NCBI RefSeq assembly: GCF_052425735.1
Contig: NC_135761.1
Span: 13,020,001-13,084,000 of the forward strand
Source of the DNA: Oculina patagonica
Taxonomy: Eukaryota
DNA length: 64,000 bases
Direction: 5' to 3'
Of this stretch, positions 1 to 64,000 are shown one piece after another. Within the stretch, counting starts at the first letter, position 1. Each line of letters opens with the position of its first letter. The notes below the pieces were generated by a model, which did no database searches, was not told where the DNA came from, and saw only the letters and a program-made list of their open reading frames with translations. The position numbers were made by a program, and so were the translations under genes.

Positions 1-978
1 ACCATCTAGTTTTGGATAATTTCAATTGTTGTCGACAATCCAAGCGCATACTCGCGTACACGCTGTATCCGCAACTTAAACTCCCGTCAAAATCTTAAGT
101 AATTATCTGTGCTTTCTTCCAGAAACTCGTGCTGTGCCGAGGTCTTTAGCTCTATTCCCCAGCTATTCCGCAGCGCCAGATATCTGCTAGGGAGGTCAAA
201 GCCAACTTTGAAAAGGCCTTCTGGCAACTCGAACCAACACTTTGTGATGAGGAGAAAGAGTTAGCTGCAGCAACACTCCGGTCGGTCGCGCTGAATTACA
301 TCGAACAAAAAGGTCCAAGACCACCTAAGGCACTTGTGAGATCCATCAACCAACTGAAGAAACAAGACGATATCGTAATCACGAAACCGGACAAAAGGTC
401 AGGTGTCGTCGTCATGAACAAATCTGACTACGTTCGCTTGCTAAGCGAAGCCTCTATCAGTGATGAAACGAAATTTTAACCAGTTTCTTTCGAAAGACCT
501 AAGAAGAAGGGAAGACCACCAAAGCATTACCATCCGTTATTGGATAAAGAGAAACATCTTGATTCTATAGTCCGGAAAATTCTTCCAAAACACATTGCTG
601 ATACTGTCTGCCAATAAGGGTCCAGACTAGCACACCTATATGGTCTACCCAAGACGCATAAAGAGCGGCTGGCGATGAGACCAATTCTGTCTGCCACAGG
701 GACATATAACTACGCTCTTGCTAAATGGCTTGACGAGAAACTAAAACCCCTGTCCGTCAACAAGCATACCATCTCCGACGTGTTCCAGTTTGCCAAAGAG
801 ATCCGCGCGCTGGATTTTAACGAGGGCGATATTTTGGTATCGTATGATGTATCTGCGTTGTTCACGAATGTGCCTCTGGAAGAAACAATCCAGATTCTTG
901 CGAACAAGGCCTTCACCCGAAATTGGTTCAATGAGACACATAACCTGAACATCACTCAAGATGACCTTGTCGAGCTTA
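1..978 (+). mobile_element. Penelope-like element, degenerate reverse transcriptase fragment
   Basis: Motifs KPDKRSGVVVMNKSDY, LYGLPKTHK, RPILSATGTYNYALAKWL and LVSYDVSALFTNVPL (ORF 675-1004); in-frame stops upstream. Confidence 0.85.
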
Positions 979-1597
979 TGACTGTTAGAACATCCAAGTC
1001 TTAGTCAATACTTAATAATCACCATTAGCTTTAGTCGGTTTCTATGGTAATATTAATAATAATTGAAATAACAATAATTTGTAATACCTGCAAGCTCCAG
1101 AGAGGACAGAAATTTGCGACATATTTTTTGAAAGTCACAACTTGGCCGTCGGTCTGCAAATGATGCAGCTGTGTGAAAGAAAAATAATCAGTTAAAGATT
1201 CCGGCAAATCTGTTTTCTTGTGAGTGGCATTGTTTGGTCAGTACTAATATACTTTATAAGTTTAAAATATGGTTGTATCTGACCAAAAAAATGTTTAAAG
1301 TTATACTTAATTGTCGGCACCTTATAATATACTTTAATTGGCCAGTTTTAAAATTTTACTTACAGCTTATCACAAGTCCTATGGAAAATACACTTAGGGT
1401 GATGAAAATACCCGTTTACGAAAGTTATTTCAGTTTGTTGTTGAACAATTAAAATTTGGAACAGTTTTAAATATCTCTGCCAACATATTTTAAATCGCAA
1501 TTTGGTATCTTTTTCACGCTTCAGGAATCAAGTGAAAATTTAATAGTCCCGAGTGTAATTGTCATTTCCCCAATGAGCAAACGACAGCGTCCAAACT

Positions 1598-2008
1598 TTG
1601 AGTGTTAAGTTGCAAAAACTTCAAAACCGCGCTACAAGGATAATTTCGAAATCTAGCTATGATGCTTATACTCTTCCTGAGATTCTTGGATGGGATAGGG
1701 TCTCAGTTAGCCGAACAAAACGAAAGGCAGTTATCATGTTCAGAACACTAAACAAACTAAAGCTAACTAACGCCCCCATACATGCAAGATCTGTTCTCTG
1801 CTCGTGATTTTAACTACAGTATACGTAACTCTGAACACATTCTGCAAGTACTTAAACCAAGACCTAATTATCTTAAACGCAGTTATGGTTTATATTCCGG
1901 GGCTGTTCTTTGGAACGGGCTGCCATCTAAACTACGTAAGCCATTAACCCTTGCAAGCTTTAGAAAGGGAATTAATGACTTTTACTCCTCAACGGGCACC
2001 CACGTAAA
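1598..2008 (+). mobile_element. L2/CR1-type LINE ORF2 3' fragment
   Basis: KLQKLQNRATRII...LKPRPNYLKRSYG..SGAVLWNGLP, frameshifted. Confidence 0.8.
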
Positions 2009-2480
2009 ACAAAATTTTAATCACTTTTTACTGATGTTTCCATCGTGCTTAAATTAAGTATTGTCAATGTCAATTGTTTTGCACATATGCGAGATTATAA
2101 CTACAAGGACTTTTTACAAGTATCTTTCACGGAAGTGACAAACAGAATTGTGAGTAAAAATTGTTGTATTACAATACCATTAATTTTCGAGTTCAAGATT
2201 TTCGAGAGCTTTTTCGGAACGTATCAAGTTATATTTTTGTTTGTTTGTTATAGTTTGACTATTGAGTACGATAATAAACTCGTTCCAGTGCAGAAATTAA
2301 AGAGTCGCCATTTCTCGTATAGCTGCGTGGAGTTACTTCTAATATCTCACCCTCGAACCGGCACAGTGTTCGAAGATTTTGATCTTAAAATCCATTGCCT
2401 AAATATCCAAATATGAAGTTCTAATAATTTCCTAAGTTCAGGAGGCTCTCAGGAGGTTGACCCTCATCCTGTCAGTTTGT

Positions 2481-2702
2481 AAACAGCGTTTTTCTTTCAG
2501 CAAGTTCATTTTAACACTGTCTTGTTCTATAAAAAAGGTGCTATCTTCATCGAAAATGTTCAGACACTTAAAGTATGGGCATTAAAGCATCAAACAGCGT
2601 TTTTCTTTCAGCAAGTTCATTTTAACACTGTCTTGTTCTATAAAAAAGGTACTATCTTCATCGAAAATGTTCAGACACTTAAAGTATGGGCATTGAAGCA
2701 TC
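2481..2702. repeat. 111-bp tandem duplication (2 copies)
   Basis: aaacagcgtttttctttcagcaag... at 2481 and 2592; single copy in the partner arm near 49595-49680. Confidence 0.9.
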
Positions 2703-2918
2703 AACAATCTGTTCTCTTAACCCTTTCCCTAAACACTCCCTATCCCTACCCCGCCAAGCCTGGTTAATGTTGTTTTGTCGGTTAAAAATGCCAGACAAAA
2801 TGTCAACACCCTCAAGCAACACTGAGCAGGAAAGAGTTGTCGTGTTGGTCATTTGTCTCAGTTATATGTAGTTCTGAGGACTGTTGGTCTAAATGATTGA
2901 TTAGGTCGTAAAAACAAT

Positions 2919-3046
2919 TCAAAAATCTACCAAAAAAGACACTAAGCATGACTTGCCATAAAACTGGTTTTCAAGTACATCAATAATCTCTTCCATATCT
3001 GGTCTCCATGCAGGCGTGGGTCGCAGGCATGGGTTTATCAGGCGGG
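2919..3046 (-). CDS. Kinase copy A, 3' end of last exon (cut by the gap)
   Basis: Minus-strand translation RLINPCLRPTPAWRPDMEEIIDVLENQFYGKSCLVSFLVDF*, homologous to the last exon of copy F; not in the ORF track. Confidence 0.85.
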
Positions 3047-3546
3047 NNNNNNNNNNNNNNNNNNNNNNNNNNNNNNNNNNNNNNNNNNNNNNNNNNNNNN
3101 NNNNNNNNNNNNNNNNNNNNNNNNNNNNNNNNNNNNNNNNNNNNNNNNNNNNNNNNNNNNNNNNNNNNNNNNNNNNNNNNNNNNNNNNNNNNNNNNNNNN
3201 NNNNNNNNNNNNNNNNNNNNNNNNNNNNNNNNNNNNNNNNNNNNNNNNNNNNNNNNNNNNNNNNNNNNNNNNNNNNNNNNNNNNNNNNNNNNNNNNNNNN
3301 NNNNNNNNNNNNNNNNNNNNNNNNNNNNNNNNNNNNNNNNNNNNNNNNNNNNNNNNNNNNNNNNNNNNNNNNNNNNNNNNNNNNNNNNNNNNNNNNNNNN
3401 NNNNNNNNNNNNNNNNNNNNNNNNNNNNNNNNNNNNNNNNNNNNNNNNNNNNNNNNNNNNNNNNNNNNNNNNNNNNNNNNNNNNNNNNNNNNNNNNNNNN
3501 NNNNNNNNNNNNNNNNNNNNNNNNNNNNNNNNNNNNNNNNNNNNNN
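3047..3546. other. Assembly gap (500 N)
   Basis: Run of n. Confidence 1.
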
Positions 3547-3955
3547 ATAAAAAAGCAGTTGGGTTCAAATGGTAAAATTTTTTGCTGTTTCTAAAGTTTA
3601 TCTTCGCTAAGATCTAGACTTCCCACAGTGAAGCGAGTTCGATTCCGCAAAGCGGCCCGGCTAGTGAGCGACGGAGTCGCGAAAACGAGCGACGCAAGTC
3701 GCGAGAGGTCGACCCTCGTTCCTGCGTGTCAAATTAAAACGAAGAACTTTGTCTAAAGTCTAGCTTGAGTCTAGCTGAGATCACTTACCACAGCAAAACT
3801 GATGGCGAAATGATGTCAAGATGCTGCAGTCCCGTTCTTGAAATTGAATTTTACGTTATCATTACTGATCTTTCCGAGTTTTTGCATAATTTCGCTTTGT
3901 TTTGTTTATTCACTTGACTTTACTAAAACGTATGTTTGAGTATATCCTCTTTCCA

Positions 3956-4269
3956 CAGGGTGGAAAAGGGGGTCTTAAACGCGAATCACGAGCCAATTTT
4001 TTTTTACAAATCACGAATCACGTATATTTTTTTACCATTTCTCGAATTACGTTTTTGGGTATTCATCATTAAAGAAAATGAGCTTTAACTGATTAGTTAA
4101 TTCGTGTCGCATTTACCTTTCATTAGCCAAGTAGCAAAACTGATCTTTCATGCGAGTTCACAGTGTAAGACAAGACCTAAAATGCATAAATCGAGCCAAA
4201 AGAACGCGTCCTTATACAATGTCAGTCTTTGGCTAATCACGCGTCACGCATAACCCCTTTACCACCCTG
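3956..4269. mobile_element. MITE with CAGGGTGG termini and 6-bp TSD (tttcca)
   Basis: cagggtggaaaagggg ... cccctttaccaccctg flanked by tttcca; a terminal fragment of the same family lies at ~42891-42925. Confidence 0.75.
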
Positions 4270-4601
4270 TTTCCATCATCACAGTGATGAAGAGAAGACC
4301 AGAAACCATTAGAAATACGAGCCGTCAGGGAGTGTTTTCTTCATAAACACTCCCAAAGAGAAAATTATTTTCCAATCAATTAAATAGACAGAAGAGCCAA
4401 GATATCAAGCGAAAGAATTGACTGTAGAAGCGGATGTACAGAAAAGAAAAATTGATTAACAGCGGGGGCAACCTAGTGTCAACTATTTCTAGTTAGATTT
4501 ATAGTTACAGATTTCTTTTAAATTTGCAAAGTCCTAATATATAATGCTGTTATCCTACGGTATTGTAATCTCTTCTTACTTTTGTTATTATTCTAATAAA
4601 G

Positions 4602-4757
4602 TAAGCAAGCAAGCAACTAACTAACTGGCTAACTTACTGGCTGACTGAGTGACTGAGCAACTGGCTGGCTGGCTGGCTGGCTGGCTGACTGACGACTGAC
4701 TGGCTGTCTGACTGGCTGGCTGGCTGGCTGGTGGCTGACTGACTGACTGACTGGCTG
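4602..4757. repeat. Compound tetranucleotide microsatellite (AAGC/ACTA/GCTG/ACTG)
   Basis: Direct reading. Confidence 0.9.
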
Positions 4758-5049
4758 AATAATTATATAAATGAATGAATTACATTTATATTTACATTAT
4801 ATCAGTCATTCCAATAAACAGTAACTTCAAACAATGTACTTTAAAACAGAACGGTCTTTATGTGTGTTTTCAATAAAATGACTTTTTAAGTGTGAAAAAA
4901 TGAATAACTTTATTTAAGTGTCAGGGTATAGGTGTTTAGCTTATAGAAGCTTATTGAGGACACTCTTCTACTTTACAACAAATGAAAACTTACAATAGTT
5001 TACTATATTAAATTTAGGAGAAGTTAATTAGAATAAATCTTTTGAAAGC

Positions 5050-5525
5050 AGTTTCTAAAATTACAAATACAGTCTAGTAGTGAATAAATTAAGTGTCAGA
5101 CGTAGTACATATGGGGCAATTAGAACACCGGTCCTTGATTAGAACAATGAAGTCTTTATCTCTTATACTGTTTCTAAAATTGCCGATCGTCAGTCTTTCT
5201 TGAGGAAGGAAGCTACAGTTTCGATATGTGTTCCATTGAAATATATCTAGTGGTCGTCAGCGTACATGAACAAATTGCTAGCATGCACATTTAGGGATAA
5301 ATCATTTTCGAACAGGTTCTAGAACAGCTGTCCAAACGATGAGCCTTGAGGGCGGCCCCTTGACTGGTTTTTCAATGAACTAGTCACACCATTAATTTAG
5401 ACTCCTTGACAACAGAAACATCGCCATTAGCTCAAGAGATGTTTGAGAAAACCCATACGCCTCAAGTTTCTGTATCATGACAGCATGATGTAGAGAGTCG
5501 AAAGCCTTGCTCATGTCCGTTCGCA
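5050..5525 (-). mobile_element. Degenerate L2/CR1-type RT fragment
   Basis: TDMSKAFDSLHHAVMIQKLEAYGF (ORF 5392-5637); degenerate QGSxLG and MYADD motifs further along the minus strand. Confidence 0.7.
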
Positions 5526-7866
5526 CGTATATTTTGTCCGTTGGAAACAGTTCGTTTGTAGTACCTATTTGCTCAAAATTGCTGCAGCTCCTTCTCTGGA
5601 AAGAAATTTGGAAAGACTCATCCCTGCTGAAGACCAAACACTTACCCGTTCATACCATTTTAACAAAAATGGTAACCGTTTCGTTTACCTCCGATAGAAA
5701 GTGAAACCATTTTACATACCTACGGTCACCTACGGCAGGGATGCTGCATCTTTTTTTCTTAATTTTTAACATGAACAACCCATTCAAATACTTAAATGAA
5801 AGGACCGTTAGGCAGAACCCCGGTAACTCGAACTCTCCCGCTAACTCGAACTTAGTGCAAATTCCCTTGGATTTGTGCTCATTTTTTAGTCATTTTCACT
5901 CGGTTAACTCGAACTGTGATAACTCGAATTCCCCGCTAACTCGAACTAAATCTTGCTTCCCTTGATCATAATTTACCTTGATGACTCGAATTCTGGTCCT
6001 TGCAACTCGCCACGGAAGCTCATTGAAATATCCCATTAGCTCTTCTTGTCGTGTAATCGTATTTAAATGCTTAAGCTGACACTGCAGCAACTTGATTTTA
6101 ATTAACTGCGCACGCAGTTCATGTTCTGCACTTACTTTTTTTTTTTAGCTGCGCTGCGCAGTTCTTGCTCTGCGCGACCTTTTTTTTTTTTTTTTCTCAG
6201 TGACCAGACTGATGCCCCCGCTCGGCCAGGCTGGGGTCACGCAAGGTTTAAAAGCTAGAAAACACTTACTAATGGGAAATTTTCAAATGCTTTGGACTTA
6301 ATAAGCATGTTTAGCGTGAGATGCCCGATTTTGAAGCGTTTTATTCAAAGGAAATTCTAAATTTTCATGCGTCGAAAGAAAAATATATTTCAGCGGGCCA
6401 GAATCTGTGAATAAATACTATTACGTTGCTGTAAAAGAATGTGCTGACAGGACAAGTTTCACCACAGGTAGCCAAAGCTTAAGATACGACTGAAAATAAA
6501 TAAAATGATCTGAAACTTAATAAAATGATCTGAAATTATCAACGGCTTATTGTTTTATCTATCTTCTATTACATATTCATGTGAGCTTTGTTCTACGAGT
6601 GAAAATTAGCATAATATATGCTAATACTAAAATTGCTCTCAACTAGCAAAGCGAAGCGAAAGGTCGCACACTTGAGCCGTCAGAATGCCGACCCGTGTTC
6701 ACAAAATGAGCTGTAATTCTCAAAGTTTGCCATTTCTCACCCAAAACGCCTCAAATTCATAGGCTACGATAATCATCCTGAAAATACATACCGAAAAATT
6801 GCCCAATGTTACATCCTTTCCCCGTTAAAATGACATTATTTCAGTGGTAAACCTCAACGAACCATCCGTGGCCCGAGCTCTTCTGCATTTAATCATATGC
6901 AATTTGGAACAACAAAAGCCACTTTCTAGGGGAGGTGTATGGAATTTTGTTTGTTTACTTCTCATCCCTGAGCTCATGAATATGAGGTCATCATGTGTTG
7001 CACGAGACATTCCGTACACCTCCCCTAGAAAGTGGCTTTTGTGGTTCCAAATTGCATTTTTTAAACTTATTTTGACCACTCTTCCAATATGTACTGTGTT
7101 AGGCCTTATAGTTCTAGAATTGGTATTTTTTCATTTATCCCCACCCCCGACTCATCGTGGGAATAAAGACCTTCAGCCACGCCCAGCTGATATACCGTTT
7201 GCAGAAACCTTGCTGAAAAAATGGCACTTGTTTTCTTAAAACGTGTACGTTGTCGCGATTGCGGATAGCGGACAGCGACTGTGAAATTGTAATATTGAGG
7301 GTGCAATCATTGCGGGAAGGATTTTACTCTGAACGGTCAACAAGTAAAATTACTGCCAAATAAAAGTAAAATTATTGCAAAATTTCGAAAACCTGTGAAC
7401 AGGGTGCTTTTCACAAGGTCCTGTGAAAATTGTAACCTATTTACTCGATCATGTTAAAGTTCTGGCATGTCAAATTGAGGGTTTGCATTCTGACCCTTTT
7501 TGATTACGGTCGATCACTTCAAGAATTCGTATGCACAATGCTAATACGCTTAATCCAGTAACCGGAATCCTTCGATGTTGTTGACAAGCTTTATTCCAAC
7601 GTCCATTCGATTTCTTTCGATCGTCGTTGTGATGCTGTCACTTCAGAGAACTAAAAAACGTAAAAGATCACAGAAGATCATTTTACAAATTTGCATACAC
7701 AATGTAAACTAATAAAGGTGTCTTTAAATAGGTATTTCAGGCATTTTTAATAATTTTCTTTTGACTGGCATGCTAAGAAACGACCTTCGCACCAGATTGC
7801 TCGACGGCCTGTCTTCGACACTACATTTATATTACTAAATTAAATGTTACTAGAGAAAAAACACAG

Positions 7867-8058
7867 ATCATCCACCGCGATATAAGTAGTGCTAATGTAC
7901 TGCTACGGCGACAGGGTGACCAATGGAGAGGCAAAGTGTCAGATTATGGCACTGCTAATGTTGTCCGCCAATACACGAGAGACGATCCTGGAGCTGTGAT
8001 TTACTGCGCACCTGAGGCCATTAGTGGAGCCCAAGATCAAATCATCAGTTGTATTAAG
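7867..8058 (+). pseudogene. Kinase copy B, 5'-truncated main exon (catalytic loop onward)
   Basis: IIHRDISSANVLLRRQGDQWRGKVSDYGTANVVRQYTRDDPGAVIYCAPE..ISCIK|gt; no N-lobe or coiled coil upstream. Confidence 0.8.
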
Positions 8059-8712
8059 GTTAGCTTGGCCAAAGCAGTTAAAACCATAAAAAGAAAAATA
8101 ATTAAGGGATGGTTTGAAACTGGGAAATAAATGACTCTCTCTTAACGTGCGCGGGACACGTATGCTTTGGTAGCAAAAATTGCCTCAAGGAAGCAGAGAC
8201 GTTACATTGAAAGCACTAATTTTCATCTTTACGCGAAACATCATATGATTCGCTTCCGAGACGTATTTCTTTCCCACCCATGTAATCTAGAAAATATTGT
8301 TACCGCAATGTTTCCGCAACATTGCTCTGTGGTTTAACCTGGCCGTGGTTTCACTTGGCTTGGTGGTATCTGTAATATGAGTGGGATGATTTCATTAATA
8401 GACTAATACAGTGGAACGAAAATTGGTTTGTGAAATTGGGGGTAAAATTGCAGTATTTGACACAGGAAAGGGAAACGACTTTTGCATCGAGTTATCGAGA
8501 GGTTCAAAAAATCGAGGGTTCGAAAAAAAGCTTTTCTCGTGTTCTCCCAATATTCCAATCCGACCTTAATCTTATATGTCTTGCTGTTTTTTGCGGTTTG
8601 CAATTCGCTGGTCCTAACTAAACTGCGTTCTAGCCTGGTCTATAGTCAATACAATATAAGTTTCTGGTGATGAATCATATCGTAACTAGTGAAATGTTCT
8701 GTTATATATCAG

Positions 8713-8904
8713 GTCGATGTCTTCAGTTTTGGTGTCCTCCTCTGTGAGATGTGCATCCACGAATTGCCAGATCCCCAACAGCGTGAGATGCAAATATCCC
8801 GTATGATGAACCAGCGCGTGTTTAAAGGGATCGTTGAACGTTGTCTTTATATAGAGCCTGGAATGAGACCAAATATGGAAGAGATTATTGATGAACTCGA
8901 GTAG
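8713..8904 (+). pseudogene. Kinase copy B, last exon
   Basis: ag|VDVFSFGVLLCEMCIHELPDPQQREMQ...RPNMEEIIDELE*. Confidence 0.8.
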
Positions 8905-9516
8905 TTTGTAGCTCCTAGTACTGAATTGTTTTTGTGTACGGTTGGTATCATTCTAAATATTTAAGGGAATTATCATGTGGTAGTTAATACAAGGACGAAA
9001 GCATGAAAAATTGCCGTGGTGGCTTTAGGCTGAATCGATCTCATAAATGCAATTAATATCGACTGTGTCTAAAAAAACATGGGTGGGATATTCATGTTAT
9101 ACGAGGAAACGTGTACAAATAATGATACGCGGTTTAAATTTTTTCGAAGATCTTTCAGACCTGTTTAATAAATTTTCCAAATTGTTCCATCATTGGCCAG
9201 CGATGTCTTCTGATTACTAAAATCCGCCGAAAGTGATTCAAACTTTTTCAATCATTTCGGAACATTTTTAAACTACTAAAGGCGTAAGGAGATTTCCATC
9301 GACGATCCCAAGATGTATGAACTACATATATTTCAAACCATTTGATTAATTTACCAAACAAATGCCGTGACGAACTTGATTTTCACATGAGGTACGGCCG
9401 ATTGATCGGTTGGATCCTTCGTGGCATGGAGCAAATTGTTGTGTTTTTGTCTTTTTTATGTTTGTGCTCAAATTTGACAATTTTGTTTCGCAAAAGCCAA
9501 CTGTAATAAGCTAAAA

Positions 9517-9655
9517 GAGACCGGTTTCGATATATTAAAATCCTTACTTGGCTCCGAGGCTCGGGGGATAAAGCAAAAGATATAACAAGGTTAAGGGATG
9601 AAAAATTCATTTCTTTTGTTCAAGTAAGAATTTCAATATGTCGAAATTGGACTAT
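9517..9655. mobile_element. Short degenerate MITE
   Basis: Imperfect inverted ends agaccggtttcgatatattaaaat / atttcaatatgtcgaaattggact; absent from the paralogous flanks near 19990 and 40925. Confidence 0.55.
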
Positions 9656-11242
9656 TCAAAATTTCCTGGGTGGTAGTTTGTAGCATCATTTGGGCTTTTT
9701 GGAAACGATTTCGGAACGATAGTCGAGTGCTATACCACAATTAAGTGAAATGTTTTGTTTAGTATTTCCTTTCTTAAAGGTGTATATTAATTAATTATTT
9801 TACTAGCTATATAATCGATCAATTAATTAATTAATTAATTAATTAATTATTTAATTAATCAAGGAGCCAATCGCAATATGAGTTATTATTTTCAGTACAC
9901 TGTTTTTGCATCAAGTTGTTAGCACGCCTTATGTTGACACCATAGATTCTTGTACAAACTTCTAATAAGAAATCGATTTTATATCCAAGATGAATTCGAA
10001 TACAAACGACAATCTGAATAAACTGCTATTGGGCCCAATTCTTGTCTTCTCTTTGAAGTCTTAAAGGAGATCCAGTTGAATTAAGTCCACTGAGACTGGC
10101 TTCACTGTGTACATCACTTCCCTCTTCTCGCAGCCAAGTGGTGCTCTCCAGAGCTTATTGCCCCTGGCCTGTTATTTGGGTCGTGACTGGATAGGATTGC
10201 GTGACAACCCAAATAAATGCTGCACGAGGGAGACCACAAGATAAGGCATAGTATTCAAAATGCGCACGCTTATTGCGCAAAACAATACCTATGGTGTACA
10301 AAACGCAGTTTTTGAAGATCGCACATCATCATCATGTTCTGATAAGAAATTTAGCTTATCGTGGTTTATAAACTCTGTAACATGCTGTAAACTCCCCGTC
10401 TAATCTTCGACCCAAACCCAAAATCATAACCAAATAGTTAATGTAGCCGTCGCTAAACGAAAAACAATTGAACAAACACAGAGAACGAAAGCCGTAAAAT
10501 TTCTGCCGGACATTTGAACGGAATCAGTGAACGATCGTACGACATGAAGTGTTTCATGGCAACAAGAAACCAGAACGCAACCGCTGATCTTATGAGAAAA
10601 TAGCATATTGTAGGAAGATCATATTGCATTGAATCGAATTGAGCAAATATCGCATACCGTATTACGCGTGGAGATTTGCGGAAATACACACAGTAGAAAG
10701 TGGCAGTATTTCGCTGCTTTGCTACGTTTCTACTTACGACTTACTTGTATGTAAATACAGACAGCTCTTCTAGAGGACAAAATCGTCAAAGAGAGGCGAG
10801 GTGAGTGGCCTGTTCAGCAATATTTACACAAATTGCCAGCTACTTTTGGAGAGCACTCACTCAAGGAAAATTCGAACTTTGGAGCAGGTAATAAATTAGT
10901 AATAATACGTAACTCTTAAAACAGACAAGTAGTAACCAAGTATATCTTGTTTCGTAAACATTACGCACTGACAAAACGTGGAACTATAATAAAGCTAAAT
11001 AAACTGGCCGGAGTAGAGATTAATAATACATGGTTGGCAACCGATCAATTGCTTGAGACGACTTCTGTTTATTAAGTATTGACAATATAAATTACTCAGT
11101 AAAGTTGTTGATATATTGCACGAAATGTGGCACTGATGTAATTAATTTGCACAATTCTAATCATTTACTGTAATGTGTTGTAATGTGTGTGTTGAAGTGT
11201 GCGCGCGTCCCAAATGCGAGCGCGGTTGTGAGTGTGATAAAG

Positions 11243-11261
11243 CCGGAAGAGTTTCACTTTC
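11243..11261 (+). promoter_or_regulatory. ETS core + ISRE/IRF-like element in the 5' flank of kinase C
   Basis: CCGGAAG-AGTTTCACTTTC matches AGTTTCnnTTTC; related motifs at 20972-20998, 26328-26348 and 43914-43936. Confidence 0.4.
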
Positions 11262-12099
11262 ACTGCCAAGTACTCAGCGCGTTCCTTCTCGCGATGAAGT
11301 TAGGAAATGGGCAAGCTGAATTGAAACATTTCGCTTCTATTGTGAACCAGCTCCACTGAGCAAGAAAAGAAAACCCAATCTCGCTTCCTTCAGATTTATT
11401 TGACGTACTCTAGACGAAAACAAAAGAAAGCGAAACGTGATCATATTTTGACGTGCAAAGTTCATGACTGAATCCTACTGATGTTCAAAAGACGAATGTC
11501 ATTGTACACTGCATGTAGCATGTCTCCTATTTCGTCTAGATCCCGGATCCCGATATGAAGGAGACAGTTAATTTTGTTTCCCGAGAATCTCAACAAAAAT
11601 AGCTGGTTTCCCGAGGGACAATTCGTTAAGTGATTTGTTATATAGCACATCGAAGACTTCAGAAGAACAGCGCGAACAACATTCGCTGGTAACAAACAGT
11701 TTGATAGTTGGATGTCATGTGACCTCAAAGTAGAGAGAGCGCGCGCTGTTGCGCTGTTTTGTAGTATTCATTCTGAATCCAAACTGAACTTTTCTATTTA
11801 GTCTGGTGTTTTTTTCTAAGTCCTTTATGGCAATTAAAGAACAACTGTGCAATGAACAAGTTCAAAATTTTACAGTTTTGCCCTTTTAAACTTAGCATGC
11901 CAAGCTTGTGGTGTGACCATCGTAGCATTTGTAATTCCCAGTACCCTTTACGAGACGCGCCTGTGGGAAACATGGTAGTTATTTTCGATAGTATAAGGCT
12001 TCGTGCTTCTAACAGGGGGAAGTTGTCGTTATCCAATATAAGGGTTTGTATGGAAATTAAACGGGCATATTTTAACTTTTGGGTAAGACAACAATGTTA

Positions 12100-12819
12100 G
12101 GGACGGACCATTAGAAATAACCGGAGGAGGGGTAAAACATTTTCGGTGCAGGAATTTTTTTGAAGGCCTACTTGTCTGCAGGAATTTTTTTCTGGGGCAC
12201 AAGCTTTGCACGAATTTTTCGCCCAAAGATGCAGGTCTTTTTGTAACGCATCTATGATTTGCGTAACAATTATCATTAAAAAATAGTATTACTGTTTCAT
12301 TTTTCAGATTCGTTCTCTGAATTAAGCGACATTTAGGGATCGTTCATTTTTTATGGAGTAGGGGGCTGAAGGGATTTGATAGATAGTGCCTGTTAAATAT
12401 AATTCCCCCCCCCTCCTTATTAGAAATTTTTACCCTGGTCCCTCAACAAAAAAGATGAAAAAGATGACAGCTAAAACTTATCAAGCTAAACTTTAAAATA
12501 TCAGACAAAATTGCAGTTTAAAGTGATAATAATAATACTGTGCTTTTGATTAACTGTTTACTGATGGGGCGCGATTGTTAGGGTGGGTCAGGTGTGTTTG
12601 CAACCAAATAGTTGATAGTATTGAGCTGATGCTGTTCTCTCGGTACATGACGTTTATACATGCCATCATACAACACTTACAGGTAATTCGGTTGCACGAA
12701 TTTTTTTTCAGGTACAACCGCTTGCAGGATTTTTTTTCGACAAGTTTCTCTTGCAGACATGTTTTTTTTTTGGTAAAAGTCACCCCCCCCCCCTCCGGTT
12801 ATTTCTAATGGTCCGTCCC
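12100..12819. mobile_element. MITE, PIF/Harbinger-like (TTA TSD)
   Basis: TIRs gggacggaccattagaaataaccggagg / cctccggttatttctaatggtccgtccc flanked by TTA. Confidence 0.85.
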
Positions 12820-13211
12820 TTAGGCACCAAGTCTGAATAACTGTTGGCATTTGCTGATATTTACTTTTTGATACTTACTTATTCGTCATGTGTGTGGCAT
12901 GAGTGTTCAGTGTCAAACTATTTTTTTTAACTGCGTTTATTTTCCTTTCTACCATGACAAGGTTTAAAAAAAACGAAGAACGAAACCGAAGATCAGAAAA
13001 AGGATTACAACAACAAAACTGAACAACATCAACAGTACATCGGGGGCATACACCTAAAGTAAAGTGGGAAATAAGAAAGTGAGGAATCCCAAGTGATAAT
13101 TTTATACTGAGGAGTACATGCAAAGTAGAAAGGAACAAGAATATACTACGTTTCAAGAATTTGTCTCTGGAAGATAAGAAATTAAGCGGATTTCGGGAAT
13201 ACTTGAACGAG

Positions 13212-16200
13212 ATGGGGCAGTTATCGACTAAATTGCAAAGACAGGTGAAAGCGCGAAAGGAACAAAAAGGAGATGGCATGGGAAGGCACTTAATCAGAAT
13301 GGAAGAACACGACGAAGATAGGAGAGTCGCTAAAGAAGAAAGAAGAGTGTCGACAGTGCAGAAAAAACAAGTTCCTAATTTGCAAAGAGTGGAAAACCAA
13401 CAAGTTAATGACGAAGTCGCCCAACGGAAAGAGAGAAGACAAATACAACTGACATCGAAAGATCAACAAATAACACATCTGGAAAGACAAGAGGAAGGGA
13501 GAAACCAACATATTATTGATCTACAACGACAGGTGAGAGAATTTTCGGGGGGAGATCAACTAGTTTCTGATCGATATTTGAAAAGGCAAATGACAGCGAG
13601 AGATCAACATGTTACTGATTTGCAAACACAATTGACAGCGAGTGAAGAACATGTAAATGAGCTACAAAAACAATTGAAAGCGAGTGACCAACTAGTGAAT
13701 GATCTGCAGGAACAAGTGACTGATCTCCAAAAACAGTTGAGAGCGAGTGACGAACATGTGACTGATATGCAAAAACAATTGTCAGCGAGTGACCAACAAG
13801 TTTTTGATCTGCAAAAACAAGTGGAAGGGGTGAACAAACATATTACTGATCTACAAAGACAAGCGAGAGAGCAATTGACAGCGACAAAAGAACAAGTTTC
13901 TGCTCAGAAAAGACAACTTAGAGCGATGGATCAACAAGTTAGCGATCTGCAAAAACAAGTGAAAGCAAGTGAGCAACAAGTTGACGATCTGCAAAAACAA
14001 GTTACTTATCTTCAAGAAAAATTGACAGCGAGTGACCAACTAGTGACTGAACTTCAAAGGCAAGTGTCAGGGAGTTTCCACCAAGTTTCTGATCTGCAAA
14101 GTGACCAGAAGATGACTGATCTGCAAAGGCAACTGAAAGCAAGAGACCAACAATTTGCTGATTTGCAAAAGCAAAAGACAGCAAAAGATCGACTAGTGGC
14201 TAATCTGCAAAAACACGTGACAGCGAGTGAGCAACAAGTTGATGATCTGCAAAGACAAATAAAAGCGAGAGACCAACGATTTTCTGATTTGCAAAAGCAA
14301 GAGACAGTAAAAGATCAACAAGTTATTGATCTGCAAAGACAACTGAATAAAAGAGACCAGCAACTAAGTAAACTGCAAAGACAACTGACTGCAAAAGATC
14401 GACAAGCTACTTATCTGCAAACACAATTGACAGCGACTGACCAACTAGTGACTAGCCTGCAAAAACAAGTGACAGCGAGTGACCAAAAAGGTGATGATCT
14501 GCAAAGACAACTGATAGCGAGAAACCAACAATTTGCTGATTTGCAAAAGCAAGAGACAGTAAAAGATCGACAAGCTACTGATGTGCAAAGACAACTGAAT
14601 GGAAGAGAACAGCAACTTAGTAATTTGCAAAGACAACTGACTGCAAAAGTTCGACAAGCTACTGATGTGCAAAGACAACTGAAGGTGAGAGACCAACAAT
14701 TTTCTGATTTGCAAAAGCAAGAGACAGTAAAAGATCAACAAGTTATTGATCTGCAAAGACAACTGAATAAAAGAGACCAGCAACTAAGTAAACTGCAAAG
14801 ACAACTGACTGCAAAAGATCGACAAACTACTTATCTGCAAAGACAACTGAATGCAAGAAACCAGCAGGATATTAATCTGCAAAGACAACTGACTGCAAAA
14901 GATCGACAAGCTACCGATCTTAAAAGACAACTGACAGTTAGAGACCAGCGAGTTAGTGATCTGCAAGGAAAGTTGACAGAGAGAGATCGACAAGTTGCTA
15001 ACCTTCAGCGTCAGTTAAGAGAAAATGAGGAAGTTTGCTTGAGAAGGCAAGAAAGAGAGCTTACTGATTTGCAAAAGCAATGGATGACAAAGGACCGACA
15101 AGTTACTGACCTTCAAGGTCAGTCACGACAAAAAGGAAAAGACATTAGAAGGCTAAAAAGACAATCGAACAGGACAGGACAGGACATATTGAGTAGGCGA
15201 TCAAGCTGGTATGACGGAGAGCTTGCTGACCTGCAAGTGCAGCTGGAACAAAGAGACCAACAAGTTACTGGTCTGCAAGGACAGCTGACAGCGAAAAACC
15301 GACAATCGAGCCGGGATAAACGAGCGATCACAGAACTGCAAATGCAACTGGCACAAAGAAACCAACAATATACTGATCTGCAGAGGCAATGGTCGACAAA
15401 AGACCGACAAGTAACTGACCTTCAATGTCAGTTAAGAGAAAGAAGAGAAGTTTTCAGAAGGCTGACTAGTCAATCGAGCAGGGATGAACGGCAGATTACT
15501 GAGCTTCAAATAGAGCTGGCACAAATCAATCAACAATTTACAGAACTGCAAGGACAAGTGACAGAGAGAGAGCGACAAGTCACTGACGCACGGCGTCAGT
15601 TAAGAGAAAATGAGGAAGTTTGCTTGAGAAGGCAAGAAAGAGAGCTTACTGATTTGCAAAAGCAATGGATGACAAAGGACCGACAAGTTACTGACCTTCA
15701 AGGTCAGTCACGACAAAAAGGAAAAGACATTAGAAGGCTAAAAAGACAATCGAACAGGACAGGACAGGACATATTGAGTAGGCGATCAAGCTGGTATGAC
15801 GGAGAGCTTGCTGACCTGCAAGTGCAGCTGGAACAAAGAGACCAACAAGTTACTGGTCTGCAAGGACAGCTGACAGCGAAAAACCGACAATCGAGCCGGG
15901 ATAAACGAGCGATCACAGAACTGCAAATGCAACTGGCACAAAGAAACCAACAATATACTGATCTGCAGAGGCAATGGTCGACAAAAGACCGACAAGTAAC
16001 TGACCTTCAATGTCAGTTAAGAGAAAGAAGAGAAGTTTTCAGAAGGCTGACTAGTCAATCGAGCAGGGATGAACGGCAGATTACTGAGCTTCAAATAGAG
16101 CTGGCACAAATCAATCAACAATTTACAGAACTGCAAGGACAAGTGACAGAGAGAGAGCGACAAGTCACTGACGCACGGCGTCACTTAAGAGGAAACGAGG

Positions 16201-16943
16201 AAGAATTCAGAAGGCTGCGAAGTCAATCGAGCCAGGATGACCGAGAGATTACTGACCTGCAAATGCAATTGGCAGCAACGGACCTAGAAAGGGACCAACA
16301 TGTCGCTGACTTGCAAAGACAAGTAGACACGATGAGAAATCGTGCGACTGAACTACAACAAACTCACACGCACGGCTGGGTAATAAATCGGAATGAAATA
16401 ATGCTTAAAACAGATGAACTTCTGGGAGAAGGTGCATGGGGGAGAGTTGTTCAAGGAAAATTTCGCCGCAGTAATGTTGCTGTAAAACAAATCCATGAAG
16501 TCCTTCTGTCTCGTTACAGCAGGACAGTTTTTGAGCGAGAAGTGGGTATTGCTTCAAGATGCCGCCATCCGTGCTTGCTGCAGTTTATTGGAGCAATCAA
16601 CGATGATGAAGGACTATTGCTAGTAACGGAACTCATGGATCGTAGCTTGAGATCACTGTACGAAGAGCGACCACTCACAGAAAGGGAAATTTCTGTTATT
16701 GCGCTGGATGTAGCTCAAGCACTAAACTACCTTCATCAATACAAACCCGATCCCATCATCCACCGTGACATCAGCAGTGCAAATGTGTTGCTATGGCGAC
16801 AGGGTGAGCAATGGAGAGGCAAAGTGTCAGATTTTGGCACTGCTAATGTTGTCCGACAATGCACAAGAGACGATCCTGGAACTGCGATTTACTGCGCACC
16901 TGAGACCCTTGGTGGAGCCCGGGATCAAATCATCAGCTGTAAG
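13212..16943 (+). CDS. Kinase copy C main exon: ~1050-aa coiled coil + TKL-type protein kinase (~1311 aa with last exon)
   Basis: ATG in MGQLST; heptad repeats; GEGAWG, VAVK, HRDISSAN, DFG, APE; donor aag|gttagc. Confidence 0.9.
15008..16183 (+). repeat. Apparently perfect in-frame 585-bp (195-aa) tandem duplication within copy C
   Basis: Identical translated blocks at offset 585; identical antisense ORFs at 15119/15704 and 15201/15786. Confidence 0.95.
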
Positions 16944-17572
16944 GTTAGCTATGTATACTCTCGGTAATATACTCGGCGGCCTTGGGCAAAGCAATCAATG
17001 ACTTCATATTTTAAAAAATAAGAGGAAACATTTGTATGATTTCTCATTGTTGATTTATCATTGAAGTAAATTGGTTCTAGTTCAATTAGGGGGCGTTCTA
17101 ACATATTTGCGTACTGCTTTAAAATATATGTAATCACATTATTTTGGACTTCTTGATGAATACATTCCTGCTTAAATTATACCCCACACCAAGAGAATAT
17201 TCATTTTCTCTTGCCCACAAGCAGTGGCTTAATCTTTCTTTCTTTTTTCGAGAAATCCTAAACGTATTGGTTAACAATGTAGTTATTGCACATCGATACT
17301 GCACAATATGAATTCCCTCAGTGTTAATGTCTGCAGTGAATAACAGGAGTGATAGAAGCCACAAGAACATCAGATGTCATCCTTTTTAGTTTTGGAATAA
17401 ATGTCATTTGTTTTCCGCCTGTTATGTTTGGTTAGTTTGAAGTCCATTAAGTTCTCTTACTGGTTTGGTTTATAATTACAATTAAAGTGAAATAGATATA
17501 TATCGCTGGTGATTATTTTTCATTCCAACTGTCATGCTACCAAAACTAGTGAAATGTTCTGTTATATATCAG

Positions 17573-17776
17573 ATCGATGTTTACAGTTTTGGTGTCCTCC
17601 TTTGCGAGATGTGGATCCGAGAATTGCCAAGTCCCCAACAGCGTGGAATGCAAATATCCCGTATGATGAACTGCTGGTTTCAAGAGCTCGTGATACGCTG
17701 TGTGCAAATAGAGCCTGGGACAAGACCAAATATGGAAGATATGATTGATGGACTCGAGTATTTTGTGGTTCCTTAA
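17573..17776 (+). CDS. Kinase copy C last exon
   Basis: ag|IDVYSFGVLLCEM...RPNMEDMIDGLEYFVVP*. Confidence 0.88.
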   Translation: MDVYSFGVLLCEMWIRELPSPQQRGMQISRMMNCWFQELVIRCVQIEPGTRPNMEDMIDGLEYFVVP

Positions 17777-18382
17777 AGTGAATAGATTTAACGTACTGTT
17801 TTATTGCTATTTAAAACCTGGTTAGCTTAAAAAAATAAATCGCCGAGCGCCGTGATTTAGCCACAGGTAAAGAAGGGTACGCGGTGGCGTTGGCAATGGG
17901 AGGATGTTGAATTCGAAGCCTAAAGCGATGTCCCACGAGTGACTTAATTTTCATTATACAAACGAGTCTTTCGGCGAGCATGGATTTTCATATTAAACGA
18001 CAAAACACTGGGTGCTGACTATTTTAGTTCGTGCATCTTTCTTCCATTTACACATAAGCAAATAGTAACACCTTATTAAAATCTTACGACGAGAAAACAT
18101 GTATTTATTTCATAAAAATGTGTTTACTTCACCGAGCTAACCTTAAGAAAAAACGTAACGAACTCCGAGTTGATTTACAATCGTATTTATGAGATACTAC
18201 TGAAAATGCAACCACATTCCAGCCTTTTGATTAGCTCAATTGTTCTTGGCGTGGAATTAATTGTTACGAAAGGATTTGCCGTTTTTTGGCCATTTCTATT
18301 TTGAAAATCATTATTAACGGTAATAAGCTAAAATAATAAAGTATTTTTCGTTTGTCTCACGACGTAGTCACGTGTGATGGAG

Positions 18383-18426
18383 ATCGCGACGTTTCGACTG
18401 CACACTGCTAGTCTTCATCAGGCGAT
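18383..18426 (-). ncRNA. Minimal type I hammerhead ribozyme (PLE-associated)
   Basis: Exact reverse complement of 19849-19892. Confidence 0.8.
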
Positions 18427-19848
18427 AAGGTCGACTGGTTGTGCGTGAACTTATAAAGCACGCTGCTGCGCTGTGATTGGTTGGTTTTCAACAGCTGTGA
18501 TTGGTGCATTTCGATCCTCGCTGTTTCTGTGTCCTGTTGTTCTCTCAGCGGTCCGCTGTCGTACAGTTCTCCTGTTGTTGTGTTTTTTGATCGTGGGCAT
18601 CCATGCTTCAGGAATTTCAATTCCATTATCCCTGTTGATATTATTAGGGTGAAGTCTTATATGAATTGCCTCGTTGACCCTGCGTTTGTACCAGTGTGGG
18701 TCACGATCAATAAACTTTACCTCATTCTAAAGCGGGTAGTGTCCGGTGTTGTTGGTGTGTTCTGCAACGGCGGAGGTCTGGGTACGGGCGAGTCGGATGT
18801 CCTGGTCGTGCTCTTTTATCCTGTCTTGCATAGGTCTTCTCGTCTCACCGATGTAAACTTTGCCACATTCACAGGGAATCCTTAGTGGAATCAACAGCGT
18901 CTTTCGGCCATACTAGGTGTGATCGTAGTGTGCTTTCCGACTTGAAAACAGTCCGCACGCCTTGTTGTTGTAGGCAGCGGCGAAGTTGTTCGGAAAAACC
19001 TTTGACGTAGGGCAAAACCGCAGTGGATTTAAACTCAGTCGAGGGTTCAGCATTGGTGCTCGGTTTTCTGGTCTTGGTGATCTTATGCAAGAAAGAAAAA
19101 GGATAACCATTAGATACAAGAACAGATGACAGATGTTTTTTTCTCCTTGGAGATAACAGATGGTTTTGTTACGAGGCGTTTAGCACGCTCGTAAATGAGC
19201 AATGCTGAACCCTCGACCGAGTTTAAATCCAGTGCGGTTTGCCCTACGTCAAAGGTCTTTCCGAACAACTTCGCCGCTGCCTACAACAACAAGGCGTGCG
19301 GACTGTTTTCAAGTCGGAAACCACACTACGATCACACCTAGCACGGCCGAAAGACGCTGTTGATTCCACTAAGCAAGATGGCGTTGTTTACAGGATTCTC
19401 TGTGAATGTGGCAAAGTTTACATCGGTGAGACGGGAAGACCTATGCAAGACAGGATAAAAAGAGCACGACCGGGACATCCGACTCGCCCGTACCCAGACC
19501 TCCGCCGTTGCAGAACACACCAACAACACCGGACACTACCCGCTTTGGAATAAGGTAAAGTTTATTGATCGTGACCCACACTGGTACAAACGCAGGGTCG
19601 AAGAGGCAATTCACATAAGACTTCACCCTAATAATATCAACAGGGATAATGGAATTGAAATTCCTGAGGCATGGATGCCCACGATCAAAAAACACAACAA
19701 CAGGAGAATTGTACGACAGCGGACCGCTGAGAGAACAACAGGACACAGAAACAGCGAGGATCAAAATGTACTAATCACAGCTGTTGAAAACCGACCAATC
19801 ACAGCGCAGCAGCGTGCTTTATAAGTTCACGCACAACCGGTCGACCTT

Positions 19849-19892
19849 ATCGCCTGATGAAGACTAGCAGTGTGCAGTCGAAACGTCGCGAT
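19849..19892 (+). ncRNA. Minimal type I hammerhead ribozyme (PLE-associated)
   Basis: ATCGC-CTGATGA-A-GAC(tagcagtgtgca)GTC-GAAAC-GTC-GCGAT: stem I ATCGC/GCGAT, both core boxes, stem II and GUC cleavage triplet. Confidence 0.8.
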
Positions 19893-22119
19893 CTCCATCA
19901 CACGTGACTACGTCGTGAGACAAACGAAAAATACTTTATTATTATACTCTACGACGATGAATAACCCCAAATTTTTTTGCGATAATAAGCTAAAATGTCT
20001 TTATTTCCTGGTAATAAGTTCGAGCATCAGTTGTGCTCCTTGTAGATAAGTTGTTTTCAGAAAGATAGCGGCTGTCATTAGAATTTTGAATGGCCTATTG
20101 GATGGTTTCGTTTCACAATTAATTTTTTTATTGAGTATTTCTTTTTGTAGAAGTGCATTTGTATATAAAACATAAGTCCATCACAATATGTTTCATTACT
20201 CAACAAACAGAGCTCAATCTAAATGAGCTGTAATTAATTTAGAATTTGTAAACAAGATTCACAAATGAGTCACTTATACCTTCTCACTTGGGAGATCTTC
20301 AAAAGCGAACAAACGTACCTGCATTTTTTCGTTGGAAAGCATTGCGTGACGATTTGCTGTAACGACCTCCAGGTAAACGAGAAGCTTTTTACTTCCTTCC
20401 AGTGTTCCAGCATTTCGTTTCAGTTAATTAGCAGAAGCAACTTCTAAAATCATACATTAAAGATTTGGAAATTAAAAGCAGGACCAATTCTCAAATATAG
20501 TCTAATTAGCTCGACTACACTAAAATTTAAGAACGCCTTATTAAAGGCTCGCTGTCACGCAACTTCCGCATTAGCTCATTAAATGTTTTCAAATGACTCA
20601 GTGTCGACTGTCGTTTAATTGGCTGTAGGAAACGTTATCTCAAAGTTTTGACGAAAAAAGCCCGATAACTTTTGAAGAATTTCTTCCCTGAAGAAGACAA
20701 ATCAATCGTTTTAAGAAACGTCTATACTCGACGGAACAACACGATCAAGGAGAGAGAAAGGTGAGTAGATGCGAATTCATGATCAGCCACGGTGATGTTT
20801 GTTACCATTAAGAGAGCACTCGAGTAACTAGAGTGGGGAATATTCTTGTTGGACTGGAACAGAAAGAGGCAAAAAATGGAAATGTGCAAGTTGGGTCGAC
20901 TGTATTACTTTCCCTTTTCAACTAGGAAGTGAAATGTGCCGTTTATGATTGCGGGCCTGTCCTTATAAGCGCGGAAGTGGAAAGAGTTTCATTTTAACTG
21001 CCGCTTACCCCCACAGCAACAGAAGCGTTAGAACAATCTCACCTTGCTTCTCGCTGAGAGAGAACTGGATGAGCGGTCAGTTGATTTGAAGTAATGATTA
21101 CGCCACTATCTAGTAAAGTGAATTAGAGCTTCGTATGAATTTTATCTCTGAACATCAAGCGGCAAGTTTCCGCCTATATCCTGTTTTGATCTGTTACCGT
21201 TTGATTTGAAGTTTACGCAGACGGAAGTAAGCAACCAGGAAGTACAAACGAACGCCATATATGATCATCATAGATCAACAATCGATCAATTGAATTATCT
21301 GAAACCGAAATATTGTGATTGTTGATTTCACTTTCAAATTATGTAGAATGAAATTTGAACTGCTGCAATGTGGTTTTGTTGTTGAATATGAAGTGTTCAT
21401 TAACTATATATTGCGAATCTTGCAAGCGAAGAAGCCGGAAGTGGTTTTGTTTCACTACAGCACGGCAAGTGAAGCGAAACACCCTGCGTTCCTTCAATCG
21501 TAATCACAGATTAAATACGCAACTTTTTGTCTTAACTTTCTTTGGCGACCCCCTCCTTCTGATCCTTCTGGGTCGCCTAAGAACAATAAATAACAAGTCA
21601 TATTGATAACAATATCCCCAGCCCTAGAAATCAAAAGAGCTTGTGTTTACGACGGGCGAATGAGAATAGAGGTTCCAGAGAGGTCGTGTCTTACTGCCCC
21701 TTCTAACTCACAGTGCTATAGTCTTTGTTCAGTGTTGACCAAGGAGAGGTAATCAGGCTTGCACAATAATATTGTTTTAGATCCATAAAAGAACGGTAAT
21801 GCTCGATAATGCAATTTGAGAGTATTTTTACTGTCGATTGAAGTTATTTCATGTTTCCTTTCTTGAATTTTTGTTATAGATATGATTATTTCCATTCTAT
21901 AAACCACGCTTAAATTATGCCGTAGAAGAAGAAGAAGAAGAAGACGACGGAAGACGCTGACATATGCTTTTATAAAACAAAACAGTTAAAGGCGTATACG
22001 GAACTCTTGTGAGTTGTGACAAGAGTTTAGAATCTTCAAACAGAAAATTAAGACAAACGAGAACGCTATATTACACTAATCCTCTAGTGAAGGAAAAAAA
22101 TAGAAGTTTAAGGAAAGAG

Positions 22120-22917
22120 ATGGGACAGCAACTGAGTAACCTGCGAAGCCAAAGACGACAAATTACTGACCTGCAACGTCAATTACGTGAAAAAGACCAA
22201 ACTATCACAAATCTGAGAAATCAGTCCAGGGTGGAGGACCTTCAGATTACTGCCCTGAATATCGAAGTGGCAACAAGGGACCAACAAGTTGCTCACTTGC
22301 AAAGTCAAGTAGACACGCTGAGAACTCGTGTGACTGAACTAGAACAGACTAACTCGCGTGACTGGGTGATAAATCTGAATGAAATAAGCTTAATGCGAGA
22401 TGAACGGCTTGGGAAAGGTGCATGGGGGAGTGTTTACCAGGGAAAATTTCGCCGCTGTAATGTTGCCGTAAAACAAATACACAACGAAGTTCTTAACAGG
22501 GCGTATTTTGAACGAGAAGTAGGCATTGCTTCAAGATGCCGCCATCCTTGCTTGTTGCAGTTTATTGGAGCAACCAACGACCAAAGGCCATTGATAGTAA
22601 CGGAGCTCATGGAAGGTAGCTTGAGATCATTATATGAAGAGCGACCACTCACTGAAAGGGAAATATCCGTTTTTTCGCTGGATGTAGCTCAAGCACTAAA
22701 CTATCTTCACCTATTCAACCCCAATCCCATCATCCACCGCGATATTAGTAGTGCCAATGTGTTGTTATGGCGACAGGGTGACCAATGGAGAGGCAAAGTG
22801 TCAGATTATGGCACTGCTAATTTCGTACGGCAATGCACGAGAGACGATCCTGGAGCTGTTATTTACTGCGCACCTGAGACCCTCAGTGTAGCACAGAATC
22901 AAATTATCAGCTGTAAG
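22120..22917 (+). CDS. Kinase copy D main exon: ~80-aa N-terminal coiled coil + TKL-type kinase (~330 aa total)
   Basis: MGQQLS start; GKGAWG, VAVK, HRDISSAN, DYG, APE; donor aag|gtcagt. Confidence 0.9.
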
Positions 22918-23565
22918 GTCAGTAGCTTATTCTTATTTGTACTTGGCAAAAGTACTCTTCTACGCCTTCTTCGACCGAACACTAGAAAAGGTTCAATTTG
23001 AGCAACTTCAAATGCGATACCTGTAATTGGATACCTACGTCACTCATGCGTCAATTGCGAGCATTTTTAAATAGGTTCTTTCCCGCTGTCTCTGTGCTGT
23101 TTTGTTAAACTGATTGCCTTAAATTATTGACATTTTTACTAAACGTAGTTTCCTCCAGACCTCCCAAACATTGGCTCTTGTTATTGTTACAAATAATACG
23201 TATCTGAACCTCGTGTAGTACAATTCAAAGATTAATTTCAAATTCAAGGAGTTCAGTTTCGAGATCGACCAAGTGCTGCGCGCTCAGTTGATTTCGGAAT
23301 TATTCGTCTGATTACATTCTGAATTGTACTTCAGTCGGTCCAATTACCATTACTTATCATCACCACCATCACACCAAACGAGGAATGCAGCTGACATGAA
23401 ACACAAGTGTGAACGTAAATTAGAACTTCTCAGTAAAGTTACACGAAGAAACTTAAAAAAGGACATATCACGCGATGACATGTTGACAGCAACATGCCGT
23501 CTCAGTCACATCGGCCATTTGCGGAGTTAAATGGTTGTAAAAGTATTGAATTCTTTCCTTAATAG

Positions 23566-23760
23566 GTTGATGTGTACAGTTTTGGCGTTCTTCTCTGTGA
23601 AATGTGCATCCGGGAATTGCCAGATCCTCAAAGGCGTGATGAACAAGTCAGACGAGTGGCAAACCAAAGGCTTCTGAGACGCCTGATAACACCATGTCTG
23701 CAAGCCACGCCTGGATCAAGACCAGATATGGACGAAATTATTACTGAACTTGAAAACTAA
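23566..23760 (+). CDS. Kinase copy D last exon
   Basis: ag|VDVYSFGVLLCEMCIRELPDPQRRDEQV...RPDMDEIITELEN*. Confidence 0.88.
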   Translation, partial: VDVYSFGVLLCEMCIRELPDPQRRDEQVRRVANQRLLRRLITPCLQATPGSRPDMDEIITELEN

Positions 23761-24293
23761 TTAATGACATGTCAGTCACATTTTTCGTAGTACCAGCAGG
23801 CATACCGTAACCACGAGTACGGTATAGAGAGATTTAAGTGTCTTTATCTTCTATTTGAAAATGAATCGAAGAGTATGTTAACCCTTTATCTCCCATGAAG
23901 CTTATTTGTCGTGCAACGCTTTTGTCACTTTCAAAAGTTTCTCGAGTTAAGTAGAGGTTAAGCCAATAATATCGATTGTTATACAAATTTAAAGTGAAAA
24001 CAAATAGGACAGGATAGGACAAATGATCCTGACCCAAAGCATGCCGAGAAGCATTATAGTACCACTTCAAGAAACTTTTTTATTTTAAATGTTTGTTTCC
24101 TTTGTCTGAGTGGCACACCTGGAAACTACGCGAGCTATCTTAAAGCTTAGTGCATGACCACTGCTATATAAAAAACATTTAAATTCTTTTTACATAAGTG
24201 TATTTAACACTGGTCACGGACGCGCTTGTTTCACTGGTGACCGTTATTATTATTATTGTTCCTTACCTTATTGAAGGAAAGTCACTTCACCAA

Positions 24294-24715
24294 CATTGCT
24301 TCAGACCATGCTGATATCATAATATACACTCAGTAAACACTCAGTAGTAAACACTCAGTTCATGTGGCGAATACTTAACAGCAGTCGGGTTAGCCTAATA
24401 AACCTTCCGGTTAGGCTTCATAGCACTCCACGATAGCCTTGTTAGCACTCTGAAGAGCGCTCTGGTTAGCCTAAATAGCTCTCGTGTTAGCCTACTTTAG
24501 CTATGATGGCTTGCGGTTAGCGTTTATATTGGGGTTAGCAATATAGCCAAACAAAATTCGTCGCTGGTCAAGGGGAGATGATTCCCTCTTGGTAGTCTGA
24601 CGACCGGGATTCGACTCCCTTTGGTGCCAACTTTTTTTTACTTAAAAATTTATGGGGTAATTATGATTTAACCTTATGTAAGTACAAGAAGTCTAGAACA
24701 TGGTCTGAAGCAATG
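24294..24715. mobile_element. MITE with 17-bp TIRs, internal GTTAGC repeats and a tRNA-like segment
   Basis: cattgcttcagaccatg / catggtctgaagcaatg. Confidence 0.6.
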
Positions 24716-25257
24716 CTTGGTAGTAATTTTCCTATTATTGAAGAACTTATTGACGAGAAAAAAAATGATCTTGACCCTAAGCATGCCAAGAACAAGAAGA
24801 AGCATGGCGATGACAATAATACCGCTTCATAAAACCATTGAAACGTTCGGACGTTTATGGATTTGCAGTTATTTCAAGAGGTTCACAATGATCTGACATG
24901 TAACCGGCTGTCAAAAAGTAACAACTTGTGAGAAGGAAATTTAATGATTACTCCTACTTTGACCACATCCCCACAAATCCGTTAGTATTGGTTTATGACC
25001 AAAGCACTTCACTTTCTATTAGAAACTTCCAGTTTTTTCCTGGGCTCCTCAGCTGCAGCAGCGACGCCGGCTTCAATAATTAACTAACATTTCCCCAACG
25101 ATCGCGAGCAACTGGGGACGAGGCAGAATCAATACTCTTCAGCTTCCCTGCCTTTTTATATTTAAATTCATGAATAGCCTATCCTTATATATACCTCTAG
25201 CCTGAAAAAGGGTTAAGAAAGCAGCAACCGTCACGCGTCCACGACTTTATTGATAGT

Positions 25258-25467
25258 GAGGCCCCAATAGGGGGAGTCCGAATACCCTTAATTTTTTGGC
25301 CTAAATATCCCGTATCCCTTTAATTTCTGTAAAACTTTGAAGTTCGATATCCTACAATCTCTTTTCTTAATATCCCGTATCCCTATAATTTTTCTCTGAA
25401 ATATCCCGTATCCCTATAATTTTTTTTCCCAAATATCCCGTATCCCTAAAACCCCTAATGGGGCCTC
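25258..25467. mobile_element. MITE with GAG..CTC termini and internal AATATCCCGTATCCCT repeats
   Basis: gaggccccaatagggg / cccctaatggggcctc; near-TSD gatagt/ggtagt. Confidence 0.75.
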
Positions 25468-26925
25468 GGTAGTCAAGGGCTCATATCACTTTATTATGTA
25501 CGCTGAATTTTGAAGAAGACCTTTATGTCACGCAACTTCCGTCAAAGCTGAAATCGCTTGATAAGGGCACTTTAACTTTCGCCTAAATCGCCCCGAGTAG
25601 AGGTAAACTTAATCTTCGACGAAAGACGCTAGGCGCTTTCTGAATATTTATTTCTCTGGAGACGACAAATCATTAATCTGAGAAAGTTAACATTCATTTA
25701 CACGGCAAAAGAACAACACCAAAGAGAACGAAAAGTAAGTGGATTTGAATTCCGCGATGTTTCTTGATAGGGCAATAGAATTTACTGAAGGTTTCTAATT
25801 CTGACGTTTTAGCGGTAGTAATGGACCCCTGGTGCTGGTTTTAGCGAAAGCAACTTTCAAATTCATAGAGTCTTAAACTCTAGAAAGCACCACACATCCC
25901 CAAATCAAAGTCTATGGATTTATTCATAGTACACTGATTTTAATGAATGCCATTGCTGCCATGCAATTTGGCCGCCAAAGCTCAATCGTTTTGTTGTAGA
26001 GCATTTCAAATATTGCTGTAAATCGCCCGGACGAAACGGAAACTCGACCTTCGGACGAAAGAATCATGGTAGTTTCTAAAGATTATAAATCAATAATGTG
26101 ACAATCTTCAATACTCGACAAAAGGGACAGAAAGGTGAGTAGATTTGAATTGATTATGTTCGCTGCCATAGTGTGAGAGCAACAGACTGAGAAAAAGATC
26201 TTGTTGGACTGGAACTAGCAAATGAATGTAGAAAAAGTGCTACCAATTGTCCAAATTGTGTAATTCAGGTTTTACATTTTTTGTGAAAGTCACATGAACT
26301 TTTCTTTGGTATTGGGAGCTAAGGAGGCCGGAAGAGTTTCACTTAAACTGCAACTTGCTGATCACTTAGCAACCAAAGCGTTCGAAACATGTTCCATCCC
26401 TTCTCACGATTTGAAACGATTCGAAAGGCGATATGACCACTCGTTCAAAGTAGCGGCGAAAAAATCATAAGAATTTGTATGATACTTTATGGATAAAGTT
26501 TCATATCGAAGAAAAAATATAATAATCGCCAGTAAAGTTAATAATTCACATCATTTACTCTTATTTAAAATATTACAAGGGAGAACAATCTCGTTGTCCA
26601 TTTGGCAGACAGTTGAATGTGAGCTCATCTGAGGTTATTTATACAGCATGCTTTTTAGTAGGCAACTGGCTTTTGTACGGGTTTAGCTTCTACACCGGGC
26701 TGCAGAGACCCAACCAAGTGAAGTCCAAACATATAGGAAACTGACAGCGAGGAAGTTTCATACTAAGTAATATCAGCTATATGTTAAAATAGGATTTGTG
26801 TACAGATCTGTTGTATCAAAGATAATCAAAGAAACAACATAAATAAACAATTAACGCCACGACTTAACATACGGCCATGTGAAAATCTAACTGCACTCTG
26901 ATAATATTTACAATTTTAATCCTAA

Positions 26926-29324
26926 TGTCTAGGAAAATTACGAAAAACAGAAGAAAAAGTTTCCTTTCTTCAAATACAACTGCAAGAAAAGGACAAACAT
27001 TTGACTTACCTGCAGAGACAACTACAAGCAATGGAGCGACAAATTAGTGATCTCCAAAGACAAGTGACAACGATAGACCAACAAGTTGGTGATCAGCAAA
27101 GACAACTGGCACAAAGAGACCAATGTGTTACTGATCTTGTCAGACAAGTGACAGCGTTAGACCAACGAGTTACTGATCTGCAAAGACAAATGGGAGCAAG
27201 AGACCAACATGTTACTGCTCTGCAAAGAAAACTTACAGCGAAAGACCAACAAGTCACAGGTCTGCAACGACAACTGACAGAAAATGACCAACAAGTTACA
27301 GATTTGCAAAGAAAACTGACAGCGAGAGACCAAGAAGTGACTGATCTGCAACGACAATTTACAGCGAGGGAGCAGCAAGTAACAGATCTGCAAAGACAAC
27401 TGACAGAAAGAGACCAACAGTTTACAGATCTGCAAAGACAACTGACAGAAAGAGACCAACAAGTTACAGATGTGCAAAGACAACTGACAGATAGAGACCA
27501 ACAAGTTACAGATCTTCAAAGACAAATGACAGAAAAAGACCAACAAATTACAGATCTGGATAGACAACTGACAGAAAGAGACCAACAACATTCACATCTG
27601 GAAAGACAACACACAGAAAGAGACCATCAAGTTACAGAGCTACAAAGACAACTGAGAGAAAGAGACCAGCAAGTTACAGATCTGCAAAGACAACTGACAG
27701 AAAGAGATCACCAAATTACAGATCTGTATAGACAACTGACAGAAAGAGACCAACAAGTTACAGATCTGCAAAGACAACTGACAGAAAGAGACCAACAAAT
27801 TACAGATCTACAAAGACAACTGACAGAAAGAGACCAAGAAGTCACTGATCTGCAAAGACAACTGACAGAAAGAGACCAACAAGTTACAGATCTGCAAAGA
27901 CAACTGACAGAAAGAGACCAACAAGTTACAGATCTGCAAAGACAACTGAAAGAAAGAGACCAACAAGTTACAGATCTGGATAGACAACTGACAGAAAGAG
28001 ACCAACAAGTTACAGATCTGCAAAGACAACTAACAGAAAGAGACCAACAAGTTACAGATCTGCAAAGACAACTGACAGAAAGAGATCAACAAGTTACAGA
28101 TCTAGAGAGACAACTGACAGAAAGAGACCAACAGTTTACAGATCTGCAAAGACAACTGACAGAAAGAGATCAACAAGTTACAGATCTAGAGAGACAACTG
28201 ACAGAAAGAGACCAACAGTTTACAGATCTGCAAAGACAACTGACAGAAAGAGACCAACAAGTCACAGATCTGCAAAGACAACTGACAGAAAGAGACCAAC
28301 AAGTTACAGATCTGCAAAGACAACTGAAAGAAAGAGACCAACAAGTTACAGATCTGGATAGACAACTGACAGAAAGAGACCAACAAGTTACAGATCTGCA
28401 AAGACAACTGACAGAAAGAGACCAACAAGTTACAGATCTGCAAAGACAACTGACAGAAAGAGATCAACAAGTTACAGATCTAGAGAGACAACTGACAGAA
28501 AGAGACCAACAGTTTACAGATCTGCAAAGACAACTGACAGAAAGAGATCAACAAGTTACAGATCTAGAGAGACAACTGACAGAAAGAGACCAACAAGTTA
28601 CAGATCTGCAAAGACAACTGACAGAAAGAGACCAACAAGTTACAGATCTACAAAGAAAACTGACAGAAAGAGACCAACAAGTTACAGATCTGCAAAGACA
28701 ACTGGACACGGCGAGAGAACGATCCAGTCAGAATAGACATATAATTCAACGTGACTGGGTAATAAATCGAAATGACGGTAACTCTCATGGCAGATGACCG
28801 GCTTGGGGAAGGTGCATGTGGGGAAGTTTCTCGAGGGAAATTTCGCCGCAGTGATGTTGCTGTAAAAAAATCTATGACATACTCTTGTCGACCCCTTACA
28901 TGATTACAAGTTTTGAGCGAGAAGTGGGCATTGCCTCAAGATACCGCCATCCTTGCTTGTTGCAGTTTATTGGAGCAATCAACGATGATGAAGGGCTATT
29001 GCTAGTGACGACACTCATGGATCGTAGCTTGAGATCACTGTATGAAGAGCGACAGCTCACTGTAAGGGAAATTTCCGCTATTTCGCTGGATGTAGCTCAA
29101 GCACTAAACTACCTACACCAAAACAAACCGATCCCATTATCCACCGCGATATAAGTAGTGCCAATGTACTGCTACGGAGACAAGGTGACCAATGGAGAGG
29201 CAAAGTGTCGGATTATGGCACTGCTAATGTTGTCCGTCAGTGCACCAGTGACGATCCTGGAGCTGTGATTTACTGCGCACCTGAGGCCATAAGTGGAGCC
29301 CAAGATCAAATCATCAGTTGTAAG
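26926..29324 (+). pseudogene. Kinase copy E main exon: ~610-aa repeat coiled coil + kinase with two frameshifts
   Basis: +1 shift near 28775 (stop at 28797) and -1 shift near 29128 (aaaccgatccc vs aaacccgatccc); no MGQ start found. Confidence 0.8.
27040..28705 (+). repeat. 42-bp coding minisatellite (QVTDLQRQLTERDQ), ~40 units, with a 378-bp higher-order repeat
   Basis: Unit caagttacagatctgcaaagacaactgacagaaagagaccaa; variant units recur at 27946/28324 and 27973/28351 (offset 378 = 9x42). Confidence 0.95.
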
Positions 29325-30112
29325 GTTAGCTTGGCCAAATCACTTACATCGATTTTACTACAAAGAGTAAAATAAGGGATGGTTTGAAATTGGGAAAAAT
29401 ACACTTCTTTAGGTACGCGGGAACATATGGCTCGGAAGAAAAAATTGCAAAAACGGTGCTGTGAAAAAGCAGTTTCATCTTTGCGTGAAATATCATAATT
29501 ATTACCTTCCAAAACGTTTTTCGCTGCGTGTAATGTAGGAAATAGGGCGTTTTATGGTATAACCTTCACAGCGGTCAAACGCAAAAATTGACGTCACATC
29601 CGGTCTTCTCCGCCTCGAACTTTTGACTCGAAAGTGGGCAAACTTTTGTAAGAAATTGTTAAAGAAATAGTACGGTGAAAGAACAGTTCAAGCTGGGACA
29701 CTCAGTGGAGATGAATTATCAAATTTCCAATCCATAAGCGGTGTATAAACCTTAACTTTCCAGGGACGGCGTTAACTTTTGGCTTTAAAGCGAAAGTTTT
29801 CGGAAAATTTAAGCCTTTGTATGGAAACATTTTAGCGGGAATTGCACAGTAACTGCGCACGCGCGGTGCGTTTGACCGCTGTGTGGGTATAACCTGGCTG
29901 TGGTTTAACCTGGTCTGGTGACTCATTGACTTCGCTTTCATGGGTAGGGCCTAAGGGTGATGGGTGGAAGGAGCTTGGACTAATAGCTATACAATTTGAC
30001 CTTAACCTCGAATGTCCTATTGTGTTTTCTGCATGTTGCCATTTGTAGTCTTAACTCTAGTAATAAAAATTCAAAACCCTGCGCAGCGTAGGTGCTGAAT
30101 GTATAAACGATA

Positions 30113-30187
30113 AAAATGTAAATACTACGCTGTAGTCAAAAAACTATTCCCTATAGTTTTTTGACTACAGCGTAGTATTTACATTTT
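30113..30187. repeat. Perfect 35-bp inverted repeat (5-nt loop) in a small insertion with 18-bp flanking direct repeats
   Basis: Arms 30113-30147 and 30153-30187; tttgtagtcttaactcta at 30042-30059 and 30185-30202. Confidence 0.9.
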
Positions 30188-30348
30188 GTAGTCTTAACTC
30201 TACTGCGTTATTGCCTGGTTTGTAGTTAATAAAACCAGAAATAAACTTCTAATACAACTGAAATTGAAATTCCTGGCGTTGATTAAGATTAATACCTTTC
30301 CGTTGTCATACACTATTTTGAGAAGTGAAATGTTTTGCTGTTTGTCAG

Positions 30349-30537
30349 GTTGATGTTTTCAGTTTTGGTGTTCTTCTCTGTGAGATGTGCATCCAAGAAT
30401 TACCAGATCCCCAACAGCGTGAGATGCAAATATCCCGTATAAACCAGCGTCTGTTTAAAGAAATCGTTGAACGCTGTGTGCAGATAGAGCCTGGAACAAG
30501 ACCAAATATGGAAGAGATTATTGATGAACTTGAGTAG
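30349..30537 (+). pseudogene. Kinase copy E last exon
   Basis: ag|VDVFSFGVLLCEMCIQELPDPQQREMQ...EEIIDELE*. Confidence 0.8.
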
Positions 30538-30762
30538 TTTGTAGTTCCTTGTACTGAAATGTTTTAGTGTACGGTTAGTACGTTTTAAACATTTTAGCGG
30601 GGTTTCATGTGGTACTGAGTTACTACGAAGAAGAAAAACATGAAAAGAATTTGCCGTAGTGGCTTAGGCTGGAGTGAACGCATGGATATAAATGATATCA
30701 AGTTTATACAAAGAAAATTGGATGGGATATTCATGTTAATTGTACGAGGAAACATCAAATAA

Positions 30763-31073
30763 CAGGGTTCGCACGCGCCTTGAAAGTCCTTGAATCTCAA
30801 AATAAAAATTCAAGGCCTCGAATGTCCTTGAAATTGGTTTTTTGGTCCTTGAAAGTCCTTGATTTTTTTATTGAACGTCAAAAGGCCTCAAGGCAATGAG
30901 AAGACCGCCAAAATAAGCGATATTTTTAGTTCTTCAGCAAGCACATAAACCGTTGATTTGAGGTAAATTTCATGAATGTAAATTTCATGTCCTTGAAATT
31001 TCCAAGAAGGGTCCTGGAAAGTCCTTGAAAAGTCCGAGTTGAATTTTTGGCCTAAAAAAGTGTACGAACCCTG
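30763..31073. mobile_element. hAT-like MITE with GTCCTTGAA internal repeats
   Basis: cagggttcgcac / gtacgaaccctg. Confidence 0.7.
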
Positions 31074-31744
31074 ATTAATAATGACACGGAATTCAGGGGG
31101 GAATAGAAATATTCCTAGCCGCTTAATGCTACGGAAACCGAGATAAGCTCCGGCAGTGTGGGTCGCTTGGCTCGTGGCTTCCCCTTTTTTCGACGTTTTT
31201 GCTTGTTTACAAGCAAAAATAAGGAGAATAGCAGTTATGGGGTAGTCTGGAACCGGAAGCCAACCGGAAGGAATCGCATTCTTGTTAACTCTCAAGGGAC
31301 TGTTTTAATTTCTCAAGGGAATACTTTCCGCTGTGGGTGATCAAAGCGCGTGACTTGTAAAGTGTCAATCTATAGTTGTGCTTCAGCACTTCCGTTCTTG
31401 TAGAAAAAACGTGACTTGTCAAATTACAAACGTTATATAACAATCAAAAACATGAGTAGCTCAAATCTTACGTCACATAACCAATTAAGAATGTACGTAA
31501 GGGGTTCAGCGCTCGAAGGCAGAGAAGTTTAAAACGATTGAGAACGCAATTTGTACTGGTACAAGTCTTTAGGCGCTAATATTAATTTAACCTAAAACGA
31601 TTAACAACGCAAATTTGTACTGGTACAAGTCTTTCACACACTAAAACGTTGCTAATAGTTAACCAAAGGGAACGCATTTCGTGACAATTGATTATTTCTG
31701 CTGAATTGCACAATTTAGAATTGCAACATCATTAAATTTGTTAA

Positions 31745-33872
31745 AGGGATACTCTACTCCACATTTCAACTTTTGCTAAAAATGTAGCATTTGCACTACA
31801 AAACCAATTGAGAAACAAAAAAGTGGGTAAAATAAATTCTAATGCCTGAAAATTACGCCAGAATTAGAAAAGCGAAATTTCACTAAATTTGAGGACCGGA
31901 AGTGAAACGGTCGACTTTGTGGACACGTGATGTATGACGTAGAAAGGAGAACTCGACAAGGCCTGGACTTTGCGTGTCCATCACAAAGTTATCATATGCA
32001 TATGGAATCAGGGGAGTCGAGAAGTTCTTCTTCTCGTTCTTCCTAAGTAAGCTAGGAGGATTCTACCGATGAAATGTCATAGGAAAGCTGTCAGGGGACT
32101 CAGCCGTACCTGTTCGAACCAACGAGAGTGAATCTAGCCCAGACAGGGATTCCACAAATTCGAACAAATGAATCCGATGAATAGCCTCTTACGCAGACGC
32201 TCTCCAACAGGTTTGCACTTAGAAATCTGAAATATAAAGAAAAAATCTTATGGTGACAGTAGGAGGCTATCCGATGAAGGACAATTTGCGATTGCAAAAC
32301 AGACTGGTGAGCGATCAATCTTCTTCTTTATATTGTGAGATCTTTTCGTTACAACCCGTAATTTTGTAACAAGATTTTATAAGTGAATGAATAAGCTCAA
32401 CGTGACAATAAAGTTTCCTTGTCTTATTCCTTTTGTTTTGAATTATTCCGTGTATTTTCGTGTGCGTGTCGATGTTGTTATTTTCCCGGCGAGAGTGCGT
32501 TTGTGTTGTTTACATCTACATGTGATTCGATTATTTAGGGGCGATTATATGCACATATTTCGATCGGAGATTTTAGGTGACAGTGTGGAAACTGCTAGAG
32601 ACTTGATCAAGTTGAAGAGTGCGCGCATTTGGTGTGCCGAAATTGACTGTGTCGTTACCGGAAACAGCAACACGATAGTTGCGCATTAGTAGCGAGGAGG
32701 CCGCCAAACTTGCCTTCAGCGCTACAGCTGCTTCGAAATTATACAGAAGCGTTTTCACTGTATTCTGGGTTTGGGTGGCAACCTCTACAATTGCAGACAC
32801 TATTTCCTCTGCAGAAACTGCCGATTGTACAGATCCGTTGTTATTATCTTTCCCTGAAGTTGACTGCAATCGATTCCTTCTTTCTGTGTATGTTCCGCGG
32901 GGGATATTAAAATAGAAGAAGACAGGTAAGCATAATTCTGAACGAAGTTTGCGAACAAATTTCCCTCGCTTTAAATTTATAATGAGCAGGTTTTAATTTC
33001 TTTTCAAACATACCCCAGAAGCTTTTTGTTTATTATGATAAAGCTCTTCGTAGTGGCTTTGTACGTGCTTATTAGAGACCTTTTTATGGCACGGCGTCAG
33101 CGTCGTGAGAGGAGATGTTTTATCTCATTCTCTCTATGTTTCTTTGTGTCTGGAGGACCACACTTGTGAAGGTCTACTCCATCCTTGTGCGTGTTAGTAC
33201 ATCCACCAGCTATACAGCCATGTGGCATTGCAGGGGCATTAAAATAACGTGCGCTACATCCTAAATTCTCGGCTAAATAGTGTTGTACAGCACGCGGCCG
33301 AGGTCGCGTCGAACTGTTTGGGCTGGTATTGATAGGGCACACAACAATACTGCTGTTCAATAAACTCTATTTTACTTTATTGGTTAAATCAACATCTTCA
33401 TATACATGTTGCTAGCTAACTTTATATACACACGTGAATATACCTTCGATACAAAGAATCTTTGGGTTACCCGGCATGCAGCGATTTAACTTGCAAAATA
33501 GTGTGGAAATGGTTATTTACGAGAGCAAAATCCGATGCCAAACTTATTCACAGAGAGAAACTAGTTTTTCTATGGTATTAAAAATGAAAGGGTTGTCTAT
33601 ATTTTGCACTAAACGCGACATGGAGAGCTTTATTATAGCTCAGCAAGATCTTCCATAGCGTCAAGAAATCTTATCGGTGAGATTTTGCGAGTTCTCTCTT
33701 CTACGTCACTTCCGGTTCTTGAGCAAGAGCCAAAGCTCAAAGCCGCAAGTCAAGAAACGTTCCCCATTTGGAGGAAAACTGGGAAGATTGACCGCTTATA
33801 ACTTTTCAATATCTTTTATTTGGGTTATAAGCTATCGATTTTTAAAATATTGTTCTGGGGTATAGAGATATT
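31745..33872. mobile_element. Kolobok-like DNA transposon remnant with THAP fragment
   Basis: Starts TTAA|AGGG with a degenerate inverted end near 33855-33872; minus-strand MPHGCIAGGCTNTHKDGVDLHK (THAP start); plus-strand QPYLFEP at 32101 facing it. Confidence 0.55.
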
Positions 33873-35082
33873 TACAAGTGTTTTTGTAGCCTGTTGCGAA
33901 ATTACTTCCGGTGGAAGCAGTAAATGCTAAACGTTTTTGCTTCTGTTCAGAAGTTAATGCATCGCCATTAGAAAAATAAACAGCAACTGTTTCACTGGAA
34001 ATGAGTCGTTACAAATGGCATGTGTAGCCGTAAGGTAAAGAATAACGCGAGGAGAAGCGGCTTTTGGTAATATCCAAACGAAAATTTACTTCTCAATGTG
34101 GGGTTAAGATTGCGTGACGAGACAAAAGGTAACTCTGTCGTGCGTAACCTTTATCGGGAACCCTGCATTAAGTCGAGTAGAAATCTTACTCGAATGGAAA
34201 CAACTATTTCGATTAAAGGCAAACGTCAAAGTTTACCATTTTTAACCAAGCCAAAGTATATGAGTCGCAAAGCACCCAGCTGTCGCGACTGACAAATACA
34301 GCATTTCCTCTGCGAAAATAAAAAAATGCTTGAACTGAAAGACGTTTGAATTCTTCCAATGAAATGGAAATCGAAATGAGTTTTCATGGTCAACATGGAT
34401 AGCGGCATGGTTCGCGGGCGCGTACGTACGGCGTACATACGTACCATACGTACGGAGTCGCGCAACATGGCGGCCATAGCTCTCTGTAAAAACGTGGGAA
34501 GCGGCCGTATTAAGGCGGCCTTTAAAATTTAAAGAGGTTTGAAAAGAAAAACAAGAAGCAATGAAACAAAATGTGGCTGAAAATTACGTGTAGAAAGTAA
34601 TCGACCGCCAAAAAAGTGGACATTGAGAGCCATAATCGATCGATGACTTTCGTGTCTATCTGTAAAGCCAGCATCGTACATGAAGGAGTATCGAAAGCTA
34701 AATCGGGTTGATATAATAAACAAACCATTTTATTGCTACGGGGTAAAAAAAAAAAAAAAGAAAGAAAGAAAAGAAAAAAGAAAAAAAAAAACTTGACCCT
34801 CTGGGATTTGAACTCACGACCTCCCGATCCGCAGACTGGTACCTTTTTTTTTTTTTATTTTTTTATTTTTTTTTTTTATTTCTGCTAAGACAGCTCTTAT
34901 GAGCTGTTTATTTACAATTTTAATACTTAACTAGATAGTTTTCAGAGCGAGTACATTAAGTTTGTATTCGTTATTGCTATTTCTACAGATTAATTACAGC
35001 AGTGTTTTTCGTTGTTTTACAGGTTGAACAGAAAGTCAGCTTATTGGTAACCACTAAGGACTACTAAAGAGAGATTCTTACA

Positions 35083-35860
35083 TTAAATGTTAAAACATAG
35101 CTTATCATTAACTACAGTCACGATTGTGTTATTGATACACCATTTGAAAGGGAAAAGATACTGTGTTCCTTTCGCGTTGTGTAATTTAAAATCTTGAGCT
35201 ATAATTTGTTTAATCATAGACTTAAAAATTGCTGAGATAGGAATAATGTTGCTATGAAGACGGTATTCTACCGCAGATTTATGAATGGCATACCTTGCCA
35301 TATGTAATAGAAAGTTGATTAAATGGATCTTATTCCTTATGTGCTTATTTGATTTCTTAAGTTGAATTCCAAAGAGGATAATTTGATCTGTCAAAGTAAT
35401 CGTTTTGTCTGAGATGTCACTGATATAAGCCTTTACTGTTGACCAGAAAGGCAGTACTGTTGGACACTGTAGGAGCAGGTGGTCTATTGTTTCAGTTGCA
35501 GTGCAGTTGTGGCAAGTAATCGTGTGGTAGACGTTTATTTTAAAGAGTGAGTAGGCCGTGAGGAGTACACGGTGGGCTATTTTCCAGGCAATGTCCCCGT
35601 ACTTATTGGGGAGTAGGGGGCAGTATAATGACTTCCAAAAGGAAGCATTGAAGTTCGGAGTGGGGTGAAGGTTCCGTTTCCAGTACTGTAGGCCGTGGGC
35701 CTCCGTGTTTGAGTCTTTCGTGAGTATAAGGTAGAAGAGTCGTGTAGTGAGGTTAGCAAGTGGAGTCCGCGGGGTGTTAAGGGTAAAAGTAACTGGGGTG
35801 GTGGCGCTGTGGAATGTACACTGTGTGGAGATTAGGCGGGACCACGCGTCAGGGAGGGCT
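35083..35860 (-). CDS. C-terminal zf-RVT region of Tx1/L1 ORF2 (open remnant)
   Basis: WKIAHRVL...CHNCTATETIDHLLLQC...FW. Confidence 0.7.
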
Positions 35861-36673
35861 GCTTGGATTCGCTTCTTTCGCGGAGTCATAGCCATCCGTC
35901 GTATATCCGTTGGGATCGTCGTTGTCGTTTTCCATGTCATCTAACCATTTCGAGTTTTCCTTTTCCTCTTTCTCAATAGCAGCCAGACGCTCGGCTCTCT
36001 CCTCGTCGCTTGTGTTGTTAGTCTTCGTTTCCGGTCGGATAGTGTCGTTGTTGTTTACGCTGGTTTCGTCGGACGTTTCATCTGTTTGAGGACAGGACGG
36101 TCGCATGTGTCCTTTCTCCCCGCACTTGAAGCAGGTCACAGACGGACAGGCCGCCCGTCTGTGGCCCTCCTCGAAGCAAATGTTGCAGATAGGCTTTTGG
36201 TTGGAGTGGATCACACGACACCACTCACCGTCTATCTTCAATGAGTATGGAATCGACGCTTTGGTCAAAACCATTCGCACAAGGCGGTTTCCGTTCTCAA
36301 TGCCGGCTAGATCATGGCCGGTCTTGTACTTAAGTCGAATTACATCTGATTTGATTTCACCGTATTTTTCCAGCTCTTGTATAACTGCATCGTCGTCGAT
36401 GTATGCCCGAAGGCCCATAATGGATACGTTGGTGAAAGTACCGGTGGGCGGGCTTGGTTGAATGTGTAGTTCCTTCAACTCGAAGCCGTCGCTCACCAGT
36501 TGCTCGGCTTGCTCTTTGGTTGCAAGTTCAACCAGGTACTCTCCAGACTGGAGCGCTTGAACAACGGTCACTGAATCTGCCCCGAGATTGCTCTCGATGC
36601 GAGATTTCAGGTCGCCGGCGGACACGTCGGCCGGCGCTCTAAAAACAATGGATTTCGCTTTTCGACCCGCCAT
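35849..36673 (-). CDS. Tx1-type ORF1 (RRM-like + two CCHC zinc knuckles), 274 aa
   Basis: MAGRKAKS...IENGNRLVRM...CNICFEEGHRRAAC..CFKCGEKGHMRPSC; uninterrupted ORF. Confidence 0.85.
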   Translation of the reverse strand: MAGRKAKSIVFRAPADVSAGDLKSRIESNLGADSVTVVQALQSGEYLVELATKEQAEQLVSDGFELKELHIQPSPPTGTFTNVSIMGLRAYIDDDAVIQELEKYGEIKSDVIRLKYKTGHDLAGIENGNRLVRMVLTKASIPYSLKIDGEWCRVIHSNQKPICNICFEEGHRRAACPSVTCFKCGEKGHMRPSCPQTDETSDETSVNNNDTIRPETKTNNTSDEERAERLAAIEKEEKENSKWLDDMENDNDDPNGYTTDGYDSAKEANPSSPP

Positions 36674-37164
36674 AGCGGCGAATCGAGAGCAAAATTGTCC
36701 AAACACAAGCACTAAACACTTATGTTTTAAAATAATAAAGTTTCAACGAAGGATGGCCTAGGGAAAGGCTAGATTCGACGGATGCCGCAGGGACGGACCA
36801 GACTGGTACCTTACCGATTGAGCTAATCCGACAGACTCAGCGATTCACGTTGAATATATCCTATATCAATGTAATAGATATTGTGGAGTCGACTAAACTG
36901 CTGCGAAACTATAACAGGATCGCGAAACTATTTTCTATTGCTAGAAAGCAGATAATTTACTGTACTCTAAAGTAATTTTTCGTGCCATGAGTAATGATTT
37001 TGCCCCGCTTTAAGATTATTATTTTTGTCGTACTGCTGACATTCGGTTTAACCGTGAGCTATTTAAATTTGTCTTGAACCTATAAACCGCCATAAACATT
37101 AGTACTTTGGCCGCTTATTCACTAGAATGAAAACATTGTAAGCTCCAGTGAAAATTAAATAAAT

Positions 37165-37204
37165 GGGGAGCTCCGCTTTTAGGCGTGCCTAAATCTATAT
37201 ATTA
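37165..37204. repeat. Terminus of an interspersed repeat (element probably starts ~34370); reverse-complement copy at 60641-60680
   Basis: ggggagctccgcttttaggcgtgcctaaatctatatatta vs taatatatagatttaggcaagcctaaaagcggagctcccc. Confidence 0.7.
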
Positions 37205-37411
37205 TGTTTGAACAACAATGCCCAGGATAAACCTTCTACTCATACTAACTTCATGCAAAAAAAGTCGATATCTCGAAGAGATCTTTGATTTAAATTGTTA
37301 AAAAACTTTAAGTTGTTCATCATTGCTAGGCGATGTCTTCCGACTACTAAAAGCCGACCGACAGTGATTCAAACTTTTTTAATCATTTCAGAACATTTTC
37401 AAAGTACGAAA

Positions 37412-40400
37412 GGAGGGTCTGAATGGGGGGTTCCACATGTCGGTAATCGGTTAAAAATTCCTTACTTTGTCGGTTGTCGGTTAAAATTTTCGACCTTTGT
37501 CGGTTGTCGGTAAATGTCAGTCAATAATTAAAAGTGCAAGTTAATTCCTCGCGAAGCGAGGTGTATAATTTTGTCCCTCAAAGGGCTCAGGCGGGATGAA
37601 ATCTCGTGTGGAGTTTACGGTCATATATATTTATTTATTCCTCGCGAAGCGAGGCCGAAGGCCGAGCGTAGCGGGGTGTATAATTTTGTCCCTCAAAGGG
37701 CTCAGGCGGGATGAAATCTCGTGTGGAGTTTACGGTCATGTATATATATATATATATATATTTGTGAGCTTGGTGTCTGGCGGAAATGACGTCACACGGC
37801 CGCCGCGCGCTGGTGGCCTAATGGTAAGGCGTCGAACTTGAAATCAGATCTTCGGGACTGAGGGCGCGGGTTCGAATCCGGCTAGGGTTTTTTTTTTTTC
37901 CTTATTTTTTTTGTGGGTTCGAATCCTGAGCCTTTCATTTTTATCGCTTTTCTTTTCGGATTAAAATAACACTGATTTCCACATAATACTCCCTCAACGC
38001 CTATTCAGGCTATAAACCTTTCATCGCCATCAGGGGCGCGCGGGCGGAGGGTTCGAATCCTCCTGCCGTTCGTTCTTCTTTTTTTTTAATGCCCTCAAAT
38101 AAATGTCCAAACTGCGACTATCCAATAATTTGTCGATGATTTTGAAAATAGCCTGCGCTTCCCAACGCTTTATACCTCTTTACGAACCTGAAAGAGCCGC
38201 CATCTTCAAAGCGGAGTAGACCCTGGGAACGAGGGTGTCGCGGCCATGCCCGTTACTAATTTTTAACAAATATATCTTCCTGCCTACTGTGGAAAATTGA
38301 ATATGTACAATGTTCAACTTCAAATAATCCACTCCTTATTTATAACACCACCCCCCCCCCCCCCCGCCTCCCCAACCCAGAGCTTCGCGAGGCCCTGCGA
38401 GTCACGTATTACTAGTTTGTGAGCTTGGTGTGTGGCGGAAATGACGTCACACGGCCGCCGCGCGCTGGTGGCCTAATGGTAAGGCGTCGAACTTGAAATC
38501 AGATCTTCGGGACTGAGGGCGAGGGTTCGAATCCGGCTAGGGTTTTTTTTTTTTTTTTTTTTTTTTTTTTCTTATTTTTTTTGTGGGTTCGAATCCTGAG
38601 CCTTTCATTTTTATCGCTTTTCTTTTCGGATTAAAATAACACTGATTTCCACATAATACTCCCTCAACGCCTATTCAGGCTATAAACCTTTCATCGCCAT
38701 CAGGGGCGCGCGGGCGGAGGGTTCGAATCCTCCTGCCGTTCGTTCTTCTTTTTTTTTAATGCCCTCAAATAAATGTCCAAACTGCGACTATCCAATAATT
38801 TGTCGATGATTTTGAAAATAGCCTGCGCTTCCCAACGCTTTATACCTCTTTACGAACCTGAAAGAGCCGCCATCTTCAAAGCGGAGTAGACCCTGGGAAC
38901 GAGGGTGTCGCGGCCATGCCCGTTACTAATTTTTAACAAATATATCTTCCTGCCTACTGTGGAAAATTGAATATGTACAATGTTCAACTTCAAATAATCC
39001 ACTCCTTATTTATAACACCACCCCCCCCCCCCCGCCTCCCCAACCCAGAGCTTCGCGAGGCCCTGCGAGTCACGTATTACTAGTTTGTGAGCTTGGTGTG
39101 TGGCGGAAATGACGTCACACGGCCGCCGCGCGCTGGTGGCCTAATGGTAAGGCGTCGAACTTGAAATCAGATCTTCGGGACTGAGGGCGAGGGTTCGAAT
39201 CCGGCTAGGGTTTTTTTTTTGTTTTTTTTTTTTTCTTATTTTTTTTGTGGGTTCGAATCCTGAGCCTTTCATTTTTATCGTTTTTCTTTTCGGATTAAAA
39301 TAACACTGATTTCCACATAATACTCCCTCAACGCCTATTTAGGCTATAAACTGCTGATGTTGAAAACTGTTCATTGTTGTATGAAAATTTGCCATTTCGT
39401 TCTGAACCCATTGTTGCTGATGTAAAGGCTGATCGGGATTTCTCCATCCATTGGAAAGATAATCATCTTTGTTTAGTTCCTGTTGCTGTTGCTGTAATTG
39501 TTGTTGTTGTCTACGCGTGGCACTATTTTCTCGAGCAGACTGTAATCGAATATTTCTCTCCTCCTCCGATTCTAATTGTAAGCGCGCTGCATCACTTTCC
39601 CTTCTTAATTGTAATCTATCCTGTTGCTGTTTAGTTGATTCTACTAAAAGTCTGTCTGTATAATTTTGTCTCAGTAATTGTGATGTCTGTATTCTTGTGT
39701 CTTCAGCTTCTGTTTGTATTCTATCCACGGCATTTTGTCGAAGTCTCTGTAATCGTGCAGTTCGTTGTTGTCCAGTTTCTGTTTGTATTCTGTCTGCTGT
39801 ATTTTGTCGAGGTCTCTGTAATCGTGCAGTTCGTTGTTGTTCAGTTTCTGTTTGTATTCTGTCCGCGGTATTTTGTCGAAGTCTCTGTAATCGTGCAAAT
39901 CGTTGTTGTTCAGTTTCTGTTTGTATTCTGTCTGCTGTATTTTGTCCGTTACTAGGCAACAATAACCCAGAGCTTCGCGAGGCCCTGCGAGTCACGTATT
40001 ACTAGTTATTAATATTTGTTACATAATTTACGCAGTTTAAGACTTTAAACTTTAGACGAGATGTAAATTTGTAATAAAACACTTTAACCTCGTTAACTCT
40101 GTTTTTTACTGGAATGTGTTCGTCTAGTACCGATAAAATTACCAAAGCTTTTATTCTAGATGTGAATTTGTTTCCTGTCGATTACAGGGCATCGACGTTT
40201 TTAAGAGAGGTACATCAGACAAAGAGTGAAACACCTACTTCAGCCTTGGGTTACGCAATTTTGCTATTTCGGAAGTTTGTTCTCCAAAGAAGTCCACAAA
40301 CACTTATTACGCTTATTAATCAGCGGCTTTCGTGCCTTTACCGTGGGTTTCTTTTTTTTTTGCCAAAATTTCGTTGCCATACGTATCATTCTGCAGCGTT

Positions 40401-40757
40401 TAATGGATATTCAATGATTTTACACTTAAAATAAATCAAACTTAAACTTGGTGGGCTTCAATGAAAACCAACATCCGATATCAAAAAACAATTTCTGTGA
40501 AATTTAGTTACATACTTCAGCTGCACTTCTTTGTCACAATATAATCTTTTGAAGAAATCTACAAATCGTCTCGAACACCCATAAAGACAACTCTCGTTAT
40601 CTTTTACCGTCACATGTCGTTCGTATAACGTCGGACCATGTCGGTTGTCGGTTAGAATTAATTTGTCGCTTATCGGTAATTTTTTCCTCGTTTTGTCGGT
40701 AGTCGGTAATATTTTTCGCCCTTTGTCGCTAGTCGGTTAACCCCATTCAGACCCTCC
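37412..40757. mobile_element. Non-autonomous TIR DNA transposon hosting the Helentron-like array
   Basis: ggagggtctgaatgggg / ccccattcagaccctcc; target duplication gaaa (or cgaaag); empty site visible in the paralogous flank at ~9270-9290. Confidence 0.85.
37541..40005. mobile_element. Helitron/Helentron-like non-autonomous element with three tandem units
   Basis: Units 37761-38415, 38416-39083 and 39084-40005 each end ...CTAG|T; cctcgcgaagc at the left end vs subterminal gcttcgcgagg; (TA)n; minus ORF 39339-39995 with ETEQQRTARLQRLRQ repeats like Helitron Rep N-termini. Confidence 0.75.
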
Positions 40758-41265
40758 GAAAGGCTTCAGAAGATTTCCAAGAAAGATCTAAAGATGCTTG
40801 AACTACATGCAACCAAGCACTTTCCAAACATTTGATGGCTATATTCTTCTTGTATAGAGTAATGATCGTTAGTTTTTTTGTCTTATGTATTTACGTTTTA
40901 AAACCTTTTTTTCAAAGCCAACATAAGCTAAAATTCATGAAATTCATAATGTTCTGGTCAAGTAGTCTTGTGCTATCAGTTGGGCCTTTTTAGATGCGTT
41001 TTCGCAACGATAGTTTATAGGTAGAGTTGAATAATTATATTGGTCTACATTTGGATCTATTAAGATAGTTGCGTATCACAATTAAATGTAATTTCTTATA
41101 GAGTATTCCTTTTTGTAGGAGGGTGTATAAAAGTTATCTAATAAGATAAAAAGCAGTAGCATTTATTGAGTTATTAATGTTTTGTTACTCAGTATAAGGT
41201 CAGGAAAAACAACACATATTAGTTTTGTTTACTTTGTTTAATTGTTTGAAGTTCAAATCATAGTT

Positions 41266-41379
41266 CATTCTCGTCCCCATAGCCCTTTCGTTTCTCTTAG
41301 CCGGGTTGGCACGAGAAAACTTTCTCGTGCCAAGGCCCAGCCGGCTAAGAGAAACGAAAGGGCTATGAGGACGAGAATG
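41266..41379. mobile_element. Palindromic MITE with 9-bp TSD (MuDR-like)
   Basis: cattctcgtccccatagccctttcgtttctcttagccgg and its inverse, flanked by atcatagtt. Confidence 0.85.
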
Positions 41380-44300
41380 ATCATAGTTAATAGAGGGAAA
41401 TGATTATGAAGCCTGACAATTGGCAAAGTTCCTTGTTGTATATTTTTGGTCGCTATATTAGGATTGACCCTGCACAAAATCTGGAAAAATACAATAGGTG
41501 GTTACTGTAAGGAGAGGAAAATTGATTATTTGGTTTAATTGTATTTATTCGCATTCGCTGTTAAAAGATAGAAAAATTCAACATAGAAATTATTGTTTTG
41601 GTTTTGAAATAGCAGGTTAATGTTCCAGTTCATTAACCGTAGCAGTCACCTGTTGTTTTGTTGAAGATCATAACTGTAATTAGCGTTCAAGTGTAACGGA
41701 ACCCGCACTTGCCTTTTGTATAACTGTTATCTACCTGCACTGCTTTGTAAGTGATTAATTTTGTGAAAGTGAAATTCCGTTATTGCCAATAGGCCTTCCT
41801 GAAATGTATTAGATAATTCTTAAGTTAGACTATTTTATGGAATTACCTAATGCGTTAGCTTTGCAGTTTCTGCATAAGTAGAACTGCACTGTAAAATATT
41901 CTTTGGTGATCTTTTGGTACTGTTCTAGCACCCCCGGTGGTGGGATGCCGGTTAGACAAACATCCCGTTGATTACTGTTGGTTATGTTGTTGGAATAAAT
42001 CTCTGTTGTTGGAGCCAAGTAACTGCGTATTCTCTGCCGTTCCGAAGGACTGTTGTTGCTGTGTTAGATCCTGAACTTCCCGTAGCTGCAAGCGTGGTTC
42101 CCCCTCTATAAGTGTATACGGACTAACGACCGAAAACAGCGCGAAAACTTCCGTTTCATTACGTGTGTTCATGCAATAAACCGATAAAAACACTGCGATT
42201 ACGGAATTTATGCATAGTGTATGAGCGCAAAACAAGATGTGCACGGTCATCGACCTTCTAACCTAAATCTTGGACGATTTGTTTGCTCCTTTGATGTTTG
42301 CTGGGCTTCCTAACCATTTCTCTCTATTTGCTAAGTTCAAATTAAGACTTGATTTTGCTTCTGTAGCTGCAGCTTAACAATGACCTCTGGAAAAGGAACC
42401 CTCTGCGCTGTATGTAACGGACTTCACTTTCAGCAAACTAGTCAGAGTGAATATATTACTTCTCTGAGATTATGTTACAAAAAAGTCTCTAAATAAATTA
42501 TGGTTGGACCCATGTCTAGTTTATTTTCGCCTTGATCTATCGCCATGGTGTAAAATGTAGAAGGACGATTCATTTAGTCGGAAACGTCAGTGAAACGTTT
42601 TTGATTATCTAATTAGCAGCCGTAAGCCGTCATTACCATAAAAATCAATGAAATGAAAACTATTCGTACTCATTGGTACTACCACCTTCAAATTTATTTC
42701 CATAATTAATTTATTTCATGTGAAGTATCTTTAGTCTTTAATAATTTTACTTCGTTCCTCTAACTGGCTATACAAATTCTAAAATTACGGAGGCGAAGAA
42801 CTTCCGCCGAGAGACAAGCTTTGTTTACTAAGAGCGTACAAGACAGAGCGAGGCAAAGAAAGTTTGTCTTACTTGGCATGCCGCTAATATCAGGGTGGTA
42901 AAGGGGTTAGGCGTGACGCGTGATTGTATTGTTTTGTTTATCACATACACAAAGCTAAAGCTGAGACATACTAAGATAAATTGTTACTAAAAATAACTTG
43001 TCAAAGGAGCGTTTATTTCAAATGTCCAGCATCATGATTTAACCTTTTTTGGCGTGACGTCAATGATCGTTGTGGCAACGAGGATGAGGAAGTGGATCAT
43101 TTTGCCAAGCCATCCTGCAAACGAATTGAAACGAAGGCGAATAGTTTTTATGTTGGAGTTGTTCTTTTACCCCGCAGGAAACACATATTACAAATAACGT
43201 GTGAAAACAGACGCGAAAAGTGGCAGCATTTTTCTACTGTCTTGCCAAATGTGTAAATAACTGGAGCTCTTAACTTGAAAGAGACAACATCATCAACGGA
43301 AAAGGTGAGTGGATTCCAACTGATGATTGCTTTGCGATCCCGGGGTTTGCGATCTAATACTGAAGAAGTGCCGAGGAGCTTGTTATTTCAGGGAACCCGT
43401 AAAAATATCGTTATTATATTAATATATTCAACTATAGAAACTCGTACGCTAACAGATCCTCTCACGAAAATGACGCATTGACTCGACTGACAAAACACGG
43501 AAGTAGTAGTGGTAATAAAATATGTATCTTTATAGGTTCTAAAACAGTTATTGTGTCGATGGTTGATTTATGCACTTAACTGAAAGTTAACATTGAAACA
43601 TTTGCATCAGTTGCGGCACTGATTCGACACTGATGTAATTATCAGTTTGTTTCAACTATTATGTCTATTATCAATCCACTGTTCATTAATATGTTTTGCT
43701 GTTATTGGAAAGTGAGCCGTTCGTTCCATTGCGATTCTTGTGACCGAGGAGACGAAGAGACTAAAGAATTTGTTATGTTACACAAGCTTATCTTGAAGTA
43801 CAAACGCACAAAAACAGATATTCCTTTGTTGAAGCAGGGAGTTATCTCGCTTGAAGCAAGTAAACTAAGCAGTACAAAATCGTTAGAAGCTAGAAATATG
43901 ACCCATGAAAAGACCGAAGAGTTTCATCATCATTTCCACTGACATGTGCTTACTCCCTTCTCACGATAAGTAAACGTAGGGCGTGCAGATGAGGAGTTCC
44001 TCTTTGAGGAAAAAAGAAAGCTGGTTCCAAAATTCGCTTACTTCCATTTGTATGGATAGAAATCAGCCTTGTTCAACTTGACGGTTGTGTGACAAGGATT
44101 AAAACCGGAACCCGAGATTGTAATCTTCAAAGGTCGCGACTGTTTTTATTACTAGTATATAGATAATTACAATCAAAAAACAGAACTGAAACGATTAAGA
44201 CCTTTGGCATACGTTAGGGCTGCTGTGTCTGCCAAGGTCCCGTGAATTACACACAGGGGCTCCTCACATCAAATTGGAGGACGAAAATGTCCTAAAAGGT

Positions 44301-44752
44301 TACTTCCTGAGGTGGCGGCTGCACACAGGCTACCTGCTAACGCGCCTTTTGTTTTGTACCTGCAATTTTAACTTAAAGTACGCGGTCTGCTGGTAGGAGG
44401 TCTAGAACAGAAAAAAATATACCTAGTCTGATGTCGTCCCGAAAACTTCCGAATTCCCAGACGCCCTATTTTTTTCTTTCCAAGGCCATCTTCCATCAGA
44501 CCGCGTATTTGTCACATATCATAAAAGCTAACACGCCAGCTTGTCACACAACAACTATGTTTGTCACATAAAAATTGGCCATTTTTTTCTTATCTACACA
44601 AGCAAATAAAATTGCTAGTGTAAACTAGGCTTTAGTCTGCATAGTTTAACATTTGCTGATATGCAGTTTCCTTGACGGTAATTTTCAAGATTTCTGTAAG
44701 ATTGTATGGCAACAAGAAAATGGCACTAAAACAGAATAAATCCAGGAGTATA

Positions 44753-45600
44753 AAGCTGTGTTCACACTTGGGCGAAACATGATTAGTCTGATCATGAATG
44801 AAACATGTTTTGTTGTAAAAAGTGTTTACATCAGGCAGTGCATTGCGCGAATCATGATTGAAACATGATTAGTCTGATCATGATTGAAACAACCGCACGA
44901 GGTAGTTTCAATCATGATCAGACTAAACACGTTAAAAATGGCGGCTATGCGGTGAGGAGACGAGTGCCTAAAAGCTTCAAAATTGGGCCTTCTACTATGA
45001 GCTTCTATGAGACCAAATGTTTATTTAAAATATGGGCTAATGAAGCGATACAACAGGAATTATCGGCGATGGGTAGAAAGCAGAGTTTTTGGCAGAACAT
45101 CGCTACGAAAGTTTACGACGGCGGATACAAGCGCACAGCATTCACAACACAAAAAATTCTTCTTTTACCGAAGAAAGCACAAATACTGGCAATACTATCT
45201 CCTTGCTAAACACCGCTTGAAAGTCCTGCTCCATCGAAGAGCTTGAAAATACACAGAAAGTCAGGGACGGCGGAGCATTTTTCCAAGTTGGGGGGGGGGG
45301 GGGGGCGCTGACTAGTGACTTGAAGTGGGGGGCTTAAAAGAATCTTCTCTTAGTAAGTCTTTATTTTTTCACAAAGCTAATGGAAACTTTATTGTAATTT
45401 CGAGCTATATTTTTCGGTTCAAGTGTACCAGATTTATGCAAGAACCGCAAAACCACATAAATTACACACGAGGCATGAAAAGTGTTTGAAAATGACACCT
45501 AATGTGAACGATGCAATTACAAGCAAGTTTAGTTGAAACATGTTTCGTTGAAACATGTTTATTCTAAACATGTTTCGGATTAAATTAAGAAGTGACATTT
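44753..45600 (+). mobile_element. Harbinger-like remnant with Myb/SANT (trihelix) fragment
   Basis: KIWANEAIQQELSAMGRKQSFWQNIATKVYDGGYKRT; repeated GAAACATG subterminal motifs. Confidence 0.6.
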
Positions 45601-45876
45601 GGTGGGTGTATTCATGTGTCATCATGTGTTATTGCTTGATTTAAATCAATTTTCATTTTGTTTTCGTTACCATCGCGCAAGGTTTAACAGTTCAAGACTA
45701 AAGACCAAGTTTTCCAAAGAGAAACAAGAAGAGCATTACAAGTAAAAAAGAAGCAACGTTTGAGTTAGACACGAAACCCGTGCAAGATTAAAATGAAAAC
45801 TGAAAAGTGAGTAATATATTAACAGAAATTTTCGAAGTAGTACCAAGTGCGAAAAAGACAGACCAAATTGAACGAG

Positions 45877-48156
45877 ATGGGACAAACATTACCTACACTC
45901 CAGAAAGAAGAACTACGGGTGAGAGTGCAAATGGACGAGGAAGTCACTAACTTGGAAAACCAGTTAACCAGGAATGAAGATATGAAAGAGATGCGAGTGA
46001 ATCATGAAAAGGCTATTTCTGACCTAAGAAGACAATTGAATGTGAAGGACCTACAAATTACTGACTTACGGAGTGACATGGAACAACAACTGATAGATAA
46101 TCGTGAATTGCAACAGCAATTTAAAATTTCAAAAGAGCAGTTAACAAAACAAGAGACAGAGAAAGCAGTTCAACAAGAACGTCTAAGATATTTGGAAATA
46201 CAAAGGTCAGAAGAGAAAAAGCAAGTAAAAATTTTGCGTGGACAAGTACAAAATCTAAAGACTGAGCTAGGCACTAAAGATAAAAAACTAAGTCGTTTAG
46301 ACACAGAGCGTGTAGATATGCAAGAACAGCCAAGAAAACTGCAAGAACAATTAAAGGAAAAAGACACTGAAGAACTAAGTGTTACTTATCAGCAAGGTCA
46401 ATTTAGAGACACAACTAGACAGACAAAAGACTTACCAACTCAAATTACTAACCTGCTAAAACAGTTACAAGAAAAACAGAAATGTACGAAAAAGGTTGAA
46501 AAACAGTTAAAAGGAGAACAAAATCGAGCTTATAAACTGGAAAGTGAGTTAGGTGCACACAAGCATCAACTGCCACAAAATCAGCATCAATTTGCTTACA
46601 TACAAAGAGAATTAGGAAAAGGGGACACAGAAAATGAACACGAGCAATTAAAGGTAAAACACCAGCAGGTTAGTCAGCTGGATAGGCAGTTAATAATAAG
46701 AGAACAACAGTTGGAGGCGAAACAAAAAGAATTGACTGATCTAAAACTACAATTGAAGAGAAACGATGCTGAAAAAGCATCCTTAAAGACACAGATAGGA
46801 GAGGAAGGTAAACGAGTTCACAGTCTACAAGGGCAGTTAAAAACTAAAGAAGAGGAGTTGGCAGTCTTGAAACAAAAATTACAAGAAAGAGATATAGAAA
46901 GGGAAAAATATCAGCAATGTACTCAGCTGGAGGCAGATTTGAACGCAAAAGAGCAAGAGTTAGAAAAAATGCAAAAACAATTAAAAGGAATAAAAAGAGA
47001 TAAAGATAAATTGCAGGGTCACTTAAGAGTGCAACAGAGCAAAAACGAACAACTGGTACAGAAGCAAGAGCAACTGAATAACTTGCAAGAACAATTACGA
47101 AGAAAAGACAAAGACGTTGGGACCTTAGAGCAACAGCTAACAGTGCAAAAGCAACGTGTTAGTGATCTGCAAAGTCAGTTAACTGGCATACAAGAGCAAT
47201 CACAAGAAAAACACCAACAAATTATTGATATGCAAAGACGGATGGACACAATAAGAGAACAATTAGAACAAAATGAGAGGAAGGAGGAACAAGTGGAAAA
47301 AACATTGAATAGCTGCCAAGAACAAATACAAGCAATAACAGCTGAAAATGAAACTTTACAGGAACAGTTACGACGAACACAGGGACAAGTTTCTGAGCTG
47401 GAAAGTGACTTAAGAACAAAAGAGCAAGGACTGGCATTGAAGACAGAGCAAGTGACTCACCTGGAAGAACAATTACACGAAAAGGACGAACAAGTAAGTG
47501 ATCTCCAAAGACAAGTGGGCACGATGAGAGATCGTGTCAATGAACTAGACCGAACTTACTCCAGTGAGAATCGACGTACAATTCCAAACGACTGGGTAAT
47601 AAATCGAAAAGAAATTCAAATGACAGAAGAAGAGCTTGGGTTTGGAGCATGGGGAAGAGTTGTTCAAGGAAAATTTCGCCGCAGTAACGTTGCTGTAAAA
47701 CAAATCCATGAAGTCCTTCTGTCTCCTCACAGTAGGACAATTTTTGAGCGAGAAGTGGGAATTGCTTCAAGATGCCGCCATCCTTGCTTGTTGCAGTTTA
47801 TTGGAGCAACCAACGATGATAAAGGGCTATTGCTAGTGACGGAGCTCATGGATCGTAGCTTGAGATCACTGTATGAAGAGCGGCCACTCACTGAAGGAGA
47901 AATTTCAGTCATTTCGCTGGATGTAGCTCAAGCGCTAAACTATCTTCACCAAAACAAACCCAAACCCATCATCCACTGTTACATCAGTAGTGCAAATGTG
48001 TTGCTATGGCGACAGGGTGACCAATGGAGAGGCAAAGTGTCGGATTATGGCACTGCTAACTTCGTCAGGCAATGCACCAGAGACCATCCTGGAGCTGTGA
48101 AATACTGCGCACCTGAGGCCCTTGATGGAGCAGAGATTCAAATTATCAGCTGTAAG
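45877..48156 (+). CDS. Kinase copy F main exon: ~570-aa coiled coil + predicted pseudokinase (~840 aa total)
   Basis: MGQTLP start; GFGAWG, VAVK, DYG and APE retained; catalytic loop reads HCYISSAN; donor aag|gtaggt. Confidence 0.88.
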
Positions 48157-48384
48157 GTAGGTAGCTAGGTACTTTTTATTCAGCATTAATTATCAATTAT
48201 TTCTTTCATGCCTGCTTTATTAAAGTTCGGTCGTCTTAAATATCGGCTGGAGATGTGCAAAATGAAGAAATTAAAAATTACTCAAATGTGGAACGGCGTA
48301 GAAGACGGATCTCCAATGTTGATTCCTGCCGTTTTAGAGTTATTTTGTACAATGTGCCATGCATACTTACCAACGTACAGACTT

Positions 48385-48655
48385 TATTAGCTCGTCCCCA
48401 CGGGGCTTTTCAGGGTCTAAGTACATTACAAAATTAAAAAAAAAGCAGAAAGCTTTATCACACATGACAATAATGACGTGAAAAGAAGACAAAGATTGAA
48501 TATAAATTAAATAAAACAGTCACTAAAATGCTTTCGCCTGAGTAGGCGCTTGAAATCCGTCACAGATGGGCTATGTTTGACTGCAGGCTGCAACTCATTC
48601 CACAGAGAGGTCGCTCTATATTGAAAAGTCCTTTGACCGCTAGCAGTGCTAACTA
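48385..48655 (-). mobile_element. L2-like LINE 3' end in the intron of copy F
   Basis: SGQRTFQYRATSLWNELQPAVKHSPSVTDFKRLL on the minus strand. Confidence 0.65.
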
Positions 48656-48954
48656 AGAGATTTAATGATTCTACAGCTCGAATATCACACCTTTCAATCT
48701 CAAATTTGGTGTATAGTATCTCTGTTTAACTCCTGTTAAACCACATTTTTCTTTTTTGTGTGGATCGTTTAAAAGCCGAAAAAGTTATCAATTCTGTGCA
48801 CGTGTCCATACATTGCCTGTAACTAAATAACTCTTGTGGTGGTTAAGCGTGGTTTTCAATAAGGAATCACGAGGCTATTTCCCCTCGTCTTTCGTTGTTT
48901 GTGCGAGAAAGACTGCTGGTTTAAACGCAGCATTGTGTTTGGCTCTGTTTTTAG

Positions 48955-49197
48955 GGCGATGTTTACAGTTTTGGTGTTCTTATCTGTGAAATGCACATCC
49001 GGGAATTGCCAGATCCACAAAGGCGTGATGGACAAGTCAAACGCTTTAAGAACCGGAGGCTTCGGTCCCACCTGATAATCCCATGTCTACGACACAAGCC
49101 TGCATGGAGACCAGATATGGAAGAGATTATTGATGAGCTTGAAAACCAGTTTCATGGCAAGTCATGTTTAGTGTATTTTTTGGTAATTTTAATTTGA
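48955..49197 (+). CDS. Kinase copy F last exon with hydrophobic C-terminal extension
   Basis: ag|GDVYSFGVLICEMHIRELPDPQRRDGQV...ELENQFHGKSCLVYFLVILI*. Confidence 0.85.
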   Translation, partial: GDVYSFGVLICEMHIRELPDPQRRDGQVKRFKNRRLRSHLIIPCLRHKPAWRPDMEEIIDELENQFHGKSCLVYFLVILI

Positions 49198-49314
49198 GAA
49201 TCGTTCTTACAACTTAATCAATCATTCAAACTAACAAACCTCACAGAACTATAACTGAGACAAATGACCAACAAATTACCAACAAAAAAAATCTTTCCTT
49301 CAGTGTCAGTGTCA

Positions 49315-49469
49315 AGGTGGATTTCCACTGACGCGTAATTTTTTACGGGCGTAAAAAAATTAGCGACAATGTATGAAAGACTTGCGCACACGTTGACGCA
49401 AGTCGTTCATGCATTGTCTCTAAATTTTTTTACGCACGTAAAAAAATACGCGTCAGTGGAAATCCACCT
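49315..49469. mobile_element. PIF/Harbinger-like MITE (TCA TSD), absent from the left arm
   Basis: aggtggatttccactgacgcgta / tacgcgtcagtggaaatccacct. Confidence 0.85.
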
Positions 49470-50256
49470 TCAGTGTTGGTTCAGGGTGTTGATATTTCGT
49501 CTGACATTTTTTAACCGGCAAAACAACATTAACCAGGCGTGGGGGGGAGGGGTACGGAGTGTTTGGCGGAATGTTAAGAAAACAGATTGTTGATGCTTCA
49601 ATGCCCATACTTTCAGTGCCTGAATTTTAGAACAAGCCAGTGTTAAAATGAACTTGGTGAAGGAAAAACGCAGTTTAAAAACTGACAGGATGAGGGTCGA
49701 CCTTCTGAACTTAGGAAATGATCAGAACTTGATATTTGGATATTTAGGCAATTGATTAAAGTAGTGTTATGTGTTGAGACATTAATGTTTCGAACACTGT
49801 GCCGGTTCGAGGATGAGATATTAGAAGTAACTCCACACTGCTTTACGGGAAATTGTGACTCTTAAATTTCTCTTTAATCGTACTCAATAGTTAAACTATA
49901 ACAAACAAACAAAAATATAACTTGATACGTCTCAAAAAAGCTCGCCATAAATCTTGAACTCGACGGTAAATGTTATTGTTATACAATAATTTCTACTCAC
50001 AATTCTATTTGTCACTCCCGTGAAAGATACTTGTAAAAGGACCTTGTACTTGTAACTCACTTAAGACTAAAACAATTACCGCTTTACTTTACGATTCTTT
50101 ACGTTCTTAATGCCCCTAAAGGGACTCGGTCCATTACACCTTCTTATAAATTAAAATAATCTTACATATGTGCAAAACAATTGACATTGACAAAACGTTA
50201 TTTAAACACGGTTGAAACATCAGTAAAAAATGATAAAAAATTCCTAGAATACTCTT

Positions 50257-50691
50257 TTACGTGTTTGCCGTGTGGGTGCCCGTTGAGGAGTAAAAGTCAT
50301 TAATTTCCTTTCTAAATCTTGCAAGGGTTAATGGCTTAAGTAGTTTAGATGGTAGTCTATTCCAAAGAACCGCCCCGGAATAACCAAAACTGCGTTTAAG
50401 ATAATTAGTTCTTGGTTTAGGTACTTGCAGGATGTTCTCAGAGTTACAGATACTGTAGAAAAAATCACGAGCAGAGAACAGATCTTGCATGTATGGGGGC
50501 GTTAGTTTGTTTAGAGGTCTGTTTAGTGTTCTAAACATGATAACTGCCATTTGTTTTGTTCGGCTAACTGAGATCCTGTCCCATCCCTGAAGCATGTCAA
50601 GGAGAGCAAGGAGAGGATCTGCATTAGCAACATAGCTAGATTTCGTAATTATCCTTGCAGCGCGCGGTTTTGTAGTTTTTGCAACTTTCAA
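50257..50691 (-). mobile_element. L2/CR1-type LINE ORF2 3' fragment (duplicate of 1598-2008)
   Basis: RAARIITKSSY...PKPRTNYLKRSFGYSGAVLWNRLP. Confidence 0.8.
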
Positions 50692-51780
50692 AATTTGGAC
50701 GCTACTCGTTTGCTCATTGGGAAAATGACATTTACATTGGGAACCTTTTTAATTTTCACTTGATTCCTGAAGCGTAAAAATATACCAAATTGCGGTTTAA
50801 ATTTGTTGGCAGAGAGATTTTAAAAACTGTTCAACACCATTAGAGTATTTCCCATAGGACTTGTGATAGGCTATTAATAAAATTTTAAAATTGGCCAATT
50901 AAAGTATATATAATAATTATAAGGTGCCAAAAAATTAAGTAGAACTTTTAACATATTTTAGGTCAGATACAACAATACAATACAAATTTTATTGTCATCT
51001 CCCCATGGGGGCTTTTCAGAGACAATGAAAAAAACCAACAATAAATACAATAAATTGTCTATAAAAAATTATTGATAAAACTATTTACAATGATAGAATA
51101 AAAATTCTTAGAAATGCTAAAATTGTTTAAAAAATAGTTGCTAAAACTAATCACATGTAGAGTTTATAACATTAAAAAAACTGATTTACAACCATATTTT
51201 AAACTAATATAAAGTATATTAGTACTGACCAAACAATACCTCTCACAAGAAAACAGATTTGCCGGAATCTTTAACTTTTTTTTTTCTTTCACACAGCTTC
51301 CACATTTACAGAACGACGGCCAAGTTGTGACTTTCAAAACATATGTCGCAAATTCCTGTCCTCTCTTGAGCTTGCAGGTATTACAAATTATTGTTAGATT
51401 AATAATTAATAATATTGCAATAGAAACCGGCTAAAACTAAAGGTGACTATTAGTGTAATTTCCACAGGTGAACACAAGACTTGGACCTTCTAACAGTCAT
51501 AGGAGGCGGAGCAGGGGAGCTGAAACTCCCTTAAATGAACCGGTTTTTTGGGGGGTGTGTGTGTGGGGGGGGGGGGGGGTCAGCCCCCCACGTTTTGGTG
51601 TCGAAAATATCGCGAGCGCAAAATTGAAAATTGACTGCTAACTGCCAAGGCTTTTGGACCAAGACGCATTTGATCATATTTAGATGTTAATTTGTGCCAT
51701 ATTAATTATTATTATTATTACGATTATTATAAATTTATTATTATTATCATAATAATAATAATAATTATTATTATTATTAA

Positions 51781-52070
51781 AAAACAAACATCGGCCGAAG
51801 CAGTGAAAAACAACTATCAGACCTGAGCAAGAAAATCGATCACACGCTTCAACCAGTATTTTTAAAAGTCGCAATATCTGTGAAAACCTTAAGATGCGTT
51901 AACCAAACCCATCTTTAATTAACCAACAGTGCGGGTTCTCCGCAACGCGAAAGCATTTAAAAAACGGTCGAGGCCTTAATAACATCGGCGACCTTACCAG
52001 TAACTTTTCCGTCCTAAAGAAATGCAACGGAAAACTGGACTGTTTTATTTACGAAATGCTGTTTATTAGC
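51781..52070 (+). mobile_element. Penelope-like fragment (linker/GIY-YIG region)
   Basis: SAEAVKKQLSDLSKKIDHTLQPVF...INQQC and NFSVLKKCNGKLDCFIYEMLFI. Confidence 0.7.
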
Positions 52071-52274
52071 TCATTTTTATTCTGAAATGATGACGATGAT
52101 AATAAAAAACACGGTGGTTTTGTAAATCGCATGCGGCCATAAGAAACTCAGTGACACATCGATTGACTAAAAATTATTGAGTTCCCTTCAGACCGGACCT
52201 TTTTTTTTAAGAGGATTCTCAGAATTGCTCAAAAGTCATCAACGATAAAACAAAGGTCCCAGATAACTGTATTA

Positions 52275-55200
52275 TGGGTTCAGCCAGTTGGCATGGGTGG
52301 CAGGCTCGGATTAATTGTTTAACTTGTTTGTTAAGGTCTGGCCACCACAATTTCTCTCTTAATCGAGATTTTGTTCGCACCATCCCTTGGTGGCCCACAT
52401 GAGCAATTTGAATGGTCTGATTCCACAACTTTTCTGGAATGACAACTTTGTTTCCTCTCATAACCAGCTGTCCCATTTTCTAGAGTTCATCTTTAACGGC
52501 TTTGTAGGTTGTTCCCTGGAGTAAACCAAAGGTTATGACCTGTCGAACCAGCTACAGGGTTAGGTGTCGTTCTGATTCTCTCTCAACTTGGCGAGGTGCT
52601 AGTGCTGCAGGTATGGCATCAGCAACTATGCTGCGTGCATATTCTTCTGTCTGTTTGATGGATGCATCAGGAGCACTATCTACTGGCAATCTGTTCAATG
52701 CGTCAGCGGTGTTTTCTCTGCCAGGGATGTGTCTCATGCTAAACGTGAACTGATGCATGTATATTATCCATCTTTCAATTCTTGCTGAAGGTGGTTTTGA
52801 ATGGGGACCAAACACAGCGAGAAGCGGCTTATGGTCAGTGCAAATTTCGAACTAATTTCCATGGATTTACAGGAAGAATTTTTCACATTCCTTCTTCACC
52901 GCCAGTGCCTCCCTCTCAAATTGAGAATATCTGCTTTCGGCTGGAGTTAGTGTTCGACTAGCATAGTGTACAGGTCTGTACAGGCCATCATCTTGCTTCT
53001 GTTCCAAGACAGCCCCGATACCACTAGTAAGGCGTCTGTGGTGACACGGGTCTCCGCTCCTTGTTTGAAGAATGCCATGACTGGTTCATGCGTAATCTGC
53101 AGTTTGACTGCTTGGGAAGCCTTCTCTTCAGCACTGTCCCGTTTCCACTTGACTTGACTTGGTCAGATCCCAGAGTGGGCTGGCAATGATCGCAAAGCTT
53201 GGAATGAAACTTCATAATAGTGTGCCAAACCAAGGAAGTTTCGCAGCTCTTACTGGTCCTTTAGTCTTGCACAATTTCTTCGACTCTGTCACCAGAAACT
53301 TGCAATTCCTTGTCAGTTAATAAGTTACCAAGGTACTCCATACTACTCACACCGATCTGGCACTTGTCGTTATTCAGTGTTAAGCCACTCTCTTCTAGTT
53401 TTCGTCATCACTTGATCAGCTTTGATTCGACCTTTCATTATGCTGTTCTTCAGAAACGCCAACTACACGGATGTCATCATGAATATTGTGAGCAGAAGGA
53501 CAATCTTTGAGTACCTGCCGGATGATGTGTTGAAATTTCTCAGTGGCCAAAGTGACACCAAATATCAGACACTTGTAGCGATACAGACCATTAGGTCCTG
53601 CAAAAGTGGTTATGTCTCTTGACTCCGGAGCAAGCTCTACTTGGTGAAATGTCATGTTCAAATCTAACTTGGAGAACACTTTTGCCCCTGAAATTTCTTG
53701 CAGTGTCTCTTCAATGGTAGGCACAGGCTGTTTCTCTTTTAGTATCGCTCGATTGGCCTGCCTCATGTATAAGCTTATGCAAACATCGCCATTTGGCTTT
53801 TCGACACTAACAAAGGGATTGATTCAACTTTTGGGACCGTTCACTTCCTTTATCACATCAAGCGCTTCAATGTTCTAGTTTTGTCAACAACCTTTTGTTT
53901 TCTGCTGAACGGAATTTTTCGTATGACTTGAGCAACTGGGGTGACACTTTCGTCTACATGCAGTAATCACATGTGGGTACTTTGACTTTAGAGCAGCCTT
54001 CTTATCAGTAATGTTTTTGGATTCACAAGCATTTACGGACACACCTACTTTCAGGAAATTTAATTTTTCAGAAGAGCTTCTGCCCAGCAACGTGTCTGCG
54101 GTGCCCGGCATTACGAAGAACTCAGCTTTCAACGAAGTTTGTGTATCAGGTACACTAATGTTCAACATGCATTTTCCATTAAGCTTTAATGGCTCCTGAG
54201 ATGCATAAGCATAAACTTTCCTGACCGTCTCTAACAACTCTAGCTTTCCTTTGCACACTTTATCAAACACTTGCTCATACATTAAGTTGCAGGTAGCACC
54301 TGAGTCTATGATGACACTGACAAGTTCACTTTCAAACATAAGAGGTAACGTGTTTGACTCACCTTCGGAGGCGCTGAAGACAAAGAATCTATCACCTTCA
54401 CTTACTTCACTTCCTTCCACGTCACCTTGGTCAGGCTGGTCGCCTATGGTTCGTACGCCTTCTCGTTTTCTTCCAGATTTGCCTTTTCCCTTGCCCTGTT
54501 TATCCTGTTTCGTGCGACAACAGACCTCCATGTGCCCACGATTTCCACATTTGCTGCAAGTATGGTTACGAGAAACTACAATGTGACTTGGCTTATCGCA
54601 TCTCCAACATTTGCCCTGCCATGGCTGCTTGGCCTTCGCTCCTTTATCGCCCTTACTTCGGCTTTCCCAGGTACGATTCACAGGCTCTTTGCTAACGAGA
54701 ACCATGACATCCTTATGGTGATAGGTGCTCACCATTTCCAGAAGTCTGGTCAGACTAAGGCTTTCTTCGCAGTAAAATTTGCTTTTCATTTCCTTATTCG
54801 TGACATGCAAAATTACAATATCTGTCACCTGGTTGTTCGCCATAGTCGCAGTGTTTTGCCAAACTTTTTAAGAGCGTAACGAAGTTGTTGATCGTTTCGC
54901 CCGGATTTGGTTTGCTTGCAAGCAGTTTTTGTCTCGCTAGAGTTACATTCTTCTTAACTTTGAAATGTCAGCGCTTTATCGAACTCTTAAGCGTCACCTC
55001 GCACTTCGACTGACTACGAAGATTTCACGGACTCCTGGGCCAGCGAGATGCAAGAGTAAAGCTTGCTTTTGCAGTTTGTTTTCTACTTTGGAAGCTGCCA
55101 CATACAGTTCGAACTCAGCTTTCCACTTGTCAAAGCGCTGTGCTAGTGTGGCCGGTTCTCCAATGCAGTCGAAAGGCTGGGGCGGATCCAGGATTTCGAG

Positions 55201-56096
55201 AAGGGGGGTTCGAACAAATGGGACCGCTGAAGGCGGGCCCATCTGGGGCGGTCCGGGGGCATGCTCCCCCGGGAAATTTTGAAATTTAAGTCCTCGGAAA
55301 TGCGATTTCCATCGTTTTGAGGGATGATTGTGGACGGTTTATAACTCAACAAACCATCTATTTTTAAAGCTATGGACTACGTTTAAGACTTTACAACAAT
55401 CAACTGACACCTACAAAATGAAACTAAAATCACTGTAATATAAGTTGTCTTCGCTATTTAATGTGTTCTAAAAAGTCACGCTTAAGACTCCTCAAAAATG
55501 GGATTAACGAGTAACATTCTACGAGGTTGTTGTTCGGCTAATTTAGGAACTATAGCTTCGTAATCGACAGGCTTTTCATAATGCATATGAATACTCATTG
55601 AAGTCAGGCCAAGGAGTCTCTCGGCTGTCATCGTGGTCTACAGTAAAGGTAACGCTTGACTAGTTTTAAAGTGCTGCTTGAGCGGAATTATACATGCAAT
55701 TCGCAACAACAGGTGGATGTTCGGAAAGATTTCTGGATCACGAGCATGTAGATAGACAGAATGTGTAATTAATAAAGTTGTCAATTGTTAACCTAAGGGA
55801 AATTTGAACAAAAGCAAATTGAGTTTCTTCGAAGCTGTAAGGCAGGTTGAAGCGCGTCTGGTTTGATCATTTTGATTGCCATGATTGCCAGTTTCTCATC
55901 CAACGATCATGTTCAATGTCGAGAGTCTGTGGGCTTGGGAGAGCTGACATATACATCTCGGAGACTTAAGCAATGTCTACATTTGTGCCCGCATCAATGG
56001 AAGGAAGCGCTTATGTAAAAAAAAATTAGACTGGCATTTTGTTTCGTTCACTTATGTTTTTTCGTCAGAAACCGCTCGTGTTAGAATGTTTTTTCT

Positions 56097-56132
<36 letters not shown>

Positions 56133-56339
56133 CCCCTGGATCCGCCCCAGAAAGGAGAGATACAAGGTTATCCACTTAATGTGACCGCCATCCTCGTCGG
56201 CAAAATTTAGCATTTGCAGAACAAACAGAGACACGATTTAACAACATAACGTTTTAGTCCGCCATTCAAGATGGCCTCCTTGTGAAAAGCTCATGGTCAC
56301 TTCCAAATAAGGAAATACCATACATGGACATACACTACA
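52275..56339 (-). mobile_element. Degenerate Ty3/Gypsy LTR retrotransposon (gag-PR-RT-RH-IN), 3'-truncated
   Basis: gag start MAVTLSG at 56191; CCHC knuckles; VIIDSGA protease; KVFSKLDL/IHDDI RT; YSQFEREALAV RNase H; HVGHQG..CHPC integrase; PBS-like TGCCGACGAGG at 56192-56202; probable LTR 56206-56339. Confidence 0.9.
55177..56150 (-). mobile_element. hAT-type transposon remnant inserted in Gypsy gag, 5-bp TSD
   Basis: 16-bp TIRs CTGGGGCGGATCCAGG; AAAGG duplicated; degenerate hAT dimerisation motif (STLKLVK..L) on the minus strand at ~55580-55685. Confidence 0.75.
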
Positions 56340-56383
56340 GTTGCTTGGCACATATCATTTACCATCAATTGACTTTCTTTCAG

Positions 56384-56522
56384 ATGCATTCTTTGATCCA
56401 AACTACGACATGTGTTACTGTACTGAGTGTCACGAAGCCCGGGGCGATAAGCTCTACTACACTCGCGGGGATCCTCCAAAGGCCTATGGGATTCCAATAG
56501 GATGGTGTCGATTTGGGCTCAA
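56384..56522 (+). CDS. NEURL4-type ADP-ribosyltransferase-like gene, first visible exon
   Basis: tttcag|(D)AFFDPNYDMCYCTECHEARGDKLYYTRGDPPKAYGIPIGWCRFGLK|gtaaat. Confidence 0.8.
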
Positions 56523-56850
56523 GTAAATATACCGCTTGATAAGTTTAAGCTACATTCAGAGTTGAGAATAGAGTAGTAAAACTTCATAATAATGTTGTAG
56601 ACACTTTTGAAGTTGAAGCCCAATTGGAAGTTCGAATTTCTCACACATATATTTCCCATTTCATAATTATAGCAACACGGCACACACTGAAGGACCAACT
56701 CCAAACAAACACTAAAATAATTATGTAGTTTACGAGTAAATCAGTGTGTTCCTACAATGATTTCAATACTCTTCTTTGAATTTCTACGAGATAAGTCGGA
56801 TAGGTGAATTCGTGAAGTTTTCTTCCTTTTAAACATACATATATTTTTAG

Positions 56851-56966
56851 GGAGCAACCTCGAGCTTCTGCCCTTGGTGTGTTTGACAAATGGCACGTAG
56901 CATTCCATGGCACAAGACTGTCAAGCGTCAATGCAATCCTTAAATGTGGCGATCTTCTTATTCCAG
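56851..56966 (+). CDS. NEURL4-type ART-like gene exon (FHGT motif)
   Basis: EQPRASALGVFDKWHVAFHGTRLSSVNAILKCGDLLIP; phases 2 and 1 match the neighbouring exons. Confidence 0.82.
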
Positions 56967-57579
56967 GTTTATAATTATTTATATCTGTGTGTGTGTGTTT
57001 TACCATAAATGTGCTAATTTACTTCCTTCAATTCCTGTGAGCGTTCCGGCTTCTTTTGAAAACTCAGAGAAAAAGTTGTGCATTTCATCGCAATCCACTG
57101 TTCGAAAAATGCAATAATTTAAGTGTTTAGGTACCCAAGGTGCTCAAAGGCGACCAGCACAATATCCTCTTTTGTCCATGCTCAGTTAAGATGATAGAAG
57201 GAACTGTTTTTCTAACATTGTATGCAGTTTATTCTCTTTATTATGTTTCTTGTACCAAGTTTTGTAACGTATACCTGCAGGTTTTTAGCGTTTATTTGTA
57301 GGAAATTCAGGGGGGAGATCTTCTGATTTGATTTTTGTTTTTAATCTAATTTGCAATTAAATTTGATCAATGCACGATATTTTCACTGGGTTAGCCTTGA
57401 TTCATATTGCTAGGCTAGTGTCTGGCGTGCAGAACAAATCCTGAACCTCCTCAAACAATTTCCACCTTGCAAAGTTTATCCTGTGCTTGCAAAAATGCCA
57501 TCCCTGATTTAGTTATCGATATGCAATGCAATTGCAATTGCAATTTTAATTTTAATGTCCATACGTGGGACGAGGTCTC

Positions 57580-58215
57580 CCTCAATGTCCGAGCCAAAGG
57601 CTCATGTATAAAACGTAGAACTAAACGTGAATTAAAATAGACTTAAGTATATGCTATTAAAAATATATATATATAAAAAAATAAATAAAAAATAAAAAAA
57701 AATTCTCCCACCCATTAAAAAAAGAATGAAAAACAAGAACAATACTAATACCACCCCCCTTCCCTTACCCCATACTGTATAATTAGTTTGAATCAATGAT
57801 CAAGTGATAAAATATATATAAACGCACAAGGATAAAAACTGATAAAAATACATCAAAGGGTTAAAATATAAGTAGATCTAAGATAAACAATGGCTACATT
57901 TACAGCTTGTCTTAAAATTATCAAGATTAAAAGTGTTCAACCTTTTGCGAAAATCGTTTAAGTTCGTTGATTGTTTGATGTAAACAGGGAGTTGGTTCCA
58001 TAAGTGTGTTAATTTATATGTAAAAGAATTATGGTAAAATCTGTTATTATATGAGGGTTGGACAAGGTTGTGACCTCCGTTCCTTAAGCTATAACGCAAG
58101 GTACGTTGTTCAAATAAGTTTGAAATGTAGCTAGGTCCGTTGTTCTTAACGCAGTTAAATAAAAGATATAGCGACTGCAGAAGTCTTCTATTTTCAAGAG
58201 ACTGCATATTAGCTA
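57580..58215 (-). mobile_element. L2/CR1-type LINE 3' fragment in ART intron
   Basis: SLENRRLLQSLYLLFNCV...FYHNSFTYKLTHLWNQLP (ORF 57878-58207). Confidence 0.75.
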
Positions 58216-58607
58216 ATGACCAAAGTGTGGCTCTTTTTTCTTTTCTTAGACGTGAGTATCAAACTGTTCAGTGAAGAAACCCACCTTCCATTTGCTGAAT
58301 CGATGCAAATGTTGGCGCAATTTGTTAGAATTCATAGAAGCGTACCGGCCACACCTGTTTCACCCCCAGGAGGAACATGCGTGAAATTACAGTACATTTC
58401 CAGCAAGTTTTAGCCAAGGTTAAATCACCATAGTTAAGACTCATTTAACCTTTTAGTTGGTCTGCTGAGCTTGTCTGAGGGCCTTCCTTTCCATAATTCG
58501 TCGGGAGATAAATGGGAAACTATAGATTAAAGAATTATAATAGACTCCTTTGATTCGTTATACTTTTTAATCTAGCACTTTTCTTCATATTTCATTTCTC
58601 TGTGTAG

Positions 58608-58755
58608 GGGATATTGCACTCGGAGGAAGGGAATTAAGCGAGGAGGAAGGACATTTCAATGAAGATAGAAAACCGCCAGGATTTAACACAAAGCAGATCT
58701 TTGTATCACCGAGTGTTCGATACGCTGGACACGACATTTACGCACAACCCAGCAG
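58608..58755 (+). CDS. NEURL4-type ART-like gene exon (IFVSPS motif)
   Basis: GDIALGGRELSEEEGHFNEDRKPPGFNTKQIFVSPSVRYAGHDIYAQPS; phases 1 and 2 match. Confidence 0.82.
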
Positions 58756-58936
58756 GTTTTTCCGTGTCCCCTTTTTCGGTTTTGTTATTCATTTTTCTTA
58801 TTTATGTATGCATGCTTCTTTTCGGCCTCACTCCTAATACCCTAGGACACGTTTCTCCAATCCCCAATCCTCTTCCGAGTAAGAATCTAAGATGGCGCCC
58901 GATCAAAATGCGTTCGAATATGGTCACTAAATACGC

Positions 58937-59709
58937 TAGACTTGCTCCAAGTCGCTCGTTAGATTCGCAGGAGACCGCTGGATACAGAAACGGAGGGCGC
59001 GCGCGGGCATGAGAAACAAAATGGCGGAGGATCGTTGCGGAACGAGCGACTTGTCTCACCTGCAGCGCGCCAATTCTGAAATATGGCATCACCGGTGGAT
59101 TTTTCCACCGGTGACGCCATCGAGATTATGTCAATCATATTGTATTGCGCGCGAACTTACTGAGCGCGCTGTGCCCGCCAACTTAGCGCGCGCTGCTCGC
59201 GAGACAAGCTTGCGTTTAACTTTTCACCTCTTTCACCTCAGTTAAACCGTTTTAGAACAAACAACACAAATGTCTTTTTTTGTGCATGTCTCTTTTAAAT
59301 CTTACAGAAATGAGAGAGCCATCAAGGGCCTTGAGTATGATTTCCCACAAAAAAGGAAAGAAAAGCGCAATTTTAACACACGCCACAGCGCGCGTCAGCT
59401 GCACACGGCGCACGAAACTGACGTCAATACGATAAAAGAAACCAATTCATTGCACACAAGCATGATGCAATTTTTCGCGGCAATAAACGTCAGCCAGAAT
59501 CGATTTCCTGCAAGTGACACAAGTCCGAGCTTTTCCTAACTGTTTGTTTTCCTTCGCGCGCGTGTTCACAGAAATGAATCACGCGCGATCTCTCGCGCGC
59601 GATTTCAAAGGTGATTTTACTCAAGTGGTCTCTCTCGCTTGATTTCAAAGCGATTTTATTTAAGTAACTATAGATGCAAAGAAAAAACGAGCGACTTGGG
59701 ACAAGTCTA
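58937..59709. mobile_element. MITE with 24-bp imperfect TIRs and 9-bp TSD (taaatacgc)
   Basis: tagacttgctccaagtcgctcgtt / aacgagcgacttgggacaagtcta. Confidence 0.85.
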
Positions 59710-60401
59710 TAAATACGCCTGCTTTGCAGGCTAATTTTGCATTGCAAGGCTAAGTTTACTAAGGACCGGTACCGGTTCTTAATGAATTTAGCCTAAATAT
59801 CGGATCGATCTCGTCCACGTTGAGCCCAGTGTCTGTGCCACCTAGTATTCGGTCCAGTTTATTTTGATTTCTGAATGCGCCGAAAAAGCAGGTTCACACA
59901 GACGGAAGAAAAATGCTAAACTGGCCGGCCTGGGACCGGCTGTGCAGTTTTGTGTATTTTGCGAATGATTGGCTGGTGTAAATAACTGATTTCATAACTA
60001 TGATGTAGTAGAAGACCGCAGTACTGGGGCAGTCCATGTAGTGTGAAAAAATACGCATATTACCATGAACGACTGCTGTCCCGCCGGGACAAGGTTTCGG
60101 GCTGGAACCATTAAGATGCACGTGTATGTCTTTTATCTGTAGCGCACTATCACCGTGAATATGTAATATTATTATAAAAAAATCAGTGAAATACCAGGAA
60201 ATCTTTCGCGAAAAAATCATATCTTCACACGTGAAAAAGAAAAACAAGTTATTTTCATATGTGAAGATATCGATTTCGAAACATTTTCTGACAAGTTTGC
60301 CCTGTTTCAATGCTGAATGAGCCAAAGTAAATCGATATTAAGGCGAAACATCTTCACATTTGATAACTTGTTAATACATTGTTTATGGGTGTAATTTCTA
60401 G

Positions 60402-60636
60402 TTTTGAAGACCCATCGACGAAGAAGAAATTTGCTGCCAAAACAGTTCTTCAGCTGCGCATTAACCCGAAAAGTTACGAAGATGGACCACAGACAGTCGG
60501 TGCTACAGAGCAGATCGACACGCATTTTAAAAATAAGGAACTTGAATGGTCTACCAGGGAACGTGGGGCCATAATTTTATATGGACTTCTCGTTAAACTT
60601 GAAGAATGCGAAGAACTTGATTTTGTTCCCATCTAA
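60402..60636 (+). CDS. NEURL4-type ART-like gene last exon (ELEW motif)
   Basis: FEDPSTKKKFAAKTVLQLRINPKSY..GPQTVG...KELEWSTRERGAIILYGLLVKL...*; AATAAA overlaps the stop. Confidence 0.85.
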
Positions 60637-60810
60637 TAAATAATATATAGATTTAGGCAAGCCTAAAAGCGGAGCTCCCCAGTTAATTATTTTGCACTTT
60701 GTTGAAACCTGAATTCAAGCCATTGTACAATTTTAAGGCTAAGAATATAATATTCGTTTTATTTTTTTTTTTATAAATTTTAATATTGTTACTTACTTTT
60801 TTTTACCGTG

Positions 60811-63075
60811 TCCCGGGGGGGGGGGGGAAGAGGTACTCCCTAAAATTTACTCAAGGGGTGTGCCACTGAGTCGCTGAGGCTCTGGACCTGTTCCAGAGAA
60901 AAACGGCTCAATTTGCGACCCTGTTCCAGACAAACAGTGCAAAATAGGTACCCTGTTCCAGACAATATCCACAATGAAAAATATATGAAGATAGATATAA
61001 AAATAGGGCCCCAATGGGTCCATGTGTTTTGCTGCTAGAGCAAAGTCTTAGGGAACATGTTGATGAAAGACAAGTGAGTCGAGATTGAAATCCAACGTCT
61101 TTTATTGTCTGTCACTTGTGTGCAGGTTAATAATTGCACTATATTGTAGTCACTTTGTGTTAATTCAATCCTGATAATTTTACTGATCAATGTTATGTTG
61201 AAATCAAAGACAGCAAACATAATTTAATTACTAGTAAGTTAACGTAATGTCTGACATGATTGTCTCTTTGATAAAAAACAGTAACTCTTAACATTATAAA
61301 AAAATCTCAATGAACTCAAAGTGATTCTTTTAGTGGCGTTATCTCACTGGTTACCGTTAGTTGTATTTGGAATCATTGTCACAATGGTAGCGTTTTAACA
61401 ACAACGAAAAAGACAGAATCTATTGACCTTATAAGAACTCAATGTGATATATTTATTAGTGACAAGACAGTGGTTCTTTAACCACTTTCACCCAAATTAA
61501 ACACTGGAACAACTAACTCTTAACAAACTTGTTGTGTCACCCTGAGTTAAATATGCAAAATTCAGAAATTATAAATAATCGCACGCGCACCGGCGTACAA
61601 CAACAGAAAGACGGCGTTGAACGTAACGCAAAGTTCATTTTGAAAGCGAAAGTTTACAAATAATTATTATCATTCGTCAGTCATCCCTTCACGCATGAAC
61701 ACTCGTCGAATTTCAGTGTCTTCACAACAAGATCGGAAGATCGATAAGGACCAATTTTTGATTCTGCGAAAGCTCGTTTTCTTAAAGTTTTAGAAATTTG
61801 TGAAGTTGGAGGATTCACTGAGGACTGCGTAGCCGAAGATGCAGTGGCTCGCTGGACATCAAATTCTATTTTTCACGGCGTTTAATTAATCTTCACAAAA
61901 TAAACATGTGGCGCCAGCGCGTCTGGCAGTCAAAAATTCATTTTTCAAAAAACTTTCCCTTTCCAGCTATTTTAGCGGGGCTTATACTATAGTACCTACC
62001 TGTCAGTCGTAGAAAAGCTGAAATTTAAGGATGAACTGTTTATTAAATGAAGACCGTATTATTTTTTAATAACTAGTAAACAAACTGGTCGCCACGCATT
62101 TAAACACGAACTGACGAATGTTGCATCTGATGCAGTGAATCTGGTGAATGAGAACTTCCTTTAATATTTCTTTGTTTTCGACGGTGTGCACCACTGAATA
62201 AGTTTCTTTCCCATTGTGATGTTACTAGTATTAATTCGTTTCTAGCTGTCTTTTATATAGCTCGAATACAGCTACAATTAGCGGTGCAGCCTACCAGCAT
62301 GGTATATTCCTTTCCAGCTGTCTTTGCGTGACAAGTTACACGTTCATACATTTTATTTTAAAATATGAAGTTCAGAGTTAATACAGTACTAGTATGCTGT
62401 AGACAGTGTAGACAAGGTGAGGGTAAGTTTATTTTCAAAGCGAAAGTTTACAAACTGTGCACTAACCGTACCGGTCCTTTGGAGAAAATATTTATGACCT
62501 TCGGCGAGGTTCCAAGTCTTCGCTCTTTTCGTAAATGATGAAAACTGCAGAATAATTTTCTCATAAAACTGGAGTGGTCGCGCCACAGTTTGTTTTCTTT
62601 CCCAATGCGATATACTTTTAAATCGGTTTTCTGTTTTCCAACGTGTCCAACGTGGTTTGCGTTCGAATACTTTGGCCCGTAACTTCGAATGCGATCAGCG
62701 CTACGGTTCATTGGTTTCGATTTTGTTTGTTCATGGATTTGATTGACATCGGTAGTTCAGATTTCTCCTCTGTTACGGCACTTACACCTTACACCTTACG
62801 GTCCTTACGGCACAAACTTCAGCTCTCAATGTGTTTTGCTTGCAGCCATTGCGGCTGCAGCAAAACACAAAAACACTAGCGTACATCACAAAGCGCTCAC
62901 TTGACTTTGTCTGTGGCTTGGAGAAAAACCAATGAGAGGAGCGGATTTTCATAGCTAAACTTGATAGTGTTCCACAGTCAAAAGAGTGATTTGTATACCC
63001 TGTTTCAGAGTCAGAGAGGAAAAAGGCATACCCTGTTGAGCAGCACATACCCGTATAGCCCTTATATGGGAGTAC
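60811..63075. mobile_element. Probable non-autonomous DNA transposon (GGTACTCCC/GGGAGTACC ends)
   Basis: Inverted subterminal motif at 60831-60839 and 63067-63075; repeated CCCTGTT motifs near both ends. Confidence 0.5.
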
Positions 63076-63452
63076 CGTATACAGCAACACCAAATAAGCC
63101 GAAAACAAACAAAATCAATCAAAACGTTTTAATTCCACTGACAGCATTATGATCCAGAAGTCTGGATGGGAAATTATGCTGCAAAACGGGTAATTATGTA
63201 ACCTTCGTAGATAAGGAGGGGGTAGTAGGGCTGCATGTTGGGGTAGATAGGCATATCACGTGGTAAATTAGCAAAGCACTTAACATTTAGAGTATATAGG
63301 AAATAATATACATCTACATTGAGAATATGGTTAATTTTCTTTTTTTCATTCATTCATTTGTTTTTATTTTCACTATTTGCCTATATTTTAATTTTGAATG
63401 GAAATGGCAGAGGTCATACATGTAGCAAAGGGTTTACAGCATATTGCCATAA

Positions 63453-63603
63453 GCTAATGCCAAGCAAACCGGAGTGAAAGCTAACCACAAGCAAACTAGA
63501 GTGAAAGCTAATCCCAAGCACACCGGATGAATAAAGCTAACTGCGAGCAAACAGGGGTGAACCTAACTACAAGCAAACCGGAGTGAAACTAACTGGAAGC
63601 AAA
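63453..63603. repeat. ~27-bp degenerate minisatellite
   Basis: agcaaaccggagtgaaagctaa repeated 5-6 times. Confidence 0.75.
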
Positions 63604-64000
63604 GAAGGGACATTCTGTAACCCCATCCCACCCCCCTCCCCCCCAAAAAAAAGGATGATAGCACCTTTTTTAATTTTACATGTCTTTTTGAGTCCCCTTC
63701 CTCTTAAGGGGTTTCACTTCACTTACAGAAATAAAAAAACAAAAATTCTGGGAAGATAGAATATTGCTTGTGTGTCTCAAACTCAGTTTTGTTCTTTGAT
63801 TACGCAGAAAAAATAGAATCATGTTTGCTTGTGTATAAAACTATGCAAGAAAAAAAGCATCAATACTTTGACTGCTCTTTTAAAAATTTGTATGCTTTAT
63901 TGTACACATTTTTGTGGAGTCATGTTGCCCATTCGTCATGAAGTTCACAAAGTAAGCAAATGAGTCACAATTTGGTTGCTTCATGGTACCTAATGGATAC

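Follow-up and report, generated by a model that had tools for sequence, protein, structure and literature searches.

Tandem coral TKL kinases with predicted N-terminal anchors and coiled-coil rods of unstable length

The best solved-structure match to the kinases described here is TNNI3K (CARK), which belongs to the HH498 subfamily of the MLK family within the TKL group; the relationship is a distant one, at an E value of about 2e-26 across ~200 residues. TNNI3K is an active kinase that has ankyrin repeats in addition to a coiled coil at its N terminus. In terms of architecture, the AGC kinases ROCK, MRCK and DMPK offer a second comparison, as a long parallel coiled coil tethers their kinase to a membrane-binding end; in ROCK2, it is the length of the coil and not its sequence that counts (PMC4686654, PMC5082667). 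A third is provided by the leucine-zipper MAP3Ks MLK, DLK, LZK and ZAK, TKL kinases that dimerise for trans-activation through short zippers or coiled coils C-terminal to the kinase. Finally, HEPN_DZIP3, the commonest NACHT partner in cnidarians (PMC8260672), and TRADD-N, a domain that has expanded in marine invertebrates (PMC8195603), mark tandem, lineage-specific expansions of variable architecture, much like the coral cluster analysed here.

The window, a 64,000-nucleotide stretch of chromosome DNA from Oculina patagonica, contains five copies (B to F) of a two-exon TKL kinase gene, all on the plus strand (Table 1). The encoded proteins follow one plan, with an MGQ start, a coiled coil and a C-terminal TKL kinase. 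Exon 1 ends with ..(I)SCK ahead of a GT donor, the intron is phase-0 and ~0.6–1 kb long, exon 2 opens with (V/I/G)DV(Y/F)SFG, and the gene models use canonical splice sites. An initial annotation had proposed six paralogues, A to F, with a single gene structure, which holds for B to F but not for A, an inverted fragment; in C, D and F, the MGQ start it described coincides with the earliest in-frame ATG, and E has neither MGQ nor an ATG start. The array extends far past the window edges: this chromosome carries at least 25 loci of the family from 12.93 to 13.60 Mb, and the genome at least 40 in all. The window holds five to six genes of this tandem cluster, which spans ~665 kb. Its surroundings are rich in transposable elements, as first noted, with zf-RVT, zinc-knuckle gag and RVT_1 open reading frames between and downstream of the copies. 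Intact, degenerate, frameshifted and truncated genes are indeed all present: both C, at 1311 aa, and D, at 330 aa, remain intact, the HRD of F (840 aa) has become HCY, E has accumulated indels and B is cut at its 5' end. With E, B and A dead and F degenerate, the suggested birth-and-death evolution is borne out.

Table 1. Features of the kinase gene copies in the window.
Feature	Position	Strand	Evidence
Copy A, 3' fragment of F-type exon 2 (last ~42 codons + stop)	2919..3046	-	reverse-strand translation ends ..PDMEEIIDVLENQF..*
Assembly gap, 500 N, interrupts copy A	3047..3546	.	N run
Copy B exon 1 remnant, begins IIHRD, 5'-truncated pseudogene	7867..8058	+	tblastn; alignment homology from HRD motif onward; GT donor retained
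Copy B exon 2, 63 codons, open	8713..8904	+	~80% identical to copy E exon 2 + flank
Copy C exon 1: MGQLST start, 1054-aa coil, kinase subdomains I-VIII, intact	13212..16943	+	ORF; Pfam Pkinase at residues 1067-1235
Copy C coil, recent internal duplication: 661-bp copies, offset 585 bp (195 codons), 97.7% identical	14958..16203	+	self-match
Copy C exon 2, 67 codons + stop	17573..17776	+	splice model
Copy D exon 1: MGQQLSN start, 80-aa coil, kinase I-VIII, intact	22120..22917	+	spliced model equals GenBank KAL9975196.1 exactly
Copy D exon 2, 64 codons + stop	23566..23760	+	splice model
Copy E exon 1 pseudogene: 600-codon open coil, no ATG/MGQ start, at least 3 1-bp indels in kinase	26926..29324	+	
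Copy E coding minisatellite, ~40-42 units of 42 bp, consensus TDLQRQLTERDQQV	27016..28704	+	TRF period 42/84/126; unit analysis
Copy E exon 2, 62 codons, open	30349..30537	+	splice model
Copy F exon 1: MGQTLPT start, 571-aa non-repetitive coil, kinase HRD -> HCY (codons 47974-47982)	45877..48156	+	
Copy F exon 2, 80 codons + stop, tail NQFHGKSC.. specific to F/A	48955..49197	+	F model matches first 836 aa of KAL9975198.1

Copy A lies within an inverted repeat (977–3046 against 49067–51501, 77–86% identity), and it is the only copy touched by the assembly gap. To the right of the gap, the segment 3547–7866 shows no similarity in DNA to the region of the F gene and no kinase-like coding on either strand; as neither continuity nor a reading frame can be followed across the gap, we treat A as a fragment. 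A gap inside the feature, next to an inverted repeat, is also what would be expected if haplotype duplication near the gap, or the collapse or expansion of repeats, had produced the copies or rod lengths. Such an artefact is highly improbable: the kinase proteins of the copies differ by 15–27%, their flanks differ too, and the inverted repeat is far from identical. Moreover, the D locus and the C kinase exon are both present in independent DNA runs from other samples, and the GenBank and RefSeq models are consistent with D and F.

The kinase domains match Pfam Pkinase and PK_Tyr_Ser-Thr, and their best solved relatives are TNNI3K (nearest), RAF, TAK1, CTR1 and ZAK. With TNNI3K, the coral family shares the motifs HPC(V/L)(I/L)QF(V/I)GA and PIIHRD, and a signature of its own, HRD(I/V)SS(A/S)N followed by DYG, recurs from corals through Nematostella, Hydra and Hydractinia. 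In our reading, the kinases are a cnidarian-specific TNNI3K-like branch of the TKL group. They differ from TNNI3K in having DYG in place of DFG, in their large cnidarian-specific expansion with interchangeable N-terminal modules, in rods of up to 1054 aa built from 14-residue repeats, and in the absence of ankyrin repeats from the window copies. Among the copies, the kinase domains are 73–85% identical in protein, with dS of 0.44–0.59 among C, D and F, and the original description of them as near-identical was too strong.

Throughout the family, a Ser occupies the place of the catalytic-loop lysine, which means that kinase activity is not guaranteed. Together with the change from DFG to DYG in essentially all members, this raises the idea that the whole family consists of non-catalytic pseudokinase scaffolds whose rods are the functional part. 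We regard this as quite unlikely, because 20 sequences, from corals to Hydra, show no change in the beta-3 Lys, alpha-C Glu, HRD Asp, catalytic Asn or APE, and at least 90% of them retain the DYG Asp. TNNI3K lacks the same lysine (HRDLNSHN, against HRDISSAN in the coral family), and the loss of HRD in F stands out as an exception: among the 235 family proteins retrieved, HCY occurs only in two database models of F.

Compared with the slowly evolving kinase, the coil changes length much more quickly, by way of 42-bp repeats in its coding sequence. The coil lengths initially given for D (~80 aa), F (~570), E (~610) and C (~1050) correspond to 80 aa, 571 aa, ~600 codons and 1054 aa, and the coil is, as proposed, the variable module, in sequence as well as in length. 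In a neighbouring clade, coil exons range from 112 to 880 aa behind kinases that are 88–96% identical, and a search among 5.8 billion proteins found no homologue of the copy F coil. The rods generally show a 3.5-residue periodicity and are nearly free of proline; the coil of C has a hydrophobic periodicity of 3.49 residues and one proline in 1054 aa. For copy D, AlphaFold2 predicts a single helix over residues 2–77 followed by the kinase fold (mean pLDDT 87), and the spacer arithmetic of the initial annotation (~0.15 nm per residue) is right provided that the rod is continuous. Length changes can be traced to expansions of the 14-residue (42-bp) repeat and to the 585-bp internal duplication in C, and an alignment of the family members L001 and L002 likewise shows a repeat-driven change. 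In the minisatellite of E, 12 of 42 units are identical to the consensus, and self-matching is strongest when the sequence is shifted by 84 bp and by 378 bp.

We therefore favour, at somewhat better than even confidence, a reading in which the family comprises rod-tethered kinases, anchored by a predicted N-myristoyl group, whose rod length drifts through repeat instability. The gene would encode a targeting module, an alpha-helical coiled-coil rod and a C-terminal kinase. In the window clade, the putative targeting module is the conserved Met-Gly-Gln-x-x-Ser/Thr with basic residues, a candidate N-myristoylation site and membrane anchor; MG(Q/H)xx(S/T) is also found in L001, L002, Stylophora P0014 and several further corals, in copy F, however, residue 6 of the motif is a Pro, and most clade II and III paralogues lack the MG start. 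The rod, built of two-heptad 14-residue units, would most likely form a parallel dimer that pairs two kinase domains and may space them from the anchor, by ~12 nm in the case of D and by as much as ~155 nm in that of C. Unequal crossing-over or slippage in the 42-bp repeats, along with larger internal duplications, alters its length. Selection on rod sequence is weak, the kinase is conserved, and the cluster evolves by duplication and decay; length variation would be mainly a tolerated by-product of repeat instability, fixed gene by gene.

The ROCK2 ‘molecular ruler’ is likely to be a useful working analogy for this arrangement. The coral proteins, with their predicted tether, differ from ROCK in kinase group (TKL against AGC), in polarity, as ROCK has its kinase at the N terminus and PH-C1 at the C terminus, and in being a tandem family of variable length where ROCK is a conserved, fixed-length single-copy gene. 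In contrast to the leucine-zipper MAP3Ks, their coil is N-terminal and 80–1054 aa long. Taken further, the analogy would make the paralogues adaptive rulers, each rod length setting the distance between kinase and membrane or anchor. The anchor-rod-kinase architecture, the discrete lengths of intact copies (80, 121, 196, 571 and 1054 aa), the ROCK2 precedent and the conserved length of D (77 against 80 aa between species) all speak for this. However, we consider it unlikely, as the pseudogene E also holds a long homogeneous array, indicating that expansion occurs without selection; moreover, the longest rods contain very recent duplications, and length conservation was checked in one orthologue pair only.

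That pair consists of copy D and its syntenic one-to-one orthologue. That the coil length of D is kept between species suggests that rod length is not wholly free to drift; of the stable orthology and invariant lengths that would speak against a diversifying array, part is seen here, for D. The dS among C, D and F exceeds that between D and its orthologue (0.33), so these three copies predate a species split. Selection was assessed per domain, as initially suggested: the kinase is under purifying selection (dN/dS 0.20–0.38), and coil dN/dS is not significantly above 1 in either pair tested. For L001/L002 it is 1.29, compared with 0.25 for the kinase (Fisher p = 0.0014), and for D and its orthologue 0.49 compared with 0.29, a difference that is not significant. 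The coil looks relaxed rather than demonstrably under positive selection.

These results bear on the proposal of the initial annotation, whose observations are partly confirmed and whose interpretation is partly supported, that the array is an immune- or allorecognition-like diversifying system in which the kinase is the constant effector and the coil a hypervariable part that serves as sensor or as oligomerisation code. Tandem, lineage-specific expansion with pseudogenes and the rapid divergence of the coil in length and sequence would suit such a system, as would the immunity-linked domains of certain paralogues. As an account of the window genes, we think it rather unlikely: a domain search recognised no immune domain in the window copies, the kinase is constrained and the coil looks relaxed, C, D and F predate a species split, D has kept its length, and a literature search found no paper on this kinase family. 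An immune role is possible, with circumstantial support from paralogues that carry CYLD-type CAP-Gly or HEPN_DZIP3/TRADD-N domains.

Across the paralogues, the same kinase is joined to different N-terminal modules, namely CYLD-type CAP-Gly, Roc/Ras, PTB, or HEPN_DZIP3 with a TRADD-N-like domain, and these fit the plan of targeting module, rod and kinase. One paralogue, P0162, combines HEPN_DZIP3 and the TRADD-N-like domain with the kinase; the window genes have neither. Some cnidarian paralogues consist of ankyrin and kinase.

The window carries five plus-strand copies of the kinase gene (B–F, found by tblastn and self-alignment), on a chromosome of 64,437,903 bp in a genome of 529 Mb. All five share a phase-0 GT-AG intron placed after ..SCK, followed by an exon 2 that starts with (V/I/G)DV(Y/F)SFG and runs to around ..ELE. 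The MGQ start of C, D and F uses the first in-frame ATG, and the spliced model of D is identical to KAL9975196.1 at every residue; upstream of E, no MGQ exon was found. Retroelement ORFs (zf-RVT, zinc knuckle, RVT_1) sit between E and F and also past F. The observation behind the initial annotation, an array of six paralogues with near-identical kinase domains, is real, yet it was partly mis-described. The five plus-strand copies stand, as does the mixture of intact (C, D), catalytically degenerate (F), frameshifted (E) and truncated (B) genes, but the sixth member, A, comprises only the end of an exon 2 on the opposite strand, and the kinases of the window copies share 73–85% protein identity (tblastn), so that they are not near-identical.

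Kinase gene copies in the window and the gene downstream of copy F
Feature	Position in window	Strand	Description
Copy A	2919-3046	-	last ~42 codons + stop of exon 2, with F-specific tail
Copy B	7867-8058 + 8713-8904	+	abrupt start at IIHRD
Copy C	13212-16943 + 17573-17776	+	1311 aa, intact
Copy D	22120-22917 + 23566-23760	+	330 aa, intact
Copy E	26926-29324 + 30349-30537	+	without ATG/MGQ start; >=3 single-base indels in kinase
Copy F	45877-48156 + 48955-49197	+	840 aa; HRD -> HCY at 47974-47982
Gene downstream of F	56371-60633		KAL9975200.1, 221 aa, separate GenBank annotation

Copy A is also the only copy that touches the sole run of Ns in the window (3047–3546). It lies within an inverted repeat of 2–2.4 kb (977–3046 versus 49067–51501, 77–86% identity) that takes in the end of an F-type exon 2 plus its downstream flank, indicating that the left edge of the window is part of an inverted block. 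To the right of the gap, a search for the continuation of A found neither F-region homology nor kinase-like coding sequence, and therefore continuity or a frame of A across the gap cannot be claimed. The next gene leftward, L001, which lies some 12 kb to the left of the window, has the same minus-strand orientation.

Pfam recognizes the kinase domains of C (Pkinase, E = 3e-30; PK_Tyr_Ser-Thr, E = 1e-21), D (Pkinase, E = 1e-26; PK_Tyr_Ser-Thr, E = 1e-22) and F (Pkinase alone, E = 3.5e-25). Among solved structures, the window kinase is nearest to TNNI3K, RAF, TAK1, CTR1 and ZAK and so falls in the TKL group, as judged from the ranking of PDB matches rather than from a group-level phylogeny; a Protein Atlas look-up returned nothing beyond generic TKL clusters. 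Nearly all motif-showing members among 235 fetched proteins combine HRD(I/V)SS(A/S)N with (V/L)SDYG, a signature that reaches Nematostella, Actinia, Hydra and Hydractinia. The catalytic-loop Lys typical of Ser/Thr kinases (HRDxK) is absent and replaced by Ser (e.g. at 16700–16730 and 22660–22690), whereas a stramenopile outgroup carries the canonical HRDMKSPN and DFG. By this signature, the kinases form a branch specific to cnidarians, with Ser in place of the catalytic-loop Lys and DYG in place of DFG, both fixed across Cnidaria. The O. patagonica paralogue that diverges most, L032 (contig C6, 31.87 Mb), retains HRDIK and DFG.

But can a kinase with this catalytic loop be active? Across 20 aligned cnidarian members, no variation occurs at the beta-3 Lys, alpha-C Glu, HRD Asp, catalytic Asn, APE or subdomain IX Asp, and at least 90% of them have the DYG Asp; C and D possess the full catalytic set (beta-3 Lys, alpha-C Glu, HRD Asp, catalytic Asn, DFG Asp and APE). 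TNNI3K, the top match, likewise lacks the catalytic-loop Lys, having Asn at that position (HRDLNSHN). Given this invariance and the precedent of TNNI3K, C and D are probably active kinases. The catalytic set of F is incomplete (HCY), and the kinases of E and B are broken. Since HCY occurs nowhere among the 235 proteins but in F's own two database models, F is a true exception in the family.

The array extends well beyond the window. Searched in six frames, the genome yielded at least 40 family matches, with at least 25 loci at 12.93–13.60 Mb of the window's chromosome, nearly all on the plus strand; among the matches listed, five loci lie at 1.66–1.79 Mb of the same chromosome and scattered copies on six other contigs. 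A kinase tree built from 34 fetched loci falls into three clades. Clade I (SH-aLRT 99) comprises C, D and F together with four neighbours at 12.96–13.13 Mb, interleaved with proteins of other corals. Clade II, at least 13 genes at 13.16–13.60 Mb (L006–L019) with terminal branches mostly of 0.02–0.07, is a young burst, and clade III unites the 1.7-Mb cluster with copies on contig C6. The cluster has the features of a tandem birth-and-death array with pseudogenes, as first proposed for the window, where the broken E and B stand within the tandem series.

The paralogues in the window are old. Copy D has a syntenic orthologue, L035, in another coral assembly (ENA ERZ25067872), with exon 1 DNA 85% identical and an alignable upstream non-coding region. 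The dS among C, D and F is 0.44–0.59 versus 0.33 between the kinases of D and L035, so the window paralogues predate that species split. The coil of L035 has 77 aa, against 80 aa in D, and no C-like or E-like neighbour was found within 10 kb of it. Thus, for at least one window paralogue, orthology is stable and rod length conserved, in a differing neighbourhood; in the case of D, to which the synteny test was confined, this contradicts the lack of stable orthology expected of a diversifying locus.

The N-terminal part of the protein has the hallmarks of a continuous coiled-coil rod. Hydrophobic periods of 3.49–3.50 and 2.33 residues dominate in the coils of C, D, E and F, and the C coil contains a single Pro in its 1054 residues. 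AlphaFold2, run on D with a 20-sequence alignment, gave a single helix over residues 2–77 and, behind it, a kinase fold modelled with confidence (mean pLDDT 87). A two-copy prediction of the D coil scored 0.56, compared to 0.40 for the best control, a result that speaks neither for nor against self-association.

What varies within the family is the length of this rod. In clade II, the kinases are 88–96% identical and the coil exons range from 112 to 880 aa; L006 and L008, for instance, share 95.7% kinase identity and have coil exons of 212 versus 880 aa. The rod is therefore the fast-changing part, which agrees with the initial annotation of the coil as a variable module beside a constant kinase. 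Its length changes through repeat expansion and contraction, as can be read directly from the sequences. The E rod is built from 42 copies of a two-heptad repeat of 14 residues (consensus TDLQRQLTERDQQV), 12 of the 42 being exact matches, and its 42-bp DNA units average 83% identity; about five 14-residue units are inserted in L002 relative to its close paralogue L001, and C contains an internal duplication of 585 bp (195 codons, 97.7% identical). The F rod is non-repetitive, and no homologue besides itself was detectable among 5.8 billion proteins. The array of E, a dead copy, is among the longest and most homogeneous, an argument that selection is not required for expansion. The coil frame of E (26926–28725) stays uninterrupted over 600 codons, with an abundance of Gln, Arg, Lys and Glu codons that are one step from a stop, and the kinase behind it is frameshifted several times. 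The open coil suggests either that the 42-bp array of this pseudogene expanded or was homogenized very recently, or that a coil-only product survives, translated from an internal Met.

In pairwise Nei-Gojobori comparisons, kinase dN/dS is 0.20–0.38. The coil exceeds the kinase clearly between L001 and L002 (1.29 versus 0.25; Fisher p = 0.0014) and without significance in the Fisher test between D and its orthologue (0.49 versus 0.29). Since the coil values of 0.49–1.29 lie above those of the kinase yet not significantly above neutral, the coil is relaxed, not demonstrably positively selected.

At the extreme N terminus, C, D, L001, L002, the Stylophora protein P0014 and several further coral proteins carry MGQxx(S/T) followed by an Arg/Lys-rich stretch. 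The N-myristoylation pattern (PROSITE PS00008) asks for Met, Gly2, Ser or Thr as the small uncharged residue in position 6 and a residue other than Pro in position 7, and c-Abl 1b, which is myristoylated, likewise begins with MGQQ. The pattern is fitted by C (MGQLSTK), D (MGQQLSN), L001, L002, P0014, P0002, P0009 and P0024; F (MGQTLPT) fails with a Pro at position 6. An MGQ start as a feature of the whole family is ruled out: the ‘MEQQLTN’ of clades II and III is an internal repeat, and these genes have other N-terminal exons. Annotated paralogues of these two clades instead display CAP-Gly, Ras/Roc, PTB or ankyrin heads, or HEPN_DZIP3 with a TRADD-N-like domain. Among solved structures, the CAP-Gly head is nearest to CYLD's third CAP-Gly domain (E = 1e-22). 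On the window's chromosome, the CAP-Gly head of P0129 and P0140 is a tandem one, that of P0129 being nearest to the third CAP-Gly of CYLD, and further annotated paralogues bear Ras/Roc or PTB heads. This variety of heads supports a general plan of targeting head, rod and kinase.

How could such a protein work? We infer that it would be anchored by its N terminus, in clade I through myristate and the basic patch, and would dimerize via a parallel coiled coil that pairs the kinase domains for trans-activation. The kinases would then be held at rod length from the anchor, at about 12 nm in D, 85 nm in F and 155 nm in C (0.1485 nm per residue). The length variation itself arises from minisatellite instability. 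The closest working analogy is ROCK2, whose 107-nm coil is a spacer in which length matters, not sequence (PMC4686654, PMC5082667), although its kinase group and polarity differ. Taken to its full extent, the scheme would make one TNNI3K-like kinase the universal output module of cnidarians, joined by a genetically tunable coiled-coil rod to interchangeable heads (myristoyl anchor, CYLD-type CAP-Gly, HEPN_DZIP3 with TRADD-N, Roc, PTB), with a coding minisatellite quickly re-setting rod length, and hence kinase reach or oligomerization register, in a graded ‘ruler’ family for stress or immune signaling; we consider this broad version improbable.

The case for an immune-like array, as initially annotated, is circumstantial. 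The lineage-specific tandem expansion with gene death and the fast evolution of the rods are in keeping with it, as are the immunity-linked heads of certain paralogues (HEPN_DZIP3, TRADD-N-like, CYLD-like CAP-Gly): HEPN_DZIP3 is the most frequent NACHT partner in cnidarians (PMC8260672), and sessile marine invertebrates have an expanded TRADD-N repertoire (PMC8195603). However, these immune-type domains are confined to paralogues elsewhere, and C, D, E and F match coiled coil and kinase only, with no immune signaling or sensor domain. Also counting against it, positive selection is not demonstrated and the paralogues are old, D being orthologous with conserved length.

Coiled-coil-tethered kinases and lineage-specific TKL expansions are already known, and the genes themselves are in GenBank and RefSeq as uncharacterized proteins. 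Our literature search found no publication on this kinase family, which as such appears undescribed. Apparently new are a Cnidaria-wide family that couples one kinase to a range of different N-terminal heads, a rod length that differs ten-fold between paralogues with ~95% identical kinases, and a 42-bp coding repeat as the driver of the length change. As a natural experiment, the family bears on whether the length of a coiled coil matters to kinase signaling, and it adds candidate signaling genes to studies of coral stress and immunity. Caution is warranted with its automatic annotation: members are called ‘uncharacterized’ or misnamed ‘myosin-like’, ‘drkD’ or ‘CLIP1’, and gene models merge neighbours. 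In the RefSeq protein XP_078363909.1 (1066 aa; 45877–60633), F exon 2 is spliced at 49164, before its stop, to a small exon (51287–51376), and the model continues through three of the four exons (56846–60633) of the gene downstream of F, whose own product has no Pfam match. If real, it would be a protein of coil, pseudokinase and a further, uncharacterized domain; it may equally be a prediction artefact.

The transcript evidence concerns a homologue alone: in another sample, an intron-less 2.3-kb Logan contig (L036) represents a spliced transcript of a clade I member. Among the sequencing runs listed as matching, none was on record as RNA; runs guessed to be RNA contain up to 48% of the sampled words of the C kinase exon. 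The four runs aligned to D cover intergenic DNA and the intron start and are therefore genomic, and they showed no splice joint. Three DNA runs with the same organism label, from at least two samples of one 2024 study, have an in-frame 6-bp insertion at 22384, just past the coil-kinase junction of D, accompanied by a substitution cluster at 22353–22439. Together, these look like an allelic variant of D. With regard to hyperpolymorphism of the variable domain, this in-frame 6-bp indel allele was the only one observed.

Two further features lie between the kinase genes. In the transposon-rich interval between E and F, a minus-strand ORF (39339–39995) contains 69-bp tandem repeats with a weak Pfam STPRs match (E = 1e-5, just under the gathering score). 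Between C and D, two opposite-strand ORFs at 18481–19764 encode nearly the same ~100-aa peptide as an inverted duplication around a third ORF (19239–19553), probably a transposon with inverted ends.

Follow-up and report, generated by a model that had tools for sequence, protein, structure and literature searches.

Has a kinase gene that lost its catalytic aspartate, and kept its open frame and the other motifs of the fold, been retained as a new pseudokinase or is it just beginning to decay? This question is raised by copy F (LOC144648153 / ACROYT_G012328), which lies among several kinase paralogues in a 64,000-nucleotide stretch of the Oculina patagonica genome (contig C4:13,020,001-13,084,000), hereafter called the window. 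Pseudokinases account for about a tenth of animal kinomes, and almost all of the studied cases are ancient. F would be a snapshot of either the birth of a pseudokinase or the onset of the death of a kinase gene, in a fast-evolving array whose members range from intact to dead. An earlier note on this DNA had described F as a pseudokinase next to active paralogues and had proposed that it is a decoy or regulator of paralogues C and D, with early pseudogene decay as the alternative. Our search of the published literature on the O. patagonica genome, cnidarian TKL expansion and coral pseudokinases returned nothing on this coral kinase family.

Copy F is an open two-exon gene in a kinase array

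F is called protein-coding by two annotation pipelines, GenBank and RefSeq, and is annotated twice, as KAL9975198 (944 aa) and as XP_078363909 (1066 aa). As shown in Table 1, the gene consists of a long first exon and a short second exon. Exon 1 is identical to residues 1-760 of P0002 and P0121 and ends at a canonical donor (AAG/GTAGGT at 48156/48157), which is also where the DNA similarity of the paralogues to F stops. The spliced frame runs for 840 codons with 0 internal stops and both intron borders (GT..AG) in place, so that the stops, frameshifts and lost splice sites by which a pseudogene is recognized are all absent. The intact frame of about 840 aa, splice sites and VAVK, DYG and APE motifs reported in the earlier note were thus recovered in full. 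The Pfam Pkinase profile (PF00069) matches spliced F with E=8.1e-33 (114 bits; P0121 residues 583-815, profile positions 3-232 of 263) and exon 1 alone with E=3.6e-25. The subdomain XI Arg is kept as well. In the N-terminal 570 residues Pfam returned generic coiled-coil families only, all below cut-offs. An AlphaFold2 model of the F kinase domain, built on a 46-sequence alignment, had a mean pLDDT of 50 and a pTM of 0.30 and was too poor for use.

Table 1. Features of copy F and its paralogues, in positions of the window
Feature	Position	Strand	Description
F exon 1	45877..48156	+	ATG, ~560-residue coiled coil, kinase domain to subdomain VIII; 760 codons; from ORF list and translation
F Gly-rich loop GFGAWG	47638-55	+	Retained; invariant alignment columns
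F VAVK lysine	47689-700	+	Retained; invariant alignment columns
F FEREV with alpha-C Glu	47743-57	+	Retained
F catalytic-loop triplet HCY	47974..47982	+	Replaces HRD; cac tgt tac (H 47974-76, C 47977-79, Y 47980-82)
F SSANVLL, catalytic-loop Asn		+	Retained
F SDYG	48040-51 (DYG 48043-51)	+	Retained
F activation segment, DYG to APE	48040..48117	+	Retained; F-specific D>H (RDHPG) and I>K (GAVKY)
F APE	48109-17	+	Retained
F intron 1	48157-48954	+	GT..AG, acceptor TTTTTAG/G; specific to F locus
F exon 2	48955-49197	+	Kinase C-lobe, DVYSFG ... WRPDMEEIIDELEN; TGA at 49195-97
F DVYSFG	48958-75	+	Retained, exon 2
Bridging exon of XP_078363909	51297..51377	+	81 nt, canonical AG and GT; links F exon 2 to ART-like exons
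NEURL4-type ART-like C-terminal domain	56314..60633	+	Four exons; separate gene in GenBank, joined to F in RefSeq
Copy A	1089..3046	-	Inverted duplicate of F 3' part: exon-2 tail and bridging exon; cut off by N run 3047-3546
Paralogue B	7867..8901	+	Fragment: end of exon 1 and exon 2 only
Paralogue C	13203..17770	+	HRD intact, open frame; 1268-codon exon 1 and exon 2
Paralogue D	22141..23757	+	HRD intact, open frame
Paralogue E	26944..30534	+	Pseudogene; kinase exon frameshifted, 2 TGA within match

The F kinase exon has at least 42 genome-wide matches, most of them on C4 between 12.9 and 13.6 Mb. Members of the family carry the automatic name 'probable serine/threonine-protein kinase DDB_G0271682 / drkA / shkB-like' and are cnidarian coiled-coil TKL kinases. 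The top PDB matches to F are TNNI3K, CTR1, TAK1, BRAF/RAF1 and IRAK4 (E 2e-24 to 1e-17), with the tyrosine kinase CSK interleaved; because the nearest solved structures are TKL, we place the family in the TKL group, an assignment drawn from best PDB matches and not from a formal classifier. The neighbourhood of F in the window is made up of kinase paralogues, transposon ORFs and the ART-like gene. The F kinase domain is 74-83% identical to those of C and D, and no paralogue exceeds 84% DNA identity to F. The ~560-residue coiled coil of F has no DNA similarity to the corresponding parts of C, D and E and shares 26-39% protein identity with them. Copy A has in common with F a PAWRP motif, a lost stop codon and a GC donor, at ~84% DNA identity. 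The array visibly turns over and sheds copies: E has a frameshift, A and B survive as fragments, and two further paralogues, L015 and L023, contain stops.

The HCY triplet is confined to F

F reads atc atc cac tgt tac atc agt at 47968-47988, and 47968-48006 encodes I-I-H-C-Y-I-S-S-A-N-V-L-L. At the corresponding place (16761-16769) the nearest paralogue, C, reads cac cgt gac, and the paralogues in general read cac cgN gaY. From the paralogue C reading the two changes in F are cgt>tgt (C>T at a CpG, Arg>Cys) and gac>tac (G>T, Asp>Tyr), in agreement with the two adjacent codon changes described in the earlier note. The triplet is present in both annotations of F. A pattern search of the whole assembly found TGT TAC in catalytic-loop context at the F site only, and the exact 23-mer around HCY had 0 matches in JGI metagenome contigs. 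Across 245 kinase domains from 242 related coral and anemone proteins, the motif is HRD in 238, HRN in 2, HHD in 2 and HGD in 1; HCY occurs in 2 entries, both of them annotations of F itself. Among the 30 paralogues that we fetched, all have Arg-Asp at the motif save L015, which has HRN and an in-frame TGA.

In sequence terms a kinase counts as a pseudokinase when the VAIK Lys, the HRD Asp or the DFG Asp, or more than one of them, is missing. With tac at 47980-82, F falls under this definition, and since it keeps both the VAIK Lys and the DFG Asp it is a single-motif pseudokinase by sequence. Retention of these two residues indicates that nucleotide binding is probably kept, and the known function of the HRD Asp leads us to predict that F is inactive or nearly so. 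To this extent the earlier picture of a pseudokinase beside active paralogues holds, as F has HCY and both C and D keep HRD. It is highly improbable, in our judgement, that F has remained catalytically active, by way of another base residue or with the weak residual activity reported for HER3 and JAK2 JH2. All of its nucleotide-binding and Mg-binding residues are kept, and catalytic-Asp kinase mutants retain a small fraction of activity; against this, the HRD, HHD and HGD domains among the ~245 all keep the Asp, which is missing only in F and the two HRN domains, and a Tyr side chain would fill the position of the substrate hydroxyl.

The HCY allele is present in independent sequencing runs

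The earlier note proposed a check in raw reads and held that a consensus error would undo its reading of F. We compared Logan contigs of four DNA runs (X1, X2, X8 and X10), whose contigs cover the F intron, over 45600-51500. X1 (O. patagonica) is identical to the reference over ~2 kb and, because the identity extends over kilobases, is probably the source individual. At 47977 this run has ~26x depth that is not C, matching the 23-30x at which the unique contigs on either side are covered. X2, an O. patagonica run of 2017 from a separate study, contains a 172-nt contig (47847-48018) with 0 differences. X8, a differently labelled run from organism B, contains a 241-nt contig (47791-48031) with 4 differences (98% identical); the depth of this contig, 45.9, is exactly the depth at 47977 that is unexplained by C, and the Arg codon is absent from it. 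These reads confirm HCY and exclude an assembly error, and they make a rare private allele unlikely. Some other error of the consensus, or a private somatic variant, is barely credible beside an exact contig in an independent run, single-copy depth in X1 and a near-identical contig in organism B.

The runs also contain abundant C and G calls at 47977 and 47980, which come from paralogues that are locally 85-92% identical. X1 and X8 each contain exactly one contig that combines C at 47977 with a base other than G at 47980. This contig could come from exon 1 of copy A, hidden behind the N run, or from an HRN-type paralogue; we do not claim an HRY allele from it, as no paralogue in the assembly fits all of its linked sites. 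The heterozygosity of X1 is uninterpretable from depths, since unitig depths sum over paralogues.

In X10 (organism C) the F intron is ~95% identical, but there is no T at 47977 or 47980 and the F-type aaa at 47962-64 is also absent. The organism C orthologue may keep HRD, or the contigs may have a gap in coverage here. The lack of T at the two sites in organism C suggests that the allele may be polymorphic or very recent. The check for the same substitution in related species, proposed in the earlier note, gave a mixed picture: the organism B contig lacks the Arg codon, organism C shows no T at the two sites, and the related proteins are without HCY. The triplet is apparent in the O. patagonica runs and in the organism B contig.

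Age of the change and constraint on F

Searching 5.8 billion proteins for an orthologue of the F coiled coil returned only F itself, and the kinase part has nothing above 81% identity in the protein collection besides F's own annotations. The first of these results suggests that the loss of HRD is lineage-specific and probably young. As a duplicate F is old, which is seen in its low DNA identity to the paralogues, its dissimilar coiled coil and the length of its terminal branch.

Selection on the F branch was estimated from 12 paralogues and 263 codons with our own maximum-likelihood implementation of the GY94 F3x4 model. The terminal branch has dS 0.19 and dN 0.072, giving an omega of 0.38 (95% CI ~0.21-0.68), which lies under 1 (p=0.002) and does not differ from the 0.25 of the background branches (p=0.18). 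This value looks favourable to retention over the early decay that the earlier note allowed for, yet the control L015, an evident pseudogene with HRN and an in-frame TGA, has an omega of 0.30 that is likewise below 1 (p=0.005). Because the control behaves alike, we do not count omega as evidence for retention. The test is powerless against recent inactivation, as a short neutral tail is hidden by the long branch, and up to ~0.1 dS of neutral time fits the confidence interval of F.

The intact frame also bears on constraint. In the K/E/Q-rich frame of F, 6% of the possible substitutions create a stop, and the simulated neutral probability that the frame is still intact, with indels uncounted, falls from 0.22 after 1% divergence to 0.057 after 2% and 0.007 after 3.5%. 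This bounds the neutral age of F to less than ~2% divergence. Between O. patagonica (organism A) and organism B, 4 of the 241 sites compared in the F kinase exon are different (1.7%), and the adjacent F intron differs by ~6-7% with 41 gap letters, a comparison made on few Logan contigs of unestablished haplotype phase. If the A and B contigs represent one haplotype, the contrast is suggestive of an exon that has been constrained since HCY already existed.

F has 7 private replacements at sites that are conserved in the six nearest paralogues; C and L003 have as many, and L007 has more. The catalytic loop and the activation segment account for four of the seven in F, namely R>C, D>Y, D>H (which turns RDDPG into RDHPG) and, just ahead of YCAPE, I>K. 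Judged from these replacements, a fold that is kept with an active site that is released is the look of a retained pseudokinase. At 48101 the contigs of organisms B and C have the ancestral T, and I>K is absent there. The last 136 nt of F exon 1 gained 3-4 changes on the organism A lineage, two of them non-synonymous; one is I>K, at a site that is invariant elsewhere. Absence of I>K and two further changes of this stretch from organisms B and C indicates that these three, two of which are non-synonymous, are very recent on the organism A lineage.

All of these observations bear on early pseudogene decay, in which F lost its function recently, perhaps through Asp>Tyr, and has since drifted neutrally for too short a time to break its frame. 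We hold this to be possible, with clearly less than even probability. Decay would agree with a triplet that is unique among the ~245 domains, with the lack of an F orthologue outside the lineage and of a T-bearing contig in organism C, with I>K and D>H as additional radical replacements of conserved residues, and with the loss of the ancestral stop codon. Neighbouring copies are plainly dead, the pseudogene control matches F in the omega test, and at a neutral age of 1% divergence or less the probability of an intact frame is still 0.2-0.5. It is also in line with decay that our run search found no run recorded as RNA that contains the 3.5-kb stretch of F, a result that does not show silence. 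Set against decay are three points. If HCY is older than the divergence of the A and B haplotypes, which stand ~6-7% apart in their introns, neutrality predicts a broken frame (P ~0.007 for an intact one). Neutrality would moreover equalise exon and intron divergence, and the exon has diverged by far less than the intron. Finally, the F-specific replacements in the fold are not raised in number. Retention of F by selection is the reading that we favour by a small margin, and on the sequence data a dead kinase that has been kept and one at the onset of decay look alike.

A possible splice from F to an ART-like domain

All paralogues stop right after ...ELE(N), and the ancestral stop has been lost only in F and copy A. 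When read straight through, F gains 18 mostly hydrophobic residues up to the TGA. A possible GC donor, G/GCAAGT, follows 49156 in exon 2, and the RefSeq model XP_078363909 exits exon 2 at this donor, after ...NQFH. The model then passes through the bridging exon into the ART-like exons (Table 1), and the reading phases fit across the bridging exon. Copy A has the same tail and GC donor, a counterpart of the bridging exon with the same splice sites (1178-1089, minus strand) and an ART-like gene downstream. As copy A keeps it, the arrangement of tail, donor and bridging exon predates the A/F duplication. Its conservation in copy A proves nothing on splicing, because it is no higher than the duplication's own DNA identity (~84%). 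Homologues of the ART-like domain are the C-termini of Neuralized/SPRY, LRR-ZU5, PARP14-like and glycosyltransferase (GT4) proteins, and a kinase domain was present in 0 of the 17 long homologues scanned.

The RefSeq fusion, which the earlier note did not mention, would, if real, offer a simple alternative account of how an open frame goes together with a relaxed active site. F would be a carrier, spliced through the GC donor and the bridging exon to the ART-like domain, with selection acting on the coiled coil and the ART-like module and with a kinase domain that must stay in frame and folded and whose catalysis is unneeded. We consider this explanation unlikely. It is consistent with the existence of the RefSeq model, the canonical sites and fitting phases of the bridging exon, the stop lost only in the two copies that share donor, bridging exon and downstream ART-like gene, and the promiscuity of the ART-like domain as a C-terminal module. 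It is opposed by the GenBank annotation of two separate genes, by the scan in which the long homologues lacked a kinase, by proposed introns of 2.1 kb and 5 kb that are full of repeats and a retroelement, and by a conservation in copy A that does not exceed that of the duplicated DNA. A bolder form, which we think decidedly unlikely, is that F would be the first fusion of a coiled coil, a pseudokinase and a NEURL4-type ADP-ribosyltransferase-like domain. Capture of the ART exons, by loss of the stop and gain of the GC donor, would have made kinase catalysis dispensable, and the dead domain would serve as a nucleotide-sensing or scaffolding control of an ART-like effector in a coral immune-type array. 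If the join is real, it would link signalling modules of the phosphorylation type and of the ADP-ribosylation type in cnidarian innate immunity.

The proposed role of F as a decoy or switch for its neighbours

The earlier note had suggested that F could be a decoy or regulator of C and D. F would either pair with these active copies or imitate them and in this way bait a pathogen effector, in the manner of ZED1/RKS1 or IRAK-M. This proposal fared poorly, and we now find it quite improbable. General precedent and the genomic neighbourhood speak for it, together with a kinase surface that is 74-83% identical to C and D. The coiled coil, which is the likely pairing module, argues against it by its dissimilarity to those of C, D and E (26-39% protein identity, and none detectable in DNA). 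F also split from C and D long ago, with a dS of 0.19 on its own branch. A guard-type or partner gene is not evident in the window, and the proposal is further weakened by the missing outside orthologue and the missing RNA run.

A tentative model for F

Taken together, we tentatively propose, with a probability a little short of even, that F is a new pseudokinase which binds ATP, is dead or nearly dead in phosphotransfer, has its frame and fold held by selection and serves a non-catalytic role. F is a lineage-specific member of a tandem array of coiled-coil TKL-group kinases, in which CGT>TGT, at a CpG, and GAC>TAC have removed the RD arginine and the catalytic-base aspartate. As all residues for folding and nucleotide binding are kept, the predicted product binds ATP and transfers phosphate very poorly or not at all. 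The change is probably young, and selection most likely still keeps the frame open and the kinase-like domain folded, the active site having been released. On its coiled coil F would then act as a scaffold or regulatory module, possibly together with the downstream ART-like domain. As it stands, the locus records an event of an ordinary kind, and any function of F is putative.

Comparison with known systems

F resembles the DDB_G0271682 / drkA / shkB-like family in having a kinase domain 60-83% identical to theirs, in the position of the intron before DVYSFG and in its place in the same array, and it differs from these relatives in HCY, which F alone has. Among solved structures, the catalytic loop of TNNI3K, PIIHRDLNSHNILL, aligns with PIIHCYISSANVLL in F. 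TNNI3K, CTR1, TAK1 and RAF are only moderately similar to F (bit scores 65-90), and unlike F they are active HRD kinases with ankyrin, EDR1 or RBD/C1 accessory domains and without a long N-terminal coiled coil.

The plant RLCK XII-2 proteins ZED1 and RKS1, which are guarded by the NLR ZAR1, are like F kinase-dead members of expanded, clustered families, in their case in innate immunity. They are defined by a guarding NLR and a decoy-modifying effector, and they belong to another kinase family and another kingdom. MLKL, which acts downstream of RIPK3, shares with F a pseudokinase domain that follows an N-terminal helical region. In MLKL this region is a four-helix-bundle killer domain and DFG is lost; F keeps DYG, and its generic 560-residue coiled coil is common to active paralogues. 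An N-terminal four-helix-bundle executioner, which characterizes the RIPK3-MLKL pair, is not found in F, where Pfam returned the sub-threshold coiled-coil families described above. We assign F to neither of these systems: a guarding partner was not identified among the genes near F in the window, and the executioner domain is missing.

The vertebrate IRAKs are ancient, conserved among vertebrates, paired through death domains and of proven function, and in these respects they differ from F, which is lineage-specific, young, equipped with a coiled coil instead and known from sequence alone. In their origin and active site, IRAK3 (IRAK-M) and IRAK2 are like F: they are TKL paralogues that arose from duplicated active kinases, lost the HRD Asp and kept the fold and the nucleotide-binding residues, and they act non-catalytically beside their active relatives IRAK1 and IRAK4.

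Reads at the catalytic loop of F and the inverted copy A

In the coiled-coil kinase gene F, the HCY motif that replaces HRD differs from it at window positions 47977 and 47980, the first bases of the two changed codons. Exactly one contig carrying C at 47977 without G at 47980 was found in the O. patagonica run that probably represents the source individual (X1), and one in a run of organism B (X8). When the assembled paralogues were compared with these two contigs at all linked sites, none fitted. The contigs could derive from an H-R-Y allele of F, from copy A, whose exon 1 is hidden, or from an HRN-type paralogue. Regarding the second of these sources, the kinase exon 1 of copy A would be located at or past the N run at 3047-3546. 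Copy A and F have in common the PAWRP motif, the lost stop, the G|GCAAGT donor and the bridging exon.

Features of F, its copy and its surroundings (window positions unless a contig is given)
Feature	Position	Strand	Remarks
RefSeq model XP_078363909, part downstream of F exon 2	49157-60633	+	F and NEURL4-type ART-like exons in one model; GC-AG intron, bridging exon
Bridging exon of XP_078363909	51297-51377	+	81 nt; links F to NEURL4-type ART-like exons
Copy A	1089-3046 and C4:13015820-13018945 (shortly upstream of window)	-	inverted duplicate of F 3' end and ART-like gene
L015 paralogue	G000:C4:13258882-13262430		HRN for HRD; in-frame TGA in kinase exon
MITE-like short inverted-repeat element	49300-49470		summed contig depths 30,000-150,000 in all four runs
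Retroelement ORF	53416-54843	-	CCHC zinc knuckle and aspartic-protease-like DSGA motif
Retroelement ORF, gag-like	35083-36712	-	zinc knuckles; second long ORF adjoins

Gene model and repeats downstream of F

Whereas RefSeq places F and the NEURL4-type ART-like exons in one model, GenBank annotates them as two separate genes. The introns that RefSeq proposes between them are dense in repeats, and one also contains the retroelement ORF with the DSGA motif. The MITE-like element is among the most abundant repeats of these corals.

Coiled coil and N-terminus

Approximately 470 nt of the F coiled coil (46479-46950) is absent from one contig each of organisms B and C. Two copies of a 33-nt direct repeat (46490-46522, 46964-46996) are offset by 474 nt, a spacing that preserves the reading frame. 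The coiled coil may show a 158-residue length polymorphism that stays in frame and was generated by unequal exchange. At the N-terminus F reads MGQTLPT (45877) and the HRD-bearing paralogue C reads NEMGQLSTK (13161-13300). The N-myristoylation consensus is G-x-x-x-[ST]; by this motif the start of C is a predicted match, and that of F carries a proline in the critical position.

Catalytic-loop variants in the kinase family

Besides F, the array holds a second copy devoid of the catalytic Asp, L015, which was used as the pseudogene control. Two ENA proteins from other samples with 70-73% identity to F (P0009 and P0010) have HHD, in which Asp is retained and the RD Arg is gone, and among related database proteins the second kinase domain contains HRN in P0001 and P0004 and HGD in P0005. 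Catalytic-loop variation is a low-frequency, recurrent feature of F's kinase family.
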